From Planctomycetota bacterium (GTDB taxonomy: Bacteria > Planctomycetota > Phycisphaerae > Phycisphaerales > SM1A02): DNA of 64,000 nt. The notes beneath the pieces are model-generated. The model saw nothing but the letters and a program-made list of their open reading frames with translations. It did no database searches and was not told where the DNA came from. Positions within the stretch are counted from its first letter, which is position 1; the number at the start of each line of letters is the position of its first letter. This document shows, in pieces, positions 1 to 64,000 of this stretch. Where the stretch lies: assembly GCA_034211115.1 (NCBI GenBank), contig JAXHTH010000210.1, forward strand, positions 546 through 64,545, in the 5' to 3' direction. The translations under genes and the position numbers were made by a program.

Positions 1-480
1 GAGCGAGTGGCCGGCCTCCCACGCCGCGGCCAGCTCCGCGCGGCAGAGGTACTTGCAGGAACCGCGCCTGCCGGGCGGAACCGACTTCACCTCCAGGCCG
101 TTGTCGGGATCGAAGAAGACCAGCGCCCGGCCGCGCGCGACATCCAGCGCTTCGGCGAAGAACACCGCGCGCTGCGCGAGATCATCGGTGATCCGCGTGC
201 GATGAAACACGGCCTCGCCGAGCAGGCCGGACGATTCGATGCGCTCCACATCGCGCACGCCGTCGCCGCGGACGGCCTCGTCCAGGAAGTCGAACAGCGG
301 CGGATCGAGCGGGCGGTAGAGCAGGGGCCGATCGAGATACTGGAGGTGACGCCCGTCGGCGCTGCCATCATCGGCGGTGAGCATCCAGCACACGGCGAGC
401 GACAATCCATCGCCGCACAGCGCGCGGAGCAGGCCGTACTTGCGATAGTCGTTGATGTCGCCGAAGTACTGATTCTTCAT
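1..480 (-). CDS. conserved hypothetical protein, N-terminal part only (gene runs off window start)
   Basis: It is absent from the ORF track because it has no stop inside the window. Reading the minus strand from ATG at 480 gives an open frame to position 1: MKNQYFGDINDYRKYGLLRALCGDGLSLAVCWMLTADDG...ALVFFDPDNGLEVKS... GC3 is high. It lies 85 bp downstream of the HNH gene on the same strand. Confidence 0.55.
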   Translation of the reverse strand, partial: MKNQYFGDINDYRKYGLLRALCGDGLSLAVCWMLTADDGSADGRHLQYLDRPLLYRPLDPPLFDFLDEAVRGDGVRDVERIESSGLLGEAVFHRTRITDDLAQRAVFFAEALDVARGRALVFFDPDNGLEVKSVPPGRRGSCKYLCRAELAAAWEAGHSL

Positions 481-565
481 GCCGGCCGCGCCAAACAGAC
501 AGAGCCCACGGACTCCTGCCTGCGGGACGCATCATACCGGGCTTGACGTTGCCGCGCCGGGGCGC

Positions 566-1198
566 TCAGTCGCGGAGCTCGACCGTCCAGTACGCCTCGT
601 TGAGGAAGGCCTTCCACGATTCGTACTTCTCCGAGCCCAGGCGGAGGGTGATGGCGGGATTCCGCCGGGGGCGCTGGGGCGGGCGGATGAGCCGCACGTT
701 CGCCTCATCGGGCGTACGGCCGCCCTTGCGCGTGTTGCAGCTTATGCAGGCGCAGACGAGGTTGTCCCAGGTGTGCTCGCCGCCCTGCACGCGGGGCACG
801 ACGTGATCGATGGTCAGTTCCCTGGTGCCGAAGTGCCGGCCGCAGTACTGGCACCGGTTGCCGTCCCGGGCATAGATGTTGCGGCGATTGAGCTTGACCT
901 CCTGCCTGGGCAGGCGGTCGTATCCGAAGAGGCGGATGATCTTGGGCACGGCGATGACGAGGCGAGGCGTGTGAATCCAGGTGTGCGATTCGGCCTCGAC
1001 CTGCCGCTGGAGCTGGGCGACCTCGATCCAGCTCTCGAAGTCGTAGTTGAGGTACCGGCCGTTCTCGACGGCGATGACCTCCGCGGCCCGCTTGCAGAGC
1101 AGGATGAACGCCCGGCGCGCGCTGACGACCCGCACCGCCGTGTACAGGCGGTTGAGCACCAGGACTTTCTCGTCAAGCGCGGCTGATACGACAGGCAT
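566..1198 (-). CDS. HNH endonuclease family protein
   Basis: Contains RDGNRCQYCGRHFGTRELTIDHVVPRVQGGEHTWDNLVCACISCNTRKG (HNH/CxxC zinc-finger core). I prefer the ATG at 1198 (MPVVSAALDEK, GGAGACGGAGG upstream) over the ORF-track start at 1234. Confidence 0.85.
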   Translation of the reverse strand: MPVVSAALDEKVLVLNRLYTAVRVVSARRAFILLCKRAAEVIAVENGRYLNYDFESWIEVAQLQRQVEAESHTWIHTPRLVIAVPKIIRLFGYDRLPRQEVKLNRRNIYARDGNRCQYCGRHFGTRELTIDHVVPRVQGGEHTWDNLVCACISCNTRKGGRTPDEANVRLIRPPQRPRRNPAITLRLGSEKYESWKAFLNEAYWTVELRD

Positions 1199-1289
1199 GC
1201 CTCCGTCTCCGCGGACCCGCTCGAGTTCGGTCAAGTGTAGCCCACACTCCCCTGTCGGTGCAAGATTTGCGCTCGCCTTTCGTCAGCGG

Positions 1290-1928
1290 TCAGTTGGGGG
1301 GAGCAAAGGCCGCCCGGGCGGCGTCCACCCGCGTCCGGATAGCGCAGCCGTGAAGGTGGTCGTTGACGAGGCCGATCGACTGCATGTAGGCGTAGAGGGT
1401 GGTGGGTCCGACGAAGGTGAAGCCCCGTTCCTTCAGGGTCCGGCTCAGGGCCGCCGACTCCGGCGTCCGGGTGAGGCTCGCCAGCGTGCGGCGATCCAGC
1501 CGCCTCGGGCGGCTTCCGGGGTCCGGCGGGAAGGACCAGAGCAGCGCCGCCAGCGCCCCGCGCTCCTCGATCACCTCCATCGTCCGCCGGGCGTTGTTGA
1601 TCGCCGATTCGATCTTCGCCCGGTTCCGGATGATCCCCGCATCGGCGAGCAGGCGATTGACATCGCAGCTGGTGAAGCGCGCGACGGTCTCGATCTCGAA
1701 CCCCCGAAACGCACGGCGGAAGTTCTCCCGCTTGCGGAGCACGGTCAGCCAGCTCAGACCCGCCTGGAAGCCTTCCAGGCACAGCTTCTCGAAGAGGTAC
1801 CGATCATCGGCGGTGGGGAACCCCCATTCGTGGTCGTGGTAGTTTCGGTAGAGCGGATCATCGCCGCACCACCAGCAACGATCGACGCCGTCGGCGCCTT
1901 TGCGCAGGCCGGGTTCCGCTCTGGTCAT
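1290..1928 (-). CDS. tag: DNA-3-methyladenine glycosylase I
   Basis: Has the DRCWWCGDDPLYRNYHDHEWGFP motif and the rest of the Tag fold signature. It has a 4-bp ATGA overlap with the upstream methyltransferase gene. Confidence 0.9.
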   Translation of the reverse strand: MTRAEPGLRKGADGVDRCWWCGDDPLYRNYHDHEWGFPTADDRYLFEKLCLEGFQAGLSWLTVLRKRENFRRAFRGFEIETVARFTSCDVNRLLADAGIIRNRAKIESAINNARRTMEVIEERGALAALLWSFPPDPGSRPRRLDRRTLASLTRTPESAALSRTLKERGFTFVGPTTLYAYMQSIGLVNDHLHGCAIRTRVDAARAAFAPPN

Positions 1929-2716
1929 GAGCGCTCCTCCTCCGGACGGCGGACGACGGCGGCATGGATGCGATGCTTCACCATCAGCGGCTCGAAGGGG
2001 AAGTCGCGCTTCAGCATCGCCGCGAGATCACGATCGAACGCCTCCACCTGCCCAGGCGTCAGTGCGCCGGAGCCGACGGCGTGGCAGGTGCGGATGCGCC
2101 CGCGCCACGATTCGTGCGTGAACGGCTGGTCGTGGTCGTAGCAGAACTGCTCGACGAGCTGGAAGCGCCGCCCCTCGGTGAGCTGATGCAGGTAGCGCAC
2201 GTAGACGCCATCGTCGCCGGCATGGGGCCAGTCGGGGTTGTAGTCCAGCACCAGCTTCTCGGTCGCCTTTGCCACGGGATCGACGCGGGGCAGGTAGTTG
2301 AAGCTGGCGACGACAAGCATCCCGCCGCGGCGGAGCAGGCGCTTCACATTGTCCATCGTCCGCGGCTGCTCGAACCACCACCAGCTCTGGCCGGCGATGA
2401 CGAGATCGAACGACTCGTCCGGGGCGTGGAACTCCTCGGCGCGCCCGACGCGGAAGGTCGCGCGCCGATCGAGGCCGGTCTCGGCCGCGCATCGGCGGGC
2501 GGCGGCGATCTGGTTCTCCGCCACGTCGACCCCGAGCACCGTCGCCCCGCGCCGCGCCAGTTCGAGGGCGACCGTGCCCGGCCCCGTCCCGAGATCCAGC
2601 GCCTCCAGCTCCGCCAGCGGCCGGATCGCCTCCAGGCGGTCATAGAACGAATCCGGAAAGCCCGGCCGGTGGGTGAGATAGTCATCGCTGTGGCGGCCGA
2701 AATCGATCTCCATCAT
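1925..2716 (-). CDS. class I SAM-dependent methyltransferase
   Basis: SAM-binding motif I ALDLGTGPGTVALELARRGATVLGVDV, plus DLVIAGQSWWWF and RLLRRGGMLVV motifs. Confidence 0.8.
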   Translation of the reverse strand: MMEIDFGRHSDDYLTHRPGFPDSFYDRLEAIRPLAELEALDLGTGPGTVALELARRGATVLGVDVAENQIAAARRCAAETGLDRRATFRVGRAEEFHAPDESFDLVIAGQSWWWFEQPRTMDNVKRLLRRGGMLVVASFNYLPRVDPVAKATEKLVLDYNPDWPHAGDDGVYVRYLHQLTEGRRFQLVEQFCYDHDQPFTHESWRGRIRTCHAVGSGALTPGQVEAFDRDLAAMLKRDFPFEPLMVKHRIHAAVVRRPEEERS

Positions 2717-2747
2717 CGGCCGATCGTATCAGGAGGCGGCCGGGGGC

Positions 2748-3050
2748 GGTGGCACGACGCTCCGCGTCGTGCGAGGCGGTGGTTCGATGCTCCGCGTCGT
2801 GCGAGGCGGTGGTTCGATGCTCCGCGTCGTGCGAGGCGGTGGTTCGATGCTCCGCGTCGTGCGGATGACGATCCTCATGCGCCGCGCTGATGAACGGGGC
2901 GCCCGCGGATTTGCATCCGCGGCTATGAGAAGCCGTCAGCCCCGGACTCTGCCCGCGGAATTCGTCGGCGGTCCCGGATGAATCGCCGGTCGCACGACGC
3001 GGAGCGTCGTGCCACCGAGGCTTTCGCACGACGCGGAGCGTCGCGCCACC
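2748..3050. repeat. composite palindromic repeat locus 1 (BIME/REP-like)
   Basis: Four tandem 30-bp units GGTGG(C/T)(A/T)CGA(C/T)GCTCCGCGTCGTGCGAGGC lie at 2748-2864. The hairpin CCGCGGAT-TTGC-ATCCGCGG lies at 2903-2922. Two inverted units TCGCACGACGCGGAGCGTCG(T/C)GCCACC lie at 2990-3016 and 3024-3050. The locus is intergenic, between the purH stop and the methyltransferase start. Confidence 0.85.
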
Positions 3051-3063
3051 AGCGCGGGCGATG

Positions 3064-4656
<1,593 letters not shown>

Positions 4657-4747
4657 GGCGAGGGGCCGTCGAGTTCCTTTGTTGGTGCGCTGCGGGTCGG
4701 TCAAGGGCGGCGAGACGGGCCTCACCCGATTCCGGGAAACCGTGGGC

Positions 4748-5974
4748 TCAGTTGCGGGGGACGAGGCGGATGATCCGGCCGTCCGTGCCCGTGGCGTAGA
4801 GATCACCCTCCTCCACGTCGGTGGCGATGATCTCGTCGATCCGGGGCATGTCCAGGTTCCTGATGACCGCGCCGAGACGATCGTCCACGAGCTGGATGCG
4901 CCGGCCCGCCGCGTCCCAGGTGAGGAGCGTGTCGTCCATGCGGGTGAGCACGCTGCCGGCGGCGTCCCCGGCCCGCCAGAGCACCTCACCGCCGGGCCGA
5001 TCCAGGGGCAGGGCGTTGAAGCAGACGAGGCCTTCGTCGGCGACCTGCTGGTAGACCCGGTCCCGGATGAGCACGGGCCCTTCCGCCAGCGGGCTTTCGG
5101 TGAGGTATTGCCAGAGCGGGCTTCGCGCCTCGCTGAGCTCGTAGGCCCGCAGATGCTGATCCAGGCTGGCTACGTAGACGGCCCCGTTGCCCGCCACCGG
5201 CGGGGCGACGATCGGACCCAGCGCCTTGGCGCTCCAGACCTGGGTGGCCGAACGCGCCCGCAGGTTCATGATCCGCCCGTCGCTTCCGATCGCGATCACG
5301 TAGCCCTCTTCGTACACCGGGGAGATCTGGACGGAGTTGGAGATCTGGTAGGAGCGCCACTCGCTGTCCAGGCGGTAGGAATGCCAGACGATCTGGCCGT
5401 TGCGGGAGCCGTAGACCAGGAACTGGCCGAACACGAGCGGGGCGGTGTTGGCGATCCGCTCCAACTCCTGCTTGCCCACGGGCGAGCCGTTCACCGAGTC
5501 CAGCACGAGCAGTTCCCCGCCCGTGGTGAGATAGATCCGCTCATCCTCGGGGATGTACGTGATGCCGAGGATCTCCACGATCCGGCTGGCGGCGACGGGG
5601 ATGCGCCAGACGCGATCGCCCTCCTCGCGGCGCAGGCGGGTGAGGACGTTGTTGGAATCGAGGGTGAAGACGGAATCGGCCTGGACGGCGAAGTCGCGGA
5701 TCGGCCTCCCCATCGACGGATACTGCCAGTCGATGCGGTAGCCCATCTCCCGGGCCGCGGTGGGGCCGATGATGTAGCGCTCCTCGATGGTGCGGGCGAT
5801 CGACTCGACATCGGCGTCCGCGGGAGCCGCCGCCCCGGCCGGCTCGCCTTCGGCCTCCGGAGACGTGGTGGCGCATCCGCCGCAGGTCAGGATCGCCCCG
5901 GCGAGGGCGAGGGGGGCGGCGAGAAACCGCCGCGGACGGGGGAACAAGCAACGCATCATTCGTCTCTCCTGCAT
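4748..5974 (-). CDS. PQQ-like beta-propeller lipoprotein (BamB-like)
   Basis: Signal peptide with lipobox LAGAILTCGGC, followed by repeated ...G.VY....DG.l.ald...G...W blades. The start may instead be the internal Met at 5959. Confidence 0.7.
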   Translation of the reverse strand: MQERRMMRCLFPRPRRFLAAPLALAGAILTCGGCATTSPEAEGEPAGAAAPADADVESIARTIEERYIIGPTAAREMGYRIDWQYPSMGRPIRDFAVQADSVFTLDSNNVLTRLRREEGDRVWRIPVAASRIVEILGITYIPEDERIYLTTGGELLVLDSVNGSPVGKQELERIANTAPLVFGQFLVYGSRNGQIVWHSYRLDSEWRSYQISNSVQISPVYEEGYVIAIGSDGRIMNLRARSATQVWSAKALGPIVAPPVAGNGAVYVASLDQHLRAYELSEARSPLWQYLTESPLAEGPVLIRDRVYQQVADEGLVCFNALPLDRPGGEVLWRAGDAAGSVLTRMDDTLLTWDAAGRRIQLVDDRLGAVIRNLDMPRIDEIIATDVEEGDLYATGTDGRIIRLVPRN

Positions 5975-6099
5975 CTGGCGGACGGTGGGGGGCGTCCGGG
6001 GGCCGCGTGCGGCACGAATCCGGCAGTATCCGGCCCCTGTCGCCGCACGTCAAGACAGCCTAGAGTGTCTTCTTCCCTCACCGGCTGGAGTCGCGGCAG

Positions 6100-6726
6100 A
6101 TGTTTACCGGTATTGTCCAGGCCCTCGCCCGCGTCGCCTCGATCGAGCACGTGGACTTCGGGGCCGTCCTGACCATCGATCCCGGGGACTGGCCCCACCG
6201 GCCGCAGGAGGGCGAATCCATCGCCGTCAACGGCTGCTGCCTCACCGTCACCGCCCCGGGCCCGCATACGCCGGCGGACATGTTCCGCTTCGACGTCATC
6301 CGGCAGACCCTGCGGCTGACCAACCTGGGCGACCTGACGGAGGGCTCGTCCGTCAACCTCGAGCTCGCGGTCACCGCCGACCAGATGCTCAGCGGTCATA
6401 TCGTGCAGGGTCATATCGACGGCGTGGGCGTCGTGCGGGAAGTGCAGCGCGATGAGAACGAGTGGCGGATCCGCATCGACCCGCCCGAGGAACTGCGCGA
6501 CTACATCATCGACAAGGGCTCGGTCGCCCTGGACGGCGTGTCGATGACCGTGGCGGGCCTCGACGACCGCGGCTTCGAGGTCGCCCTCATCCCGACGACG
6601 CTTCAGATCACCACGCTGGGGCGCGCCGAAGCCGGCACCCGCCTCAACATCGAGACCGACTACATCGCCAAGACCGTCGTGCACTGGCTGAAGCGCCAGG
6701 AGACGGCGTCGATGGCGACGAGGTGA
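6100..6726 (+). CDS. ribE: riboflavin synthase (alpha chain)
   Basis: MFTGIVQALARV... N-terminus, with duplicated lumazine-binding repeats (GESIAVNGCCLTV / GSVALDGVSMTV). Confidence 0.9.
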   Translation: MFTGIVQALARVASIEHVDFGAVLTIDPGDWPHRPQEGESIAVNGCCLTVTAPGPHTPADMFRFDVIRQTLRLTNLGDLTEGSSVNLELAVTADQMLSGHIVQGHIDGVGVVREVQRDENEWRIRIDPPEELRDYIIDKGSVALDGVSMTVAGLDDRGFEVALIPTTLQITTLGRAEAGTRLNIETDYIAKTVVHWLKRQETASMATR

Positions 6727-6772
6727 CTCGGAACGGGATGCGAGGCGCCGCGAAGCGCGCGCCGGACGGAGA

Positions 6773-6811
6773 ACGAGCACCGCCTCCGGGAGTCGGTGCT
6801 CGTGCGGTTTC
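6773..6811 (+). terminator. putative intrinsic terminator after ribE
   Basis: 10-bp stem ACGAGCACCG / CGGTGCTCGT with an 11-nt loop, followed by GCGGTTTC. The U-tract is weak. Confidence 0.4.
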
Positions 6812-6840
6812 AGATCCGGATTCGATCCGGCGTCAGACGC

Positions 6841-8238
6841 TTACGGGCAGTCTCCCCACGCGCCGAGGAGGGCCAGGAGATCGACGGTGTCCGTGTTGCC
6901 ATCACCGTCGACATCGCCGTCGGGCGTCCCCCAGGCGCCGAGGAGGTAGAGAAGATCTACGGTGTCGACCACGCCATTGCCGTCGAAGTCGGCCGGACAT
7001 GCCGACCCCAGGTCGAAGATGTAGGCCGATCCGCTGTCGAAGCCGTTGTCATCATCGAACGGCGTGCCGACCACGACGTGCTGCTGTTCGATCGCGAGGG
7101 AGGTGGCAAAGGCGTCGTGATCGTCGATGTCGTCGGACGTGAATTCAGCGCGCTGCTCCCAGCTTTCGCCGGTCCTGACCCAGACGTACGCGGCCCCGCT
7201 CGCGGGCTGACCTCCCGCGCGCCGAGGTGATCCGATCACCGCGATGTCGCCGCTCACGTCGGCCGAGCGTCCGAACTCATCCTCCGCCTCTCCGTCGTCG
7301 AGGGCGAGTTTCGCTTGTTGCGCCCAGGCGTCCCCGTCGCGGACGAACACGTACGCGGCGCCGGCGCGGTAGCCGTTCTCATCGTCGCCGAACGCGCCCG
7401 CGACGATGGTGTCGCCGTCGATCGCGACCGAGCACCCGAATCGAGCGTAGTCTCCCGGATCGTCGGGCGTGAGCTGGGCCTGCCGGGTCCAGTCATCTCC
7501 GTCTCGAACGAAGACATGCGCCGCTCCGGAGGAGTGGAGGCCCACGCCGTATGCCCCGATCACCGCCGTGTCGGCGCAGATGTCGACGGAGCATCCGAGG
7601 TGGTCGTGCGGAAGCTGCCCCTCCGCGACGAGTTCGGTCTGCTGAGTCCACTCCGTTCCTTCGCGTGTGAACACGTATGCCGCACCGGCCTCGGTGCCGT
7701 GCCCTTCATCGTGTTCGGCGCCGACGATGATCGTGTCGTCTTCCAGGGCGACCGCGCCGCCGAACTCGGCGAACATGCTCGGAGTGTCGGCCACGAGCTT
7801 GGCCTGTTGCGTCCACTGTCCGTCGTTGCACGTAAACACGTAGGCCGCGCCGTTCCGCGGCTCGTCGCCGTCGTGAGCGGGCGCGCCGATGACCACCGTC
7901 TCGCCGTCGGCGGCCACGGCGTCGCCGAAGAAGTCGAACGCGGAGCCGTCGTCGGCGACCAGCTTCGCCTGTTGCGACCACTCCGCCCCGTCCCGGGCGA
8001 AGACGTAGGCGGAGCCGGGACCGTCGCCGAAGGCGCCGACCAGAATCAGATCACCGCGGAGGGCGACGCTGTCGCCGAACAGGTCGGCCGGGGTGCCGTC
8101 GTCGGCCACCAGCTTGGCCACCTGGAGTGGATCGTCACCCGCCATCGCCGCGCTGCCGGGGGCGAGGAGCGCACAGGCGAGGGGGGTGAGCATCGTAAGG
8201 CCGCACACGCCGATTCCGTCTCGCCGCTGAACCTTCAT
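6841..8238 (-). CDS. secreted FG-GAP repeat protein with two C-terminal dockerin-like repeats
   Basis: About 7 repeats of AKLVADDG..FG.SVA..GD..V.GA......G.GAAYVF.R.G..W.QQ. The C-terminus is DFDGNGVVDTVDLLYLLGAWGTPDGDVDGDGNTDTVDLLALLGAWGDCP. Start is the ATG at 8238 (MKVQRRD), preceded by AGGAGG. Confidence 0.8.
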   Translation of the reverse strand: MKVQRRDGIGVCGLTMLTPLACALLAPGSAAMAGDDPLQVAKLVADDGTPADLFGDSVALRGDLILVGAFGDGPGSAYVFARDGAEWSQQAKLVADDGSAFDFFGDAVAADGETVVIGAPAHDGDEPRNGAAYVFTCNDGQWTQQAKLVADTPSMFAEFGGAVALEDDTIIVGAEHDEGHGTEAGAAYVFTREGTEWTQQTELVAEGQLPHDHLGCSVDICADTAVIGAYGVGLHSSGAAHVFVRDGDDWTRQAQLTPDDPGDYARFGCSVAIDGDTIVAGAFGDDENGYRAGAAYVFVRDGDAWAQQAKLALDDGEAEDEFGRSADVSGDIAVIGSPRRAGGQPASGAAYVWVRTGESWEQRAEFTSDDIDDHDAFATSLAIEQQHVVVGTPFDDDNGFDSGSAYIFDLGSACPADFDGNGVVDTVDLLYLLGAWGTPDGDVDGDGNTDTVDLLALLGAWGDCP

Positions 8239-8390
8239 GGTTGAGCCTCCTGTCCCGGGTCCGCCGAAGAGCCCTCCCCACGGCCGGATGATACCGTCGG
8301 CCGCGGGCCGGCCCGGTGCCGCTGCCTTTTCGCCGCCTGTCCTGGCACGCAGCACCCGACTACGATGAGCGCGTGCCGCCGGAGGCGACG

Positions 8391-9128
8391 ATGGAACGCC
8401 GACTCGGGATCCGGAGCGAGAAGATGGGGCGGAAGAAGAACCGGTCGCCGATTCGGATCATCGCCCTCGCCGCCCTCGCGGTCGGGGCGACGCTCGTTGT
8501 CGCACAATCAAGCGGGCAGAAGGAGGACCGAACCGTGATCGATCTGCCTGACGCGAAGCAGAAGGGGACGATGTCGGTCGAGGAAGCGCTGCGGAATCGG
8601 CGCTCGGTGCGCTCGTATGCGGATGAGCCTGTCGCGCTGTCCGATGTCGCGCAACTGCTGTGGTCGGCGCAGGGCGTGACCAGCGGCGACGGGCTGCGCA
8701 CCGCCCCGTCGGCCGGCGCGCTGTACCCGCTGGAGCTGTATCTCGTCGCCGGCCGCGTCGACGGTCTCGACGCCGGCGTTTACAGGTACCGTCCGAAGGC
8801 GCACGAACTGGTTCAGATCGCGGAGGGCGACCGGCGCGGCGAGCTCGCCGACGCCGCGCTGGGGCAGAGCTGCGTGAAGGACGGGCCCGCCTCGATCGTC
8901 TTCGCCGCCGTCTACGAGCGCACCGCACGCAAGTACGGCGATCGCGCGCGGCGGTACGCGCACATCGAGGTCGGGCACGCCGCGCAGAACGTCGGCCTCC
9001 AGGCCGTCGCGCTGAACCTGGCCACCGTGCCCGTCGGCGCCTTCGAGAACGAGCGCGTCCAGTCGGCGATCGGGATGGAGCGCAACGAGAAGCCGCTCTA
9101 CATCCTGCCGCTCGGAAAGGCGAAATAG
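8391..9128 (+). CDS. SagB/ThcOx-type nitroreductase-family dehydrogenase, N-terminally membrane anchored
   Basis: LRNRRSVRSY, GVTSG...APSAGALYPLELY and HIEVGHAAQNVGLQAVALNLATVPVGAF are nitroreductase-fold signatures. A TM segment IRIIALAALAVGATLVVA is present. The ATG at 8391 has GGAGG 5 nt upstream; 8424 is an alternative start. Confidence 0.75.
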   Translation: MERRLGIRSEKMGRKKNRSPIRIIALAALAVGATLVVAQSSGQKEDRTVIDLPDAKQKGTMSVEEALRNRRSVRSYADEPVALSDVAQLLWSAQGVTSGDGLRTAPSAGALYPLELYLVAGRVDGLDAGVYRYRPKAHELVQIAEGDRRGELADAALGQSCVKDGPASIVFAAVYERTARKYGDRARRYAHIEVGHAAQNVGLQAVALNLATVPVGAFENERVQSAIGMERNEKPLYILPLGKAK

Positions 9129-9177
9129 GCGACGCGGCGTTCGCGGCGTATCGCTCAGATGGCGACCGGGGCCAAGC

Positions 9178-9270
9178 CCTAATTCGGGACAGTCACCTAT
9201 TTAAAAACAGGTGACTGTCCCGAATTAGGAAGCACTGTCCCGAATTAGGAAGCAGGTGACTGTCCCTAAT
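9178..9270. repeat. AT-rich 21-bp inverted and direct repeat cluster (possible bidirectional terminator)
   Basis: A perfect 21-bp inverted repeat CCTAATTCGGGACAGTCACCT (9178-9198) / AGGTGACTGTCCCGAATTAGG (9209-9229) has the loop ATTTAAAAAC. Two further partial direct copies lie at 9233-9249 and 9254-9270. The cluster sits between convergent genes. Confidence 0.8.
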
Positions 9271-9316
9271 CAAGACATCCTGCCGGTGGGGAGGCGGAAG
9301 TTGCGGGAATCAACAG

Positions 9317-9540
9317 CCGCGGATGCATATCCGCGGGGATGGTGGTCCTTGGCATTGCCGGCGGAGGAGAAGAACGCACGACGCGGACCTTCGTGCCACC
9401 GTCGCACGACGCGGAGCTTCGTGCCACCATCGCAGGACGCGGAACTTCGTGCCACCGTCGCACGACGCGGAGCTTCGTGCCACCATCGCAGGACGCGGAG
9501 CTTCGTGCCACCATCGCACGACGCGGAACTTCATGCCACC
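9317..9540. repeat. composite palindromic repeat locus 2
   Basis: Hairpin CCGCGGAT-GCAT-ATCCGCGG at 9317-9336, then 5.5 abutting 30-bp units CGCA(C/G)GACGCGGA(G/A/C)CTTCGTGCCACC(G/A)T at 9375-9540. Confidence 0.85.
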
Positions 9541-9570
9541 CGTCGGGTCGCCGGCGTGCGGCCGCGTTGA

Positions 9571-10863
9571 TCAGGTGAGGCGCAGGTGTTGATGGGGGCC
9601 GGGCGCGGTCTGCGTTTCTGATGCGTCCCCGGCCGGCCGGGACGCGGCGAGCGGGCCCGCGTGCATGCAGATCAGCGTCAGGTCGTCGACCTGGTGGAGG
9701 GAGCCGCGCTGATCGTCCAGCCGTCGTCCGATGGCGTTGATCATCTCGTGCGGCGTGGCGCACTCGACGAGCCGCTCGAACTCGTCGCGGTAGCGGGCGG
9801 TGGGCAATCGCTGCTCGTAGTTGTCGGCCTTGGGGGCGGGAAACGCCTGCTCGAAGCCGTCGGAATGGAGCAGGAGCCGATCGCCGACGGAGAGTTCGAC
9901 GTCGATCTGCTCGTAGGCCTCGTCCTCGAACACGCCCAGCAGCCCGCCGGACGTCTCGAGGAGGCGCGGCGGCTCGTCGGCCCTCAGCAGCAGCGGCGGG
10001 GGATGGCCCGCGCCGGCGAACCGCATCAGCCGGCTCCGGCAGTTGATGACTGCGTACGCCGCGGTCGCGAAGCGCGTCGTGCGACCCTGCCGGCGGATCA
10101 TGTCCTGGTTCAGTTGCGCCAGCACCTGCGAAGGCTCGACGATCCGGTAGGAGTTGCCGGTGATGATCTTCGTGGTCAGGGAGCGGCAGATGATCATGGT
10201 CATCAGCGCCGCGGGCACGCCGTGCCCCACCGCATCGGCGAGGAAGACCCCGACGTGATCGTCGTCCAGCCGGGCGATGTCGTAGATGTCGCCGGAGACG
10301 TAATGGGCCGGTCGCCAGAGGGCGGCGAACTCGACGCCGTACAGGCTGGGCAGCTCGCGGGGGAGGAACTCGCGCTGCACCATCGCGGCGAGCTGGAGTT
10401 CTTCGTGCATCCGCGCGATCTCGCCCTTCAGGCCGCCCTGGAAGCGCTGGGCGAGGGAGACCTCGTGGCGCAGACGCGTGACCTCTCGCTGCCGATGAAG
10501 CATCCCGTCCAGCGTCGCGCAGAGGCGGGCGTCGTCGATGTCCGCGGGCAGGGTGAGGGCGCCGGCGAAGCCGTAGGGGTTATCGGCGGCCGGCGGCTCG
10601 TCCAGAAGCGCCATCACCGCCACGCCCGCGTCCTCCAGGGTCGCCAGCATGGACAGGGCATGCGTTGTCTGGGCCGACCGGCCCAGCAGGAGGGCGATCA
10701 CATCGACGCCGCCGAGTTCGGCTTCATCCAGCGCCTCGCCGCAGACGGTGGTCACGTTGATCGGGCCGGCCCCGCGCCAGGCGTCCAGCAGTCGCCGGCG
10801 GAGGAGCTCGGCCGATGGCTCGCGGTCGTCGAGGAAGGCGACGATGATGTTCGAGGGTCTCAT
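9571..10863 (-). CDS. PP2C/SpoIIE-family serine phosphatase with N-terminal receiver-like domain
   Basis: The C-terminal half has YVSGDIYDI, GVFLADAVGHGVPAALMT, RFAGAGHPPPLL and LLLHSDGF (RsbU/SpoIIE motifs). Start is the ATG at 10863 (MRPSNIIVAFLDD). Confidence 0.85.
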   Translation of the reverse strand: MRPSNIIVAFLDDREPSAELLRRRLLDAWRGAGPINVTTVCGEALDEAELGGVDVIALLLGRSAQTTHALSMLATLEDAGVAVMALLDEPPAADNPYGFAGALTLPADIDDARLCATLDGMLHRQREVTRLRHEVSLAQRFQGGLKGEIARMHEELQLAAMVQREFLPRELPSLYGVEFAALWRPAHYVSGDIYDIARLDDDHVGVFLADAVGHGVPAALMTMIICRSLTTKIITGNSYRIVEPSQVLAQLNQDMIRRQGRTTRFATAAYAVINCRSRLMRFAGAGHPPPLLLRADEPPRLLETSGGLLGVFEDEAYEQIDVELSVGDRLLLHSDGFEQAFPAPKADNYEQRLPTARYRDEFERLVECATPHEMINAIGRRLDDQRGSLHQVDDLTLICMHAGPLAASRPAGDASETQTAPGPHQHLRLT

Positions 10864-11047
10864 CGCGGAGCCGGTCCTGCGGGGAGAGAGGTTATGGGCC
10901 GTCGGTGAGGCCGCGCGGCGGCGATCCCCCTCCGTCATCGTCGCGGGCGGGGGGGGCCTTGAGCGGCCAACTCCCTCTGGGGCAACACATTGTGAGCATG
11001 AGCCGGATGCCCGCCCGCCCCCGCGTGCCCGAGGCGTTGACGCCGCC

Positions 11048-11560
11048 TTACCGGGCCATCGCCTTCAGACGCTTCAGATCCAGCTCGATTTTGTCCTCCA
11101 CCCGCAGGTTCAGGCGATCCAGCCACCCGCCGCGGAGCTCGATCACGAACTGGGCCGGGTAATAACTGGGATAGGAGTCCTCCCGGACCCGCTGCTCGTA
11201 CGCCGCCACCGTCTCGTCGGCGCGTCGCGGCGGCCGCGCCTTCATCTCATGCGTTGCCGTCACCCGGCCCTGCGCATCGAGGTAGATGATGTCAATGTCG
11301 AAGAGGCAGTAGCCCATCCAGAACGACTGGTACTCCGGGCGCGGAAAGATGAACAGCATCCCTCCGTCCTCGGGAATACTCTCGCGATGCATGAGTCCCT
11401 GCGTGCGCGTGGTTTCATCGGCGGCGACCTCCAGGTGAAACTCGTGCCCCTTGATGGTGACGGTCTCCATCAGCGGGCCCGAGCGGGCCTTCTGACAGCC
11501 GGGCGCGGCGAGCAGCCACGTCAGCGACAGCAGGAGCATCAGCAGCCGGCAAGCAGCCAT
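11048..11560 (-). CDS. DUF192 domain lipoprotein
   Basis: LEVAADETTRTQGLMHRESIPEDGGMLFIFP...FWMGYCLFDIDIIYLD is the DUF192 signature. The lipobox is LLAAPGC. An alternative start at 11539 would give an ATGA overlap with the gluQ stop. Confidence 0.8.
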   Translation of the reverse strand: MAACRLLMLLLSLTWLLAAPGCQKARSGPLMETVTIKGHEFHLEVAADETTRTQGLMHRESIPEDGGMLFIFPRPEYQSFWMGYCLFDIDIIYLDAQGRVTATHEMKARPPRRADETVAAYEQRVREDSYPSYYPAQFVIELRGGWLDRLNLRVEDKIELDLKRLKAMAR

Positions 11561-12480
11561 TCGTGATCTTCCTCGGTGAACGTGACGGGAGTGGGGGGAA
11601 GCCTATCGAGAAGAAACCGATCGCGGAAGTCCGCCGCGGTCATCTCCGCCGGCTCGTCGATGATGCCCGACCAGGCGGCGAGCAGGCCGACGATCCGCTC
11701 CGGCCGCACGCCGGACCGCTGATAGGTCGCCAGCCGGGTGTCGCCGTGACGTTTGGCCAGCCTCCGGCCGTCCGTGCCGACGACGAGCGGCAGATGGCAG
11801 AAGCGGGGCGGGCGGAGATCCAGGGCCTCGTAGAGCATCATCTGCCGGGCCGCCGAGGGCAGCAGATCGTCGCCCCGCACGACGTCCGTCACCCCCTGGC
11901 GGGCATCGTCGACGACCACGGCAAGCTGGTAGGCGGGCACGCCGCGGCGGGTCCACACCACGAAATCGCCCACCTCCTTCTGCGGGCGGTGGATCGACGG
12001 ACCGGCGAAGTCATCGTCGATCCGGATCGCCTCGTCGGGAGCGAGAAACCGGTAGTTGGTGTCCTCCTGCCCGAATCCCCGCCGCTCATCCTCCGCAGGC
12101 CGAAGTTCGGGCGGAAAGCGGAGCTCGTGCTCGTCGGCGTGCGGGGCCGAGGCGGCCTGCTCGATCTGCTTGCGCGTCAGGGCGCAGGCGTAGACCCGGC
12201 CCCGATCGGTTAGAACCCGCATGGCGCGGCGGTAGGGGGCCAGATCGTCGCTCTGGCGGAGAATGGGGCCGTCGTGATCCAGTCCCAGCCAGGCGAGGAT
12301 CTCCAGGGCCTGCTGCGTGGCCTGGGGCTTCACCCGCGGCCCGTCGAGGTCGTCCACCCGCATCAGCAGCCGCCACCCGCCGCGGCGGGCGAGGGCCCAG
12401 TTGATGACAAACGTCCGGGCATTGCCCAGGTGCAGGGCGCCGGTGGGGGAGGGGGCGAGGCGGGAGACGCGGTTGGTCAT
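11539..12480 (-). CDS. gluQ: tRNA glutamyl-Q(34) synthetase (GluQRS)
   Basis: RLAPSPTGALHLGNARTF (HIGH-type motif), RVDDLD, YQLAVVVDDARQGVTDVVRGDDLL and RLAKRHG (KMSKS-like). At 313 aa it is a truncated GluRS paralog. Confidence 0.9.
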   Translation of the reverse strand: MTNRVSRLAPSPTGALHLGNARTFVINWALARRGGWRLLMRVDDLDGPRVKPQATQQALEILAWLGLDHDGPILRQSDDLAPYRRAMRVLTDRGRVYACALTRKQIEQAASAPHADEHELRFPPELRPAEDERRGFGQEDTNYRFLAPDEAIRIDDDFAGPSIHRPQKEVGDFVVWTRRGVPAYQLAVVVDDARQGVTDVVRGDDLLPSAARQMMLYEALDLRPPRFCHLPLVVGTDGRRLAKRHGDTRLATYQRSGVRPERIVGLLAAWSGIIDEPAEMTAADFRDRFLLDRLPPTPVTFTEEDHEWLLAGC

Positions 12481-12557
12481 GGCGGCGGCGGCGTGTATAG
12501 TGCGCCCATCGGCTCGGCATTTCCACTGTCAGGCAGGACGGCCAACGGAGTGTAGCC

Positions 12558-12845
12558 ATGGAGAAGCTGCCCCAAGAGGATCTTGACGCGAGGCTCGGTT
12601 CGTTCCCCGACTGGTCCATCAACGGGGACGCCCTGCAGCGCACCTTCAGCTTCGACGATTTCCTCGGCGCCATGGCCTTCGTCAATCGCGTGGCCGAGCT
12701 CGCCGAACGCCACCAGCATCACCCGGACATCATGATCCGCTACAACAAAGTGACGCTGACGCTGACCACCCACGATGCCGGCGGGCTGACGGAGAAGGAC
12801 TTCACCTTCGCGGGTGACACGGACGGCCTGGCCGCCTCGTCCTGA
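12558..12845 (+). CDS. phhB: 4a-hydroxytetrahydrobiopterin (pterin-4-alpha-carbinolamine) dehydratase
   Basis: At 95 aa, FDDFLGAMAFVNRVAELAERHQHHPDIMIRYNKVTLTLTTHDAGGLTEKD is the PCD signature. Confidence 0.9.
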   Translation: MEKLPQEDLDARLGSFPDWSINGDALQRTFSFDDFLGAMAFVNRVAELAERHQHHPDIMIRYNKVTLTLTTHDAGGLTEKDFTFAGDTDGLAASS

Positions 12846-12925
12846 GCGGGTGCAACGCGTCTCTGGGTCGGTTTGACGCCGCGCCGCGGCCGCGGGCGGA
12901 CCTCGCCGCCGCCGGAGCCGCCCGA

Positions 12926-13963
12926 TCAGGACAGCGCCGCCCGCAGCACGTCCGCGCGGGTCTTCTGCACCTCGGCCGCCGAGAGACTCCGCCCGGCGTG
13001 GGACTGGAGATGCGCCGGCTGGACCTGGAGGAACAGCCGATTGATCAGATTCGGATCGATTTCCGGGAAGCGGCCGAGGCAGACGGCCAGCCGGACGCGG
13101 CTGAGCAGCTTCATCGCCTCCTCCACCCGCATGAGCCGCGCCGACCGGAGCGTGCCCACCGCGCGATGGATCTGATCGTCCAGCACGGTCTGGTTGCGTT
13201 CGGCGAGAATCCGCCGGGCGTGATGTTCGTACTCGATGATCCGGGGCAGGATCTTCTCTTCCAGCTCCGCGAGCAGCTCCGCCTCGCTCTTGCCCAGCGT
13301 GACCTGGTTGCTGATCTGGTAGAAGTCGCCTGACGATTCCGAGCCTTCGCCGTAGTAGCCCCGCACGGCAAGGTGCAGGTCCTTGGCCGCCCGCCGCACG
13401 CGCTCGATCTCGTTGATGATCTTCAGCGCCGGCAGATGCATCATCACCGAGAAGCGGATGCCGGTGCCGACGTTCGTCGGGCAGGCGGTGAGATATCCCC
13501 AGCGCTTGCTGAAGGCGTAATCGATGTGGGCCTCGATCGCGTCGTCCACCGCGTGGATGCGATCGTGCACGTCCGTCAACGCCAGGCCCGGGGCGAGCAC
13601 CTGCATCCGCAGATGATCCTCCTCGTTGACCATCACGCTGAGGGTCTCGTCGGAGGAGATCACCACCGCACGCTCGATGTCGGCTTCCGCGAGGTTCCTG
13701 GAGATCAGGTGCCGCTCGAAGAGCAGTTCGCGGTCGCGCGGCGTGGTCTCGACCAGATCCACCCAGGTCATGCCGTCGGCGAGGCGGCAGCGGAGCAGCA
13801 CCTGCCGGGCGATGTTGAGCAGCTCATGCCGCTGGGTGGTGGAGGCGCTGTTGACGAAGGGGAAGCCGGCGATGTTGCGGGCCAGCCGGGCCCGGCAACT
13901 GAGCACCACGTCCGCATGCGGTCCATCCGCGCTGATCCAGGGACCGTGTTCCTTGAGTTCCAT
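12926..13963 (-). CDS. mcsB: protein arginine kinase (ATP:guanido phosphotransferase)
   Basis: SCRARLARNIAGFPF, NEEDHLRMQ and LTACPTNVGTGIRFSVMMHLPAL are phosphagen-kinase catalytic-domain motifs typical of McsB. Confidence 0.9.
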   Translation of the reverse strand: MELKEHGPWISADGPHADVVLSCRARLARNIAGFPFVNSASTTQRHELLNIARQVLLRCRLADGMTWVDLVETTPRDRELLFERHLISRNLAEADIERAVVISSDETLSVMVNEEDHLRMQVLAPGLALTDVHDRIHAVDDAIEAHIDYAFSKRWGYLTACPTNVGTGIRFSVMMHLPALKIINEIERVRRAAKDLHLAVRGYYGEGSESSGDFYQISNQVTLGKSEAELLAELEEKILPRIIEYEHHARRILAERNQTVLDDQIHRAVGTLRSARLMRVEEAMKLLSRVRLAVCLGRFPEIDPNLINRLFLQVQPAHLQSHAGRSLSAAEVQKTRADVLRAALS

Positions 13964-14005
13964 GGCTGGGATGGTCCACGCGCATCGGCCCGCCGGGCTG
14001 ATCCG

Positions 14006-14548
14006 TCAGGCTCGTTCCGGTGCGGCGGCGCTGTCCGGTTCCACCGCCGGGACCTCCGCCTCCAGCGCCTGGATCCGGTCGCGGAGCTCCGCCGCCCGCT
14101 CGTACTGCTCGGCCGCCACCGCGTCCTCGAGATCCTTGATCAGGCGCTGCATCCGAAGCTGGCGGTCGATGGACGCTCCGCCCCGCCGCGGACACTTGCC
14201 GCAATGACTGGTGCCTCCGTTCTGCGCCCGCTCGATCATCGGCCCGAGGTGTTTCTCGAAGGCGTCGTAGCAGTCGGGGCAACCCACGACGCCGATCCGC
14301 CGGAACTTCGCGAAGCTCATGCCGCACGTCGGGCACGTGTTGTGCGACGCGCGCGGCTTGCGGCTTCCCTTGCTCACCACGAACTGCGTGAGCACCTCGT
14401 CGATCGGCGCCTGGCCGGGAACGGTCAGCCCCGCCTCCTTGGCGTGCATCTCGCAGAGGTGGATCTCGTGCGTCTCGCCGTTCCTGACGCGCGTCTCGTG
14501 CACCACCGCCGGCCTGTCGCAGCAATCACACTTCATCACTTCTGCCAT
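14006..14548 (-). CDS. mcsA: UvrB/UvrC-motif protein, McsA-like activator of McsB
   Basis: N-terminal Cys pairs (CDCCDRP...HLCEMH; CPTCG...CPDCY) and a C-terminal UVR motif LEDAVAAEQYERAAELRDRIQALE. It lies immediately upstream of mcsB on the same strand. Confidence 0.8.
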   Translation of the reverse strand: MAEVMKCDCCDRPAVVHETRVRNGETHEIHLCEMHAKEAGLTVPGQAPIDEVLTQFVVSKGSRKPRASHNTCPTCGMSFAKFRRIGVVGCPDCYDAFEKHLGPMIERAQNGGTSHCGKCPRRGGASIDRQLRMQRLIKDLEDAVAAEQYERAAELRDRIQALEAEVPAVEPDSAAAPERA

Positions 14549-14648
14549 AGTATCCCGCCCCCTGCGGCGATGCCATCTTCATTTGTCGACAGGGCCGCCC
14601 GGCCGCCTGGGCGGTTATCGTCCCCCGCGACGCGGTCGGAGGCGGCGA

Positions 14649-15302
14649 TCACGCCCGCCCCAGGACCGCCTCCAGCCGTTCGATCGCCTTTCGGACCTCC
14701 TTCACCTCCGCCTCCAGCGCCTCCACGCGGCGGGCGAGCGATGCTTCGCCCGTTTCGCCGACGGCCGGGGCCGCGCCCGACGCCGCCGGCGACGCCTCGA
14801 GGGCGTGCAGATCCGGGCACAGAAGCTGGGCGAACCGCGCCGCACGGCTCCCCGGCGCGGGCGATAACCGCCGGACATACGGCTCCGGCCGCTCCGACAG
14901 ATGCTCCAGCACGTTCGTGACGACCTCCATCGATTCCAGCGGATGCATGCGCGAGGCCCGGCTTCGCAGCTCACCCGCCGTCTGCGGACCCCGCAAGAGC
15001 AGTTCGGCGAGGATGACCAGCTCGGCCGTCGAAACCTCCAGCCCCTCCCGGGCCGTGTGACGGAACTTCTCGACCCGACTGCCGCTGAGCATCACCTCCC
15101 GAACCAGCGCCTTGCCCCGCAGGCTGTCCAGCGCCTCCAGGACCTGCTCCTCGCTCATCGCGAGGATCGGGTCGCGATTGCTCTTCTGGTTCGCGCCCGC
15201 CTGCAGCGCGTTGAGCGTCAGCGGATACTGGGCGGGTGTCGTCTGGGCCTTCTCGATCAGGACGCCGAGGACACGGCATTCGTCCGGGGTCAGCTCGATC
15301 AT
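14649..15302 (-). CDS. YceH/DUF480 family protein
   Basis: MIELTPDECRVLGVLIEKAQTTPAQYPLTLNALQAGANQKSNRDPI... matches the N-terminal signature of the YceH family. The C-terminus is coiled-coil. Confidence 0.85.
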   Translation of the reverse strand: MIELTPDECRVLGVLIEKAQTTPAQYPLTLNALQAGANQKSNRDPILAMSEEQVLEALDSLRGKALVREVMLSGSRVEKFRHTAREGLEVSTAELVILAELLLRGPQTAGELRSRASRMHPLESMEVVTNVLEHLSERPEPYVRRLSPAPGSRAARFAQLLCPDLHALEASPAASGAAPAVGETGEASLARRVEALEAEVKEVRKAIERLEAVLGRA

Positions 15303-15529
15303 GCTCGAAGTCTACCGGGTTCCCGCCGCCGTGGGCCGCATTTGGGAGCCGCGGGGGGCGAACCGCCGATGACAGAATCGAGCCGTCCTGCCCTGGAGGG
15401 GCCCGCGTCGTGCCCGATGCCCACGCAACCTGCGGATTCGCGCCGCTTCTGACCGGCTCGTCGCCGACGGGCGCGCCGCTCATCGCCGCCCTCGAGGGGC
15501 CGCAACGCGAGCACGCGCTCGAGCAGGCC

Positions 15530-17929
15530 ATGAAGCGCCTCCACGCCGCCGGCGATGTGCACCTGCTGCTGGCGATGATCAAGGCCCTCCTCCGCCTCGG
15601 CCTCGCCGGCCTCGCCCTCCGCCTCCTTCATTCCACCCGTGTGCCGAGGCCGATGCAGAACGACCTGCGCGACCTCGCCGACGAACTTGCCGCGCTCCCC
15701 TCCGGCGAGACACCGCTGGCGGGACTCGCCGACCGGTATCGCGCCCACGCCTCCATCCTGCACGCGCGCTGGCCCCATCTCCGTGACGTGATCCCCGCCT
15801 CGCCGCCCGATCTTGACGATGTTCATCTCTTCATCACGCCCGCGGGCAACACACACGCGGTGCGCGACGACCCCGCCGGACGGCTGCACTTTCTCTTCCC
15901 CTTCGTCGATCATCACCGGCAGGCCGCGCGATTCGAGCCCGGGCCGGTGCGCGAAGGGTCGGCGGTGCGCGCGCTCGGTGTCCCGCCGCCGCCCCTGCTC
16001 ATGCGCCTCTTCGCCCTGCACACGGATTCGGATTTCCGCCCGCCCATCGACATCATCGAGCCCGATCCGCGCGTCTTCGCCCTCTGGCTGCACCTGGCGG
16101 ACATGGCGCGTTTGTTCGATGACGTTCGCATCACGCCCTTCGTCGGCCCCGATGCGCTTGGACAGTATGAGCGGTTCCGCGCCGCTCACCTCTGGCGGCC
16201 GGAGCCGACGCTCACCCTGAAAAACCACCGGCCCGACTGGCGCGCCGACGCAGCGCCGGGCGATGTCCGAACGCTTGACCAACGCGTGCGCTCCGCGGTA
16301 CGGACACGGCAGCAGGCGCTGTTCGATCGCCAGGCGGCGCGCTGGGCGTCCTGTTCCCCCGCGTCATGGGCGCGACGCTTCCGCGCCGCGACTCGCGGCG
16401 GGCCGCCCCTTCGCGTCCTCGCCCTCGCCACCCGCTACTCCACCGTCACCCGCCACGCCATGCGCGACCTCGCCGCCGCGTTCCGGCGCCGAAACTGCCA
16501 CGCCGACGTCGTCACCGAACCGCACGATTGCAGCAGTCGGATCGACACCTGGTCGCTCCTGGCCGACGAATCGTACGACCTCATCGTCGTCCTCAATCAC
16601 CTGCGCGCCCCGCTCGCCGACCAGATTCATCCGAACGTCCCGTATGTCTGCTGGATTCAGGACCACATGCCCGAGCTGTGGACGCGGTCGGCGGGCCGAT
16701 CGATCGGTGAACTGGACCTCGTCATCGGCCGCGACCGCGGCGTCCTCACCACGCTGCACGACTATCCGGCCGATCGTTTTCTCCCCGCGGGCAATCTCAC
16801 CGATCCCGTGACCTACAGCGCCGAACCGCTCGGCGAGGATGAGTCGGCGCGGTTCCGGTGCGATGTTTCTTACATCAGCCACGCCTCCGCGACGCCGGAC
16901 CGGATGATCGACGACATCGCCGCGCGCAACGCGCCCGCGACCGCCGCCTGCCTGCGGCGCGTGCTGGCGCTGATGCGCCGCCGCGTCGCCGAATCCGGCT
17001 TCGTCTCCCTTATCGACACCTACGCGATCATGCTGCAGGCCGAGCGCGAAGGCGGTGACGTCTCGTTCACGCGAGCCGAACGAAATACCCGCATGCACCC
17101 CGTCGTCCTCGCTCTCTTCGATCGTCTCTTTCGCCACGAAGCGCTGGAGTGGGTCGCGGAATGGGCCGCCGCCCGCGGTCGATCGTTCAGACTCTTCGGT
17201 CGAGGCTGGGAACGCCATCCGACCCTGCATCGCTTCGCGTGCGGCGAGCTCGCCAACGGTCGCGGGCTTCGCTGCGCCGCCCAGGCGTCGCGCATCAACC
17301 TCCAGATCAACGGCTACGGGTCGCTGCATCAGCGCCTGCTCGACAGCCTCGCCTCAGGGGGCTTCGTGCTCACCCGGTACAACCCGCATGACTTCATCCG
17401 CCCGCCGATGCTCGAGCTGCGGCGGATCATCGAATCCCGCGACATTACGAGTCTTTCGCAGCTTGTCGATCCCGCGGGTCCGGCCCCCGAGGCCGCCGCG
17501 CACCTGGAGACGCTGCGCCGCCTCCGTCAGCCGAGCGTCGCGCCGGCCGATGATCCCCTGCGCCGCCGCGAGGTCGACCTTATGTACGACGTCGGCGGCT
17601 TCCCGCGCGACAAGCTGACCGATGAGGCATTCCTCGAGTCACTCCGATCGCAACGCTACCTGCCCCACCGCCTGGCCGGCGACATCCCGGGCTTCACGCG
17701 AACCACCTTCGCCGATCGCGGCGCCCTGCACGACATGCTCGATCATTATGTTGATGATGACGCCGCACGTCGTGAACTCTCCGAGATGATGCGGCGCGAT
17801 GTGCTGGACCACGATACCTACGATTCGCTCGTCCGGCGCATCACCCGCCATTTCACGTGCCTGCCGTCGTCGCGTCCCGCGCGTGCGGGCGCAGCCACCG
17901 CGCCGAAGACGACGGGAGGCGTCACCTGA
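15530..17929 (+). CDS. large glycosyltransferase-like protein with CgeB/DUF3880-type C-terminal domain
   Basis: High GC3 in this frame. The C-terminal region FRLFGRGWERHPTLHRFACGELANGRGLRCAAQASRINLQINGYGSLHQRLLDSLASGGFVLT resembles the CgeB-family GT domain. The start is uncertain: the ORF is open from 15236, with a possible GTG near 15410. The stop overlaps the next start (TGATG). Confidence 0.6.
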   Translation: MKRLHAAGDVHLLLAMIKALLRLGLAGLALRLLHSTRVPRPMQNDLRDLADELAALPSGETPLAGLADRYRAHASILHARWPHLRDVIPASPPDLDDVHLFITPAGNTHAVRDDPAGRLHFLFPFVDHHRQAARFEPGPVREGSAVRALGVPPPPLLMRLFALHTDSDFRPPIDIIEPDPRVFALWLHLADMARLFDDVRITPFVGPDALGQYERFRAAHLWRPEPTLTLKNHRPDWRADAAPGDVRTLDQRVRSAVRTRQQALFDRQAARWASCSPASWARRFRAATRGGPPLRVLALATRYSTVTRHAMRDLAAAFRRRNCHADVVTEPHDCSSRIDTWSLLADESYDLIVVLNHLRAPLADQIHPNVPYVCWIQDHMPELWTRSAGRSIGELDLVIGRDRGVLTTLHDYPADRFLPAGNLTDPVTYSAEPLGEDESARFRCDVSYISHASATPDRMIDDIAARNAPATAACLRRVLALMRRRVAESGFVSLIDTYAIMLQAEREGGDVSFTRAERNTRMHPVVLALFDRLFRHEALEWVAEWAAARGRSFRLFGRGWERHPTLHRFACGELANGRGLRCAAQASRINLQINGYGSLHQRLLDSLASGGFVLTRYNPHDFIRPPMLELRRIIESRDITSLSQLVDPAGPAPEAAAHLETLRRLRQPSVAPADDPLRRREVDLMYDVGGFPRDKLTDEAFLESLRSQRYLPHRLAGDIPGFTRTTFADRGALHDMLDHYVDDDAARRELSEMMRRDVLDHDTYDSLVRRITRHFTCLPSSRPARAGAATAPKTTGGVT

Positions 17930-19272
17930 TGCACTGGGTGCTCGTCAGCGCGCGGCATCATCCTTCTCACGGCGGGATCGGCGCGCATGTCTGGTCCTTC
18001 TGCACTGCGGCCCGCGAGGCCGGCTGGCGCGTCGATCTTCTCACCCGTCCCGGACCGACTTACCCGCCGGCGGAACAGGTTCACGTCATCCGGACCCGCG
18101 ATGATCGTCACGATTTCGGCAGGCGAATTGCAGCGCTGCGCTCCATCGAGCGCATTCGCCCCTATCGCTACGGCCTCTGGTCGCTCGCCGTCGCCGAGCG
18201 GCTGCGGGAATTCGAGGTCAGGCCGGATGCGATCGAATTCGTCGACTGCCAGGCGGAGGGGTATGCGTCCCTGTGCAGCCATCGTGTTCGCGACCGCTTT
18301 CCGGGGGTGCCGATGATCGTGCACGCGCACACGCCGATGTTCATCGAGGAGTCGATCAACGGATGCGATGCGCGACGCTTCGGCCGGTCCATCTATCACG
18401 GTTGGGAGCGCGCAGCGCTGCGCGCCGCGGACGGCATCATCACCGTCAGCGCCCTGCTCGCGAAGCGCCTGGGCCAGCATACGCAGGTGATCGCTCCCTG
18501 TCTGCCGGTGGCGCCCTCCCGCTGCGGACGCGCCGATGGCTCGCGGCATCCTTATATCCTCTTCGTCGGCAGCGTTCAGCCGCGCAAGGGCGTCGATGTG
18601 TGGGCGCGAAGCCTCAACCGCGTTCTGCGGGTCCGGCCGGACGTCTCCGCCGTCCTCATCGGCTCCGATACGATGACCGGACCCGGCGAAACGAGCATGA
18701 GCACGCATGTCCGCGCGCTGATCGCTCCGGCCTTACGTTCTCGCGTCCACTGGCGCGGTCCGCTGTCGCACGGCGAGACAAGGCGCGCCATCGAATCCGC
18801 CGCGGTCGTGGTCGTCCCCAGCCGGTTCGAGAGCTTCAGTTATGTCGGCGCGGAGGCGCTGCTGTCCCGTCGACCGGTTGTTCTTTCCGATCGCGTCGGG
18901 CTGCGCGAATGGATCGGCGACCCGCCGGGTGTGCCGATCGATGACGCGGCGGCGCTGGCGCGGGCGCAGAGGTCAATCCTCGGCGAACCGTCCGCGCCGC
19001 GCCGTGCCGCCGCCCGCTTCCGTTCACTTCTTCTCGATGCCTGTACGCCCGCCCGTCACCTCCGGGAGAAGGCGGTGCTCGCCGCGCGCTTCGCGGACGT
19101 GTCCTTACGTCGCTCCTCGCGCCGACGATGCGCGGATGACGCCATCGAGCACATGCGCCGGTTCCTTCGCGGCGTCGAGACGAGGGAAGCATCAGTTGCA
19201 GCCGGGTCGCGAGGAGCACGCGTGAGCGCATCTTCCCTGGAGGGCAATACCGAGGAGCCCGCATACTGTTGA
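17929..19272 (+). CDS. glycosyltransferase family 4 (GT-B, GT1-type)
   Basis: HGGIGAHVWSF, FVGSVQPRKGVD and VVVVPSRFESFSYVGAEALLSRRPVV (E-x7-E region). Start is the ATG at 17929. Confidence 0.85.
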   Translation: MHWVLVSARHHPSHGGIGAHVWSFCTAAREAGWRVDLLTRPGPTYPPAEQVHVIRTRDDRHDFGRRIAALRSIERIRPYRYGLWSLAVAERLREFEVRPDAIEFVDCQAEGYASLCSHRVRDRFPGVPMIVHAHTPMFIEESINGCDARRFGRSIYHGWERAALRAADGIITVSALLAKRLGQHTQVIAPCLPVAPSRCGRADGSRHPYILFVGSVQPRKGVDVWARSLNRVLRVRPDVSAVLIGSDTMTGPGETSMSTHVRALIAPALRSRVHWRGPLSHGETRRAIESAAVVVVPSRFESFSYVGAEALLSRRPVVLSDRVGLREWIGDPPGVPIDDAAALARAQRSILGEPSAPRRAAARFRSLLLDACTPARHLREKAVLAARFADVSLRRSSRRRCADDAIEHMRRFLRGVETREASVAAGSRGARVSASSLEGNTEEPAYC

Positions 19273-20891
19273 ACTGCCCCCGCTTCAGCATCGTGATCCC
19301 GACCCGAAACAGGGCCGACCTGCTGCCGGGCGCCGTGCGCAGCGCGCTCGGTCAAACCTGCCGCGACCTCGAGATCGTGATCTCGGATAACCGCAGCGAC
19401 GACAACACCGCCGAGGTTGTCGGCCGGTTTGATGATCGGCGTCTGCGCTACGTGCGGACGCGGAGCGCCCTGCTGATGCATCACAGTTGGCGCTTTGCGC
19501 TGCGCCACGCGCGAGGCGCCTATGTCGGTTTCCTGTGCGATGACGATGCGCTGCACCCGGACGCGATCGCCTGCGCGGATACGATCATCCGGCGCACGGG
19601 CGCCGATGTCGTCGTCTGGCGATCATGCTCGTACGGCCTTCCGGACTGGCCGGACGCGCGCATCCGCGGTTGGATCCGGTTCGGCCCGCCGTACTCGGCT
19701 CGCGCGTGGGAGATCGACGGAGGACGCCTCGTGGATCTGGCGTATGATCTGCGGGTCACCTTCAGCGAGCTTGTTCCGAAGATGCTCAACGGCGTCGTGT
19801 CGCGCGCGCTGATCGCGCGCATCCGGGCCGACGGAACCGAGCTGTTTCATCCGTCATCGCCGGACTACTCCGCGATGCTCGTGCTCGCCGCGAACGCCCG
19901 TCGAATCGTGCTGCTCGATGCGCCGCTGCTCGTCGCGGGAGCCACCGCGCGTTCGATCGGGGCATCGACGCTGCGCGGATACGATTCGGCGCGGGCCTAC
20001 GGGGCGCAGCTCTGCGCGCGGGAGCCCGATCTCGTTGTGCCGGCGGCGGTCGGGCCGCGAATCGCCTGGCTTGCGCAGACGTATATGCAGTGCGCGCGCG
20101 ACGTGCCTTGTCTGCGCGAACGCGCGGTGAATCCGATTCATCTCTACGGTCTGAGCGGGCGCGAATTGAATCGCGCCGAGGAAGCCGGAATCGATGCGGG
20201 CGATTCCCGCGCGCGGCACGAGGCGGCGCTGGAAGGTCCGCTCGCCGACGATCGCGCGGCGATCGAGGCGTTCGCGCGCGGGAACGTCGAGATCGAATCC
20301 GAGACGTTTCTCGCCGGGACGGTGGGATCGGAGTCGGGGCTTGCGGCCGAGCCGTTCATTCTGAACGACATCGACCTTGAAGGCACGAAACCGGCGGGGG
20401 CCCACGAGGTTGCCGCCGACCTCGATCGGCTGCGCCAGGCGGGAGCGCTCGGGCTGTCCGCGTTCTGGAAGGCCGTGTTCGAGCGTGCCGCCTCGCGCCG
20501 CGTCATCCTGTACGGTCTGGGGCGGAACGGGCGCGCGCTGCTGCGCGCGTCGCGCGATTTGCGGCCGGAGATCGCCTGTTGCGATGATCACGCGCAGCTC
20601 GACGACGCGCTCGGCGTGCCCAAAACGGATTGCGCGGAGCTCGATCCCGCCGCGCATTACGTCTGCGTGACGATGAACGATGCGGCGCCGGTCGCAGGAT
20701 CACTGGCGACGCGCGGCTTCGCGAGGGGACGCGACTGGTCAACCATGCGCGAGATCTCCGCGATGGCGGCACGAGGGACGTCTGTGTCTGCAGGAGTACA
20801 ATACGGGCGCCGGGCGAGGGTTGGCTCGCGTCATGACAGGATGGTCTTGAAGGCGGCGCAGACGCGCGAGACGTCGTCGGCGGAGAGTTGA
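19269..20891 (+). CDS. glycosyltransferase family 2 with long C-terminal extension
   Basis: FSIVIPTRNRADLLPGAVRSALGQTCRDLEIVISDNRSDDNT...FLCDDDAL (GT-A fold with DxD). The TTG start overlaps the previous stop. The 3' end overlaps the convergent DegT-type gene by 61 bp (20831-20891), so the exact C-terminus is uncertain. Confidence 0.8.
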   Translation: MNCPRFSIVIPTRNRADLLPGAVRSALGQTCRDLEIVISDNRSDDNTAEVVGRFDDRRLRYVRTRSALLMHHSWRFALRHARGAYVGFLCDDDALHPDAIACADTIIRRTGADVVVWRSCSYGLPDWPDARIRGWIRFGPPYSARAWEIDGGRLVDLAYDLRVTFSELVPKMLNGVVSRALIARIRADGTELFHPSSPDYSAMLVLAANARRIVLLDAPLLVAGATARSIGASTLRGYDSARAYGAQLCAREPDLVVPAAVGPRIAWLAQTYMQCARDVPCLRERAVNPIHLYGLSGRELNRAEEAGIDAGDSRARHEAALEGPLADDRAAIEAFARGNVEIESETFLAGTVGSESGLAAEPFILNDIDLEGTKPAGAHEVAADLDRLRQAGALGLSAFWKAVFERAASRRVILYGLGRNGRALLRASRDLRPEIACCDDHAQLDDALGVPKTDCAELDPAAHYVCVTMNDAAPVAGSLATRGFARGRDWSTMREISAMAARGTSVSAGVQYGRRARVGSRHDRMVLKAAQTRETSSAES

Positions 20892-21970
20892 AGGCCGCTT
20901 GGTAGATTGATACCGCGCGGCGAGAGGTGATACGCCTTCGGATTCCGCGCGGCGGCGAGCGCGGGACCGCCGAGATGAGCGTAAGCAGGCAGCGAGCTGA
21001 GCGGGTGGAACATGGGCCGCGTATCAATCCCGTGCCGATCGAACCCGGACATGAGTTCCCGCTTGTCGATCGCGCATGAGGGATCGACCACGGCAGTGCA
21101 CATCCAGTACGCGTTGTGCGTGTCGGCCTGATCCGGATTGAGGGTTATGTCCGGTCGATCGGCAAGGCCCGCGCGATACCAGTCGAAGATCCGGCGCTTG
21201 CGATTGAGAAGTTGCTCGATGCGCTCGAGCTGGGCCAGGCCGAACGCGGCCTGGAGATCGCTCATTGCATAGCGAAGGGCAACCTCGTGATTCCAGAACC
21301 AGCGATCGCCCGGTTCGCGACCGTGGTCGGCGAGGGTGAGGCACCGTCGATACAGGGCTTCATCATCGGTGAGCAGCATGCCGCCCTCGCCCGTGGTGAG
21401 CGTCTTGGAGCCGTGGAAGCTGAACACGCTCACCCGGCCGAAGGCGCCGGCGCGACGACCTCCCTGGTCGGCGCCGAGCGCTTCGGCGGCGTCTTCGATC
21501 ACGGCAATCCCGCGTTCGGCCGCGACATTAAGTACCCGCGGCATGTCGGGCATGTTTCCGTACAGATCGACGGCGATTACCGCTTTCGTGCGCGCGGTGA
21601 TCGCGCGCTGCAGCGAGTCGGGACAGATGCACCAGTTGGCGGGGTCAATGTCGACGAAGACCGGGGCCGCGCCGACGTAAGTGATCGGAGCGGCGGAGGC
21701 GATCCAGGTGAGCTCGGGGACGATGACCTCGTCGCCCGCGCCGACGCCGAGCGCGGCAAGCGCAAGATGAATGGCGGAAGTGCACGAGGGCAGGGCAAGC
21801 GCGTAGCGGCGGCCGACCCACGCGGCGAACGCGGACTCGAAACGACGACGAAACGCGCCGGCATGCTCGCCCCAGGCATGACGGGCCGCGGCGGCCACAC
21901 GGGCGACTTCCGCGTCGGTGATCGAAGGACCGGCGAGTGGGATGCGAGACTCGTTCACGGCCGAACACAC
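20831..21970 (-). CDS. DegT/DnrJ/EryC1/StrS family sugar aminotransferase
   Basis: LALPSCTSAIHLALAALGVGAGDEVIVPELTWIASA, IEDAAEALGA and SFHGSKTLTTGEGGML (PLP lysine region). Confidence 0.9.
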   Translation of the reverse strand: MCSAVNESRIPLAGPSITDAEVARVAAAARHAWGEHAGAFRRRFESAFAAWVGRRYALALPSCTSAIHLALAALGVGAGDEVIVPELTWIASAAPITYVGAAPVFVDIDPANWCICPDSLQRAITARTKAVIAVDLYGNMPDMPRVLNVAAERGIAVIEDAAEALGADQGGRRAGAFGRVSVFSFHGSKTLTTGEGGMLLTDDEALYRRCLTLADHGREPGDRWFWNHEVALRYAMSDLQAAFGLAQLERIEQLLNRKRRIFDWYRAGLADRPDITLNPDQADTHNAYWMCTAVVDPSCAIDKRELMSGFDRHGIDTRPMFHPLSSLPAYAHLGGPALAAARNPKAYHLSPRGINLPSGLQLSADDVSRVCAAFKTILS

Positions 21971-22749
21971 CTGAGGTAGCCGTCCGGCGCGGCGGTGATC
22001 ATGAGCTTGGCCGGAATATCGCGATCGATCTCGAACCGTCCGGTGGTCGCAAGATACTCATGAACGGCTGTCTTCGGATTGTTGCCGTTGTCCCAGCGCG
22101 CATCCGCGAGAAAGCCCGGCGGAAGATCCTGAATGACGGTGTCGAAGACGATGAGGTAACAACCGGGTGTCACGAGCGGGCCGTAGAGTTGCAGTTCGCG
22201 CAGAACGTGATCGTGTGCATGGTGTGAATCCAGAATGACCATCCTGCGATCGTATCGATCGGCCAATGCGGCCACTCGCGCGGCGAGGTGCTCGTCGACG
22301 GACGAGCCGTCGAGAAGCGTGATGAGCGGGCCAAGCGGATGGCCGAGGATGGCGCTTCGATTGTGAGGCCGAAGATCGATGTCAATCCCGATCACGCGTC
22401 GCTCCCCGCCGAGAAGCTGGAGGAGGGACGCCCAATAGACAAGCGATCCGCCGTGGGCGATTCCTGTTTCGATGACGAGATCGGGCCGCGTGCGCCAGAT
22501 GATCTCCTGCGCGGCGAGTAGATCCTGCGGGAACTGAATGATCGGCCGACCGAGCCAGGTGAAGTTGTATGTATACTTGTGCTGCGACGAGTGCATCATC
22601 CAGCGGAGCGAGAGCGCGCGCAGATCGGCATCGCGCGCGAGATCCGATACGTGGCGGGCGCGTTCGGTCTCGAACCTGCGAACCGGGTCCGGGTCGTTGG
22701 CGGGCCGGGCGGCGCTGGGCTCGTGTTGTGTGCGGCCGTCATCAGGCAT
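21955..22749 (-). CDS. CmcI/cephalosporin-hydroxylase-family methyltransferase
   Basis: YTYNFTWLGRPIIQFPQDLLAAQEIIWRTRPDLVIETGIAHGGSLVYWA...MVILDSHHAHDHVLREL is the CmcI-family signature. Confidence 0.85.
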   Translation of the reverse strand: MPDDGRTQHEPSAARPANDPDPVRRFETERARHVSDLARDADLRALSLRWMMHSSQHKYTYNFTWLGRPIIQFPQDLLAAQEIIWRTRPDLVIETGIAHGGSLVYWASLLQLLGGERRVIGIDIDLRPHNRSAILGHPLGPLITLLDGSSVDEHLAARVAALADRYDRRMVILDSHHAHDHVLRELQLYGPLVTPGCYLIVFDTVIQDLPPGFLADARWDNGNNPKTAVHEYLATTGRFEIDRDIPAKLMITAAPDGYLRCVRP

Positions 22750-23917
22750 GGGAAGAGCCGACCGGAGCGCGGGCGGCGGTGCGGTGGATCAGGTGTCGGA
22801 TGCGCTCGAGGGCGTACTCGATGCGCTCAAGCGGCTCGGCGCCGATGGCGATGCGGATGCGGGTATCGCAGTCAGGCCCGTAGCCGAGACCGGGAACGGA
22901 GCTGATACGCTCGTCTTCGAGAAGGCGATCGCAGAAATCTCTCGAGGAGAGAACCGAGGGAACGATGCTCACGAAGAAGTAGAACGTGCCGGCGCCGGGC
23001 GCGTGCACGAGGTCGAGGGCGCCAAGGAGACGGGTGACGTGAGCGCGAAGGGCCATGAGGGAGGCGATCTGCGGTCGCGTCGCGGCAAGCAGACGCTCGA
23101 AGTGGGCGGCGATGTAATGCTGGAGAATCGTCGGGGCGCAGGTGATGCAATGCTGATTGAGCTTCAACATACGATCGATAAGCTCGGCGCGGGCGATGAC
23201 GTATCCGATGCGCCAGCCGGAGAGGCCGAAGGTCTTCGAGGTCGAGCCGACGACGATGGTGTGGTGCAGGGACGGATCGAGCGTCGCCGCGGACTGGAAA
23301 AGACCCTCCGGGGCGAACTCGGCGTATGCCTCATCAATGAGGAGGCTGGTGTTGTGGCGTTCGGCGAGGCGGTGGAGACATCGAAGATCGGAGGGTGTGA
23401 GGATGCGCCCGGTCGGGTTGGTCGGATGACTGAGGACGATGAGCGGCGTGCGCGAGCCGAGGAAACGCTCGTAGTGATCCAGCGGGGTGTCGGGAGCGGG
23501 CATCACGGGTCGGGCGTGGCAGAGGCGAGCCTGCGCCGCGTAGCTGACCCAGGCGGGCTGGGGAATGAGAACCTCATCGGCCGGGCGGAGAAGACTCATC
23601 ATCGCGAAGAGGATGGCGATCTTCGAGCCGGCGGTGACAAGAAGTTCGCGGTCGGGATCAATCGTGACCCCAAAGTATGTGTCATAATAATCGGCAATAC
23701 AGCGGCGCAGCTCGGGAAGGCCACGCGACTCCGAGTAATGACAGCTCTGAGGGAAGGGCACCGACGCGAAGGCGGGAAACGGGAGATCGAAGCGGGCCTC
23801 GCCGAGCGAGAGAACGATCACGTCGACGCCGCGCCGCGTGAGTTCATAGACGCGCGTGTTGCAGCGAATGGATTCGGCTTCCTCGAGCTGGGGGAGCATA
23901 TCGGGAGAATCAGGCAT
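22742..23917 (-). CDS. PLP-dependent aminotransferase, class I/II
   Basis: SHPTNPTGRIL, LLIDEAYAEF and STSKTFGLSGWRIGY (PLP-Lys motif). The true start is the ATG at 23917; the 478-aa ORF in the track is N-terminally over-extended. Confidence 0.85.
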   Translation of the reverse strand: MPDSPDMLPQLEEAESIRCNTRVYELTRRGVDVIVLSLGEARFDLPFPAFASVPFPQSCHYSESRGLPELRRCIADYYDTYFGVTIDPDRELLVTAGSKIAILFAMMSLLRPADEVLIPQPAWVSYAAQARLCHARPVMPAPDTPLDHYERFLGSRTPLIVLSHPTNPTGRILTPSDLRCLHRLAERHNTSLLIDEAYAEFAPEGLFQSAATLDPSLHHTIVVGSTSKTFGLSGWRIGYVIARAELIDRMLKLNQHCITCAPTILQHYIAAHFERLLAATRPQIASLMALRAHVTRLLGALDLVHAPGAGTFYFFVSIVPSVLSSRDFCDRLLEDERISSVPGLGYGPDCDTRIRIAIGAEPLERIEYALERIRHLIHRTAARAPVGSSHA

Positions 23918-24701
23918 TGAACATGTGGGGCACGGCGCGAGGGCGAACGAAACCCGGCCAGAGACGGGCGGCGTTGTCGAGCAGGATGGCGGCGAGGGCG
24001 CCCGGAGCGACACCGACGGCACGGGCGAGCCGAACCGACTCGGCGAGCTGAGGTCGCGGATCGGCCGAAGGCCAGTCGCTTCCGAAGAGGAGGCGCCGGG
24101 GGCGGGTCTGAAGATAGACGGTGAATGGTTTGAGCGCGTCGGAGTCCTTATAATAAGACATCGTGACCGCGAAGTCATAGAGCACGTTGGGAAGCGATGC
24201 CGTATGCGCGCGGAACGCCCAGGACTGGTACCCGCCGGCGTGCGTGGCGATGATCGGTGTCTCGGGCAGCGCCCGGGCGAGCGCGATGATCAGCGGCAGG
24301 CTGATTTCATAATCCAGGCTGGTGCCCCAGGGGTAACAGTGGACGATGAGGCCGGCGACCGGCGGATCATGGGTGAGAAGCCGTTCGCCGAGGGGCGGGA
24401 TGCGGTCGGCGGTGAGACGTGCGAGAACGGGGTGGATCTTGTACCAACCGCTGCGGCGCGCCCAGTCGGGCAGATCATCGTCAATGGGATAGAAAGGAAC
24501 GGGTTGCAGCGCGGGCGGCAGCGCGTCGAGATGCGTATCGACAAAGCCGAGTTCCTCGCGCGTATTGAGAATCAGATTCGCGCCGATCATCTCGGGATGG
24601 GCCTCGGCGTGTGCGCGCAGGCGGTCCAGCCCATCCTGGTCCGGCGAGGGAAGATGAAGATGATCGTCGAAGAAGGGGAGTGTGAGTTCAGGGTCGTTCA
24701 T
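23910..24701 (-). CDS. amidohydrolase-family (TIM-barrel metal-dependent hydrolase) protein
   Basis: N-terminal FFDDHLHLP (HxH-like metal motif), internal ATHAGG and C-terminal LLFGSDWP resemble PF04909-type amidohydrolases. It has an 8-bp overlap with the downstream gene. Confidence 0.7.
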   Translation of the reverse strand: MNDPELTLPFFDDHLHLPSPDQDGLDRLRAHAEAHPEMIGANLILNTREELGFVDTHLDALPPALQPVPFYPIDDDLPDWARRSGWYKIHPVLARLTADRIPPLGERLLTHDPPVAGLIVHCYPWGTSLDYEISLPLIIALARALPETPIIATHAGGYQSWAFRAHTASLPNVLYDFAVTMSYYKDSDALKPFTVYLQTRPRRLLFGSDWPSADPRPQLAESVRLARAVGVAPGALAAILLDNAARLWPGFVRPRAVPHMFNA

Positions 24702-25885
24702 GCGTACTCAACATGAATAAGCTGTCGGAGGCGGGCGGCGCGGGCCTCGACACGATCGCGTGTCTCGTCCAGGGCGATGAAGTAGGCGCCGCGATCGGTG
24801 TCGTCGGTGGGCGAGGTGATCGTATCGCCGGGCCGGTAGGGAATGTCGAGGACATGGGCGAGGCGCCGGCGACGCGCGTCGGCAGCGCCGTGCACGGCGC
24901 GGACGCGGCCGGGCGGAAAGCGGAAGAACTCGAGCACGGCGGCGCGAGAGGCGACGGACGGATCGGCGGGGGAGTCTCCCAGCAGACGGCGCAGCAGCAG
25001 GATATAAGGATCGACGCCGCTCACGTGCGGGACGATGGTGGAGGCGACGCCGTGCCCGCCGCCGCGCGCGGCGACTTCGATGAGGTAGGGAGCACCGGCG
25101 CGCAGACGGAACTCGGCATGGGTGAGCCCGTCGACGAGGCCGAGGGTGCGGGCGACGACGCAGGCCGCGTCGTGAACGGAACGAAGCGTGTCGCCGTTGA
25201 GGCAAGTGGGATACGCGAGTCGGCGGGCGACGCAGGGCAGATCGGCATAATGCGCCTTTTCCGAAACGGCGAGCACGTGATGACGGCCGCCCAGGGCGAG
25301 CCCCTCCACCGTGAGCTCGGGGCCGGCGATGTACTCCTCGACGAGGATGACATCGCGCGAGCGGGTGAGACAATCGTCAAAGCGGCGACGAAGCAGGTCT
25401 TCAGTGTGAATGCAGAAGACGCCGACAGAAGACTGGGAGGCGACAGGCTTGATGACGACGGGATATCCGAGGCTCCGCGCGGCATCGCACGCTTCCGAGC
25501 ATGAACGAGCCGTGCGGTGGCGGGGCAGGGGAACACCGGCATCGCGCAGCGCGCTTCGCATGATGCGCTTGTCAGTGAAGCGGAGGGCGACATCGGGTCG
25601 AATGCCGGGCCGGCCGAGCGCGTCGTTCAGAGCGGCGACCACGGGCACGGCGCGATCCGTCTGGTCGGAGATGACGAGATCGACCGCTTCGCGACGGGCG
25701 ATCGAAAGAAGGGCGTGTGCGTCATGCATGTCGACGGCGCGGAAGACGTGGGCGCAGGAGCGGCCCGGGGCGTCGGGATTGCGATCGGTGACAACGGTGC
25801 GCAGCCCCAGTGCGATCGCGCGCTGGATCAGGGGGAGTTGCCATCGTCCGCCGCCGATGATCATGACGGTGGAGGTCGCGGTCAT
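24698..25885 (-). CDS. ATP-grasp domain ligase
   Basis: VMIIGGGRWQLPLIQRA, DKRIMRSALRDAGVPLP, GYPVVIKPVASQSSVGV, VEEYIAGPELTVEG and HAEFRL...YLIEVAARGGG. Start is the ATG at 25885, with an ATGA overlap with the upstream gene. Confidence 0.85.
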   Translation of the reverse strand: MTATSTVMIIGGGRWQLPLIQRAIALGLRTVVTDRNPDAPGRSCAHVFRAVDMHDAHALLSIARREAVDLVISDQTDRAVPVVAALNDALGRPGIRPDVALRFTDKRIMRSALRDAGVPLPRHRTARSCSEACDAARSLGYPVVIKPVASQSSVGVFCIHTEDLLRRRFDDCLTRSRDVILVEEYIAGPELTVEGLALGGRHHVLAVSEKAHYADLPCVARRLAYPTCLNGDTLRSVHDAACVVARTLGLVDGLTHAEFRLRAGAPYLIEVAARGGGHGVASTIVPHVSGVDPYILLLRRLLGDSPADPSVASRAAVLEFFRFPPGRVRAVHGAADARRRRLAHVLDIPYRPGDTITSPTDDTDRGAYFIALDETRDRVEARAARLRQLIHVEYA

Positions 25886-26916
25886 CGCGCACCTCGCTTG
25901 CGCGCGAAGAGAAAGAGGCTGTCGCCGTATCCGAGGCGCTGCGCGAGCAGACCATCGAAGAAGACAGCCCAGAGGAGGCGGAGTTGATAATTGCGGATGA
26001 AGCGCGCGCCGGACGGGGCGGGGAACGTGCCGAGGAGCGTGCGAAGGATGCGTTGAAGGAGAGGATGAAGGTGATAGAGAAGCTCCCCGCGGTTGCGCAG
26101 GTCGAGAATCTCCAGGCGCTGCCGGCGGGCGAGGCGGGTGAGCGACGAGCGGTTGAACCAGCGGAGGTGCCCAAGCTTCTGGCGGGGATCGCTGAGAAGG
26201 CGCCATCGCGCGCCGAGCCGGCGCGCCTTGGCCGAATCGAGATCCGGGGTGGAGAGGCAGAGCACGCCGCCGGGCGCGAGAAGGCGGACGGCGCGGGTCA
26301 GGTCGGGCCGGAAGTCGAGCAGGTGCTCGATGATGAAGCACATCGTGATGATGTCGAAGCGCTCTGACAGATCGACATCGAAGACATCGCCGGTCGTAAT
26401 AAGAGGCGCGATGTCCGGGGGCGCGGCCTGGCGCGCATCGGGATCGATGTCGACGCCGCGGAGGCGGGCGGCCGGGCGCAGGCGGCGGAAGGCGCCGAGG
26501 AGCCGGCCGGTGCTGCAGCCGATGTCGAGGATGGCCGGCTCGGCGCGCCGTGGAGACAGGAAGTGCAGGCAGCGGCGCGCGACGAACTCGTAATAGAGGC
26601 CGTGCCGGGCGTAGAGCGTTTCGAGGTTGCGGAAGAACAGCCTGCCCGTGTTGGGATTCGGAAAGGTTTTCGAGAAGACGCGGTCCTCGAGGTAGAGTTC
26701 ATCGAGATCGCGCGGCGTGGGCGGGGGCTGCATGATCGCCAGCCCGCAGTTACGGCAGCGCAGCACATCGAACGATGTAATACGCCGGGAGAAGTTGGCG
26801 TCGGCGACATGCGCGTGGGGGTCGAACGCCGCCCCGCCGCAGAGAGGACAGACAGGCCCGGGAGACGAAGCGCTCGCGTGGGCGGTGTCGGGGAATGTCG
26901 CGAGGCGGCTGTGCAT
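25882..26916 (-). CDS. class I SAM-dependent methyltransferase with N-terminal zinc-ribbon
   Basis: CPLCGG...CRNCG zinc-ribbon, then ILDIGCSTGRLL and LLAPGGVLCLSTPD. Start is the ATG at 26916. Confidence 0.8.
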   Translation of the reverse strand: MHSRLATFPDTAHASASSPGPVCPLCGGAAFDPHAHVADANFSRRITSFDVLRCRNCGLAIMQPPPTPRDLDELYLEDRVFSKTFPNPNTGRLFFRNLETLYARHGLYYEFVARRCLHFLSPRRAEPAILDIGCSTGRLLGAFRRLRPAARLRGVDIDPDARQAAPPDIAPLITTGDVFDVDLSERFDIITMCFIIEHLLDFRPDLTRAVRLLAPGGVLCLSTPDLDSAKARRLGARWRLLSDPRQKLGHLRWFNRSSLTRLARRQRLEILDLRNRGELLYHLHPLLQRILRTLLGTFPAPSGARFIRNYQLRLLWAVFFDGLLAQRLGYGDSLFLFARKRGAR

Positions 26917-26923
26917 GATCGTC

Positions 26924-27403
26924 TTACCGGCAGGCGAGAGACCAGTCATACGGAATGTGGTTGCGGACCGGATCGAGGCGGTCGGTGCGATCGGCCTGCG
27001 GATCGTGCGGGTGCGTGCAGCAGTTTGCGACGATGGCACAGGGGTCGGTCAGACCCTTGAAGCCGTTCCACACGCCGGGAGGGATCTGGACGAGGACGTA
27101 ATCATCAGGCCCCGGAAAGAGCTCCATGACCGCGCCGCGGGTGGGCGAATTCGCGCGCTCATCGTACAGGGCCAGCTTGATGCGTCCGAAGATGCAGGCG
27201 TAATTGAGTGTCATCTCGCGGTGACGATGCCAGCCCTTGATGACGTGGCGGTAGACGGTCGAGAAGTAGATCTCCCCGAAGCCAATAAAGTGCGGGTCAT
27301 CGGCCCGGAGCATGTGCATCACCGTGCCGCGCTCGTCGGGGATACGGCGGAGAGGAACGACGCGGACGCCGTCGATTGTCGAGGGGCCGGTCGACGGGTT
27401 CAT
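26924..27403 (-). CDS. cupin-fold NDP-sugar epimerase/isomerase (dTDP-4-dehydrorhamnose 3,5-epimerase / WxcM-like)
   Basis: IPDERGTVMHMLR...FGEIYFSTVYRHVIKGWHRHREMTLNYACIFGRIKLALYD...VQIPPGVWNGF. Confidence 0.8.
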   Translation of the reverse strand: MNPSTGPSTIDGVRVVPLRRIPDERGTVMHMLRADDPHFIGFGEIYFSTVYRHVIKGWHRHREMTLNYACIFGRIKLALYDERANSPTRGAVMELFPGPDDYVLVQIPPGVWNGFKGLTDPCAIVANCCTHPHDPQADRTDRLDPVRNHIPYDWSLACR

Positions 27404-28575
27404 ATCAGGCGCAGCTCGGGTATGGGGACGATGAAGCGCCCGCCGCGCTGAAGATAAGGAGCATTGCGTCGGCAGATCTCATCGGCGATGTTCCAGGGGA
27501 AGAGAAGACAGGCGTCGGGTGACTCCTCCATGAGCATGTCCGGCGCGACGACGGGCTGGCCGGTGCCGGGAATATAACGTCCCTGCTTGTGCGGGCTCAC
27601 ATCGGCGATCCAGGGAATGCGATCCGGGCCGAGTTGAAGTCGATTGAGAAGAACGACCGCCTTTGCGGCGGCCCCGAAGCCGCCGACGGCCTCGAAGCGG
27701 TCGAGGGCGGCGAGAAGGTCCGCGAGGATCGTCTGCACGCGTGCGCCGAAGGCGTGATACGGGGCGTCGTCGAAGAGACCGAGGCGGCGCTCGTCCTCGC
27801 ACGTGCGGTCCGCCTGCGCCTGGTCCCCGCGGTGGGCGATCTGAACGTGAAGCGATCCGCCATGGATCGGGATCTCATGAAGCGCCGTGATGACGAGATC
27901 GTGCGCGTTGAACAGGCGACGAAGCGCCGACACCGAGTAGTAGCTGTAGTGCTCGTGATAGATCGTGTCGAAGGCGCCGGAGTCGAGCAGGCGAAGGACG
28001 TAGGGAACCTCGACGTGGGCCGCGCCGTCGTCGGCGAGCAGGATGCGCATGCCTTCGGCGAGTTCGTGGGGATCGGGGACGTGGGCGAGCACGTTGTTGG
28101 CGAAGATGACATCCGCGGCGCCGAACGCGCGGCGGATCGCGCGGGCGGTGCGGGGATTGAAATAGTCGCAGCGGGTGGGCACGCCGTCGGCGAGGGCGGC
28201 GGCGGCGACGTTCTCCGCGGGATCGATGCCGAGCACACGCGCGCCGCGCGCAATGGCGTGCCTGAGAAGAGAGCCGTCGTTGGAGGCGATCTCGACGACG
28301 CGTTGACCGGGGCGGACGAAACGCTCCACGAGCCGATGCGCCTGCGCGACCATCGTCTGTGACTGGCCGGAGAAGTAGCGGTAGTCGCGGAAGAGCAGGT
28401 CGGGCGGGGTGGATTCGGTGAGCTGCATGAGCGAGCAGTCGCGGCAGAAGACGGCCTTCAGCGGGCGGCGCGGCGCCGGTTCATCGGGATGGGTGAGCAG
28501 GTTGTTGGCCAGCGGCATGGTGCCGAGGTCGATCACCTCCCCCAGCGAATGACCGCCGCAGAGCCGGCAGGTCAC
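27400..28575 (-). CDS. NDP-hexose C-methyltransferase (TylCIII-like)
   Basis: N-terminal zinc ribbon CRLCGG...CRDCSLMQL, the SAM domain VVEIASNDGSLL and the C-methyltransferase C-terminal domain HEHYSYYS...GGFGAAAKAVVLLN. Confidence 0.85.
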   Translation of the reverse strand: MTCRLCGGHSLGEVIDLGTMPLANNLLTHPDEPAPRRPLKAVFCRDCSLMQLTESTPPDLLFRDYRYFSGQSQTMVAQAHRLVERFVRPGQRVVEIASNDGSLLRHAIARGARVLGIDPAENVAAAALADGVPTRCDYFNPRTARAIRRAFGAADVIFANNVLAHVPDPHELAEGMRILLADDGAAHVEVPYVLRLLDSGAFDTIYHEHYSYYSVSALRRLFNAHDLVITALHEIPIHGGSLHVQIAHRGDQAQADRTCEDERRLGLFDDAPYHAFGARVQTILADLLAALDRFEAVGGFGAAAKAVVLLNRLQLGPDRIPWIADVSPHKQGRYIPGTGQPVVAPDMLMEESPDACLLFPWNIADEICRRNAPYLQRGGRFIVPIPELRLI

Positions 28576-29639
28576 GGAGAATCACCGTGGCGAGCCGGGG
28601 GCGACGGCGGGGCGGACGCCGGCTCCGGAGCGGCCGCGTCGGGAAGATTCAGATGGCGACGATACCAGGGCACGGTGGCGCGAAGGGCGGCATCGACGGC
28701 GTGGCGGCGCCGCCAGCCGAGCACATCGCGGGCCCGCCGCGAATCCAGATGCTGGGCGTCGATCTCGCCCACGGCGGTGTCGGCGATGATCGGCTCGAGA
28801 TCCTCGCGCCCCGCCGCGATACGAATGCGGTGGACCATCTCGAGCACCGTCAGCGGGCGGTCGGCGCCGAAGTTGAACGCGCATCGGGCGGGATCGGCGG
28901 CGGGCGACTCGTCCAGCCATCGCGCCAGGGCCAGCAGGGCGTCGACGGCATCGTCGATGTAGATGTAGTCGCGGACGGGCGAGCCGTCGCTGCGAATCAC
29001 CGGACGGCGCCCGCGCAGCAGCGCGCAGAGAACGGACGGAACGAGACGGCTGAAGTTCACATCGCCGGGTCCGAAGACGTTCCCGCAGCGGGCGATGGCG
29101 ATCGGCAGCGCGTACGTCGCCGCGTACGACTGCGCCAGAAGATCCGCGCACGCTTTCGAGACGTCGTAGGGGAAGCGCCCCGCGAGCGGGGTGTGCTCGG
29201 TGTATGGAAGATCGGGGCAGGTTCCGTAGGCCTTGTCGCTGGAGGCGATGATGAGACGCTCCACGCGCGGACCGGCGAGGCGGCAGGCCTCGAGCACGTT
29301 CCACGTGCCGTGGATGTTGGACCGGAACGTCGTCAGCGGATCGCGCCGCGCGGCGCCGACGATGGTCTGCGCCCCGAGATGGAAGATCGTGTCGATCTCG
29401 CGGGCGCTGACGGCGGCGCGGACGAGCTCGAACTGCTCGAGTCGGCCGTCGATGAGGTGGACGCGGGCGGCGTCGCCGGACATCCGCAGCGGGGAGCGGG
29501 GATCGTGGTCGCAGACGAAGGCGAAGACCGTCGCCCCGCGGTCGAGCAGGGCGCGAACCAGATGCGCACCGATGAACCCGTCGGCCCCGGTGACGAGGAC
29601 GTTCGCGTTGGACCAGTCCGTGGGCATCGCCGGCATCAT
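28572..29639 (-). CDS. NAD-dependent NDP-sugar 4,6-dehydratase/epimerase (extended SDR)
   Basis: VLVTGADGFIGAHLV (Rossmann), ASSDKAYG and YDVSKA (catalytic YxxxK). The true start is ATG 29639 or 29636; the 795-aa ORF in the track is over-extended upstream. Confidence 0.9.
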   Translation of the reverse strand: MMPAMPTDWSNANVLVTGADGFIGAHLVRALLDRGATVFAFVCDHDPRSPLRMSGDAARVHLIDGRLEQFELVRAAVSAREIDTIFHLGAQTIVGAARRDPLTTFRSNIHGTWNVLEACRLAGPRVERLIIASSDKAYGTCPDLPYTEHTPLAGRFPYDVSKACADLLAQSYAATYALPIAIARCGNVFGPGDVNFSRLVPSVLCALLRGRRPVIRSDGSPVRDYIYIDDAVDALLALARWLDESPAADPARCAFNFGADRPLTVLEMVHRIRIAAGREDLEPIIADTAVGEIDAQHLDSRRARDVLGWRRRHAVDAALRATVPWYRRHLNLPDAAAPEPASAPPSPPARHGDSP

Positions 29640-29792
29640 GGTAAAGAAACGCGGCGAGGTTGGGGTCGGCGGCGGCGCGGGGGGGAGGCGGCAGCCGGTA
29701 CCATCGGGGATCGGGCCGCCGCGCCTTCGCGCCGCGGGCCCCACGGCCGCGCCCGGCCGGTCCGATCCCCCTCGAGGAGGTGACGGAAGGCG

Positions 29793-30932
29793 ATGCTGAG
29801 CTACCTGCTGCCCACGCGGAACCGTCCCGAACGCCTCGCGGCGACGCTGCGGGCGGTGGGCAACCTGTCGGCAGCGGCGCACGAGCCGATGGGCGGCGCG
29901 GAGGTGATCATCGTCGACGATGCCTCGGAGACGCCGATCAAACCGGAGGCGGCGCTCCGGAACGGCATGCCCGTGACGGTGATCCGGCGCGACCGATGGG
30001 AGGGGGCGTCGGCCCGGAACGCCGGGGCGCGCCTCGCGCGCGGCGCGTGGATCGTCATGCTCGATGATGATTCGCATCCCGTCGACGAGGCGGTGGTGCA
30101 GGTCTTGGCCGGGGCGGACGAGGACGTCGCCGCCATCGGGGCCGAGATCGTCCTGCCCGACGGACGGCACGAGGCCGGCGGGCTGCCGGAGGTGTTCGTC
30201 GGCTGCGGCGTCGCCCTGCGCCGGCAGGCCTTCCTCGAAGTCGGCGGCTACGATCGCAGCTTTCATTACTACGCCGAGGAATACGACCTCTGCGCCCGGC
30301 TGCTGCTCGCCGGCTGGCGCATCACGCACGACTGGCGCTGGACGGTGCGGCATGAACGTGATCCGCACGGGCGCGACATGAACCTGATCCTGCAACGCCT
30401 CGTGCGCAACAACGGCTACGTCATCCAGCGCTATGCACCGGAGGCGGAGCGCGAAGCGGCCCTGGAGAGAGTGATTCGGCGGTATCGCGACATCGCGCGA
30501 AGGGAAAACGCGATCGTCGGATGCGAACGCGGTCTCGATGACCTGAACGCGACGGCGGCGGCGCAGCGGAGACGACCGATGAGCGCGGCCCTGTGGGATC
30601 GGTTCATCGGCCTGACATCGGTAAGGACCGACCTCCCGGGCGCGGCATCGCTGCGGGATCGGCGGGTGACGATCGTCGATGCGGGCAAGCACGCCTGGGT
30701 CGTCCGACGCGCGCTGACCGACCTTGGCGCGGCGTGCGTCGATGACGAGGGTGAGGCGGAGATGCAGATCATCGGCACCCTCTCGCCGGGCCCGATGATG
30801 GATGCGTGGGCGCAACGAGTGCGGGAGGGTCGGGCGGTGGTGGCGCCCTGGCGGATCCCCGGCGCCGACGTGACGGCCGACGCATCGGACGCCTACGATG
30901 CCCTGTGCGATTCGGGGGATCTCCAGCGATGA
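29793..30932 (+). CDS. glycosyltransferase family 2
   Basis: LSYLLPTRNRPERLAATL...VIIVDDAS...ARNAGARLARGAWIVMLDDDSHP (GT-A with DxD). GAGGAGG lies upstream. It is divergent from the sugar operon. Confidence 0.8.
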   Translation: MLSYLLPTRNRPERLAATLRAVGNLSAAAHEPMGGAEVIIVDDASETPIKPEAALRNGMPVTVIRRDRWEGASARNAGARLARGAWIVMLDDDSHPVDEAVVQVLAGADEDVAAIGAEIVLPDGRHEAGGLPEVFVGCGVALRRQAFLEVGGYDRSFHYYAEEYDLCARLLLAGWRITHDWRWTVRHERDPHGRDMNLILQRLVRNNGYVIQRYAPEAEREAALERVIRRYRDIARRENAIVGCERGLDDLNATAAAQRRRPMSAALWDRFIGLTSVRTDLPGAASLRDRRVTIVDAGKHAWVVRRALTDLGAACVDDEGEAEMQIIGTLSPGPMMDAWAQRVREGRAVVAPWRIPGADVTADASDAYDALCDSGDLQR

Positions 30933-31528
30933 CCGATGCGCGGACCGACCAGATTGCACGCGAGGCGGCGCGCCTCATCGAGGCGGGCAAGGCCCGGACG
31001 GTGGGGGAGGCGATCCGCCTCGCCGCCGACGCACTCCGGCTCAAACAGGCGCCGATGCCCGGCCACGGCCGCGTGCGCAAGCACGCACAGGGGATGGCGA
31101 TGCAGGCGATGGGCGAACGCGCCTATCGACAGTCGATCGAGCACGTTCTGAACGTTGCCGAGCAGTTGTTGACGGTGCTGGAGCAGGGCGAGCCGGAGGG
31201 GCCGGCGGTGGTCGTGGGCCGGGCGGCAAAGGGACAGATCGACGCCGGCGTGACGCTGCACCTGCGCGTCTATACCCGTCGGCCGATCCGCGAGATCGTC
31301 GAGCATCTCGTCGCCTTCGGCTACGAGGAGCCGAGCTTCGAGACTGCGGACACGCGCTTCGGACGGCTTGACCGCGTCCGTTTTTCGGAAGAGGGATGCG
31401 AGGTGGCGCTGACGCGCTGCCTGCCGGAGATGATCGCGCACAAGGACTTCGATCTGTTCACGCGCCGTCCCATCGCGGTGGCGACGGCCGGTGAGCTGCG
31501 GCGGCGGCTGGCCGACGGCGGGCCCTGA
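30929..31528 (+). CDS. hypothetical protein
   Basis: ATGA overlap with the GT2 stop and good GC3. I recognise no family by eye. Confidence 0.55.
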   Translation: MTDARTDQIAREAARLIEAGKARTVGEAIRLAADALRLKQAPMPGHGRVRKHAQGMAMQAMGERAYRQSIEHVLNVAEQLLTVLEQGEPEGPAVVVGRAAKGQIDAGVTLHLRVYTRRPIREIVEHLVAFGYEEPSFETADTRFGRLDRVRFSEEGCEVALTRCLPEMIAHKDFDLFTRRPIAVATAGELRRRLADGGP

Positions 31529-31631
31529 GAAGATGGGCGGGAAAGTGCCGGGAAATCTTTTGCGGGCGGGCGAAAACGGGTGCTATTCTGTAAGGTGAAT
31601 ATCGCCCCAGGTTTATGGAAAGAGGAAAATC

Positions 31632-33404
31632 ATGCTCGCAGATGTGTCCCGCGATCTGAAGGGGCGTGGCCGGGTCGTCGCCGCGCTCGCCGTGACGATC
31701 ATCGTCGCCCTGCTCGTCGGCCAGCGCGCGCCGCAGCCGCGGACGCCGGATGATTCGCAGGCCCGGATTCATCCCGCGCTGAACGCCCGCCTTCAGGCCG
31801 AAGGCGCGCCCGTCAAGGCCTGGGTGTTCTTCGCCGACAAGGGACTCGCATCCGAGCGCGAGTATGCCGAGGCGATCCAGCGCCTGCACGAAACGTACGA
31901 TCGGAGGGCGATCGAGCGCCGTCGTCTGCGCCGCACCGCGCCGGGCCTCTTCGACAGGCGCGACATTCCCGTGGCGGACGATCATGTCCAGGCCGTCGCC
32001 TCGACCGGGGCGGAGCTGCACATCACCAGCCGATGGCTGAACGCCGTCAGCGCGTGGGTGACGGGCGAGCAGGCGCGGGCGATCGCCGCGCTGCCGTTCG
32101 TGAAGTCGATCGAGCCGGTGCGGCGGGCGCGGCGCATCGAGCCGCCGACGCCGGAGGGCGACGGTCCCGCCGCGCCGCTCGGGCGCGGCTTCTACGGCGC
32201 GGCCGAAGAGCAGCTCGAGCAGATCAACCTCATCGCGCTGCACAACGACGGCGCGACGGGCGAAGGCGTCATCATCGGCATCCTCGACACCGGCTTCGAG
32301 CGCACACATGAAGCGTTCAATCACCCCGACCATCCGCTGGAGATCGTCGACGAGTATGACTTCATCGACAACGATGACAACACCGCCGAGGAGCCGGGCG
32401 ATCCGGACTACCAGTACTGGCACGGCACGCTCATCCTCGGCACGCTCGGCGCGTACATGCCCAACGAACTGGTCGGCGCCGCCTACGACGCGTCCTTCAT
32501 TCTCTGCAAGACCGAAGACACATCGGGCGAGTACCAGGGCGAGGAGGACAACTACGTCGCGGGCCTCGAGTTCATCGAGTCGCTGGGCGGCGATGTATCG
32601 ACCTCGTCGCTCAGCTATCACGACTGGTACACCCAGGATGATTACGACGGCGAGACGGCGGTGACCACCATCGCGGTCAACGCCGCGACCGAGAACGGCA
32701 TGTACTGCTGCACCGCCGCGAGCAATCAGGGCCATGACAACAACCCGAACACCTCGCACCTCGGCGCCCCCGCCGACGCGTTCCAGGTTCTGACCTGCGG
32801 CGCGGTGGAGAGCACGGGCGAGATCGCCGGCTTCAGCTCCGACGGCCCCACCGCGGACGGCCGGGTCAAGCCCGAGGTCCTCGCCCGCGGCGTGTCGACG
32901 CACACCGTCAATCCGGGCGACGATGACGGCTACGACACGGCGAGCGGCACATCGCTCTCCACCCCGCTCGTGGCCGGCGCCGTGGCCTGCATCGCCCAGG
33001 CCCAGTCGACGTGGACCGTCGATCAGCTTCGCGATTTCCTTTTCTTTACCGCCGACTATTACCTCGCCAACGGCACCTACGACCCGCTGTACATCTACGG
33101 CTACGGCGTGATCGACGCCTGGGGCGCCGTCGCGCAGGACTGCAACCACAACGGCGCGTTCGACGATGAGGACATCGACAACGGCACGAGCGAGGATGTC
33201 AACGACAACGGCATCCCCGATGAGTGCGAGTGCCTGGCCGATTGCGCCGATCCGCCCGACGGGGTGGTCAACACCGAAGACCTGCTGGCCCTGCTGGGCG
33301 ACTGGGGCCAGTCCGGTACGCCGCGCGACATCAACTTCGACGGGATCGTCAACACCTCCGACCTCCTGATCCTCCTCGGCGCATGGGGGCCGTGCCCGGA
33401 GTGA
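31632..33404 (+). CDS. secreted S8 (subtilisin-like) serine peptidase with C-terminal dockerin-like repeats
   Basis: Catalytic triad motifs VIIGILDTGF (D), HGTLILGTLGA (H) and SGTSLSTPLVAGAVA (S), plus a signal-anchor. The tail is VVNTEDLLALLGDWGQSGTPRDINFDGIVNTSDLLILLGAWGPCPE. Confidence 0.9.
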   Translation: MLADVSRDLKGRGRVVAALAVTIIVALLVGQRAPQPRTPDDSQARIHPALNARLQAEGAPVKAWVFFADKGLASEREYAEAIQRLHETYDRRAIERRRLRRTAPGLFDRRDIPVADDHVQAVASTGAELHITSRWLNAVSAWVTGEQARAIAALPFVKSIEPVRRARRIEPPTPEGDGPAAPLGRGFYGAAEEQLEQINLIALHNDGATGEGVIIGILDTGFERTHEAFNHPDHPLEIVDEYDFIDNDDNTAEEPGDPDYQYWHGTLILGTLGAYMPNELVGAAYDASFILCKTEDTSGEYQGEEDNYVAGLEFIESLGGDVSTSSLSYHDWYTQDDYDGETAVTTIAVNAATENGMYCCTAASNQGHDNNPNTSHLGAPADAFQVLTCGAVESTGEIAGFSSDGPTADGRVKPEVLARGVSTHTVNPGDDDGYDTASGTSLSTPLVAGAVACIAQAQSTWTVDQLRDFLFFTADYYLANGTYDPLYIYGYGVIDAWGAVAQDCNHNGAFDDEDIDNGTSEDVNDNGIPDECECLADCADPPDGVVNTEDLLALLGDWGQSGTPRDINFDGIVNTSDLLILLGAWGPCPE

Positions 33405-33525
33405 TCGGCGCGAGGCGGCTCTTCATACGCATTCCACGTGGAAGCCGTGCGCTCTTCGGCGCCTGTTCGGTTGCGCCTCGTTGACTGATGTGCGACAGTG
33501 CCATCAGCAACGCAGGGAGGCGCCG

Positions 33526-33975
33526 ATGAAAGTCCGGGAACGATCGTCCGGGGACCGTCGACGGCCGGGGCAACTCGTCCGCCGGGAACGCGACGCCAGG
33601 CGGCGCGACCGCCGTCGCGCCGTCGCGCCGGCCCTGGATGGTCGCCGCACCGAGGAGATCATCGAGAGGCTCGTCCGCAGCCGCGGCTTCGTGCAGAGCC
33701 GGGCGTATGCGTATCGGGACGACGGGATCGAGGCGATCGCCGTGAAGAAGCCGCCGGGCAAGACGCCCACGTTGCCGCGGCATCGGTGGGATGGATTGCG
33801 CACGCGGCTCAACGCCGGTCCCACGGAGGCCGGTGGCGTCTGCGCGTTCGGCGGCCGTGATGTGCAGCGGATCCTCGAGCAGGAGTTCGGGGCCAGGTAC
33901 ACGCTGATCGGCGTGTACGAGCTGCTTCATCGTCCGGGCTTTTCCTGCCTTTCGCCGCGGCCCCGACCCCGGAAC
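33526..33975 (+). pseudogene. IS630-family transposase N-terminal (HTH/winged-helix) relic
   Basis: ...YRDDGIEAIAVKKPPGKTPTL......GPTEAGGV..FGGRDVQRILEQEFGARYTLIGVYELLHRPGFSCLSPRPRP follows the IS630 N-terminal domain pattern. No DDE domain follows, and the ORF runs on into antisense smpB sequence. Confidence 0.45.
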
Positions 33976-34050
33976 CGGACCTGGTCCGTTTTTCGCGCCA
34001 CCGCCGCACGACGGGGGGACTTCGTGCCACATGCGGAAGGCGCGGCGCAC

Positions 34051-34548
34051 CTACGGGAGTCGTCGCGAGACGGCGCGGTCGATCTCGCGTTTCGCCTCGC
34101 GCTTGGACATTTCCTGCCGCTTGTCGGCTCTTCGCTTGCCGCGGGCGATGCCGATGAGCAGCTTGGCGCGGCCGTGGACGAAGTACATCTTCAATGGCAC
34201 GATCGTGATGCCGCTCTCGCGGGCACGGATCGCCAGCTTGCGGATCTCACGCTTGTGGGCGAGCAGGGCCCGCGTCCGTGTCGGCGGGTGCTGATGATGT
34301 TCGCCGGCGGGGGGGTATTCGGCGATGTGCACGCCGTGCAGCTCCAGCGCGATGGGTTCTTCGATCGCGCGGACGAACCCCTCGGCGAGGCTGACCCGCC
34401 CGTTGCGAACGGATTTCACTTCGGTTCCCGTGAGTTTGATACCGCACTCGAGGGTGTCCTCGATGGTGTAATCATGCCGTGCGCGCCGGTTATGGATCAC
34501 CGGTTCGTTGGACCTCCCGGTCGTCTTTTTCTTTTCCTTGCGCGACAT
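34051..34548 (-). CDS. smpB: SsrA-binding protein
   Basis: NRRARHDYTIEDTLECGIKLTGTEVKSVRNGRVSL...LLAHKREIRKL...GITIVPLKMYF..GRAKLLIGIARGKRRADKRQ. Start is the ATG at 34548. Confidence 0.9.
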   Translation of the reverse strand: MSRKEKKKTTGRSNEPVIHNRRARHDYTIEDTLECGIKLTGTEVKSVRNGRVSLAEGFVRAIEEPIALELHGVHIAEYPPAGEHHQHPPTRTRALLAHKREIRKLAIRARESGITIVPLKMYFVHGRAKLLIGIARGKRRADKRQEMSKREAKREIDRAVSRRLP

Positions 34549-34842
34549 GGTCCAGGAACGCCGGACGGTTTGATTCGTGCGACGGTAGTTGCGCCGAGCG
34601 AGGGCGGCAAACACGGAGCTGGACTGCCTGCCCGATCACGCGCCGGGCCGTGAAGGCGCTGGTCCGCGACCGTGGTTCCGCAACCGCCTGCGTTGAGATC
34701 CGTAATCAATGGGTGCTTTGACTTGTGCTCCGGTGATGGCCGGGGCAGGATAACGGTGACGGGCGGTCATCGCGACCGCCTTACTCTACAGGTCGGCGTC
34801 CGGGCACGCGGGCGCCGACGAACTCCAAGGAAAGAGGATAAC

Positions 34843-37611
34843 ATGCACCGCAAATCTCCGCGTCCGGTTGTGGGAGGGGTTTTCTGTACCGCCGTGTTGC
34901 TGTTCGTCGCGGCCGCCATCGCGGCCGGCGAGGACCGGCCCGAGCGCGTGAGCGATCGTCATCGGCTGGTCCAGGTCGCGGGAGCCTCGGCGCCGGCGAT
35001 GGTCTACGAGCGGGAGGGACGGATCAAGCGCCTCTACGGCGCGGTCTTCGCCTCCGGGGCCAGCCCGCAGCGCAGCGCGGCGGCCTTCCTGGACAAAAAC
35101 GCCCAACTCTTCGGCGTCGAAGCCGGGGACCTGCGACCGGTCGGGCCATTCCCCGACGGGCGGCACGTGCAGCCCATCCTCTACGATGCGGACACCGGCG
35201 GGTATCGCTTCACCGGCGTCTATTATCGTCAGTTCGTCGATGACATCCCCGTCTTCCGTTCCCGCATCACGCTGCTGGTTCGCAACGAGGCGGACTACCC
35301 GCTGGTGCTGGCCGCGTCGGATCTCCGCAACCTCGCGGGCTTCGAGCCGGCCCCCGGCCGGACGCGACGGGACGCCGGCGCGGGTATCGCCTCCGCGCAG
35401 GTCATCGCCCCCGAACTCGTGAACTTCACCGATCCGCAGCTCGTGGTCTGGGCCGGCGTGGACGATCTGCCGGACCTTCCGACCCTCGCGCACACCTTCC
35501 TCGGCGACAACGGCTACCGCCCGGGCGATCCGGCCCCGGAGAAGTACCTGTTCGTCACCGACGCCGTCACCGGCGAGATCCTCTACGTCGAGAACATGAT
35601 TCTGAACGCGGACGTGGAGGGCAACGTGAGCGCCCTCGCCTCGCCGGACTATCGCGCCGATGACTGCGTCGACGAGCTCGTTCTGCCCATGCCGTATGCG
35701 CGGGTGAGCATCGGCGCAACCGTGGCCTACGCCGACGAGTTCGGCGACTTCGTGATTCCCAACGACGGCGACGACCCGGTCGACGTGACGTCGACGGTGC
35801 GCGGCCGCTGGTTCCGGGTGAACAACCAGGGCGGCGAGGAGGCGTCGATCACGCTGTACGACGTGATCCCGCCCGGCCCGGCCGACTTCCTCCACAACGA
35901 GAGCAACAGCGAGTTCACCACGGCCGAGGTGAACGCGTACATCCAGGCGAACATCGCCCGCGACAACGCGCTGGCCGCCAACCCCGAGTACCCGGTCATC
36001 GGCAACCAGCAGGACTGGCCGGTCAACGTCAACATCGCCGACACCTGCAACGCCTATTACGACTACTCGTCGATCAACTTCTTCCGTGACGGCGGGGGAT
36101 GCAACAACACCGGCTTCGGCGACGTCGTCCATCACGAGTACGGCCACCATCTCGTCGCCAGCGGCGGGAGCGGGCAGGGCGCCTACGGCGAAGGGATGTC
36201 CGACGTCTGCGGCTTCCTCATCACCGGACGCTCGCAGCTCGCCATCGGGTTCCAGAGCTGTAACAGCGGCATCCGCGATGCGGACAATACGCTTCAATAC
36301 CCCTGCGACGGGCAGATCCACTACTGCGGCCAGCTTCTCTCCGGCTGCGTGTGGGATACCCAGGAAGAACTGAAGATCACCGAGCCGGACGACTGGTACC
36401 AGATCATCCGAGGCCTGGCGATCAACTCGATCCTCCTGCACTCCGGTGACTCGATCACGCCGGAGATCACCATCGACTTCCTCGTGCTGGATGACGATGA
36501 CGAGACGATCTACAACGGCACGCCGCACTACGAAGAGATCGCGGCGGGTTTCGGCGCCCACAACATGGACGCGCCGGACCTCGTCTTTCTTGGTTTCGAG
36601 TTCCCCAACGGCCTGCCGAACATGATCGCCCCGGACGGCGGGACGACCGTGCGCGTCCTCGTGAACAGCGTGACCGGCGAGCCCGAGCCCGGGAGCGGCC
36701 TGCTTCACGTCGATGACGGCTCCGGATGGGCCAGCTTCGAGATGACCGAGGTCGAGCCGAACGTGTACGACGCCGTCTTCCCCGCCGTCGACTGCGCCGC
36801 ACAAGTCGACTTCTACTTCACGGCCGAAACGACCGAGGGCCAGATGCAATACTGGCCCGGCGATGCGCCGGCGGAGACGTTCTCCGCGATCTCGGCCTAC
36901 GGCCTGGAGACGCTGTTCGCCGATGACTTCAACGAGGATCTGGGCTGGGCCGTCTCCGGCTCCGTGACCGACGGACCGTGGGAGCGCGGCATTCCGATCA
37001 CGAACTGTGATCGCGGCAACCCCCAGGAGGATGCCGACGGATCGGACTGGTGCTACCTCACCGACAACAGCTCCGCCGACAACTGCAACAGCGACGTCGA
37101 TGGCGGCACCACGATCCTGACCTCGCCGATCATGGACGCCTCGGCCGGCTCGGCGCTCATCTCCTATTACCGCTGGTACTCCAACACCCAGGGCAACGAC
37201 CCGATGAACGACGTTCTTGAGGTCGAGGTGTCCGACGACGGCGGATCCACGTGGACGCCGCTGGAAACCGTCGGTCCGGCCGGGCCGGAGGTCGACGGCG
37301 GGTGGTTCTACAGGGAGTTCCTCATCGACGATTTCGTCGAGCCGACCGACCAGTTCCGGATTCGCTTCAAGGCCTCCGATCTCAACGACGGCTCCGTGGT
37401 CGAAGCCGCGGTGGACGGGATCGAGCTGAAGCGCATCGACTGCGAGGGCGGCCTGCCCGAGGACATCAACGGCGACGGCGCCGTCAACACCGAGGATCTG
37501 CTGCTCCTGCTCGGGGCGTGGGGCCCGTGCCCGGGTTGCCCGGAGGACATCAACGGTGATGACGAGGTGAACACCGCCGACCTGCTGCTCCTGCTGGCCG
37601 CGTGGGGCTGA
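34843..37611 (+). CDS. secreted zinc metalloprotease (M36 fungalysin-like / clan MA) with MAM-like domain and two dockerin-like repeats
   Basis: VVHHEYGHHLV (HExxH) followed by GEGMSDV (Glu ligand motif, as in fungalysin GEGWSD). A signal peptide follows MHRKSPRP. The C-terminus is EDINGDGAVNTEDLLLLLGAWGPCPGCPEDINGDDEVNTADLLLLLAAWG. Start is the ATG at 34843. Confidence 0.85.
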   Translation: MHRKSPRPVVGGVFCTAVLLFVAAAIAAGEDRPERVSDRHRLVQVAGASAPAMVYEREGRIKRLYGAVFASGASPQRSAAAFLDKNAQLFGVEAGDLRPVGPFPDGRHVQPILYDADTGGYRFTGVYYRQFVDDIPVFRSRITLLVRNEADYPLVLAASDLRNLAGFEPAPGRTRRDAGAGIASAQVIAPELVNFTDPQLVVWAGVDDLPDLPTLAHTFLGDNGYRPGDPAPEKYLFVTDAVTGEILYVENMILNADVEGNVSALASPDYRADDCVDELVLPMPYARVSIGATVAYADEFGDFVIPNDGDDPVDVTSTVRGRWFRVNNQGGEEASITLYDVIPPGPADFLHNESNSEFTTAEVNAYIQANIARDNALAANPEYPVIGNQQDWPVNVNIADTCNAYYDYSSINFFRDGGGCNNTGFGDVVHHEYGHHLVASGGSGQGAYGEGMSDVCGFLITGRSQLAIGFQSCNSGIRDADNTLQYPCDGQIHYCGQLLSGCVWDTQEELKITEPDDWYQIIRGLAINSILLHSGDSITPEITIDFLVLDDDDETIYNGTPHYEEIAAGFGAHNMDAPDLVFLGFEFPNGLPNMIAPDGGTTVRVLVNSVTGEPEPGSGLLHVDDGSGWASFEMTEVEPNVYDAVFPAVDCAAQVDFYFTAETTEGQMQYWPGDAPAETFSAISAYGLETLFADDFNEDLGWAVSGSVTDGPWERGIPITNCDRGNPQEDADGSDWCYLTDNSSADNCNSDVDGGTTILTSPIMDASAGSALISYYRWYSNTQGNDPMNDVLEVEVSDDGGSTWTPLETVGPAGPEVDGGWFYREFLIDDFVEPTDQFRIRFKASDLNDGSVVEAAVDGIELKRIDCEGGLPEDINGDGAVNTEDLLLLLGAWGPCPGCPEDINGDDEVNTADLLLLLAAWG

Positions 37612-37676
37612 GCCCCCGGATCCGTCCGCGGCCGGCAGGCCGTGCCGCGAGCGGGTTCCGATGACGGCAGACGACA

Positions 37677-37706
37677 GGGCGGGCCGCAGTGCGGCCCGCC
37701 CTTTTC
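37677..37706 (+). terminator. intrinsic terminator after metalloprotease gene
   Basis: GGGCGGGCCGC-AGT-GCGGCCCGCCC (11-bp GC stem) followed by TTTTCGTTC. Confidence 0.65.
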
Positions 37707-37716
37707 GTTCGTCTCA

Positions 37717-37802
37717 TGCCCAGAAGAGGACTCGAACCTCCACGGGATTTTACTCCCACCAGCACCTCAAGCTGGCGCGTCTGCCAATTCCGCCATCTGG
37801 GC
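37717..37802 (-). tRNA. tRNA-Leu (anticodon GAG)
   Basis: The minus strand reads GCCCAGATGGCGGAATTGGCAGACGCGCCAGCTTGAGGTGCTGGTGGGAGTAAAATCCCGTGGAGGTTCGAGTCCTCTTCTGGGCA. The 7-bp acceptor is GCCCAGA/TCTGGGC. The anticodon stem is CCAGC/GCTGG with loop TTGAGGT. It has a long variable arm (class II) and a GTTCGAGTC T-loop. CCA is not encoded. Confidence 0.9.
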
Positions 37803-38502
37803 TTGCAGTGATTGCGCCAGAGTATAGGCCCGCCGCGGATCCTGTCGAGCCGGGCCGTTCCGGGGCGGGTGTCCGGATGCATCGGCCGCCGGCGGGTCGT
37901 CGTTGAGCGGACGGGAGGCAAAAACGTGCCGATGCGTAAGCCATTGCCAGACCGGCGGTTGCGGCTTCCCGCCCGCCCGCCTCGCCCGTGATCGGCCACC
38001 TGCCGCTGGACGCGAGGCGTTTCCGTGGCATTATTGAAGTACAACCGAGGAGGGCGGATGGTCGTCGGCGCGTCGCGCCGGCCTGTGGCGTGGGGAGGTC
38101 CTGCCCGATGCACTGTCCCTGTACCGCGATACTTCAATTGCGCCGGCCCGATCCATCCCTGGCGCGCGGTGCTCTGCCCCTGCTCTTCCGGCCCCATCGC
38201 GGCGTGGGAAACGTCGAATTCAAGCCCGACGATTCGCTCGTCACCGTCTGCTTCGACGGCCGGTTGACGGATCTGGCGGAGATCGTCCGCGCGATCGAGG
38301 ACGGGGGCTCGGTGGTGGCCAGCGTCGCCCAGCGCCGGGTCGCGCCGATCCACGCCCCGGCCGGGCCTCGACCAACTGAGGCGGCTTGCGGGTCAGCCGG
38401 CGCGGCGTCCTGACCGCGCTCGCCCGGCTCCCTGCCCGGCCTTCCGTCCCCTCGCCGCCCTCTCATCCGCGGCGACCGCGGCCGCGTCTATGATCCTCGA
38501 TC

Positions 38503-39189
38503 ATGGATGAGCGGACGCTCCGCATCAGCGAGGTCTTCCATTCGATCCAGGGCGAATCGACCCGGGCCGGCGAGCCGTGCGTCTTCATCCGCCTTGCGGG
38601 CTGTCATCTTCGCTGCACCTACTGCGACACGGAGTACGCCTTCCGCGAGGGCGGGCGTCGAACCGTCGCTGAGCTCGTCGATGAAGTCCTCTCGTATCCG
38701 ACAAGGCTGGTGGAGATCACGGGCGGCGAGCCGCTGCTGCAGGAGCCGGTGCACGAGCTGACCCGCCGGCTGTGTGATGCCGGAAAGACCGTTCTCATCG
38801 AGACCTCCGGGGCCTGCGACATCAGCGCCTGCGACGAGCGGGCCATCCGGATCATGGATCTGAAGACCCCCGGAAGCGGCGAGGAGGGCCGGAACAACCT
38901 GGACAATCTTCGGCATATCACGCCGCGCGACGAGGTGAAGTTCGTCATCACCGACCGGGCCGACTACGAGTGGGCGAAGTCGATGATGGAGCGGCATCGA
39001 TTGACGGGGCGCTGCGCGGCGGTGCTGTTCTCGCCCGTGTTCGAGCAGGCGGCGGGGCACGAGGTGGCGGGGAAGGCCAGCCTGCCCCCCCCCGAGCTGG
39101 CGGCGTGGATCCTCGCCGACGGACTCGACGTGCGCCTCCAGCTCCAGCTTCACAAGTTCATCTGGGACCCCGGCCGGCGGGGGGTCTGA
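38503..39189 (+). CDS. queE: 7-carboxy-7-deazaguanine synthase (radical SAM)
   Basis: EVFHSIQGESTRAGEPCVFIRLAGCHLRCTYCDTEYAF (CX3CX2C cluster motif), ITGGEPLLQ, and C-terminal LQLQLHKFIW. Confidence 0.9.
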   Translation: MDERTLRISEVFHSIQGESTRAGEPCVFIRLAGCHLRCTYCDTEYAFREGGRRTVAELVDEVLSYPTRLVEITGGEPLLQEPVHELTRRLCDAGKTVLIETSGACDISACDERAIRIMDLKTPGSGEEGRNNLDNLRHITPRDEVKFVITDRADYEWAKSMMERHRLTGRCAAVLFSPVFEQAAGHEVAGKASLPPPELAAWILADGLDVRLQLQLHKFIWDPGRRGV

Positions 39190-39269
39190 GCCGCGGCCGG
39201 GTTGGGCGGCCGCCGCGCGTCGGCGCCCCGCCTCGCGGTCCGCTCCCCGATGCCTATGATGTGCCTCCC

Positions 39270-39632
39270 ATGCACGTCCAGCTTGTCAAGACGTTCGGTT
39301 TCGAGGCGGCCCATCACCTGCCCTCCTTCCCGGAGGGGCACAAGTGCCGGCGGCTGCACGGCCACTCCTACTCGGTCGACGTCGTCGTCGAGGGCGAGGT
39401 CCCCGAGGGGCAGAACCATCTCATCGACTACGCCGACATCAAGGCCGCCTTCGAGCCCCTCCGCAAGAAGCTCGATCACGCCTATCTCAACGACATCGAG
39501 GGGCTGGAGGATCCCACCGCGGAAGTGATCGCGGCGTGGATCTGGGACCAGCTCATCGCACGCCTGCCTCTGCTCACGGAGATCCGCCTGCACGAGACGT
39601 GCAACAACGCCTGCATCTATCGCGGGCCGTGA
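39270..39632 (+). CDS. queD: 6-carboxy-5,6,7,8-tetrahydropterin synthase
   Basis: FGFEAAHHLPSFPEGHKCRRLHGHSYSVDVVVEGE...LDHAYLNDI..L.DPTAEVIAAWIW...RLHET (PTPS/QueD zinc and catalytic motifs). Start is the ATG at 39270, inside a longer spurious ORF. Confidence 0.9.
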   Translation: MHVQLVKTFGFEAAHHLPSFPEGHKCRRLHGHSYSVDVVVEGEVPEGQNHLIDYADIKAAFEPLRKKLDHAYLNDIEGLEDPTAEVIAAWIWDQLIARLPLLTEIRLHETCNNACIYRGP

Positions 39633-39734
39633 TCGGCGATCGCCTCCGCCCGCCGGCTTGTCCGGGGCCGGCCGATCGTCTCAAATACGGCATTCCGATC
39701 CGGCCCGAAGCGCACGCCGCGAGGGTGAAGAACC

Positions 39735-40289
39735 ATGCCCGCCCCGAACCTCGATCATCCCACGCTTGCCCGGGTCAAGGCGGCCTTCTCGGAAGTGAAG
39801 CTGCTCGCCACGGAGTTCCGCGGCCAGACGACGCTCATCGTCCCGCCCGAGCACCTGCACAAGATCATGCGCTTCCTCCGCGAGGACACCGACTGCGATT
39901 ACGACTTCCTCAGCGATGTCACCGCGGCGGATTACCTGGACTACCCCGCGTCCATGCCCGGGCGGTTCGCGGTGATCTATCTGCTTGCGAGCTATTCGCA
40001 CGGCCGGCGGCTGACGGTGAAGACCTTCCTCGATCCGAGCCTGGACACGTCGGGCAACGAGCCGGATCCGGCCCTGGAGGTGGATTCGATCACCGACATC
40101 TGGCCCGGGGCCGAGTGGCGCGAGCGGGAGGTGTACGACCTGTTCGGCATCCGCTTCCGCAATCACCCCGACCTGCGTCGGATTCTGCTCTGGAACGGCT
40201 ACCCGGCCCACCCGCTTCGCAAGGATTACCCCCTCCGCGGCCGCGGCGAGCGCGAGAACTACCGCATCCTCGACCGCGAGTCGCGGTGA
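39735..40289 (+). CDS. nuoC: NADH-quinone oxidoreductase subunit C
   Basis: FLSDVTAADYL...RFAVIYLLAS...ITDIWPGAEWREREVYDLFGIRFRNHPDLRRILL...HPLRKDYPL is the NuoC/30-kDa subunit signature. Confidence 0.85.
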   Translation: MPAPNLDHPTLARVKAAFSEVKLLATEFRGQTTLIVPPEHLHKIMRFLREDTDCDYDFLSDVTAADYLDYPASMPGRFAVIYLLASYSHGRRLTVKTFLDPSLDTSGNEPDPALEVDSITDIWPGAEWREREVYDLFGIRFRNHPDLRRILLWNGYPAHPLRKDYPLRGRGERENYRILDRESR

Positions 40290-40350
40290 CGGCGCCGGTG
40301 TGAACAGGCGTAAACACGGACGGCTCCGGTTTTCTACCGGGTCTCAAGAG

Positions 40351-40433
40351 CCGCGGATGGATATCCGCGGTCGAGCGCTTCGACAGCGCGCCGGACGGGA
40401 TCATGCGCGCACGGCGCGGAGCGCCGTGCCACC
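40351..40433. repeat. composite palindromic repeat locus 3
   Basis: Hairpin CCGCGGAT-GGAT-ATCCGCGG at 40351-40370, then one unit GCGCACGGCGCGGAGCGCCGTGCCACC at 40407-40433. It lies between convergent nuoC and peroxiredoxin. Confidence 0.7.
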
Positions 40434-40456
40434 GCTTCCCGCCGTGGGGGTCTGCT

Positions 40457-40984
40457 TCACCCGGCCAGGGCGGCCTTGATCGCCTCGAAGTCCGGCAGCT
40501 TTGACGGATCGTCGGACACCCAGTCGTAGATCACGGTCCCCGAGCCGTCGATGACGAACGCGGCGCGCTTGGCGACGCCCTTCAGACCCATCAGTTCATC
40601 GTGCAGCGCGCCGTATTGCGCCGACACGTCCCTGTTGAAATCGGAAAGGATCGGGAAGGGGATGTCCATCTCGGCGCGGAACCGATCGGTGACGAACGGG
40701 CTGTCCACGCTGATGCCGAACACCTTCGCGTCCAGCGTCTTCCACTCGTCCCACGAATCGCGGAGGCCGCACATCTCGTCCGTGCAGACGGGGCTGTAGG
40801 CCAGGGGGAAGAAGAGCAGGACCAGCTTGTCTTTGCCGAGATACTCCCCGATGTCGACCGTCTCGCCGGGCCTGGCGGGGAGGGTGAATCCGATTGCGTT
40901 GTCGCCTTTGCGGATGGACACGGGGTCTTCTCCGGGGAGGTTGGAATGAGGGGCAAGGATAGGTCGGCGGGGGAGGATCGTCAT
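40457..40984 (-). CDS. peroxiredoxin (AhpC/TSA, redoxin family)
   Basis: KLVLLFFPLAYSPVCTDEMC (peroxidatic Cys context), VFGISVDSPF and RAAFVIDGSGTV. Start is the ATG at 40984. Confidence 0.85.
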   Translation of the reverse strand: MTILPRRPILAPHSNLPGEDPVSIRKGDNAIGFTLPARPGETVDIGEYLGKDKLVLLFFPLAYSPVCTDEMCGLRDSWDEWKTLDAKVFGISVDSPFVTDRFRAEMDIPFPILSDFNRDVSAQYGALHDELMGLKGVAKRAAFVIDGSGTVIYDWVSDDPSKLPDFEAIKAALAG

Positions 40985-41057
40985 CCCGGCGTCGGGCCTC
41001 AATGACGAAACCGGGGTCAAAGAATCCGGCTCGGCTGCTCACACGGGGCGCCTCCGC

Positions 41058-44000
41058 TCACGGCGCGCCGGCGCCCGCGCCGCGGGTGATCGTGATGCGA
41101 TCCTCGCCCATGTTCCAGAGGACGTGCTCGGCGTGATAGGGACGCATCGCGCCCTGGGTAAGGATCGACACCGTCCTCCCGGGGGCCGCGGTGAGGGTGG
41201 CCAGGCCGGTGGCGGTGTTGTAGTCGAACTCGTCGCAGGCGACGTCGCGCTCGGCGGTGCGGATGTACAGGCTGCCGTGGCCGAAGAGGCGCTGCACCTC
41301 CATGCGGCCGCCGAAGTTGAGCGAGCCGGCCTCCTGCTCGGCCCGCGCGGGCGCGCCGGCGGAGTGACGGAGGACGCCGGCGATGAGCCTCTGGCCGGTC
41401 AGCGTCGTCGTGCGGCCGCCGAGATTCTCGTGCAGGCACTCGACGTTCCCGCTCATCTCGATGTTGAACCGGTCATCGACCTCCCGGGTCATCTGAAGCT
41501 GTTCCTGCCAGCGGAAGAGGGTCGTTCCCTTCGTGGCGAAGGCATCGTCGGGCGAGGGCCGGTCGGACGGCTCGTCCGCCGCGGCGTCTTCCGCTCGGAG
41601 ATCGCGGATGAGCAGCTCGCCGGCGCCGACGACCTGTGCTTCCAGCGTCTGCTGGTTGTAGTCGATGTGCTGTCCGCCGATGTAGAAGACGCGGGGACGA
41701 TCGGAATGATCCTCCGTCAGCCAGGAGCGGTTCTCGAGCCGCGCTTCGCCGCGGGCAAGGAGGCGTTCCAGTTCCCGGTCACCTTCGCCGTCGGTCGGGC
41801 CGGTGAACTGGAGGGTGAGGATGCGGGCGACGGCGGTGTTGAGCTCCCGGGGGCTGGGGCGCGACTCGACGTCGACATCGCCGCGCAGCTCCAGGGCACC
41901 GCCGCCCTCGGGCTCCTGCTGATACATCGCCGAGCCGGTCCACCGCGCCTCAATGGATCGATCGCCGGCCGGGGTCGGCGGCTCGATGCGGCCGTCCACG
42001 TCCGCCCGGGGAATGGGCTCGCTGAAAGCGAGGAACCGTCCCGGTCCCTGCACCTCGTACGCCCCGCTCTGCCGCTCGAGAAGCACGTGCGTGCACCGAT
42101 CGAGGATGAACTCATCGGAGACGATGAGGACGCGCTCGCCGAACAGCTCGGCCGTCTCATCGGCGGCCTGCGCGATGAGCCGGTCGGCGAAGACGCGTTC
42201 GCCGCCGGCGGGCCGCACCTGCACGTCGCCCTCGGCCTCGATGGTGTCGACGGCGACGCGTGCGTCGGCGAACTCGCCGGCCCGCGGCGCCGGTCGATCC
42301 GACCCGGCCGTTTCTTCATCCGTCATTTCGGTGAAGGTGACGATGAGGGACTCGGCCCACATCCTCTGATTCGCATCGGCGATGCGCACGCCGCCCTCGG
42401 CGTCCATCCGCCGGGGCAGGGCCTGCCCGGCCGCGCCCTCTGTGAGATCGACTCGCAGCCGGTCGCAACTGATTTCACCTTCCTCGCCGACGCTGTGGGC
42501 GCGGACGGAGCCGATCGCCTCGATCGCCTCGATCGAGGATGAGCCGGCTTCAGCTTCGGTGAAGCGCAGGCGCATCTCCTCGGCGTGGGTGAGTTTCATC
42601 TCGGGGCTGACGACCTGGACGTTGCCACGGAAGGCGGCGATGCTCGGGCCGTCGGCGCTCGCCTCACCGGCTTCCGTCTTCTTCTCCGGGGCGACGACGA
42701 CGCCGTCGCGCCAGGTGATGCGCAGCTCTTCCGACCGATCGGGCACGTGATCGAGCAGCGCCGCCTCGCGCCGGCCATCGGAAGCCGCAAACACCGGCCG
42801 ATCGAAGCGGCGGAAGCGGCCCTTTCCTTCCAGCACGTACCGCCGGGCCGGTTCGTCGATCGTGATGCGGCGGGCGCGATCGATGACGTTCTCCCCGTCC
42901 ACGAGCCGCACATCGTCGCCTTCGAGGACGGCGCTGCGCCGCCCGCCGTCGATCTGGAGCAGATCGGCGAAGACGCGCTGCCCGTCGACGAGGCCCAACT
43001 GCACCGCGCCTTCGGCGGTAAGATGATCCAGGTCCGCGGACTGTCCGGCCGCGCCGGCGACCGCGCCTTCGCCAGCCGATGCGGGCGGATTGAAGTACGC
43101 ATCCAGCGATTGCGCCCACAGCGACTGCTCGTCGTCGGTGACCGCGACATCACCGAGGGCGAGGACGCGTCGGGCGTAGATCTCCTCATCGCGGCCGGGT
43201 AGGAACTCGACGACGAGCTCGCCGCAGTCGAGGCGGCCGGTTCGATCGCCGCCCGCCGGGCGATCCGTCCCGCCCCGGCCGGCGAGGTCGGACAGCGACA
43301 GATCGCGGCTGCGGGCGGCGACGGCGCCGTGGAAACGGGCGCGGCGGAGGGCGCGGAACATCCCGCCGCGTGACGCTTCATCGAAATCCAGATCGACGCG
43401 ATCGCGCCAGGCGATGTCGGTCGGCGCGGCCTCCGCCGTCACCTCGCCCCGCTCGTCGGACTCCGGCTGGACGAGCGCGGCACGCCCCGCGCCGATGAAG
43501 CCGCCGGTCTGGTCGCTTTCCGTCAGCCAGAACCGCTCGGCGGTCGCCTGCAGCTCCGGGCCGTGAATGTGCAGTCCGTGGCGATCAGAGGAGATCAGCT
43601 CGACCCGCCCGGCGGGGAGGTGATACTGCAGCAGGGCGCAGGTCGCCTCCGGCCCGGCGCTGTCGCTGATGCGCACCGGATCGCCGACGAGATCGAGCCG
43701 CGCACGCCGCGGCGAACTCAACCGCTCATCCGGATTCGTGATCGGGTCCATCGTGAGCCCGCCGGTGCAGGTGATGATCGTGTCATCCTCCCGCCGCGGG
43801 GGGGCGAGCGTGAGCGGCGAGGACTGGAACGAGGTGAGCGCAGCGCCGGCGAGCATCGCCTCGATCGTGCCCGGGCCGGCCGGCGCCGGCCGTTCCCCGC
43901 GCGCCGGCTTCGGTGTCTTCGGCGGCGATGAGGACGATCGGCCGGCGATCATCACCCCCAGCCCCTCGCTCTCCATCGTGAACACGATCGACAGCGAATC

Positions 44001-45011
44001 GCCGGTGATGCGCCGCTCCTCCGGCGCGCGGCCCTGTACGATCTCGACCTCGTCGTGCAGCGTGAGACGATAGAAGCGGATATCGGCGGGCGCGGCGGCC
44101 TCCTCGCCGGCGGGACGATCGTCTTTGGCGTCCGCACCCGCACCCGCGCGCGGCGGGCGAGAAGGGGGGCGGCGGTCGCCGTCGGCATCTTCCGCATCCG
44201 GCGCGGGCGCCCGTCGCCCCGCCGGGGGTGCGGGCTCCGTCTGCCTGTCGTCGTCGGATCGCGGCGCCGCGAGCCGGATGAACTGAAGCGCCTCGACCCG
44301 CGCGTGCTCGATCGTGTTCTCCCGGTCGTTGATGAGCAGCTTCAGCCCGCGGCCGCGGAACTCGCCCGTCGTCATCTCCACGTGAATCTCGTCATCGCAG
44401 CGCACTTCGCCGAGGATGTTGTCGAAGCTCGCCTCGGCCGTGCGGAGCAGCAGGGACGGCTCGTCGCGGGCCGGGTCCAGCACCGCCCCGGCGATCTGGT
44501 CGTAGCGATGAATGACCACGTTGCCCGTGAGCGTGCCGGACTCGATCGCCTGGCTGGGCGCGTAGGTCAGGGCGGTGTCGCCGCGGAGCGTGACCACCGC
44601 CCCGTCCCTGGCATAGATCTCGAGCATCGGCTCGGTCATGCGGAACCAGCCGTCGCCCATCCCCGCGGGATTGGGATCCAGATGCGCGAAGCGGTACTGC
44701 TGGGCAAGCTCGCCTTCCTCGTCGGCGACCTGAATCCAGCCGCCGGAGAGCGATCCGAGTTCCGCCACCCCGGGCTCGGACGCGCGGTCGAGCCGCTGCT
44801 CCTCCTCGGTGAGCCCGCCGGGGGTGACGAGCTCGCCCGTTTCCGCGGGCCTCTCTTCCCCCGCCCCGGCCGGCTGGCTGCGATCGAGGTTCATCACCAC
44901 CAGCAGAAGCAGGAGGGCGAGGATCACCCCGCATCCGGCGAGCAGAATCGTCTTCCGGGCGCTTCGCTTCACCGGCGGAGGCGCGTGATCGTGTGAGGGT
45001 TCACCGGCCAT
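41058..45011 (-). CDS. giant membrane-anchored protein with repeated OstA/LptC/LptA-like modules (function inferred)
   Basis: The 1317-aa ORF has consistent GC3 and an N-terminal TM segment (TILLAGCGVILALLLLLVV). It carries recurring LptA/LptC-style strand motifs, e.g. MTEPMLEIYARDGAVVTLRGDTALTYAPS..GTLTGNVVIH, AEGAVQLGLVDGQRVFADLLQIDGG..AVLEGDDVRLV, IEAEGDVQVRPAGGERVFADRLI and ACDEFDYNTATGLATLTAAPGRTVSIL. The CDS call is solid; the Lpt-like assignment is tentative. Confidence 0.6.
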   Translation of the reverse strand: MAGEPSHDHAPPPVKRSARKTILLAGCGVILALLLLLVVMNLDRSQPAGAGEERPAETGELVTPGGLTEEEQRLDRASEPGVAELGSLSGGWIQVADEEGELAQQYRFAHLDPNPAGMGDGWFRMTEPMLEIYARDGAVVTLRGDTALTYAPSQAIESGTLTGNVVIHRYDQIAGAVLDPARDEPSLLLRTAEASFDNILGEVRCDDEIHVEMTTGEFRGRGLKLLINDRENTIEHARVEALQFIRLAAPRSDDDRQTEPAPPAGRRAPAPDAEDADGDRRPPSRPPRAGAGADAKDDRPAGEEAAAPADIRFYRLTLHDEVEIVQGRAPEERRITGDSLSIVFTMESEGLGVMIAGRSSSSPPKTPKPARGERPAPAGPGTIEAMLAGAALTSFQSSPLTLAPPRREDDTIITCTGGLTMDPITNPDERLSSPRRARLDLVGDPVRISDSAGPEATCALLQYHLPAGRVELISSDRHGLHIHGPELQATAERFWLTESDQTGGFIGAGRAALVQPESDERGEVTAEAAPTDIAWRDRVDLDFDEASRGGMFRALRRARFHGAVAARSRDLSLSDLAGRGGTDRPAGGDRTGRLDCGELVVEFLPGRDEEIYARRVLALGDVAVTDDEQSLWAQSLDAYFNPPASAGEGAVAGAAGQSADLDHLTAEGAVQLGLVDGQRVFADLLQIDGGRRSAVLEGDDVRLVDGENVIDRARRITIDEPARRYVLEGKGRFRRFDRPVFAASDGRREAALLDHVPDRSEELRITWRDGVVVAPEKKTEAGEASADGPSIAAFRGNVQVVSPEMKLTHAEEMRLRFTEAEAGSSSIEAIEAIGSVRAHSVGEEGEISCDRLRVDLTEGAAGQALPRRMDAEGGVRIADANQRMWAESLIVTFTEMTDEETAGSDRPAPRAGEFADARVAVDTIEAEGDVQVRPAGGERVFADRLIAQAADETAELFGERVLIVSDEFILDRCTHVLLERQSGAYEVQGPGRFLAFSEPIPRADVDGRIEPPTPAGDRSIEARWTGSAMYQQEPEGGGALELRGDVDVESRPSPRELNTAVARILTLQFTGPTDGEGDRELERLLARGEARLENRSWLTEDHSDRPRVFYIGGQHIDYNQQTLEAQVVGAGELLIRDLRAEDAAADEPSDRPSPDDAFATKGTTLFRWQEQLQMTREVDDRFNIEMSGNVECLHENLGGRTTTLTGQRLIAGVLRHSAGAPARAEQEAGSLNFGGRMEVQRLFGHGSLYIRTAERDVACDEFDYNTATGLATLTAAPGRTVSILTQGAMRPYHAEHVLWNMGEDRITITRGAGAGAP

Positions 45012-45035
45012 GGCGTCGTCGTGTTCTCTTGATCA

Positions 45036-46696
45036 TTGACTCGTCCACCTGATCCGCATCAGCGTGTTGATCGGGTAGGGTATGCCATATCATCGGGGTT
45101 CGCGTGAGAATATGGCACGGCGTCGGTGGCGAGCGGTGGGATTGCCCGATGAGGGATGATCGCCGGCCGGGGCGTCGCGCGGCCGGGACGTCGCGCCGGC
45201 GGGGTCCGCCCGTCGGAGTTGTCTCATCGCGGGCGGCGGCTCGTTATTGAATAATTCACTTAATCGACGAGGCTGTGCCGATCGGGCAGGGGATGCCGGA
45301 CGGCGATTCGGAGGAGCGTGCGGAACGGCATCAGAGGCGTGCGATGGGGTTGCCCGATCAGGGCTGGCTGCCGGCCGGGGCGGCGCGTTGGCCCGGTCCG
45401 CCTGCGGCGGCCATCTGGCCGCGGCCGAGGGTCGGCCATTGAATAGTTCACTTAATCAACGAGGGTGTGCCGATCGGGCAGCGCATGCCGAACGGCGATT
45501 CGCGGGGGCGTGCGGAACGGCATCAGAGGCGGGCGATGGGGTTGGTCGATGAGGGCTGGCCGTCGGCCGGGACGTCGCGCTGGCCCGGTCCGCCCGCTGC
45601 GGCCATCTCGCTGCGGACGAAGATCGTCCATTGAATGGTTCACTTAATCGACGAAGGTGTGCCGATCGGGCAGCGCATGCCGGACGGCGATTCGCGGGGG
45701 CGTGCGGAACGGCATCAGAGGCGGGCGATGGGGTTGCGCGATGAGGGCTGGCCGCCGGCCGGGGCGGCGCGCCGGCCGGGCGTGCCCGCTGCGGCCATCT
45801 GGCCGCGGCCGAGGGTCGGCCATTGAATAGTCCACTCAATCAACGAGGCTGTGCCGATCGGGCAGGGGATGCCGGACGGCGATTCGCGGGGGCGTGCGGA
45901 ACGGCATCAGAGGCGCGCGATGAGGGCTGGCCGCCGGCCGGGGTGTTGCGCCGGCCGGGTGTGATACGCCCGCCGTCTGCCGCGGACGAGGCTCGTCCAT
46001 CGAATTGTTCACTTAATGGACGAGGCTGTGCCGATCGAATCGGGTATGCCGGACGGCGATTCGCGGGGGCGTGCGGAACGGCATCAGAGGCGTGCGATGG
46101 GGTTGCGCGATGAGGGCTGGCCGCCGGCCGGGGCGGCGCGTTGGCCCGGTCCGCCTGCGGCGGCCATCTGGCCGCGGACGAGGGTCGTCCATTGAATGGT
46201 TCACTTAATGGACGAGGCTGTACCGATCGAATCGGGTATGCCGGACGGCGATTCAAGGGTCCCTGCGGAACGGTATCGGTGGTGAGCGGCGGAGTTGCTC
46301 GATGAGAGCTGGCCGCCGGCCGGGGCGGCGCGCCGGCCGGGCGTGCCCGCTGCGGCCATCTGGCCGCGGACGAAGATCGTCTATTGAATGGTTCACTTAA
46401 TCGGCGAGGGTGTGCCGATCGGGCAGGGTATGCCGGACGGCGATTCGGGGGAGTGTGTGGGACGGTATCGGAGGCGTGCGATGGGGTTGGTCGATGAGGG
46501 CTGGCCGCCGGCCGGGTGTGCCCGCCGGGGCCGTCAGGTCGCGGGAAAGGACCGGCCATTGAATGCTCCACTTAATCAACGGGGATCCGTCCGTCGGCGT
46601 TGTCCCATCGCGGGCGAGGGCCGGCTATTGAATAGTTCACTTAATCAGCCACGGTGCGCGCGCTGCGGCCGTCTGGCCGCGGGTGGAGATCGGCCA
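45036..46696. repeat. head-to-tail array of IS630-like left-end units (period 192 bp)
   Basis: TTGAAT(A/G)GTTCACTTAAT recurs at 45247, 45439, 45631, 45823, 46000 (TCGAAT), 46192, 46384, 46559 and 46628, with a degenerate copy near 45036. Five spacings are exactly 192 bp. See findings. Confidence 0.9.
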
Positions 46697-47709
46697 ATGA
46701 ATAGTTCACTTAATCGACGAGGCTGTGCCGATCGGGTAGGGGATGCCATATCAGGGATCACGTGAGGACGCGGCACGGCGTCGAAGGCGGGCGATGCGGC
46801 TGCTCGGTCAGGGGTGGTCGCAGGCCGAAGTCGCGCGGAAGCTGAAGGTGACTCCCGCGGCCGTCTCGCAGTGGGTGAAGGCCCACCGGGAAGGCGGCGC
46901 CGACGCGCTGCGGGCCAGACCCCATCCCGGCGCGAAGCCCCGGCTGGATGATCGCCAGCTTCAGCGGCTGGAGACGCTGCTGGAGAAGGGTCCGCGCACG
47001 CGCGGCGCCGCGACGGATCGCTGGACGCTGAGGCGGGTGGCCGAGCTGATCGAGGACCGCTTCGGGGTCGCGTACGATCCCTCCGGCGTCTGGCACCTGC
47101 TGCATCGCATGGGTTGGCGTTTTCGGAGGCCGCGAGGCCGCGGACGCGAGGACCAGGGGAACGCGCGAGCGCAATGGCGCAAGGCGGACCGCCCGGGCGT
47201 TCGGAGAGACCGGAGGAGGCGGCGTGAGGATCAGCGTCGCCGGCCACGACGGGGACACACGTGAACTGGCCGTTGAACGCACCGAGGCGTCCAGGCGATG
47301 GCGGCCGAGTCGAGGGAGCGGGCATTGACGCGACCACCCCGTCGGCCTCCTGACCGCTGCGATGTCCCGGCAGCGCCGGCGGCCCGATCGATTCTCCGAT
47401 TCCCTCGGCGGCCGGGTCGAGGCGAACAACGGGCAGCGAGTCGCACGGCGGCGTCGATCCGGACGGTGCGACATCGTCGACACCCGACGGGTTGACGGCC
47501 CCGCCCTCACGCACGCGCGGGAAAGGTCCGGTTGCGCCGCCTCGCCGAATGCAGCCGGCGACGTCTGCGGAGGGACGAGGCAATCGGGCGGTGTCGGGGC
47601 CGCTTCGCCCCGCCACGACGTCCATCACCCGCGCTGGCGCTCGCGCTCCCTTCACGCCGCCATTTCACACGCCGCACCGTCCCTGCCGCGGGTCAAGTGA
47701 ACAGTTCAA
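46697..47709 (+). mobile_element. decayed IS630-family insertion sequence (~1.0 kb)
   Basis: The left end ATGAATAGTTCACTT (46697-46711) and the right end AAGTGAACAGTTCAA (47695-47709) are inverted complements (13/15 using the array consensus TTGAATAGTTCACTT). It encodes only an N-terminal transposase fragment, and the remainder is too short and frame-broken for a DDE domain. Confidence 0.7.
46743..47264 (+). pseudogene. IS630-family transposase, N-terminal HTH/winged-helix part only
   Basis: RRAMRLLGQGWSQAEVARKLKVTPAAVSQWVKAHREGGADALRARPHPGAKPRL......RWTLRRVAELIEDRFGVAYDPSGVWHLLHRMGW follows the IS630 N-terminal pattern. It then degenerates into Arg-rich sequence with no DDE motifs. Confidence 0.7.
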
Positions 47710-47717
47710 GGCCAGTG

Positions 47718-48236
47718 TCAGTCGAAAAGCGCCAGGGCTTCATCCCAGCGGTCCTGGGCCTTGAGCAGATGCTCGATCGCTTCGCGGACGGCCCCCTGAC
47801 CGCCGGGGCGTTCGGTCTCGAACGCCGCCAGCGCGCGGACCTCGCAGGCGGCATCGGCGACGGCGATCGGGTACCCGGCCAGGCGAAGCATGGGCAGATC
47901 GGGCAGATCGTCGCCCATCACCGCGGCCTCCGAGGCCGCCAGCCCCAGGTCGTTGAGCAGGTTCCCCAGCACGTCCATCTTGTTCCGCACGCCCTGAAAA
48001 ACGTGTCGAATGCCCAGCTCATCGGCGCGATGCTGGACGGTCATGCTCGATCGCCCGGTGATGATGGCGACCTCGTGGCCGAGCCTGCGCCAGATGGTGA
48101 TGCCCGCCCCGTCGCGCGTGTGGAAGGCCTTCGTCTCCACGCCGCGGGCGTCGATGGACACGAGCCCATCGCTGAGCACGCCGTCCACGTCGAGGACGAG
48201 CAGTCGTATTCTCCGGGCCGCATCATCGTCGGGCAT
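47718..48236 (-). CDS. kdsC: 3-deoxy-D-manno-octulosonate 8-phosphate phosphatase (HAD-IIIA)
   Basis: IRLLVLDVDGVLSDG, AFHTRDGAGI, VAIITGRSS and AVMGDDLPDLPM match the KdsC family at the typical ~170 aa size. Confidence 0.85.
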   Translation of the reverse strand: MPDDDAARRIRLLVLDVDGVLSDGLVSIDARGVETKAFHTRDGAGITIWRRLGHEVAIITGRSSMTVQHRADELGIRHVFQGVRNKMDVLGNLLNDLGLAASEAAVMGDDLPDLPMLRLAGYPIAVADAACEVRALAAFETERPGGQGAVREAIEHLLKAQDRWDEALALFD

Positions 48237-48300
48237 GGGGTCCGTTCCGGGGGTCCGCTGCGGAAGGGGATCAATGAGGCACAGTGTACCGGCTTGGCGT

Positions 48301-48891
48301 TCAGCGGAGCGTGCGGCGCATGATCGGGCGGGTGGGGGAACGGCGCAGGACTTCCCGGAAGCGTGCCTTCTCGAAGGCCGCGGGCAGGCCGGTCCAGGCG
48401 AACGCGTCCGGGATCGCTCCCTTGCGGGGCTCGACGGGGTAGCCTTCGACGATCTTCGCCCCGCCGCGCCGGGCGTACTGCACCGCCGCCTCGATGAGCT
48501 TCACCGACAGGCCGCTTCGGCGATGGGGCCGGGCGACGAAAAAGCACGTGATCGACCAAACCGGCTTCTCGTCAATCGGTTTGAGGACACGCGAGCGATT
48601 GAGCGAGGGGTACTCCTCGCGGGGGGCGATTGCGCACCAGCCGGCGGGTTCGCCATCGACGTAGGCGAGCACGCCCGGCTCGTGACCGTCACGAACGATC
48701 TTCCGGAACGCGCGTTTGTTGGGTGCGCCTTTCTTCTTCTCGAACTCGGCGCGGGTCATCCGCCACCACATGCACCAGCACCCGCCGCACGCGCCGCGTT
48801 CGCCGAAGAGCGCCTCGAGGTCGCCCCAGCGCTCGGGCGTGAGCGGGTGGAAGGCGAGGCGCGCGGAGGGTGGTTTCTTCATCTTCGCCAT
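48301..48891 (-). CDS. GNAT family N-acetyltransferase
   Basis: GACGGCWCMWWR N-terminal motif and the acetyl-CoA region FFVARPHRRSGLSVKLIEAAVQYARRGGAKIVEGYP. Confidence 0.8.
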   Translation of the reverse strand: MAKMKKPPSARLAFHPLTPERWGDLEALFGERGACGGCWCMWWRMTRAEFEKKKGAPNKRAFRKIVRDGHEPGVLAYVDGEPAGWCAIAPREEYPSLNRSRVLKPIDEKPVWSITCFFVARPHRRSGLSVKLIEAAVQYARRGGAKIVEGYPVEPRKGAIPDAFAWTGLPAAFEKARFREVLRRSPTRPIMRRTLR

Positions 48892-48931
48892 GGTCGATCG
48901 GATCGCCGGAGGCGCCCGGCCTTCGTCCGCT

Positions 48932-49285
48932 TCAGGCTTCCGTCTTCGGCCTGAACGCCAGGCGGGCGCGGTTCACGTCCGGATAGATCTCGAAGAACGT
49001 GTCGAGGCGGGTGAGCTCGAGGGCCTGGGGGACGATCCCGCCGATGGCGGCGAGCTTCACATCGCCGCCGTGTTCGCGCATCCGCTTGTGGAGCCGCAGC
49101 AGCACGCCCAGGCCGTAGCTGGAGATGTAGTTCAGCCTGCCGCAGTCGACGATGATCTTGCGCACACCCGCATCCACGAGCTTCTCGAGGCTCGTGATGA
49201 ACTGGTCGGCGGTGTCCGTGTTCAAGCCCCCATCGGCGATGAGGATGAGCACATCGTTGTCGATCTCGTCGTGGTAGAACTCCAT
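48932..49285 (-). CDS. STAS-domain anti-sigma-factor antagonist
   Basis: VLILIADGGLNTDTADQF...KIIVDCGRLNYISSYGLGVLLRLHKRMREHGGDVKLAAI (SpoIIAA-like, with the conserved Ser in YISSYGLG). Start is the ATG at 49285. Confidence 0.8.
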   Translation of the reverse strand: MEFYHDEIDNDVLILIADGGLNTDTADQFITSLEKLVDAGVRKIIVDCGRLNYISSYGLGVLLRLHKRMREHGGDVKLAAIGGIVPQALELTRLDTFFEIYPDVNRARLAFRPKTEA

Positions 49286-49408
49286 GGGCGGGCCATGATA
49301 GAGACTGAAGCAGGCGCGTGGGAAGGCGGATCGGCGTGATTCCGCCGGATTCTCGCGCTCTGCGGTCCCACCCGGGCGGGACGCCCGGGCCACCTTCCAT
49401 GTGATGCG

Positions 49409-51055
49409 CTAATCGACCAGCTCCGACTCCGGCACGTCCTCGGGCTTGGGCTGGAGGTAGAACTGGTCGGGTCGCTCGCGGAGCACCCGCCGCAGCCACG
49501 CCTCGGAATACCCCAGCTCCTCGGCGCGGCCGGGCTCGTTCTGGACGTAGCCGTCGTTGTATTTCCTGATGAGATACTCGCCCAGCTCGCGGTAGCGTTT
49601 CACGACGAGTTCGCCGTGCGTGACGCAGTAATCGGTGAGGTAGCGCTTCATCAGCTCGGGATCGGTCTTCGCGAGCCGCGCGGCCGTCTCCTCGACCGCG
49701 GGCTGGAGGGCGAGGAACGTGCCCTCCAGCTCCTGCTGCACCGCCTTGATGTCCTCGGCCATGTACCGATAGCGCAGGTTGGCGTAGTTGGCGACGAAGT
49801 TGAACACCCACCACGCCGAATCCCATGAGAACTCCTTCATGCTGCCGATGGTGAACGACTCGGGCAGCGCATCGATCCCGCAATAGAGCGGGATGTAGCA
49901 CGTGAGGTACGTGTCATCGACCGCGTACCAGTAGACGCCGCCCACCGGGTCCGGCAGCCACGAGCGTGACTGGGAGACGAAGGTGAAACCCGTCTGTTGC
50001 GTGGAAATCGGGCGCTCCCACGCGTACTCGACATCGTCGACGGTCCAGCTGATCGGCCGCCAGCGGTTGGGCGTCCCGTAGGGCCCGGCGTCGACGCCCT
50101 TCGTCATGTCGAACTCGGTCCCCTCGAAGTGATCGCGCATCAGGGAGAAGACATCCCCGACGGACAGCTTCTCGTCGGGCTCGATCCACAGCGGATACGG
50201 CTCGGCGCCTTCCTTGCCGCGGTAGTAGTCGGATGAGAGGTTCATCGACGGCGCCGCGCGTCGAAACATGCTCCACACCCGGCCGTCCGCGTAGCGGCGA
50301 TTGCGCGGCGTGGCCGGGCAGTAGGCCTCGCAGTAGCGGAAGGGCTCGCCCGAGTCGGGGTCGTAGTAGCCTCTCTCGATGGCGAAGGAGATCACGTTCT
50401 CGCTGTAGAGGCAGTTGTCGGGATCATCGAGCGGGAATTCGCCGATGCGGGCCTTGTTCGCGTGGGCGCAGATGCAGCCGTCGGGCACGCGTCGGGCGAC
50501 CCACAGCGCCCCCTCGCCCCCCGGGCCCGGGCCGATGATCTCCAGCAGCCAGGCCTCCTCGGTGTCGGCGATGGAGATCGACTCGCCCGTCGAGCCGTAG
50601 CCGTGCTCGGCGACGAGCTCGGTGATGACGGTGATTGCCTCGCGCGCGGTCTTCGCGCGCTGGAGGGCCAGCCGCATCAGGTCCCAATAATGCAGGAGGC
50701 CGTCGGGATTCTGCAGCTCCTTCCGGCCGTCGAAGGTCGTCTCGCTGATGGCGAGCTGATGCTCGTTCATGAGGCCGACGACGGCGTAGGTGTGGGGGAC
50801 CTGCTCGATGGTGCCGCGCACCTCCCCGCCCCAGCGGGTGATCTGGATCGTCTCGCCCGGCTCGTGGTCGGCGGCGGGGATGCGGCGCAGATGGGGGTGG
50901 AACTCGCCGTCGCAGGTGTAGGTGATCATCACCGATCCGTCCTGCGAGGCGCCCCTGGTGACGAGCAGGTTCGTGCACGCCCGCGCCGACGGCAGGGGCA
51001 GGGCGGCGGCGAGGAGCAGGCACGCGGCGGGGAGGAGCGGATTCATTCTCATCAA
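49409..51055 (-). CDS. C69-family dipeptidase (secreted)
   Basis: A signal peptide is followed by the N-terminal nucleophile context ARACTNLLVTRGASQDGSVMITYTCD. Length (~548 aa) and internal motifs (GESISIADTEEAWLLEI, AHANKARI) fit peptidase C69. Confidence 0.9.
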   Translation of the reverse strand: MMRMNPLLPAACLLLAAALPLPSARACTNLLVTRGASQDGSVMITYTCDGEFHPHLRRIPAADHEPGETIQITRWGGEVRGTIEQVPHTYAVVGLMNEHQLAISETTFDGRKELQNPDGLLHYWDLMRLALQRAKTAREAITVITELVAEHGYGSTGESISIADTEEAWLLEIIGPGPGGEGALWVARRVPDGCICAHANKARIGEFPLDDPDNCLYSENVISFAIERGYYDPDSGEPFRYCEAYCPATPRNRRYADGRVWSMFRRAAPSMNLSSDYYRGKEGAEPYPLWIEPDEKLSVGDVFSLMRDHFEGTEFDMTKGVDAGPYGTPNRWRPISWTVDDVEYAWERPISTQQTGFTFVSQSRSWLPDPVGGVYWYAVDDTYLTCYIPLYCGIDALPESFTIGSMKEFSWDSAWWVFNFVANYANLRYRYMAEDIKAVQQELEGTFLALQPAVEETAARLAKTDPELMKRYLTDYCVTHGELVVKRYRELGEYLIRKYNDGYVQNEPGRAEELGYSEAWLRRVLRERPDQFYLQPKPEDVPESELVD

Positions 51056-51482
51056 AACGGCCTTTCCTGGTTCGTCGGCGGACGCGAGCCGGAGGAGAGC
51101 CGTCGAGCATCAACGCGGCCGGGCACGCACCGAGTTACCGGTCATACCGACGTCATCGGGGAGGAGTTCCGCCCCCTTCGGCGCGACGGCGGTCGCCAGT
51201 GTAGCGGCGTTCCCGTCCCGGACTCGGAAGCGCGGCGGCGAAGAAGACGCGGCCGGCCGGTCCGGATCAGATCGGCCGATGGCGATGGAACGGGGATGCG
51301 ATTGAGAATCCCTCGCGATTCGCGCAATCGCCGACACCCGCGCGGCCGTGCCGAAGGACGCCGCTTAAGATCTCAGGCAATCGGAACTTGCACTCACGAG
51401 CCCGGGATGTGGACGTGCCCGCCCGGACAGTCGGCCGCGATCGGGACGCCCGCAACACACTCAACAAGGGGCTGGGATTCCA

Positions 51483-52364
51483 ATGAACAGAACGATGACT
51501 GCCCGCAGCACGCTGTCCGGTTTCGTCCTGGTCGGAATGAGCCTGCTCTTCGGCGCGGCGGGGCCGGATGTTCAGGAGCAGGCGGCCGCGTCCTTCGACG
51601 AAGGCCGCGCGCTTCTGGCGCAGGCGGACTTCGAGGGCGCCGCCGCCGCGTTCGCCACCGCCGCGAAAGCCGATCCGCAGAACCAGGCGTATCGGAATCA
51701 GTACGCGCTGATCCGCCGCGTGATGATCCTGCGCGATGCGATGGAGCGCGAGCAGGACAATGCGCGCTGGGACGCGATGGCCCGCGCCATCCGGTCCTTC
51801 TATTACGACAATGCCGTGTACGGAGAGGCGCTGTCGCTGGACCGTCAGCGTCACGTGAGGATCGGGGGCCTCGAGTCGGCCACCCTGCTGGCGGAGACGC
51901 AGCTCGAGCTGGACATGAACGACGAGACCGTCAGCCTGCTGGATCGATTCGAGCGGGAAGAGCAGACGCCGCGCTCGCGCACGCTGCTCGGCATCGCCCT
52001 CGCCCGGCTTGAGCGGCTCGATGAGGCGGCCCCGATCGCCCGGGCATGCGCGCTTCCGGACGGCGTCGATCCTGCACTCTGCTTTGATCTGGCCCGCCTG
52101 CACTGTCTGCTCGGCGAGCAGGAGGCCGCGAGCAGGGCGCTGACACGCTGCTTCCGGACCACGCTTCCCAGTCGCCTGGAGGCGGCGAAACAGCGCGCCG
52201 AAGCGCACCCGGACCTGCGCGCTCTCGCGTCGTCGGCCGGCTTCGCCGCCGTGCTGTCCACGAGTTCGCAGATCAGCGAATCATCGTGCAGCGGCGGCGC
52301 GGGATGCGGAAGCTGTCCCAGCCGCTCCACCTGCGGCGGAGAAGCGGAGAAAGGCGGATCCTGA
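51483..52364 (+). CDS. secreted TPR-like helical-repeat protein with Cys-rich C-terminal tail
   Basis: Signal peptide and Ala/Leu-rich helical repeats (EGRALLAQADFEGAAAAFATAAKADPQN...). The tail is SESSCSGGAGCGSCPSRSTCGGEAEKGGS. Confidence 0.65.
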   Translation: MNRTMTARSTLSGFVLVGMSLLFGAAGPDVQEQAAASFDEGRALLAQADFEGAAAAFATAAKADPQNQAYRNQYALIRRVMILRDAMEREQDNARWDAMARAIRSFYYDNAVYGEALSLDRQRHVRIGGLESATLLAETQLELDMNDETVSLLDRFEREEQTPRSRTLLGIALARLERLDEAAPIARACALPDGVDPALCFDLARLHCLLGEQEAASRALTRCFRTTLPSRLEAAKQRAEAHPDLRALASSAGFAAVLSTSSQISESSCSGGAGCGSCPSRSTCGGEAEKGGS

Positions 52365-52405
52365 GGTGCTTTCACCCGCGAGGGCCGGCTTCCGCTGACC
52401 TGCCG

Positions 52406-53593
52406 ATGAGAACCAGACGGCGCATCATCCAGGCCGCGTTCCTTCTCCTCACGATCGTCGGCGTCTTTCTCGTCCGCGGGAACGCCGAGCGCTGGTGTCC
52501 GTTCGGCGGCGTCGAGGCGGCCTACACCTACATCGCGGAAGGCAACATGATCTGCTCACTGGGCGTGAGCAACTTCTACATCCTCGGCGGGCTTCTGGTG
52601 TTGACGCTCCTTCTCCGGCGCGCCTTCTGCGGGTACGTCTGCCCGATCGGCGCCCTGTCGGAATGGCTTCAGGGCGGCGCGAGGAAGTTCGGTGTGAAGC
52701 CTCTCACCGTGCCGCGCGCCCTCGATCGCGCCCTTTCCGTGATGAAATACCTCCTCCTCGCCCTCATCCTCGTCATGACCTGGCGCACGGCGGAACTCTG
52801 GTTCCGCGGGTTCGATCCGTGCTACGCGATGCTGGGCCGTCATGGCGAGGACATCACGATCTGGGCCTACATCGTGGCCGGAGCGATCGTGCTCGCCTCG
52901 CTGCTGATCATCGTGCCGTTCTGCCGGTGGCTCTGCCCGCTGGCGGCGGTGATGCATCCGTTCTCCCGCTTCGGCTTTGCCCGCATCAAGCGCGACGGCG
53001 AGACGTGCATCGACTGTAACAAGTGCTCGAACGTCTGCCCGATGGCGATCCCGGTCGCGAAGCTGAAGGAAGTGCACGCAGCGCGCTGCACGGCGTGCCT
53101 GGAGTGCCTCAGCGCCTGCCCGGAGGCGCGCGGTCGGCGCGCTCTGGCATGGGGCCCGCCGCGGAGGCTCGGCGGCGCCTGGCCGCAGACGGTGCTGATC
53201 GTGATTCTCCTGCTTTCGCTCACCGCGGCGGTGGTGGCCAGCTACGCCTGGCCGATTCCCTCATTCGTGCAGGTGCGCGGGACGCCGCCGGCGGAGATTT
53301 CGACCGTCGAAATGCGGATCGAAGAGCTCACCTGCCGCGGACGCGGAACGATGCTCTGGTACTTCCTCCAGCGCGACGACCTGTATGCCGTCGACGGCTA
53401 CCTGAAGCTGGAGGCGTGGCCGGGCCCGGGCGCGGCGCGGGCGGTGGTCACCTTTGATCCCGCCCTCGCCGACGAGACGCGCATCAGGCAGGCGATCACG
53501 GAGCCGTTCTACGACGTCGCGGCAGACTTCTGGCGCCCCTCGCCGTTCGCGATCGAAGGATACGATCCACTGGATCTGCTCGGCGGGGGGTGA
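52406..53593 (+). CDS. membrane-bound 4Fe-4S polyferredoxin (NapH/MauN/NosR-like) with HMA-like C-terminal domain
   Basis: CX3CP motifs sit beside TM helices (RWCPFGG, FCGYVCPIGA, FCRWLCPLAA). There are two ferredoxin motifs, CIDCNKCSNVCP and CTACLECLSACP. Start is the ATG at 52406 (MRTRRRIIQ). Confidence 0.8.
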   Translation: MRTRRRIIQAAFLLLTIVGVFLVRGNAERWCPFGGVEAAYTYIAEGNMICSLGVSNFYILGGLLVLTLLLRRAFCGYVCPIGALSEWLQGGARKFGVKPLTVPRALDRALSVMKYLLLALILVMTWRTAELWFRGFDPCYAMLGRHGEDITIWAYIVAGAIVLASLLIIVPFCRWLCPLAAVMHPFSRFGFARIKRDGETCIDCNKCSNVCPMAIPVAKLKEVHAARCTACLECLSACPEARGRRALAWGPPRRLGGAWPQTVLIVILLLSLTAAVVASYAWPIPSFVQVRGTPPAEISTVEMRIEELTCRGRGTMLWYFLQRDDLYAVDGYLKLEAWPGPGAARAVVTFDPALADETRIRQAITEPFYDVAADFWRPSPFAIEGYDPLDLLGGG

Positions 53594-53691
53594 GTCTGTT
53601 CGTGTTTGGGGTATGAATGCGAGGAGGCAAGCCTGCTGCGGCTGCTTGCTGACGTCCCGCGTCTCAAGACTCGCGCCTCAGGACTGAGGAC

Positions 53692-54522
53692 TCAAGCCTC
53701 ACTCTTCGCCGCTCTCCTCAGCGCGGCCAGTTCTCCGGTGGCCAGTTCGCGCCACTGGCCGGGCTTGAGGCCGGCGAGCTTGAGCGGTCCCATCCGCACG
53801 CGGCGGAGCTTTTTCACCTTATGGCCGACCCGGAGCATCATCCGCCGCACTTCCCGGTTGCGACCCTCCCGCAACTCCATCAGGAGAAGCGTCCGGTCGC
53901 GGCCGCGTTTCATGAGCGTCAGTTTCGATCGCCGCGTCTTCCGGCCCGGCTTCCTTCCCTTCGAGGCGCGTCGCTCGCTGAGAAAGATCCCCGATTCCAG
54001 CTTCTTCACCGCCTCTTCATCCAGCGAGCCCTCGACGGTGACTTCGTAGACCTTCTGCACGCCGTAGCGCGGATGGGTGAGACGGTTGGCGAGTTGGCCG
54101 TCGTTGGTGAGCAGGAGCAGGCCGGAGCTGTCGGCATCGAGCCGGCCGACGGGATACAGCCGCGGTCGGCTCGGGAGCCTGACGAGGTCGATCGCCCGGC
54201 GGCGGCCCTCCGGATCGCGGTTCGTGCACACCACGCCGCGCGGCTTGTAGAGCATGACATAAACGGGTTTCTCGACGCGGCCGATGCGACGGCCGCCGAC
54301 CTTGATGTGATCGCGGGCCGGATCGACCCAGGCGGGCAGCGAGTTGACGACGTGGCCGTTGACGGTCACCTCGCCGGCCTCGATGAGTGCCTCGCACGCC
54401 CGGCGGGAGCCGACCCCCGCCTCCGCGAGGACCTTCTGGAGCCGCGGCCCGCGCGAGTCATCCGTGAAGGAATGCTCGCCCGGCGAGGGGTCGGATCGGC
54501 TTTTCCAGCCCGGTGAGGTCAT
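53692..54522 (-). CDS. rluB: 23S rRNA pseudouridine synthase, RsuA/RluB family
   Basis: S4 domain RLQKVLAEAGVGSRRACEALIEAGEVTVNG, catalytic PVGRLDADSSGLLLLTNDG and a basic C-terminal tail. Confidence 0.85.
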   Translation of the reverse strand: MTSPGWKSRSDPSPGEHSFTDDSRGPRLQKVLAEAGVGSRRACEALIEAGEVTVNGHVVNSLPAWVDPARDHIKVGGRRIGRVEKPVYVMLYKPRGVVCTNRDPEGRRRAIDLVRLPSRPRLYPVGRLDADSSGLLLLTNDGQLANRLTHPRYGVQKVYEVTVEGSLDEEAVKKLESGIFLSERRASKGRKPGRKTRRSKLTLMKRGRDRTLLLMELREGRNREVRRMMLRVGHKVKKLRRVRMGPLKLAGLKPGQWRELATGELAALRRAAKSEA

Positions 54523-54549
54523 CCGGCGTGGCGTTCCCTTGGTCCCGGC

Positions 54550-56388
54550 GTGTACGCTGGTGGCATGATCTGCACCAATCTACTCATCGTGGCCGCGCTG
54601 TGCAGCACCGGCGAGGCGCGTTTTGTCGATGTTACCGACGCCGTCGGGCTGGGAGCGGATGTCATCCCCGCCAAGGTCGCCCGCGTCTGCCTGGCCGATC
54701 TGGACGGCGACGGCCGGCCGGATGCGGTCATCGACCGCCACCGCGTGTTCCTCAACCGGCCGGATCCCGACTCGCCGATCGGCCGGCGTTTCGTCGAGGT
54801 GGCCCCGGAGCCCCCGGAAGGTGGGGCCCTGCCCGTGCCGGTGCGGGGGACGCTCACCGTCTTCGCCGATCTCGACAACGATGGCCGCCTCGATGCGATC
54901 ATCACCGAGTACATCGATGCCAACAACGACAAATGGGAGGACCACGGTCGGCGCACGCGCTGGCGGCCCGGGCGCGGCGACGGCACGTTCGCCGAGCCGC
55001 TGCCCTTCCCGTCCGCCACGCCGGCGACGACGTGCGCCGTCGCCGTCGGCGATGTCGATCGCAACGGCCGGCTCGATCTCTGGCTGGGCAACTGGTACGA
55101 GCAATACGGCGCTTCGTACGCCGGCTACCGCAATGAACTCCTGATGCCGCTGTTCACGCGGCACCCGGGCATTCGCAGCAGTGACTGGCTGTGTCGGCGC
55201 CTGCCGCGCGTAGACGAAGCGCCCCCCGCCGATGACGTGAGGGAGGAGGCCGCTGACGAGGAGGATGCGTTCGATGAGGAGCGCGACGCCGCCGGCCGAC
55301 CGACCTACGGCGCGATGATCGCCGATCTCGATGGCCGCGCCCGGCCGGAGCTGCTCGAGCTCAACTACGGCCGGCGGTGGAATCGATGCTGGCGGTGGAA
55401 GCAGGAGCGGCGCGGGGACGGGCCGGTCGTCTGGTGGGACAACGTCGCCCCCGAAATCGGCTTCGACGGCGATGACGTCCGCCACGGCCGGTATCCCGAC
55501 TGGGCCGTGCAGCGCATGGCGCAGCGCGATCCGCCCATCGAGCTCGAGCCGGAGAAGCCCTTCCGATCCAACGGCAACACCTTCGACTGCTCGGTGGGCG
55601 ACATCGACAACGATGGCGATTTCGACATCTTCCTCGCCGAGATCACCCACGGCTGGGCGGGCGAATCATCGGATCGCTCGCGCTTCCTTGTCAACCGGCC
55701 GGGTGAAGGGCTGTCGCGTCAATTCGACTACGATCCGCGTCTGAGCGTCGATCGCATCCCCGAAGGCGTCAACAACTGGAACCAGGGCGACCTCTTCTGT
55801 GAGCTGGCCGACCTGAACCACGACACGCGGCTCGACCTGGTCCTCTCATCCGGTGATTACCCGGACGATCAGCGCCTGCGCATCTTCCTCCAGCAGGAAG
55901 ACGGCACGTTCAATGATGAGACAGCCGCGCTCGGGCTCGATCACGACGGCGCGCAGCAGGTGAGTCTCGGCGATATCGATGCCGATGGCGATCTGGACAT
56001 CCTCGTCGGTCAGACGTTCTTCCGGTACAACGCCGAGCAGAAGGCCGGGCGCGCACCCCACCCCCGGCTCTTCATTAACGAAACTTCCGGGGGTCGGAAG
56101 TCGATCACGCTGCGATTGAAAGGCGATGGCGAGCAGGTGTCATCCGATGCGCTGGGCGCGATCGTGCGGGCGAAGCTCGCCGATGGTACGATGATGAGCC
56201 GCCAGCTCATCGGCATCGGCGGGCACGCGGGCAAGCAGCGGGCGTTTCTTCTTCACTTCGGCCTCGGCGAGGCAATGCAGGTCGAGGAGCTGGTCGTCGA
56301 ATGGCCCGATCAGGGGGGAACCGTGCAGCGGTTCGAGGATGTGAAGGCGGGGCGGTATGCGCTGACCTTCGGCGGGGAGTTGGAATAA
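54550..56388 (+). CDS. CRTAC1-family protein (FG-GAP/VCBS repeats + ASPIC/UnbV C-terminal domain)
   Basis: Repeated DLDGDGRPD / DLDNDGRLD / DVDRNGRLDL / DIDNDGDFDI / DIDADGDLDI motifs. The C-terminus is LGAIVRAKLADGTMMSRQLIGIGGHAGKQRAFLLHFGLG...VEWPDQG. Confidence 0.8.
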   Translation: MYAGGMICTNLLIVAALCSTGEARFVDVTDAVGLGADVIPAKVARVCLADLDGDGRPDAVIDRHRVFLNRPDPDSPIGRRFVEVAPEPPEGGALPVPVRGTLTVFADLDNDGRLDAIITEYIDANNDKWEDHGRRTRWRPGRGDGTFAEPLPFPSATPATTCAVAVGDVDRNGRLDLWLGNWYEQYGASYAGYRNELLMPLFTRHPGIRSSDWLCRRLPRVDEAPPADDVREEAADEEDAFDEERDAAGRPTYGAMIADLDGRARPELLELNYGRRWNRCWRWKQERRGDGPVVWWDNVAPEIGFDGDDVRHGRYPDWAVQRMAQRDPPIELEPEKPFRSNGNTFDCSVGDIDNDGDFDIFLAEITHGWAGESSDRSRFLVNRPGEGLSRQFDYDPRLSVDRIPEGVNNWNQGDLFCELADLNHDTRLDLVLSSGDYPDDQRLRIFLQQEDGTFNDETAALGLDHDGAQQVSLGDIDADGDLDILVGQTFFRYNAEQKAGRAPHPRLFINETSGGRKSITLRLKGDGEQVSSDALGAIVRAKLADGTMMSRQLIGIGGHAGKQRAFLLHFGLGEAMQVEELVVEWPDQGGTVQRFEDVKAGRYALTFGGELE

Positions 56389-56403
56389 GAAGAAGAGTTG
56401 AAA

Positions 56404-56432
56404 CACGGAGGGCCACGGAGGGCCACGGAGAG
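56404..56432. repeat. short tandem repeat (CACGGAGGGC x ~3) in 5' leader of PDZ-protein gene
   Basis: CACGGAGGGCCACGGAGGGCCACGGAGAG. Each unit contains a Shine-Dalgarno-like GGAGG. Confidence 0.6.
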
Positions 56433-56471
56433 ATAGGAAGGGTTGGCTGAGTATGGTGCGGAGGCTGTGTG

Positions 56472-58784
56472 ATGAAGTCGATAATGTGTGTGGTCGTTCT
56501 TGTGCTGATGTTGCCGCTTGCGGTTTCGCGCTTCGCCGGCGCGCAGGATGATGCGACCGAAAAGCCCCTCTCCGAACAGGGGTACATAGGCCTGGCCCTG
56601 CGCGACATCCCCGATGGCAACACCGTGGTGAGCTGGCTCTTCCCGGGCCCGCTCAACGGGCGGGGGCTCGAGGCGCCCGATGTCGATCTCGCCCGGCCGG
56701 ATGTCATCGTCGCCGTCAACGGTGAGCCGATGAACGCCGAGCAGTTCAAGGAGTTCATCCGATCTTCAGCGCCGGGGACGCAGGTCGTCATCGAGTACCG
56801 CCGGGCGAAGAACCGCGGCGGGGGGATTCCCGATGCGATCGACGCCGAAGACGAGATCAGGCGCCTGGAGGTCACGCTCGAATCGCGCGAGGAATGGACG
56901 GGCACGATGCGCCGCGGCCGCGGGCACGATACGACGGTGACGTTCGATCAGCCGCACATGCTTGATCCGCACGATCCGGACAACATCCTCGGCAAAGCGA
57001 TCGCCGAGCACGAGCTTGCCGAGCCGCTGGACACGCTGCTCGGTGTCTTTGCGGAATGGCAGGCGCGCGATGATGATTACCACTCCCTCAGCCGCGTCCG
57101 CGCCGGCTTCGACAACCCCTTCTGCCTGCCGGAGCTGGCGCGATGGATCACGAACGGGACGCGCGGCGTGAGCGAAGATCCGCTCGGCGTCGCTGAATCG
57201 TGCATGACCGCGAACCTGGAACCATCCAGGTTTCGGACCTGGGGAATCGCCGGGGGGATTCCGCGCGGGCAGAACACCCGCGAGGACTTCCTCTGCGAAG
57301 CGATCTACTACGCCTCGACCGAGCTTGATCTGGCGCTGGCCGATGTCAAGCCGGGTGCAGCGTTCGCCACCGATTGCGTGAGTTTTCTTCGCGTTCCGAA
57401 ACGAACCTTCTATCTGGCCGGCGACGAAACGCGTGACCACATCGCCGTCATCCGTGAATCGATGGATGTCCGATTCGTGAACCTCGTCCGATCAATCGGG
57501 CACTTCAAGCGCCTGTCGGAGCTCGGCCCCGAGGGTCTTGCGCCGATGAAGCCGACCGCCGTGCCGGCCGAGCTCGCCGGGGCCGTCGAGGGCGAGATCC
57601 TCTCCGCGAGCAACGTCAATCAGATCGGCTGGGTCGTCCTCGGTGGTGACGGACCGAATCGCTACGACATGAGCGTCGTCGTCGGCGTCATGGACCGAGG
57701 CGGCAACGATGAGTACTACGCCACCGGTCTCCGCCTCGGCACGCGCGTGATCATCGACTTCGCCGGCAATGATCATTACACCGGCACGCCCGAGCAGGGG
57801 CCGGGCGGCGCGCTGCTCGGCGTTTCCTTCATCGACGATCGCGCGGGCGATGATGTCTACGAAGGCGAACTTCTCGCCTGCGGGGCCGCGATGTACGGCG
57901 TCTCACTCCTCCTCGATCGAGGCGGCAACGACATCTACAAGGGAAGCGAATGGTCACTCGGCGCGGCCTGCTACGGCGCGGGGATGATCATCGACCTCGG
58001 CGGCGGGTCCGATCAGTACCTCGGCGATTTCCTCTGCGAGGGCGTGGGCGGGCCGCGCGGCTTCGGCTGCATCATCGATGACAACGGACGCGACCTCTAT
58101 CGCGCCAACGGCCCCACGCCCAGCGCGTACGGCACCCCGGCCGTGTACCAGTCATTCAGCCAGGGCGTGGGGTGGGGCTATCGCAACTACGCCGCGGGCG
58201 GCATCGGCATGATCAGCGACCTGGGTGGCGATGATCGGTACGAGGCCGGCGAGTTCGCACAGGGCGGGGCGTACTACTACGGCCTCGGGATCCTGCACGA
58301 TGCCGGGGGCCGCGACCTCTACTACGGCAACCGCTACGGGCAGGGTTTCGGCGTGCACCAGGCCGTCGGCATCCTCGTCGATGATGCGGGCGATGACACC
58401 TACTGGTCGATGACCGCGGCCAGCCAGGGCGCGGCGTGGGACATCGGCGTCGGGCTGCTGCTCGATCGCGCGGGCAACGACACCTACCAGTGCGATGGCC
58501 TGGGTCAGGGCGGGGCGTCGATGCAGGCCATTGGCATGCTCATCGATCTCGCCGGGAAGGATCGTTATGCCGCCGGCGGAGGCGCCACGCAGGGCCAGTC
58601 CGGCGGCAACAGCTATCACTATCACGACACCGGCGCGTTTTCGTTCAGCCTGCTGCTCGATCTCGGCGGTGCCGAGGATCACTACTCGCGCGGCCGGGCG
58701 AACAACGCGACGACGAAGACGGGGTCGCGCAACGAGAAGGCCCCGAAGAACTCGGGGCTGCACGGGCTGGTGATTGATGAGTGA
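56472..58784 (+). CDS. secreted PDZ-domain protein with C-terminal D-x-G-G-x-D-x-Y repeat (beta-solenoid-like) region
   Basis: Signal peptide, then a PDZ-like segment (GYIGLALRD...DVIVAVNGEPMNAEQFKEFIRSSAPGTQVVIEY). About 13 repeats of ~24 aa follow, e.g. DRGGNDEYY, DFAGNDHYT, DRAGDDVYE, DRGGNDIYK, DLGGGSDQY, DNGRDLYR, DLGGDDRYE, DAGGRDLYY, DDAGDDTYW, DRAGNDTYQ, DLAGKDRYA and DLGGAEDHY. GGAGG lies 7 nt upstream of the ATG at 56472. Confidence 0.75.
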   Translation: MKSIMCVVVLVLMLPLAVSRFAGAQDDATEKPLSEQGYIGLALRDIPDGNTVVSWLFPGPLNGRGLEAPDVDLARPDVIVAVNGEPMNAEQFKEFIRSSAPGTQVVIEYRRAKNRGGGIPDAIDAEDEIRRLEVTLESREEWTGTMRRGRGHDTTVTFDQPHMLDPHDPDNILGKAIAEHELAEPLDTLLGVFAEWQARDDDYHSLSRVRAGFDNPFCLPELARWITNGTRGVSEDPLGVAESCMTANLEPSRFRTWGIAGGIPRGQNTREDFLCEAIYYASTELDLALADVKPGAAFATDCVSFLRVPKRTFYLAGDETRDHIAVIRESMDVRFVNLVRSIGHFKRLSELGPEGLAPMKPTAVPAELAGAVEGEILSASNVNQIGWVVLGGDGPNRYDMSVVVGVMDRGGNDEYYATGLRLGTRVIIDFAGNDHYTGTPEQGPGGALLGVSFIDDRAGDDVYEGELLACGAAMYGVSLLLDRGGNDIYKGSEWSLGAACYGAGMIIDLGGGSDQYLGDFLCEGVGGPRGFGCIIDDNGRDLYRANGPTPSAYGTPAVYQSFSQGVGWGYRNYAAGGIGMISDLGGDDRYEAGEFAQGGAYYYGLGILHDAGGRDLYYGNRYGQGFGVHQAVGILVDDAGDDTYWSMTAASQGAAWDIGVGLLLDRAGNDTYQCDGLGQGGASMQAIGMLIDLAGKDRYAAGGGATQGQSGGNSYHYHDTGAFSFSLLLDLGGAEDHYSRGRANNATTKTGSRNEKAPKNSGLHGLVIDE

Positions 58785-58830
58785 GAAGTGATGAGTGATG
58801 AGTGATGAGCGATGAGCGATGAATGGTGAC
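58774..58830. repeat. heptanucleotide tandem repeat (G[T/C]GATGA)n
   Basis: TTGATGAGTGAGAAGTGATGAGTGATGAGTGATGAGCGATGAGCGATGAATGGTGAC. It starts at the stop codon of the PDZ-protein gene, has five clean heptads at 58788-58822, and places TGA in all three plus-strand frames. Confidence 0.8.
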
Positions 58831-58932
58831 TTCCGGGGGCTCGCGACGGGGCTTGTCCCCGTGTTGTGCCGCCAGGAAGCACCAAACGTCCGATCATGAG
58901 CGCCACCCCGATCGCCGATGAAGGAATGAACC

Positions 58933-60315
58933 ATGGACCGGATCCGCCTGCAACCCGTCCTCGACTGGCTGAAGCGCGTGGTCACGCAGCCGCGTGACGA
59001 GCTGACGCGGTGGCAGAAGACGGTGCGGTTCCTGTACGACCTCGGTCGCTACGGGGCGCGTCAGCTTCGGCAGGACGATGCCCCGCGGATGGCGGCGGCG
59101 CTGTCCTACCGCACGCTGTTCGGCCTGCTGCCGGTGCTGGTGGTGGGGACGATGATCGTCCGCGCCATCGGCGGGTTCGATCAGCTCGTCGAGCAGCTCG
59201 GGGAGTTCTTCACCTCCCTCGGCCTGGGCGACTACCAGATGAGCGCGGCGGGCGGGGCCGCCGTCGCCGAGGGGCAGAGTCTCAAGGACTGGCTGCTGGA
59301 TCTCGTCCGGCAGGTGGAGGGCGTGAACCTCGCCGCCATCACCTGGGTGGGCGTGTTCGTGCTCATCTACTCGGCCGTCAGCCTCATGGTCACCATCGAG
59401 GGATGCTTCAACAGCATCGTCCGCGCGCCGGAGGGGCGGTCGTGGTTGAAGCGGCTTCCCATTTACTGGACGGTGGTGACGATCGGGCCGGCGGCGATCG
59501 CGCTCTCGATGTACGTGGACAGCCGATTCAACGACTTCATCGCCGAGCAGGTGGCGTGGTGGGGCGTGCTGAAGGCGGCGCCGGTGCTGTGGAGCTTCGC
59601 CGCCACCTGGCTGGTCATGTTCGCCGTCTACAAGCTGCTGCCGAACACGCCCGTCCGCACGCAGGCGGCGCTGGTCGGGGCGCTCGTCGCGGCGGTCCTG
59701 CTGGAGATCGGCAAGCGGACGATGGGGGCATACATCGGCAACGCGCTGTCCATTCGCCAGCTTTACGGTTCGCTGGGGCTGATCCCGCTGTTCATGTTCT
59801 GGGTCTACCTGATGTGGCTGGTCGTCCTGTTCGGGCTGGAGGTGACGGCGACGCTCCAGTCGCTGGGCGGGCGGACGCTGGAGCAGGTCGAGCGGACGCG
59901 CCGGCCGACCGGGCTGGTCGATCCCGCGTCGGTGCTGACGGTGATGGAGGTCATCGCCGAGCGTTTCGGCGAATCGACGCCGACGACGGCCGACCAGATC
60001 GCCGAAACGACCGGCCTGGCGGAGGCGACGGTGCAGTTGATCCTCCAGCGGCTCATCGAGGCGGGTCTGGTCCACCGTCTGGACCGGGAGGACGGGGCGG
60101 TGAGCCTGGCCCGCCCGCCGGAGCGGATCAGCGGCGACGAGCTGATCGAGGTCGGCTTCGAACTCGCCGATGAGGGCGGCATCGAGCGCAAGCCCGCGAT
60201 CCTGCTCCAATTGCGCGACGCCCAGCGGGCGCTGGCGGCCCGGGCCACCCTGGCCGGGCTCCTGCCCACGCAACCCGTTGGGGCAGCGGATGATAAAGCT
60301 GCCCGCACCCGATGA
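58933..60315 (+). CDS. YihY/BrkB-family inner membrane protein with C-terminal winged-helix-like extension
   Basis: RMAAALSYRTLFGLLPVLVV and later YGSLGLIPLFMFWVYLMWLVVLFGLEV are YihY signatures. The C-terminal ~130 aa (TADQIAETTGLAEATVQLILQRLIEAGLVHRL) looks like a wHTH. Confidence 0.85.
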   Translation: MDRIRLQPVLDWLKRVVTQPRDELTRWQKTVRFLYDLGRYGARQLRQDDAPRMAAALSYRTLFGLLPVLVVGTMIVRAIGGFDQLVEQLGEFFTSLGLGDYQMSAAGGAAVAEGQSLKDWLLDLVRQVEGVNLAAITWVGVFVLIYSAVSLMVTIEGCFNSIVRAPEGRSWLKRLPIYWTVVTIGPAAIALSMYVDSRFNDFIAEQVAWWGVLKAAPVLWSFAATWLVMFAVYKLLPNTPVRTQAALVGALVAAVLLEIGKRTMGAYIGNALSIRQLYGSLGLIPLFMFWVYLMWLVVLFGLEVTATLQSLGGRTLEQVERTRRPTGLVDPASVLTVMEVIAERFGESTPTTADQIAETTGLAEATVQLILQRLIEAGLVHRLDREDGAVSLARPPERISGDELIEVGFELADEGGIERKPAILLQLRDAQRALAARATLAGLLPTQPVGAADDKAARTR

Positions 60316-60381
60316 CCGATAACCGAAACAGGCGTGGCGGGCGGGCCGATTCCGGGCCTTGGTCGTATCGGGAGACATGCC

Positions 60382-61815
60382 ATGGCTGCACGTCCAACGG
60401 GTCGCGACGCCTCTCGGCAGGGCGAGGCGACGCCGGTCAATGTCGAGGATCTTCCCCCCCTCCGCCGGCCTTCCCGGTCGCGGGTGATGAGCGTCTCCCC
60501 CGACGATGCGGCGCGGGCCGACGGGAAGCCGTCGCCGTCCGTGGATTCCATCGATCGTGACGACATCTTCCTCACCCCCCGGGTGGTCGACCAGGGCGCG
60601 TTCAACGACCTGGCCGGCACGCTCCACGCGCTCATCGAGGATGCGGGCGAAGCGATGGAGCGCCTGGACGAGCGGCTCGAGGCGGTGCGGCGGAGCGCGG
60701 CCAAGCCCGCCGCGGCCTCCGATCGGCTCCAGGAGCGCCTCCGCCTCGGGGCCCGCATGCTCAAGGCCTTCCAGGGCCAGATCGATCGCGCCGCGGCGGT
60801 GGTCGGCTCGCTGGATGAGCACTGTCGGCGGACGGAGGCCCTCCAGAGGCAGATCGAGCAACGCCCCGCGGAAATCGAGCAGCGCTTTGCCGAGTTCGAG
60901 CAGCGGGCCGCCGAGATCACCGCCCGCGCCTGGCGGCAGGTTGACAACGCCGTCGGAGAGGCCGTCCGTCGCGCCGAGAAGATGATCGTCGAGAAGCGCG
61001 ATGAACTGCTCAGTCTCGACGAGGCGGAGCGGAGGATCGACCGGTTCACACACCAGGCCCTCCGGGAGATCGAATCGCGCCTCGCCGAGCGGGATGCGAC
61101 GTTCGAGGCCACCGGGCAGCGGCTCGATCAGCTTCGGCATCGGGCGGACAGGCTTGCCGGACTGATCGATGAGCTGGAAACGAGGGCGGCGTCGATCTCG
61201 ACGACGCTGAACGACTCCTCCGGCGAGCTGCGCGCCAAGGCGGCCGAGGCGCGTCGGCTCATTCAGCAGTGCGAGGACATCCGCACAGCGCTGAACGACG
61301 CGCGGCGCGGCGCCGAGGACCGCGTGGACGAGGTGGCCGTGCGTTGCGAACGCCTCGAGGCGTCACTCCGCCGACGACTCGTTCAGACCTCATCCGCCTG
61401 GCAGCGCATGGGCCGATGCATCGGCCGGGCGACGGCGGCGAGCAGGTCGCTGAGGCCGGGGGCGGAGATCGCCGCCGAGCTGCGCACCGTGCTGGCGGAG
61501 CTGGAGCCGTGGAAGCGGCTGCTGCTCGAGACGGAGCGCGACGAGAAAGGCATGCCCCGGCCGGTGGGGCGGATGGTCGAGGGTCTGCGCGGTGGGCTGG
61601 GGCTGGACATGGCGCGGATCTCCGCCACCATGCGCGAGCTGGCGCGGAAGGTCGACGATCTCGGGCTGCCCGTGCCGGCCGGCGCGTCGTCGCCGCGGCC
61701 GGGTGACAACGGGGATGACGATGATCGCGCGCTGCCCATGCCGCAGATCGTCGCCGTCGGGGAATCGGAGGATGATCATCCATCCTCCTCGCGCGGCGGG
61801 TCGTCGACAGACTGA
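60382..61815 (+). CDS. hypothetical coiled-coil protein
   Basis: Long heptad-like Glu/Arg/Leu-rich segments (ALQRQIEQRPAEIEQRFAEFEQRAAEITARAW...) and coding-like GC3. The start is uncertain (ORF open from 60334). Confidence 0.6.
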   Translation: MAARPTGRDASRQGEATPVNVEDLPPLRRPSRSRVMSVSPDDAARADGKPSPSVDSIDRDDIFLTPRVVDQGAFNDLAGTLHALIEDAGEAMERLDERLEAVRRSAAKPAAASDRLQERLRLGARMLKAFQGQIDRAAAVVGSLDEHCRRTEALQRQIEQRPAEIEQRFAEFEQRAAEITARAWRQVDNAVGEAVRRAEKMIVEKRDELLSLDEAERRIDRFTHQALREIESRLAERDATFEATGQRLDQLRHRADRLAGLIDELETRAASISTTLNDSSGELRAKAAEARRLIQQCEDIRTALNDARRGAEDRVDEVAVRCERLEASLRRRLVQTSSAWQRMGRCIGRATAASRSLRPGAEIAAELRTVLAELEPWKRLLLETERDEKGMPRPVGRMVEGLRGGLGLDMARISATMRELARKVDDLGLPVPAGASSPRPGDNGDDDDRALPMPQIVAVGESEDDHPSSSRGGSSTD

Positions 61816-61964
61816 TGCGCCTTCGCTGACAAGCGGGCGGCGGGTCGTTCAGGGACGCGGCGGGGAGTTCCGGAGGTCGGTGCAACACTTGTTGGCCCGG
61901 GCGCTCTTGAGCAGGCTCCGACGCCCGGCGCGGAGCGCCGGGTCGACCCGCGTGGCGCTTGAAC

Positions 61965-62906
61965 TCAGAGCGCGAGGCCCTCGAAGAGGGAGGTGGAGAG
62001 ATATCGCTCGCCGAAGCTGCAGGCGATGGTGACGATCGTCTTCTCGCGGTTCTCGGGTCTGGCGGCGATGCGGGCGGCGGCGCAGACGTTGGCGCCGCTG
62101 CTGATCCCGCCGAAGATGCCTTCCTCGGCCGCGAGGCGCTTCGCCCAGGCGAAGGCGTCGTCGTTGCTCACCAGCTCGACGCCGCCGAGCAGTGAGGTGT
62201 CGAGATTGGCGGGGATGAACCCGGCGCCGATGCCCTGGATCTTGTGCGGGGCCGGCCGCCCGCCGGAGATGACCGGCGACGCGGCCGGCTCGACCGCGAT
62301 GGCCTGGAAGTCGCTCTTGTGCCGGCGGATGAAGCGCGTCACGCCGGTGATGGTCCCGCCGGTGCCCACGCCGGCGACGATGATGTCGATGGCGCCGCCC
62401 GTATCGGCCCAGATCTCCGGTCCGGTCGTCTCTTCGTGAATCGCGGGATTGGCCGGGTTGTCGAACTGCTGGGGCATCCAGGCGCGATCGTCGGCATCGA
62501 CGAGTTCGCGGGCGCGATCCAGCGCGCCGGGCATGCCGTCCGCGGCGGCGGTGAGCACCACGTCCGCCCCCAGCGCCTTGAGCAGCGCGCGCCGCTCGAT
62601 GCTCATCGACTCGGGCATCGTCAGGGTCAGCCTGTACCCGCGGCAGGCGCAGACGAAGGCGAGGGCGATGCCCGTGTTGCCGCTGGTGGGTTCGATGATG
62701 TGCGTCTCGGGCGTGAGGCGTCCTTCCCGCTCGGCCGCGGCGATCATCGCCTCCGCGATGCGGTCCTTCACGCTCGCCATGGGGTTGAAGAACTCGCACT
62801 TCGCGTAGACCGTCGCGTGCTCGGGCGGCACGAGCCGGCGCAATCGCACCATCGGCGTGTTGAAGACGGTGTTCGTGATGCTGTCATACGTCTTGTTATG
62901 GGGCAT
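61965..62906 (-). CDS. cysK: cysteine synthase A (O-acetylserine sulfhydrylase)
   Basis: NPMASVKDRIA (PLP-Lys), EPTSGNTGIALA and GVGTGGTITGV. Start is the ATG at 62906; the track ORF is over-extended. Confidence 0.9.
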   Translation of the reverse strand: MPHNKTYDSITNTVFNTPMVRLRRLVPPEHATVYAKCEFFNPMASVKDRIAEAMIAAAEREGRLTPETHIIEPTSGNTGIALAFVCACRGYRLTLTMPESMSIERRALLKALGADVVLTAAADGMPGALDRARELVDADDRAWMPQQFDNPANPAIHEETTGPEIWADTGGAIDIIVAGVGTGGTITGVTRFIRRHKSDFQAIAVEPAASPVISGGRPAPHKIQGIGAGFIPANLDTSLLGGVELVSNDDAFAWAKRLAAEEGIFGGISSGANVCAAARIAARPENREKTIVTIACSFGERYLSTSLFEGLAL

Positions 62907-62965
62907 CAGTCGGTTCCTGAAGGGCGGCGAGCGGCGCACGAGCAATCGGAGCCTACTATACACGC

Positions 62966-63949
62966 ATGCATGCAGATGGAAGTAATCCGCCCGAGGCATC
63001 CGGTATTCCCGCCACGCTGGAAGAGACGGCGGGGCGGCTGACGGAGTCGATCCTCGCCGATGCCCGCACGAGACACGTTTCCACCGCCTTCCTTCCCGAG
63101 CGCGAGGCGGTGGAGCGGCTGCTCGAGAAGCTGATGTGGCTTCTCTTTCCTGGCTTCTCCCGGCCGCGCGATGTCACCGCCCGGACGATGCAGATCCACG
63201 TCGCGTCGGTGCTCACCGAGGTGAGCCGCGGCCTCTTCGAGCAGATCTCCGGCGCCCTGCGCTACGAGCGAGGCCTCGGGGCCCGCGATGCGACATTCGA
63301 TCGCCGCTGTGCCGAGTGCGATGCACGGGCGCTGCAGATCACGGATGCGTTCATCGCGCGGCTGCCGGAGGTGCGGCGCATCCTGAGCCTGGACGTGCAG
63401 GCGGCGTACGACGGCGATCCCGCCGCCCATCACACGGACGAGACGATCTTCTGCTATCCGGGCCTGCGCGCCATCGCCGTCCACCGCCTCGCCCACGAGC
63501 TGTACCGGCTCGAGGTGCCGCTCATTCCCCGCATGATGAACGAGGATGCCCACTCGGAGACCGGGATCGATATCCACCCCGGCGCGACGATCGGCACGTA
63601 CTTCTTCATCGACCACGGCACGGGCGTCGTCATCGGCGAGACGACCGTCATCGGCGATCACTGCAAGCTCTACCAGAACGTCACGATCGGCGCGAAGAGC
63701 TTTCCCAAGGACGAGCGCGGCCGGCTCAAGCGAGGCGTGAAGCGACACCCCACCCTCGAGGATCACGTTACCGTCTACGCCGGGGCGACCATCCTCGGCG
63801 GGGAGACGATCATCGGCGCCGGGTCGGTCATCAACGGCGGGGTCTTCCTCACCGAGCCCGTCCCCCCGGGGCATGTCGTGCACGGCCCGAAGGCCGAGCT
63901 GTCCCTGCGCAGCAATCCCGAGATGCCGCCGGCGAGCTACAGTATCTGA
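62966..63949 (+). CDS. cysE: serine O-acetyltransferase (long form)
   Basis: DPAAHHTDETIFCYPGLRAIAVHRLAHELY, then hexapeptide repeats GIDIHPGATIGTYFFIDHGTGVVIGETTVIGDHCKLYQNVTIG...HPTLEDHVTVYAGATILGG. It is divergent from cysK with a 59-bp spacer. Confidence 0.85.
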   Translation: MHADGSNPPEASGIPATLEETAGRLTESILADARTRHVSTAFLPEREAVERLLEKLMWLLFPGFSRPRDVTARTMQIHVASVLTEVSRGLFEQISGALRYERGLGARDATFDRRCAECDARALQITDAFIARLPEVRRILSLDVQAAYDGDPAAHHTDETIFCYPGLRAIAVHRLAHELYRLEVPLIPRMMNEDAHSETGIDIHPGATIGTYFFIDHGTGVVIGETTVIGDHCKLYQNVTIGAKSFPKDERGRLKRGVKRHPTLEDHVTVYAGATILGGETIIGAGSVINGGVFLTEPVPPGHVVHGPKAELSLRSNPEMPPASYSI

Positions 63950-64000
63950 CGCGGCGCGGCAAACGCAAATCGCCACATGATCACATTGGCACATTCGCAC

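Follow-up and report, generated by a model that had tools for sequence, protein, structure and literature searches.

A glycan locus of Phycisphaerales combining a conserved glycosyltransferase frame with a putatively exchanged nucleotide-sugar cassette

The window, a stretch of 64,000 nucleotides from a Phycisphaerales MAG, carries a nine-gene minus-strand operon flanked by glycosyltransferase (GT) genes. The 14 ORFs and their Pfam assignments agree with the original prediction. The locus consists of the following genes.

15410..17929, plus strand: large GT-B glycosyltransferase, 839 aa, frame gene (PF13524)
17929..19272, plus strand: GT4 glycosyltransferase, frame gene (PF13439/PF00534/PF13692)
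19269..20891, plus strand: GT2a glycosyltransferase, 540 aa (PF00535, 1.4e-19)
20831..21970, minus strand: PLP sugar aminotransferase of the DegT family, predicted to act at C4, final operon gene (PF01041, 1.3e-110)
21955..22749, minus strand: SAM methyltransferase of the CmcI/rhamnosyl O-methyltransferase family, predicted sugar O-methyltransferase (PF04989, 1e-82)
22742..23917, minus strand: class I (AspAT-like) PLP aminotransferase, acyl-group module (PF00155, 2.8e-54)
23910..24701, minus strand: Amidohydro_2-superfamily metal hydrolase, acyl-group module (PF04909, 1.3e-15)
24698..25885, minus strand: ATP-grasp carboxylate-amine ligase of the L-amino-acid-ligase type, predicted 4-amino sugar N-acylase (PF13535 and PF18603 LAL_C2)
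25882..26916, minus strand: SAM methyltransferase of 344 aa bearing two CxxC pairs near its N-terminus (PF13489, 2.1e-21)
26924..27403, minus strand: small cupin of the RmlC-like type, 159 aa, predicted to act on a 4-keto sugar as a 3-, 5- or 3,5-epimerase (PF00908, 3.8e-10)
27400..28575, minus strand: NDP-hexose C-methyltransferase of the TylC3/MtmC/TcaB9 family (PF08421, PF13489 and PF08484)
28572..29639, minus strand: extended SDR that opens the operon, predicted to be an NDP-glucose 4,6-dehydratase (PF01370, 2.7e-52; PF16363)
29793..30932, plus strand: GT2b glycosyltransferase, frame gene, divergent from the operon (PF00535, 1.3e-15)
30929..31528, plus strand: 199-aa conserved Phycisphaerales protein with a Pol-beta nucleotidyltransferase-like fold

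Recomputation of the operon junctions reproduced the reported overlaps of 4, 4, 4, 4, 8, 8 and 16 bp and the single 7-bp gap; along the operon they run 4, 4, 7-bp gap (between the cupin and the SAM methyltransferase), 4, 4, 8, 8 and 16 bp. The TGATG and TTGA junctions linking the large GT, GT4 and GT2a were also recovered, GT2b is coupled to the 199-aa ORF through ATGA, and a spacer of 153 bp separates the operon from GT2b. The convergence of the GT operon with the nine-gene operon could be refined: GT2a and DegT overlap by 61 bp at their 3' ends. For DegT, a GTG start at 21958 (4-bp overlap) could replace 21970. The large GT is a glycosyltransferase as described, but its proposed ATG start at 15530 is probably too far downstream, since its homologs are 803 to 874 aa long and the GTG at 15410 yields 839 aa, as in gene call P0110 on the same contig.

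Besides its GT-B core, the large GT has an alpha/beta domain and a helical N-terminal region. It had been called CgeB-like, a label whose sole basis is the PF13524 match (36.6 bits); its AF2 model (pLDDT 90.3) shows a generic GT-B/GT4-like fold, with GlgM, MshA and BshA as best Foldseek matches, and is thus no argument by itself for protein glycosylation. Those of its 35 homologs that bear a source name all come from Phycisphaerales/Planctomycetota MAGs, and an ortholog with 45% identity occupies the equivalent position in the complete Phycisphaerales genome CP070772.1. Orthologs of GT4 were found in G423 (47%) and in L063 and L064 (56 to 61%), and those of GT2b in G423 (55%, at the equivalent place) and L007 (70%), while GT2a has orthologs in the close lineage only (L063 58%, L064 53%, L007 46%). 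The large GT, GT4 and GT2b are a frame conserved in Phycisphaerales. Indeed, the layout seen here recurs in CP070772.1, with a DUF480 gene, the large GT, GT4, GT2b and the 199-aa gene; there, however, the frame encloses another sugar operon, headed by an RfbF-type gene that the window operon lacks. The 199-aa protein, which matched no Pfam or NCBIfam family, resembles Cid1, GLD-2 and CCA-adding enzymes in its AF2 model (pLDDT 89; Foldseek E about 5e-4). This small gene, previously listed as unknown, is present and highly conserved across the lineage (246 homologs, of which the 120 listed are 52 to 100% identical), and probably not specific to the pathway.

We then considered the nucleotide-sugar core of the operon. 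The SDR matched dTDP/CDP-glucose dehydratases in the PDB (1e-34 to 1e-25), its best NCBIfam match was CDP-glucose 4,6-dehydratase (164.6 bits, under the cut-off of 278), and its motifs GADGFIG, SSDKAYG and YDVSK include the Ser-Asp-Lys and YxxxK signature typical of CDP-glucose 4,6-dehydratases. The C-methyltransferase, with four N-terminal Cys and a YHEH motif, matched 4rv9 (2.3e-79), KijD1 (2e-68) and TcaB9 (3e-65) over its full length. Matches of the cupin were 3ejk, a "dTDP sugar isomerase" (2.8e-33), and RmlC structures (1e-3 to 1e-6). DegT carries the lysine motif FSFHGSK and is closest in the PDB to GDP-perosamine synthase 3bn1 (1.4e-80), C4 enzymes ranking above C3 enzymes. The CmcI-type enzyme scored 93.5 bits against the NCBIfam rhamnosyl O-methyltransferase (cut-off 400), and among the fetched loci its gene was seen only together with 6-deoxyhexose sugar genes. 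No protein reached an NCBIfam equivalog cut-off, so all enzyme specificities are extrapolated. The C-methyltransferase, DegT and SDR matches, together with the recurrence of the gene set in other phyla, nonetheless support the predicted pathway to a C-methyl-branched, aminated and further decorated deoxysugar.

The remaining four operon genes form a putative acyl-group module. The closest PDB match of the ATP-grasp protein was the L-amino-acid ligase BL00235 (1e-19). Its approximately 95 homologs are all uncharacterised; most fetched loci that have the gene link it to DegT, and in 7 loci distant homologs lie less than 10 kb from NeuB, which is an amino-sugar context of a different kind. The class I aminotransferase (lysine motif SKTFGLSGWRIGY) matched aromatic/aspartate aminotransferases (3e-50), and its orthologs, 45 to 51% identical, adjoin the ATP-grasp gene in at least 15 loci of other lineages. 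The Amidohydro_2 enzyme had no informative relative: although D12, H16, K88, H90, H154, H166 and D209 are invariant in alignment A2, a profile search against the PDB gave only weak matches (3cjp at 7e-5, LigY, lactonases). Matches of the SAM methyltransferase (CPLCGG...CRNCGL) to the PDB were likewise weak, with sugar N-methyltransferases among them.

The gene set of the cassette also occurs in Polyangia, Achromobacter, other Proteobacteria and Actinomycetes. Loci L006, L009, L011, L012 and L014 carry RfbF, SDR, cupin, C-methyltransferase, DegT, ATP-grasp, Amidohydro_2, aminotransferase, methyltransferase and CmcI genes, the block from ATP-grasp to CmcI being collinear in all five, except that L012 ends before CmcI. 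These cassettes form a single unidirectional run in L006, L011 and L012 and occupy both strands in the Polyangia loci. A Dormibacteraeota locus carries the aminotransferase, ATP-grasp, Amidohydro_2 and methyltransferase quartet with DegT (Pfam-confirmed), and tblastn found most of this set in Terriglobia and Eremiobacterota-type MAGs. DegT is 49% identical to its L006 ortholog, whereas the window SDR is not orthologous to the other-phylum SDR (34% by BLAST against L006), the cupin belongs to another subfamily than the RGLHFQ-type cupin of L006, and the 344-aa SAM methyltransferase takes the place of an unrelated 208-aa methyltransferase, with no BLAST similarity to that of L006; neither the cupin nor this methyltransferase had a BLAST-detectable match among the other-phylum counterparts. 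The nine-gene cassette is conserved across phyla and uncharacterised. Of 400 other Planctomycetota genomes, just 5 contain a homolog of the ATP-grasp gene, each at most 40% identical, and GC3 is 0.80 in the operon versus 0.867 in the other window genes (p=0.0013). This patchy distribution and GC3 shift suggest that the cassette is horizontally exchanged. All nine genes are under purifying selection (dN/dS 0.08 to 0.31 against L063 and L007, at dS 0.7 to 1.6).

The cassettes of other phyla are headed by an RfbF-type glucose-1-phosphate cytidylyltransferase. Neither the window nor the MAG (90.5% complete, 371 contigs) contains such a gene, the only NTP_transferases of the MAG being a short RmlA, ManC, GalU and a GlmU-N-like protein. 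A genome-wide search thus showed the reported absence of a nucleotidyltransferase to be real and specific, so that both the carrier nucleotide and any pathway flux in this organism are putative. The lack of a nearby flippase or polymerase was borne out as well: the window ORFs scanned, all but a few near 41-45 kb and 59-64 kb, contained no NTP_transferase, Wzx, Wzy or phosphoglycosyltransferase, and no whole-genome match to PF00483, PF01943 or PF04932 fell on the locus contig.

Taken together, we consider it reasonably likely that this is a two-layer glycan locus, in which the Phycisphaerales GT frame houses a horizontally exchanged nucleotide-sugar cassette. Its predicted product is an N-acylated and O-methylated NDP-4-amino-4,6-dideoxy-3-C-methylhexose, with CDP as the probable carrier. 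In the order of steps that we infer, the SDR would dehydrate NDP-glucose (probably CDP-glucose) to a 4-keto-6-deoxy sugar, the cupin would epimerise it, and the TylC3/TcaB9-type enzyme would C-methylate it, most likely at C3; this regiochemistry is not certain, because the same family also holds C5-methylating enzymes such as NovU. The perosamine-synthase-like DegT would then transaminate C4 to give NDP-4-amino-4,6-dideoxy-3-C-methylhexose. The ATP-grasp ligase may convert a carboxylate into an acyl phosphate and then into an amide with the 4-amino group, the acyl group being an amino- or keto-acid derivative supplied by the class I aminotransferase, the Amidohydro_2 enzyme and the SAM methyltransferase; a methylated amino acid, possibly cyclised, would be one coherent guess. 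The CmcI-type enzyme would add an O-methyl group to the sugar, and the GTs would finally place it in a short surface glycan, on an acceptor that may be a protein (e.g., flagellin) or a lipid-linked polysaccharide.

Two proteobacterial MAGs (L011 and L012) have fliC and a TPR-GT41 glycosyltransferase gene directly ahead of the cassette, which by analogy makes flagellin glycosylation a realistic fate of the sugar. The protein-glycosylation hint originally drawn from the large GT does not follow from its fold but gains independent support from these contexts. They also speak against the tentative alternative that the sugar enters a lipid-linked surface polysaccharide (LPS O-antigen/EPS) with Wzx/Wzy, phosphoglycosyltransferase and chain-length regulator encoded elsewhere, as does the absence of this machinery from the 68-kb contig and from the equivalent locus of the complete relative genome. 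Consistent with this alternative, the MAG encodes Wzx-like proteins (contigs C226, C60 and C332), Wzy_C proteins (C197, C327 and C115) and, on C225, an EPS-type set of PCP tyrosine kinase, Bac_transf, RmlA and RmlB; moreover, a Wzy_C gene and a GT4 gene adjoin the cassette in the Actinomycetes locus L005, and four GTs would suit a repeat unit.

It is quite unlikely that the block of ATP-grasp, Amidohydro_2, aminotransferase and methyltransferase genes produces a free dipeptide-like molecule and is merely co-located with sugar genes. The closest solved relatives of the ligase (BL00235, BacD and the DdaF model) do join two free amino acids, but the block sits between sugar genes with overlaps of 4 to 8 bp, accompanies DegT/SDR sugar genes, in hexose and nonulosonate contexts alike, throughout the phyla examined, and has no adjacent exporter or self-resistance gene. 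An orphan cassette, left substrate-less and silent or decaying without an RfbF-type activator, is very unlikely: the assembly holds no RfbF homolog, and the recovered parts of the syntenic contigs L007, L063 and L064 also lack one, but across four diverged contigs the nine ORFs are all intact, keep the same order and evolve under purifying selection, the MAG is just 90.5% complete in 371 contigs, and a short RmlA-type enzyme could substitute. Decoration of a secondary metabolite is highly improbable, since, although TylC3/TcaB9-type C-methyltransferases and DegT are classic antibiotic deoxysugar enzymes, the window ORFs scanned contain no PKS, NRPS, terpene or GT1-type natural-product GT genes, the window GTs are GT2/GT4-like, and relatives of the cassette adjoin fliC or Wzy genes.

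For the two-layer glycan locus that we favor, a precedent for the pairing of an ATP-grasp protein with a sugar aminotransferase is the type B flagellin glycan of C. difficile, whose peptidylamido sugar requires both (PMC5207246).

A nucleotide-sugar tailoring cassette, set in a variable glycan locus, makes this region an uncharacterised representative of a known kind of system, and the predicted product of the cassette, judged from gene content, is a 4-acylamino-4,6-dideoxy-3-C-methyl-O-methylhexose. All the genes named in the original prediction were borne out when ORFs were listed, start codons inspected and Pfam domains scanned. The start it had given for the large GT-B glycosyltransferase (large GT) probably has to be revised to a GTG at 15410; the contig gene call agrees, and homologs are 803-874 aa long. 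The parts of the cluster are as follows.

15410, plus strand: probable GTG start of the large GT (839 aa), followed by GT4 and a GT2 (GT2a)
29639 to 20831, minus strand: nine-gene operon (SDR, C-methyltransferase, cupin, methyltransferase, ATP-grasp, Amidohydro_2, class I aminotransferase, CmcI, DegT)
20831-20891, both strands: 61-bp overlap of the 3' ends of the convergent GT2a and DegT genes
30929-31528, plus strand: 199-aa gene following a second GT2 (GT2b)

On recomputation, the minus-strand junctions were those claimed (overlaps of 4, 4, 4, 4, 8, 8 and 16 bp and one 7-bp gap), as were the TGATG and TTGA junctions of the plus-strand GT operon; an ATGA junction couples GT2b to the 199-aa ORF. 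DegT may alternatively start at 21958. No terminator-like hairpin was seen between the convergent operons at GT2a/DegT, and a promoter/terminator scan of 15-32 kb gave a signal no higher than that of shuffles. Gene calls of three close-lineage contigs (L063, L064 and L007) gave an identical GT2a/DegT overlap geometry. The remaining window ORFs scanned with Pfam were housekeeping or unrelated, and, as predicted, neither these nor the cluster contained a domain of a Wzx flippase, a Wzy polymerase or an initiating phosphoglycosyltransferase. The window is positions 546-64545 of contig C210, and in the source MAG (4.44 Mb, 371 contigs, 90.5% complete) the Wzx-like genes, Wzy_C genes, flagellins and four NTP_transferase genes all lie on non-window contigs. 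Where relatives of the lineage-specific window genes carried a name, they were from Phycisphaerales/Planctomycetota. Overall, the interpretation of the cluster as a pathway for a C-methyl-branched, aminated and decorated deoxysugar was supported, although no cassette protein reached an NCBIfam equivalog cut-off.

The C-methyltransferase has the three-domain TylC3/TcaB9 architecture (N-terminal zinc-binding, class I SAM and C-terminal PF08484 domains), each Pfam match being over its cut-off (PF08421, 64.9 bits; PF13489, 62.9; PF08484, 139.2). Residues 2-387 aligned to PDB 4rv9 (E=2.3e-79), and its full-length relatives are MtmC, KijD1 and TcaB9 (E=2e-79 to 3e-65). We observed C3, C6, C44 and C47 as well as the YHEH motif in I-Y-H-E-H-Y, matched by eye to TcaB9 residues; in TcaB9, four Cys are zinc ligands and Tyr-x-Glu-His is catalytic. 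The nearest solved structures are all C3 enzymes (NovU is the C5-methylating counterpart), and C3 of a 4-keto sugar is the predicted methylation site. TylC3, MtmC, KijD1 and TcaB9, the NDP-hexose 3-C-methyltransferases of antibiotic deoxysugar pathways, share with the window enzyme the zinc-binding N-domain, SAM domain and C-terminal domain, but act on dTDP-2,6-dideoxy or 3-amino-2,3,6-trideoxy sugars of actinomycete natural products. In contrast, the window pathway has a surface-glycan context, probably CDP as the carrier and a retained 2-OH. Indeed, no 2,3-dehydratase or 3-dehydrase is present in the cluster, and thus the hydroxyls at C2 and C3 should remain in place.

The SDR stayed under the cut-offs of both dehydratase models, with 164.6 bits against TIGR02622 (CDP-glucose 4,6-dehydratase, RfbG/DdhB; cut-off 278.45) and 156.1 bits against the dTDP-glucose dehydratase model (cut-off 365.1). 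It carries GADGFIG (GxxGxxG), SSDKAYG and YDVSK (YxxxK), and its S-D-K triad resembles those of CDP-glucose 4,6-dehydratases; in contrast, the MAG RmlB on contig C225 carries GTDEVYG (T-D-E). We take Asp-Lys in place of the RmlB Asp-Glu, as in the Yersinia Eod structure, to be the mark of CDP-glucose dehydratases. The cupin is a short RmlC-like protein (PDB 3ejk, 3e-33), and the CmcI-family protein matches PF04989 at 1e-82. DegT (PF01041, 370 bits) keeps the PLP lysine in FSFHGSK, at the position where ColD/E1 dehydrases have His. Its nearest match is a C4 enzyme, GDP-perosamine synthase 3bn1 (274 bits, 1.4e-80), followed by the LegC, PseC, ArnB and DesI models, and the C3 enzymes QdtB and WbpE scored about half as high (~143 bits).

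The original prediction had found no activating enzyme in the window and proposed searching the genome for it. This search confirmed the absence of an RfbF-type glucose-1-phosphate cytidylyltransferase, the activator heading the cassettes of other phyla: none lies next to the SDR in the window or elsewhere in the MAG, and tblastn with the RfbF-type queries of L006 (another-phylum cassette locus) and G423 (complete Phycisphaerales genome CP070772.1) gave nothing credible. The PF00483 proteins of the MAG are a short RmlA and ManC-type, GalU-type and GlmU-N-like proteins. In an Actinomycetes locus (L005), the SDR, 48% identical to that of the window, comes after an RfbF-like gene, which favours CDP as the probable sugar carrier. 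Two explanations are possible: an RfbF-type gene within the ~10% of the genome that is unassembled, or a different nucleotidyltransferase in its place. As the cytidylyltransferase is missing from the locus in this lineage, product predictions from the window only would be incomplete. The 10.1-kb contig C225 carries an EPS-type set, encoding a 766-aa PCP/tyrosine-kinase-like protein, a 489-aa Bac_transf phosphoglycosyltransferase, a 1492-aa TPR protein, the short RmlA (252 aa) and RmlB; this RmlB, with the TDE motif, is truncated by the contig end.

The 199-aa ORF was rejected as the missing nucleotidyltransferase, since it has a Pol-beta NTase-like fold and not a sugar-1-phosphate nucleotidyltransferase fold. 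Moreover, the canonical acidic pair is absent, the gene occurs together with RfbF in G423, and it is 52-89% conserved in many Phycisphaerales. The gene has 246 homologs (52-100% identical among the 120 listed), without any Pfam domain, and is among the most conserved of the region; homologs of named source all come from Phycisphaerales/Planctomycetota MAGs. Its AF2 model (pLDDT 89) combines a four-helix N-terminal part with a Pol-beta nucleotidyltransferase-like C-terminal part and resembles Cid1, GLD-2 and CCA enzymes (E ~5e-4), with G-R...T-L-H-L-R where G-S...D-x-D is usual.

To our knowledge, the enzymes putting amino-acid-type acyl groups on amino sugars are largely unassigned. The ATP-grasp protein of the cassette has the L-amino-acid-ligase architecture (PF13535, 55.5 bits; PF18603/LAL_C2, 53.6 bits; PDB 3vot, 1.1e-19), and its ~95 homologs are all uncharacterised. 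DegT/SDR contexts across phyla and the NeuB neighbourhoods of distant homologs consistently tie this ligase family to amino-sugar pathways; these contexts are the main argument for N-acylation of a sugar and not formation of a free dipeptide. The genomic context thus argues for an amino sugar as the probable acceptor of the ATP-grasp enzyme, rather than a second free L-amino acid. The class I aminotransferase is AspAT-like. The Amidohydro_2 protein keeps metal-ligand-type residues; as a single sequence it had no PDB match, and a nine-sequence profile gave weak superfamily matches only. The window methyltransferase, a 344-aa protein with two CxxC pairs, replaces an unrelated 208-aa methyltransferase of the other-phylum cassettes. 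The latter matched NCBIfam models at noise level only, and a role as a GlmT/MppJ-type keto-acid C-methyltransferase is speculative.

Beta-methyl amino acids are known to be made by pairing an aminotransferase with a SAM methyltransferase. The two cassette enzymes could make an acyl group of the beta-methyl amino-acid type, which the amidohydrolase could cyclise or trim. We tentatively propose, with somewhat less than even confidence, that the aminotransferase, the LAL-type ATP-grasp protein, Amidohydro_2 and the SAM methyltransferase are a portable unit that makes a methylated, amino-acid-derived acyl group and joins it to amino sugars in nucleotide-activated form, namely 4-amino-6-deoxyhexoses here and nonulosonic acids (bacteria, archaea) for the distant ligase relatives. 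If so, the ATP-grasp family would be the first defined NDP-amino-sugar:carboxylate ligases, and undescribed C-methyl, O-methyl, N-aminoacyl sugars would be predicted on Achromobacter-type flagellins and planctomycete surfaces.

Gene contexts of the ATP-grasp homologs were mapped by tblastn. Synteny with the window, at 57-83% identity, extends to the close-lineage contigs L007, L063 and L064. In L006, a single ten-gene run encodes an RfbF-type NTP_transferase, SDR, RmlC cupin, C-methyltransferase, DegT, ATP-grasp, Amidohydro_2, aminotransferase, small methyltransferase and CmcI. The same gene set was found in two Polyangia MAGs (L009 and L014, with the genes spread over both strands), an Achromobacter MAG (L011) and a proteobacterial MAG (L012, where the cassette ends before CmcI), and part of it in one Actinomycetes and one Terriglobia MAG. 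The order ATP-grasp, amidohydrolase, aminotransferase, methyltransferase, CmcI is kept throughout the cassette loci; the window SDR and cupin belong to other subfamilies than their L006 counterparts. A Dormibacteraeota locus combines the quartet of aminotransferase, ATP-grasp, Amidohydro_2 and methyltransferase with DegT and SDR (Pfam), and most of this combined set was seen in Terriglobia and Eremiobacterota-type MAGs (tblastn). Seven loci have an ATP-grasp homolog (27-39% identity) no more than 10 kb from a NeuB-type nonulosonate synthase; among them are loci of Woodsholea, Butyrivibrio, a Bacteroidetes MAG, an archaeon and another planctomycete. The P0080 context was discarded as an unrelated, frameshift-ridden locus.

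The comparison with G423 showed how the cassette sits in its own lineage. The G423 locus begins with DUF480, FG-GAP, the large GT (45% identical), radical SAM, TylF-MT, CmcI-like, aldo-keto reductase and GT4 (47%) genes; on the opposite strand lie GT2, CmcI, an SDR::C-MT fusion, RmlC, a methyltransferase, SDR and an RfbF-type NTP_transferase; and it ends with HldE-like, GT2b (55% identical) and 199-aa (46% identical) genes. Compared to the window, the GT frame is thus conserved and the sugar operon is different, starting in G423 with its own cytidylyltransferase. The G423 operon seems to encode a further pathway to a heavily methylated sugar within this frame. Its fusion protein (L065, the G423 sugar-operon locus, 2954-5155) has 733 aa with SDR and C-methyltransferase domains (PF13489 and PF08484), and lies beside a radical SAM protein, a TylF-type methyltransferase and a 563-aa CmcI-like protein. 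We also observed mcsB-mcsA-DUF480 directly upstream of the large GT in the window (12926-15302), L063 (20-2407) and L064 (7583-9947); in the complete Phycisphaerales genome DUF480 still neighbours the large GT, with an FG-GAP gene between them (L062 6100-6750). This conserved neighbourhood indicates a fixed chromosomal address of the glycan locus in the lineage.

The cassette itself is patchily distributed. A distant ATP-grasp homolog occurs in just 5 of 400 other Planctomycetota genomes, never in the same gene order, and cassette identity to Polyangia and Terriglobia is 44-50%. GC3 is lower in the operon (0.80) than in the other window genes (0.867; p=0.0013). The rarity of ATP-grasp homologs, the GC3 and the cross-phylum identities fit the view that the cassette entered a resident locus by horizontal exchange. 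GC3 is moreover uneven by gene, at 0.82-0.87 for SDR, C-MT, cupin and MT and 0.74-0.785 for ATP-grasp, amidohydrolase, AT, CmcI and DegT, which hints that the operon at 20831-29639 is a mosaic of two acquisitions. All nine genes showed dN/dS of 0.08-0.31 against L063 and L007, indicating that they are maintained.

We then considered the fate of the sugar, for which a protein and a lipid-linked polysaccharide have roughly even odds as acceptor. The large GT, whose family was seen only in Phycisphaerales/Planctomycetota MAGs in the homolog search, had been called CgeB-like. This term covers the shared PF13524 (36.6 bits), the only Pfam match, and no more: B. subtilis CgeB joins a DUF3880 N-domain to a PF13524 C-domain, and the large GT has no N-terminal Pfam domain, its AlphaFold model (pLDDT 90.3) showing a GT4-like GT-B core with N-terminal helical and alpha/beta domains. 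A TPR region in this N-terminus, as in FlmG- or OGT-like protein glycosyltransferases, had no Pfam support, and Foldseek matched the GT-B core alone. No flagellin gene or flagellin glycosyltransferase (Maf, FlmG, TPR-GT41) adjoins the window cassette; the MAG flagellins lie on contigs C73 and C16 and a TPR-GT41 protein on C57. The latter (C57:17586-19814; L067 8587-10815) is a 742-aa TPR + GT41 (OGT-like) protein, 28% identical to one by the L006 cassette, and no target can be read from its neighbours (PhoH-PIN, DUF498, a methyltransferase and a dockerin-tailed protein). Protein glycosylation is independently supported by L011 (64-5279) and L012 (1-3400), where fliC is followed by a TPR-GT41 glycosyltransferase and the cassette, so that these loci are candidate islands for glycosylating flagellin with an undescribed sugar. 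The L011 TPR-GT41 protein has 1137 aa with an additional N-terminal methyltransferase domain, and in L006 a TPR-GT41 gene lies upstream of the cassette. In the Actinomycetes locus L005, Wzy_C adjoins the cassette.

Rare sugars on bacterial surfaces and flagella influence phage, immune and plant recognition, and the compact cross-phylum cassette offers a candidate gene for each decoration step. What makes the locus interesting is an acylation module shared across phyla, a frame-and-swap architecture and the fact that specifically the activating enzyme is missing; related Phycisphaerales with one GT frame and different sugar operons are a natural experiment. Nothing relevant emerged from literature searches, whether for a characterised cluster identical to this one or for ATP-grasp combined with a C-methyltransferase in O-antigens.

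Three further known systems resemble parts of the cassette. In the C. difficile type B flagellin locus (CDR20291_0245 ATP-grasp, 0246 and 0247, an FdtB-like aminotransferase), the ATP-grasp protein (PF13535) and an aminotransferase are genetically needed for the peptidylamido sugar (PMC5207246). The likeness to the cassette would lie in an ATP-grasp protein with a sugar aminotransferase, there serving a protein glycan. However, that locus makes a 3-amino sugar bearing a sulfonated peptide, and it lacks a C-methyltransferase, CmcI, class I aminotransferase and Amidohydro_2. The N-acylkansosamine of M. kansasii lipooligosaccharides (LOS) is a 4-acylamino-4,6-dideoxy-2-O-methyl-3-C-methyl-L-mannose. 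Compared by description, its decoration pattern (6-deoxy, 3-C-methyl, N-acylated 4-amino, O-methyl) is that of the predicted window sugar. The genes unique to the M. kansasii LOS cluster compared to M. marinum encode glucose-1-P cytidylyltransferase, SDR, rhamnose epimerase and methyltransferase (PMC4403928), which, again by description, is the opening of an L006-type cassette. In contrast, its acyl group is 2-methoxypropionyl, with no obvious need for an aminotransferase, and it belongs to a glycolipid and not to a planctomycete glycan.

By analogy, the closest characterised system is the modified viosamine (mVio) island for flagellin glycosylation in P. syringae (vioA, vioB, vioM, vioR, vioS, acp; fgt1/fgt2), which makes an N-acylated, O-methylated 4-amino-4,6-dideoxyglucose (PMC4622738, PMC3927599). 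Both would yield a terminal N-acylated, O-methylated 4-amino-4,6-dideoxyhexose, with a DegT-type C4 aminotransferase and a methyltransferase. However, mVio has no C-methyl branch and is dTDP-linked, compared to RfbF (CDP) in the cassette relatives, and its 3-hydroxybutanoyl group is made via ACP, ketosynthase and reductase, whereas the cassette has an ATP-grasp ligase, aminotransferase and amidohydrolase. Unlike the mVio island, the window region has no flagellin gene; the flagellin context of mVio is matched instead by the L011 and L012 cassettes, which lie behind fliC and TPR-GT41.

Follow-up and report, generated by a model that had tools for sequence, protein, structure and literature searches.

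Tandem arrays born from pieces of DNA transposons are well documented in eukaryotes, where Tetris of Drosophila virilis, the hobo/TE dimers that expand by unequal exchange and the heterochromatic cluster of Bari1 have been described (PMC4079207, PMC5932611, PMC12628747, PMC8834629). In prokaryotes, a survey of satellites with at least four repeats of 10-200 nt presented them as rare and mostly short, and the available portions of its text report no satellite derived from the end of an IS (PMC6749651). A single-copy transposase-derived protein accompanied by multiple repeats from the ends of the ancestral element is known from the RAYT/REP(IN) systems (PMC5581495), while in IS3-family elements such as IS911 and ISSau2 a separately translated N-terminal HTH product, OrfA, recognises the inverted repeat (PMC2909936, PMC5771124).

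The locus described here lies in a stretch of 64,000 nucleotides of Planctomycetota DNA (hereafter the window, to which all coordinates refer) and resembles each of these systems in part. As in eukaryotic transposon satellites, a piece of a DNA transposon serves as head-to-tail monomer, with signs of unequal exchange, a homogenised interior and divergent edges. However, the array resides in a bacterial chromosome, in an operon spacer beside a surviving orfA, it comprises only ~10 copies (1.9 kb), and its monomer is an internal segment of the left end rather than a whole element or the internal repeat of a foldback element. With prokaryotic satellites it shares the intergenic position and the long unit (>30 nt), but here the origin of the monomer is known. 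The combination of a single-copy transposase-derived protein with many end-derived sequences recalls RAYT/REP(IN); yet RAYTs are HUH/Y1 enzymes of IS200/IS605 ancestry which keep their catalytic domain, and REPs are hairpins dispersed genome-wide, whereas the present locus holds only the HTH module of a DDE transposase and one local array. The likeness to IS3-family OrfA is an analogy; both family and mechanism differ. The closest relatives of the element itself are IS630-family ISs (orfA-orfB with an A-run frameshift site; IS630/Tc1/mariner superfamily), with which it shares the NF033545/HTH match, the inverted repeat and insertion into a short spacer. Unlike these, it has a dead catalytic half, a lost frameshift site, a decayed right end and the left 192 bp repeated ~10 times in tandem.

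The initial annotation knew of no described equivalent. This holds for bacteria as far as they were searched, although for eukaryotes transposon-derived satellites are well described (PMC5932611, PMC4079207, PMC12628747). No bacterial report of an array born from a transposon end was found in the available survey text or in our scans, which, as far as they reached, yielded no second example. Matches listed for the 17-nt repeat core among genome contigs were mostly chance hits in AT-rich genomes and did not include the source genome; the relevant ones among them (L022, L024, L049, L056) held one copy each. When metagenomes were scanned for pairs of repeat cores separated by 176-206 bp, four unrelated low-GC contigs came up. 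The explanation that we favour, and regard as reasonably probable, is a neutrally evolving minisatellite derived from a transposon end, next to an HTH-only OrfA gene that has been retained and possibly domesticated. Both the array and the survival of the orfA half-gene are unusual for a bacterium, and the locus preserves every stage: relatives still show the site empty, and the window holds the founding left end, an interior that has been homogenised and the copy that runs on into the gene.

Anatomy of the array and its insertion site

According to unit alignment and TRF, a head-to-tail array with a period of 192 bp spans positions 45035-46887. It is made up of one decayed founder unit, seven near-full units, two 69-bp stubs and a unit continuing into orfA, and its monomer joins the inner left inverted repeat and a 5' leader to ~48 codons from the start of an IS630-family orfA. 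The features of the locus are as follows.

41058..45011, minus strand: LptC/LptA(OstA_N)-like gene, 1317 aa (Pfam LptD_N, E 1.9e-6; TIGR04409 LptC below cutoff; orthologues and synteny)
45012..45028, no strand: what remains of the original kdsC-lptC spacer to the left of the insertion; alignable to the spacer at the empty site of L133 (...GAACAGACGACCACGCC, followed by ATG)
45029..45245, plus strand: U0, the original IS left end, with outer terminus TTGATC (45029-45034), decayed inverted repeat, leader and orfA stub
45246..46557, plus strand: U1-U7, of 192, 192, 192, 177, 192, 192 and 175 bp, each with inner inverted-repeat core, 28-nt leader and ~48 decayed orfA codons
46558..46695, plus strand: U8 and U9, internally deleted 69-bp stubs (inverted-repeat core plus unit 3' end)
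46696..46742, plus strand: U10, inverted-repeat core and 5' leader of the surviving copy (alignment, derived-site counts)
46743..47264, plus strand: orfA, HTH-only N-terminal half of an IS630-family transposase, 173 aa (NF033545, Pfam HTH domains)
47257..47692, plus strand: dead orfB (DDE_3 half), with ~55% ungapped-diagonal identity up to 47417 and an in-frame stop
47693..47717, minus strand: right inverted repeat, partly decayed (core TCAAGTGAACAGTTCAA, outer part GGCCAGTG), adjoining the kdsC stop codon
47718..48236, minus strand: kdsC, KDO 8-phosphate phosphatase (TIGR01670, 149 bits against a cutoff of 107; synteny)

TRF reported the period-192 array at 45246-46516 with 6.7 copies, 83% matches and a score of 1660, against 11 units counted in the unit alignment. 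The motif ATTGAATRGTTCACTTAAT, searched with at most 3 mismatches, occurs ten times, always on the plus strand (45246, 45438, 45630, 45822, 45999, 46191, 46383, 46558, 46627 and 46696), at spacings of 192 bp (five times), 177, 175, 69 and 69 bp; it was found neither elsewhere across the 64-kb window nor in any of 100 shuffles. The array of ~10 copies and the spacings proposed in the initial annotation were thereby reproduced, as was a degenerate copy placed near 45036, which lies at 45035. Self-comparison and multiple alignment gave 79-91% identity among U1-U7, as well as mosaic units (see below), and 65-70% identity of U1-U7 to the IS left end U10. The presumed homology of the units to the start of the transposase was borne out by tblastn, in which the OrfA of a relative matched all but one of U1-U7 in a single frame (five with E-values of 1e-5 to 4e-4, U7 with 0.034), the exception being the 177-bp unit U4, with no match at E <= 10.

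In agreement with the earlier reading, both a MITE array, in which each unit would have two inverted ends, and a CRISPR array were ruled out: all ten motif copies are on the plus strand and the units contain no inverted partner for them, and the entire 192-bp unit repeats, hence there are no unique spacers. The sequence GATCGKCC before each repeat was considered as the outer IS terminus and rejected, its spacing in comparison with relatives and U0 indicating the end of the orfA stub of the preceding unit. A palindrome around the repeat (a hairpin in U5/U6) was likewise dropped, as by inspection it is not conserved across units.

Both ends of the element are recognisable, the left one in U0 (45029-45056) and the right one at 47693-47717, and match the TA-flanked ends of relatives, in which the family terminus reads TTGATCnnTGAATAGTTCACTTAATC directly after TA. 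The window element is flanked by TC and TG/GTG; a decayed TA could account for these, but they do not prove a TA target. As proposed from the inverted complement of the motif, 47693-47709 resembles the right ends of relatives; 8 nt separate it from the stop codon of kdsC. The outer TTGATC is kept by the leftmost unit U0 only, whereas the interior units and U10 begin ~6 nt inside the IS end. The idea of an amplified IS left end therefore survives as a tandem of an IS630-type left end plus the 5' stub of an HTH-coding orfA, but not as a complete terminus; since the outer 6 nt are absent, the array units could serve as binding sites at best, not as ends to be cleaved.

The gene order in three related genomes is STAS - acetyltransferase - kdsC - 18-20 bp - lptC-like - AhpC, and the 1317-aa protein is 77%, 63% and 63% identical to its counterparts there. 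That only 18-20 bp separate kdsC from the LptC/LptA-like gene in all three shows the ~2.7-kb block 45029-47717 to be a lineage-specific insertion, and remnants of the spacer flank U0 and the right inverted repeat. The insertion has split two cell-envelope genes, separating kdsC, the upstream operon partner, from the lptC-like gene, whose whole upstream region in the window is now the array. Whether the array is conserved in relatives had been raised in the initial annotation; orfA is not vertically conserved at this locus, its site being empty in the three closest relatives examined.

Recombination among the units and decay of the stubs

Identities between units are discordant along their length. 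The first third of U5 matches U6 (95%), its middle third U2-U4 (95-98%) and its last third U1 (96%), and the last third of U6 matches U3 (93%). The edge units U0, U8 and U10 retain ancestral or older variants: the 3' end of U8 is of the U0 type, and the segment 46582-46659 (U8 3' end plus U9 start) is 79% identical to 45201-45278 (U0 3' end plus U1 start). Such mosaic units with the oldest ones at the edges fit unequal crossover or gene conversion, and the earlier suggestion that the outermost copies keep a variant around an interior homogenised by unequal crossover is upheld by these data.

The founder U0, which carries an additional 16-bp microrepeat, has acquired ten derived changes in the repeat-plus-leader segment and ~29-33 in the stub, and has lost ~5-6 of the 18 positions of the inverted-repeat core, which in the interior consensus equals the family consensus. 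Between the interior-unit consensus and U10 there are 3 differences in the first 52 nt and 52 in the next 140 (p = 5e-6). This discontinuity could reflect selection on a binding site and leader; we prefer to ascribe it to a single unequal crossover near the ATG, by which the interior would have received its 5' part from U10 and its 3' part from a decayed stub. After such a crossover 4.6 changes would be expected and 1 is seen, a borderline difference (p = 0.056). U0 and the interior share 15 derived sites, 9 of them with the same base, which is only modestly above chance (~9 and ~4 by a hand estimate), too little to set an order of duplication events.

Judged from their sequence, the unit ORFs are not genes and the stubs are non-coding. 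Differences by codon position reveal no bias, either between the unit consensus and U10 (15/20/17) or between the units and their own consensus (38/31/22); Pfam gave no match for the 49-aa unit peptides or for ORFs of 125, 127, 243 and 336 aa, a search of 5.8 billion proteins yielded no homologue of the 63-aa unit ORF, no record exists of the 243-aa ORF, and the former helices of the unit peptides are broken by prolines. The unit and antisense ORFs were rejected as genes on these grounds, long ORFs being a chance expectation at a GC content of 70%, and neither the battery of small HTH peptides nor the back-to-back 63-codon ORFs found support. Polymorphism within the array amounts to 6% in the inverted repeat, 12% in the leader and 9% in the stub, with no significant difference (repeat versus stub, p = 0.26), and therefore no per-unit constraint on the repeat is visible.

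An Rfam scan of 44000-49000 at E <= 1 revealed no RNA family, and the predicted RNA structure of the unit is unremarkable on the two strands (z = -2.4 and -1.8). Neither a sigma-70-like promoter nor a minus-strand terminator was found, and the only terminator-like site, a weak one, lies at the gene start.

The surviving orfA and the dead orfB

The ORF at 46743-47264 matches positions 1-134 of 299 of the NCBIfam profile NF033545 "IS630 family transposase" (100 bits, cutoff 100, E 1.6e-28) as well as Pfam HTH_23/28/29/32/33, which confirms the IS630-type affiliation given in the initial annotation. In five relatives (L003, L005, L006, L007, L022) orfA and an orfB with DDE_3 (PF13358) lie within ~1.1 kb, whereas tblastn using the OrfB of a relative detected no DDE_3 catalytic domain in the window element, which has also lost its A7 frameshift site; it is a relic and not a mobile element.

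The remnant of orfB was scored by ungapped-diagonal and outgroup-rooted counts, global alignment identity being uninformative (shuffled sequences gave 62-65%). Over 47178-47417 it retains only ~55% ungapped nucleotide identity and contains an in-frame stop, and beyond 47417 it is unrecognisable. Catalytic orfB is almost randomised: window-specific changes affect 95 of 202 sites in this remnant (47%; 12-14% in active relatives) but 80 of 365 in orfA (22%; 17-23% in relatives; p = 1.5e-9).

The orfA reading frame is conserved to ~aa 125, shows a codon-position bias of 27/31/58 (p = 6e-4) and keeps 22 of 23 near-invariant OrfA residues. Rooted on four relatives, the first 48 codons carry 6 derived changes in U10, against ~29 in U0 and ~28 in the consensus of the interior units (binomial p = 6e-5); orfA has thus changed ~5x less since the duplication than its own stub paralogues (6 versus ~29), and of the six changes in U10, four fall at third positions and leave the amino acid unaltered, by hand translation of the sites rather than a tool tally. 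In other words, the stub paralogues and the dead orfB provide an internal clock for the neutral rate, against which the DNA-binding half of orfA stands out as clearly selected. By these counts orfA has evolved at a normal constrained rate, indicative of purifying selection. The core and leader of U10 in front of it are conserved as well (1-2 derived sites in 42), and 46696..46742 is probably the orfA promoter and operator region. orfA is accordingly a single-copy transposase-derived gene that remained constrained after the loss of mobility, in one lineage only and with a G35K change at the glycine of the HTH turn, owing to which the activity of OrfA is not assured.

The search for an intact parent IS met with no close candidate: in the protein collection (5.8 billion entries, the assembly of the same sequencing run included) no OrfA is more than 67% identical, the closest one stems from other samples, the protein cluster of the window OrfA holds one contig, and the 64-kb window has no second copy. 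There is no close sibling IS in public data.

Proposed history and possible roles of the array

The following history would account for the locus. An IS630-family element (orfA, A7 frameshift site, orfB with DDE_3) may have entered the ~20-bp kdsC-lptC-like spacer of a Planctomycetota lineage, whereupon a 192-bp segment just inside its left end would have been duplicated in tandem, and unequal crossover and gene conversion between the copies would have expanded and reshuffled them to ~10. The non-coding stubs would then have drifted neutrally while U0 and the catalytic orfB decayed, and the copy continuing into orfA, together with orfA (its two-HTH DNA-binding module, aa 1-125), would have been held by purifying selection. 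We infer both this mode of duplication and the absence of a function of the array, which is most likely a neutral by-product. What counts against neutrality is that ~1.7 kb of repeats have persisted for ~0.3 substitutions per site, long for bacterial junk DNA given deletion bias. The case rests on one genome and one sample, the only one found to carry the locus.

A domesticated regulator, which we consider rather unlikely, would explain this persistence by selection: an HTH-only OrfA would bind the inverted-repeat cores that recur at 192-bp intervals between the divergent orfA (plus) and LptC/LptA-like gene (minus), for autoregulation and/or for control or insulation of an envelope gene cut off from the kdsC operon promoter. 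It gains from the conservation of orfA and its own repeat-plus-leader while orfB is dead, and from the interior-unit consensus, which keeps the family repeat core and has 1-2 derived sites in 42 where ~10 are expected from the rate of its own stub, although U4, U5 and U8 have decayed at family-conserved repeat positions, the polymorphism of the repeat is not below that of the stub, and one crossover accounts for the 52-nt discontinuity almost as well. The array has become the entire upstream region of a 1317-aa gene that follows kdsC by 18-20 bp in relatives, and no active sibling IS would otherwise explain the retention of OrfA; yet no promoter-like sites were found, OrfA bears G35K in the HTH turn, and the arrangement occurs in one genome only, with no other arrays found. 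It is a doubtful proposition that a domesticated OrfA uses the array as a selected multi-site landing pad (a nucleoprotein or operator complex) controlling orfA and the orphaned LPS-transport gene, which would make the locus a bacterial counterpart, confined in its origin to one lineage, of CENP-B and the CENP-B boxes in satellite DNA or of RAYT/REP. If OrfA did bind the array, the locus would represent a very young transposase-derived transcription factor with a site array before an LPS-transport gene; if it does not, the locus offers a clean case of long-lived repetitive junk in a large Planctomycetota genome.

The conservation of orfA might also be merely apparent, a lost active copy having recently converted the left ~450 bp (U10 and orfA) of what is otherwise decaying junk. 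We hold this to be improbable. Conversion is clearly active among the units, and the contrast between orfA and orfB starts abruptly at ~47118, like the edge of a conversion tract; however, the boundary at ~aa 125 falls where the two-HTH module gives way to the linker, as selection on a DNA-binding domain predicts, the U10-specific changes are mostly synonymous (again by hand translation without a tool tally), also as selection predicts, and no donor could be detected in the same run or elsewhere in the protein collection.

The initial annotation offered a decoy array titrating transposase. In an extended form of this idea, full-length IS630 transposase would be sequestered, OrfA would act as a truncated inhibitor, and the host would be protected from active copies of the IS elsewhere in the genome. 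A truncated transposase or a non-autonomous copy can act as an inhibitor of transposition, as is known from other systems. The units do keep the presumed binding part of the inverted repeat without the outer terminus, so that binding without cutting would be possible, and OrfA is conserved, but the target is missing: since OrfA has no close homologue (67% identity at best, in other samples; a cluster of one contig) and the 64-kb window holds no further repeat copies, no transposase to titrate is visible, which makes this role very improbable.

Finally, a repeat expansion or chimeric unit order introduced by the assembler is hardly credible, even though mosaic units might in principle be chimeric joins and the independent Logan confirmation covers the flanks of the array, its interior (45285-46706) lying outside, for the units differ by 9-21% and by distinct indels, and the longest exact repeat inside the array is 62 nt, so that k >= 71 resolves it and the unit order can be recovered from ordinary k-mers and reads. 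From run SRR24907501, two Logan contigs built at k=31 are 100% identical to the window; they end at 45284 and 46707, exactly where 31-mers begin to be shared (45255/46705), and confirm that one repeat-plus-leader sequence occurs in two distinct contexts.

Layout of the array

TRF detected a repeat with a period of 192 at 45246-46516 (6.7 copies, 83% matches), and the 19-nt motif ATTGAATRGTTCACTTAAT was found ten times in the 64-kb window, from 45246 to 46696 and on the + strand only, with motif-to-motif distances of 192 (five times), 177, 175, 69 and 69. Outside the array the motif is absent from the 64 kb, and 100 shuffles yielded no copy. The 192-bp array, as described in the initial annotation, is real and non-random. 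Its units, from left to right, and the adjoining gene are as follows.

U0: 45035-45245, 211 bp, degenerate
U1-U7: 45246-46557, + strand, core array units
U8 and U9: 46558-46695, 69-bp stubs
U10: 46696-46887, runs on into the gene orfA
orfA: 46743-47264, + strand, 173 aa, NCBIfam NF033545, Pfam HTH_23/28/29/32/33

The length of U0 is due to a 16-bp microrepeat (2.9 copies) at 45160-45204, inside this decayed founder unit. Identity is 79-91% among U1-U7 and 65-70% between these units and U10. A tblastn search with OrfA of L003, a metagenome contig carrying a related element, matched six of the seven core units in a single frame (five with E-values of 1e-5 to 4e-4, U7 with 0.034) and gave no match to the 177-bp unit U4, which bears out the suggested homology of the units to the transposase start. 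Taken together with the intact element of relatives, these matches show what a unit contains: the core of the inverted repeat (its inner part), 28 nt of leader and orfA up to about codon 48. The unit had been described as the terminal inverted repeat plus ~48 codons; the codons and the inner core stand, but comparison with relatives and U0 shows that the outer six nucleotides TTGATC (45029-45034) are kept only in U0 and that the duplicated segment begins ~6 nt inside the element.

The longest exact repeat within the array is 62 nt. Two k=31 Logan contigs from an independent assembly of run SRR24907501 match the window at 100% identity; one stops at 45284 and the other at 46707, in both cases precisely where shared 31-mers start. 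Independent support covers the flanks up to 45284 and from 46707, the interior being represented by a single assembly.

Insertion site and the IS630 element

The neighbouring gene (41058-45011, - strand) encodes a 1317-aa protein, which NCBI lists as hypothetical, from a Planctomycetota MAG. The protein matches LptC weakly at its N-terminus and also matches LptA/OstA_N. Its place beside kdsC is conserved in Phycisphaerae-like MAGs, and it has the look of a giant bridge protein for LPS transport, of an unusual kind. The contigs that carry the closest three orthologues (identities of 77%, 63% and 63%) all share the gene order STAS, acetyltransferase, kdsC, LptC/LptA-like gene, AhpC. The distance from kdsC to the LptC/LptA-like gene is 18-20 bp in three relatives versus 2,706 bp in the window, where one remnant of the ancestral spacer lies beside U0 and the other beside the right inverted repeat. 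The short spacer of the relatives and the flanking remnants show that the block 45029-47717 is a single IS insertion specific to this lineage, whose original left end is U0. Four-fold degenerate divergence from the closest relative is 0.26 for kdsC and 0.35 for the 1317-aa gene (636 sites, GC3 0.87), the same order as neutral decay within the insertion, which is accordingly old.

The ORF at 46743-47264 matches profile positions 1-134 of 299 of NF033545 (‘IS630 family transposase’) with 100 bits, a score equal to the cutoff. The intact element of relatives, ~1.1 kb in total, comprises orfA (167 aa; HTH N-terminal half), an A7 run and the DDE_3 orfB (166 aa; catalytic half), and its termini in five contigs (L003, L005, L006, L007, L022) read TA followed by TTGATCnnTGAATAGTTCACTTAATC. 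All OrfA homologues are 140-175 aa long and at most 67% identical to that of the window, many being located on contigs only about 1.0-1.3 kb long. The proposed search for an intact parent IS came to nothing closer, as no OrfA in the protein collection, which takes in the assembly of run SRR24907501, exceeds 67% identity.

A decayed relative at 3890-5095 of contig L002 (JGI 3300033141, Ga0366833_1011868) finishes on the right with its left end duplicated in inverted orientation. The duplicate takes in the first ~42 orfA codons (5086-4915) and breaks at the same TPAA codons at which the array unit in the window ends; orfA may tend to break or recombine at this spot. The same metagenome contains a host relative with an empty kdsC-lptC site (L136), and this IS630 group evidently circulates in communities containing host relatives. 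In three further contigs, L024 (~214), L049 (~7949) and L056 (~4756; Planctomycetota MAG B90T1L10), the same terminus, TA followed by TTGATCTTTGAATAGTTCACTTAATC, leads into non-orfA sequence, near-identical in L024 and L056, the fetched stretch of L049 stopping ~35 nt further on. These loci may represent a MITE or some other element that shares the inverted repeat. The short GATGAGCGATAAGCG-like tandem repeat at 58775-58822 of the window matches the IS flank in L003 (positions 1-45), probably a low-complexity coincidence.

Fate of orfA, orfB and the stubs

The ungapped diagonal comparison with L003 gives identities of 0.68-0.85 at 46758-47117 and 0.50-0.60 at 47118-47417, with none past 47417 (background 0.29 +/- 0.03). 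Counting only sites at which three or all four relatives agree, 80/365 sites are derived in the window orfA (17-23% in the relatives themselves) and 95/202 in the orfB remnant, compared with 12-14% in three relatives with intact orfB and 23% in the decayed L002 (p = 1.5e-9). The remnant contains an in-frame stop and shows no codon-position bias (20/27/27), the A7 slippery run has been lost, and the codon positions of orfA give 27/31/58 (p = 6e-4). Of 23 residues that are near-invariant in the family, OrfA retains 22 and has lost one, through G35K at the HTH turn. The cleanest test is provided by the paralogues: over the first 48 codons, changes since duplication number ~29 in U0, ~28 in the interior consensus and 6 in U10 (p = 6e-5); four of the six are synonymous by hand translation. 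These comparisons indicate that the HTH-only gene adjoining the array has been retained by selection while orfB decayed.

The stubs themselves were rejected as genes. Differences at codon positions 1/2/3 are 15/20/17 between the unit consensus and U10 and 38/31/22 between units and their own consensus, i.e. without codon-position bias; Pfam gave no match for unit peptides or antisense ORFs, the unit peptide has no homologue in 5.8 billion proteins, and in the alignment helix residues of the first HTH are replaced by prolines. The small HTH peptides suggested earlier are discarded on these grounds, and the back-to-back ORFs, pointed out as notable, are of the kind expected at 70% GC, where long ORFs occur on both strands.

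Origin of the array

U5 is closest to U6 in the first third (95%), to U2-U4 in the middle third (95-98%) and to U1 in the last third (96%), where U6 goes with U3 (93%). U0 and U10 both carry ATGCCATATCA, the edge units keeping older variants, and 46582-46659 (U8 3' end plus U9 start) is 79% identical to 45201-45278 (U0 3' end plus U1 start). Such discordant segments and old variants at the edges are the marks that unequal crossover and gene conversion leave among tandem copies, in agreement with the homogenisation envisaged in the initial annotation.

Between the interior consensus and U10 there are 3 differences in the first 52 nt and 52 in the next 140 (p = 5e-6), and rooted derived sites in the repeat-plus-leader segment number 10 in U0 and 1-2 each in the interior and U10. 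One unequal crossover near the ATG could have produced the founder of the interior units, with its 5' portion taken from the conserved U10 sequence and the remainder from a decayed stub; 4.6 post-crossover changes are expected and 1 is observed (p = 0.056). Selection on the repeat-plus-leader segment is the less preferred alternative. Since, within the array, the repeat is not significantly less polymorphic than the stub (6% against 9%, p = 0.26) and the repeats of U4, U5 and U8 are mutated at family-conserved positions, the single crossover is the preferred explanation for the discontinuity.

The array thus described is genuine, old and derived from a transposon end, located in a bacterial operon spacer, and most likely arose neutrally, through duplication followed by unequal crossover. 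A regulatory OrfA with an array of putative binding sites is a possible but less probable reading. Among the roles first speculated upon, where the peptides have dropped out, a decoy titrating transposase is unlikely.

In eukaryotes, transposon-derived satellites growing by unequal exchange are well documented (PMC5932611, PMC4079207, PMC12628747), the Bari1 cluster being a tandem example (PMC8834629). Parts of a survey of prokaryotic satellites describe non-coding arrays with long units as rare and mention no array derived from an IS end (PMC6749651). No second IS-end array was present among the matches listed in the genome scan (mostly chance), nor was one found by the metagenome scan or the unit-peptide protein search. 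RAYT/REP is a prokaryotic precedent for a transposase domesticated with its own end-derived repeats (PMC5581495), although enzyme class and layout differ. In L129, an unrelated low-GC contig (Ga0256826_1008825, GC 22%), the 16-nt search pattern occurs eight times at 3089-3569, every 66-69 bp; its likeness to the 69-bp stubs looks coincidental.
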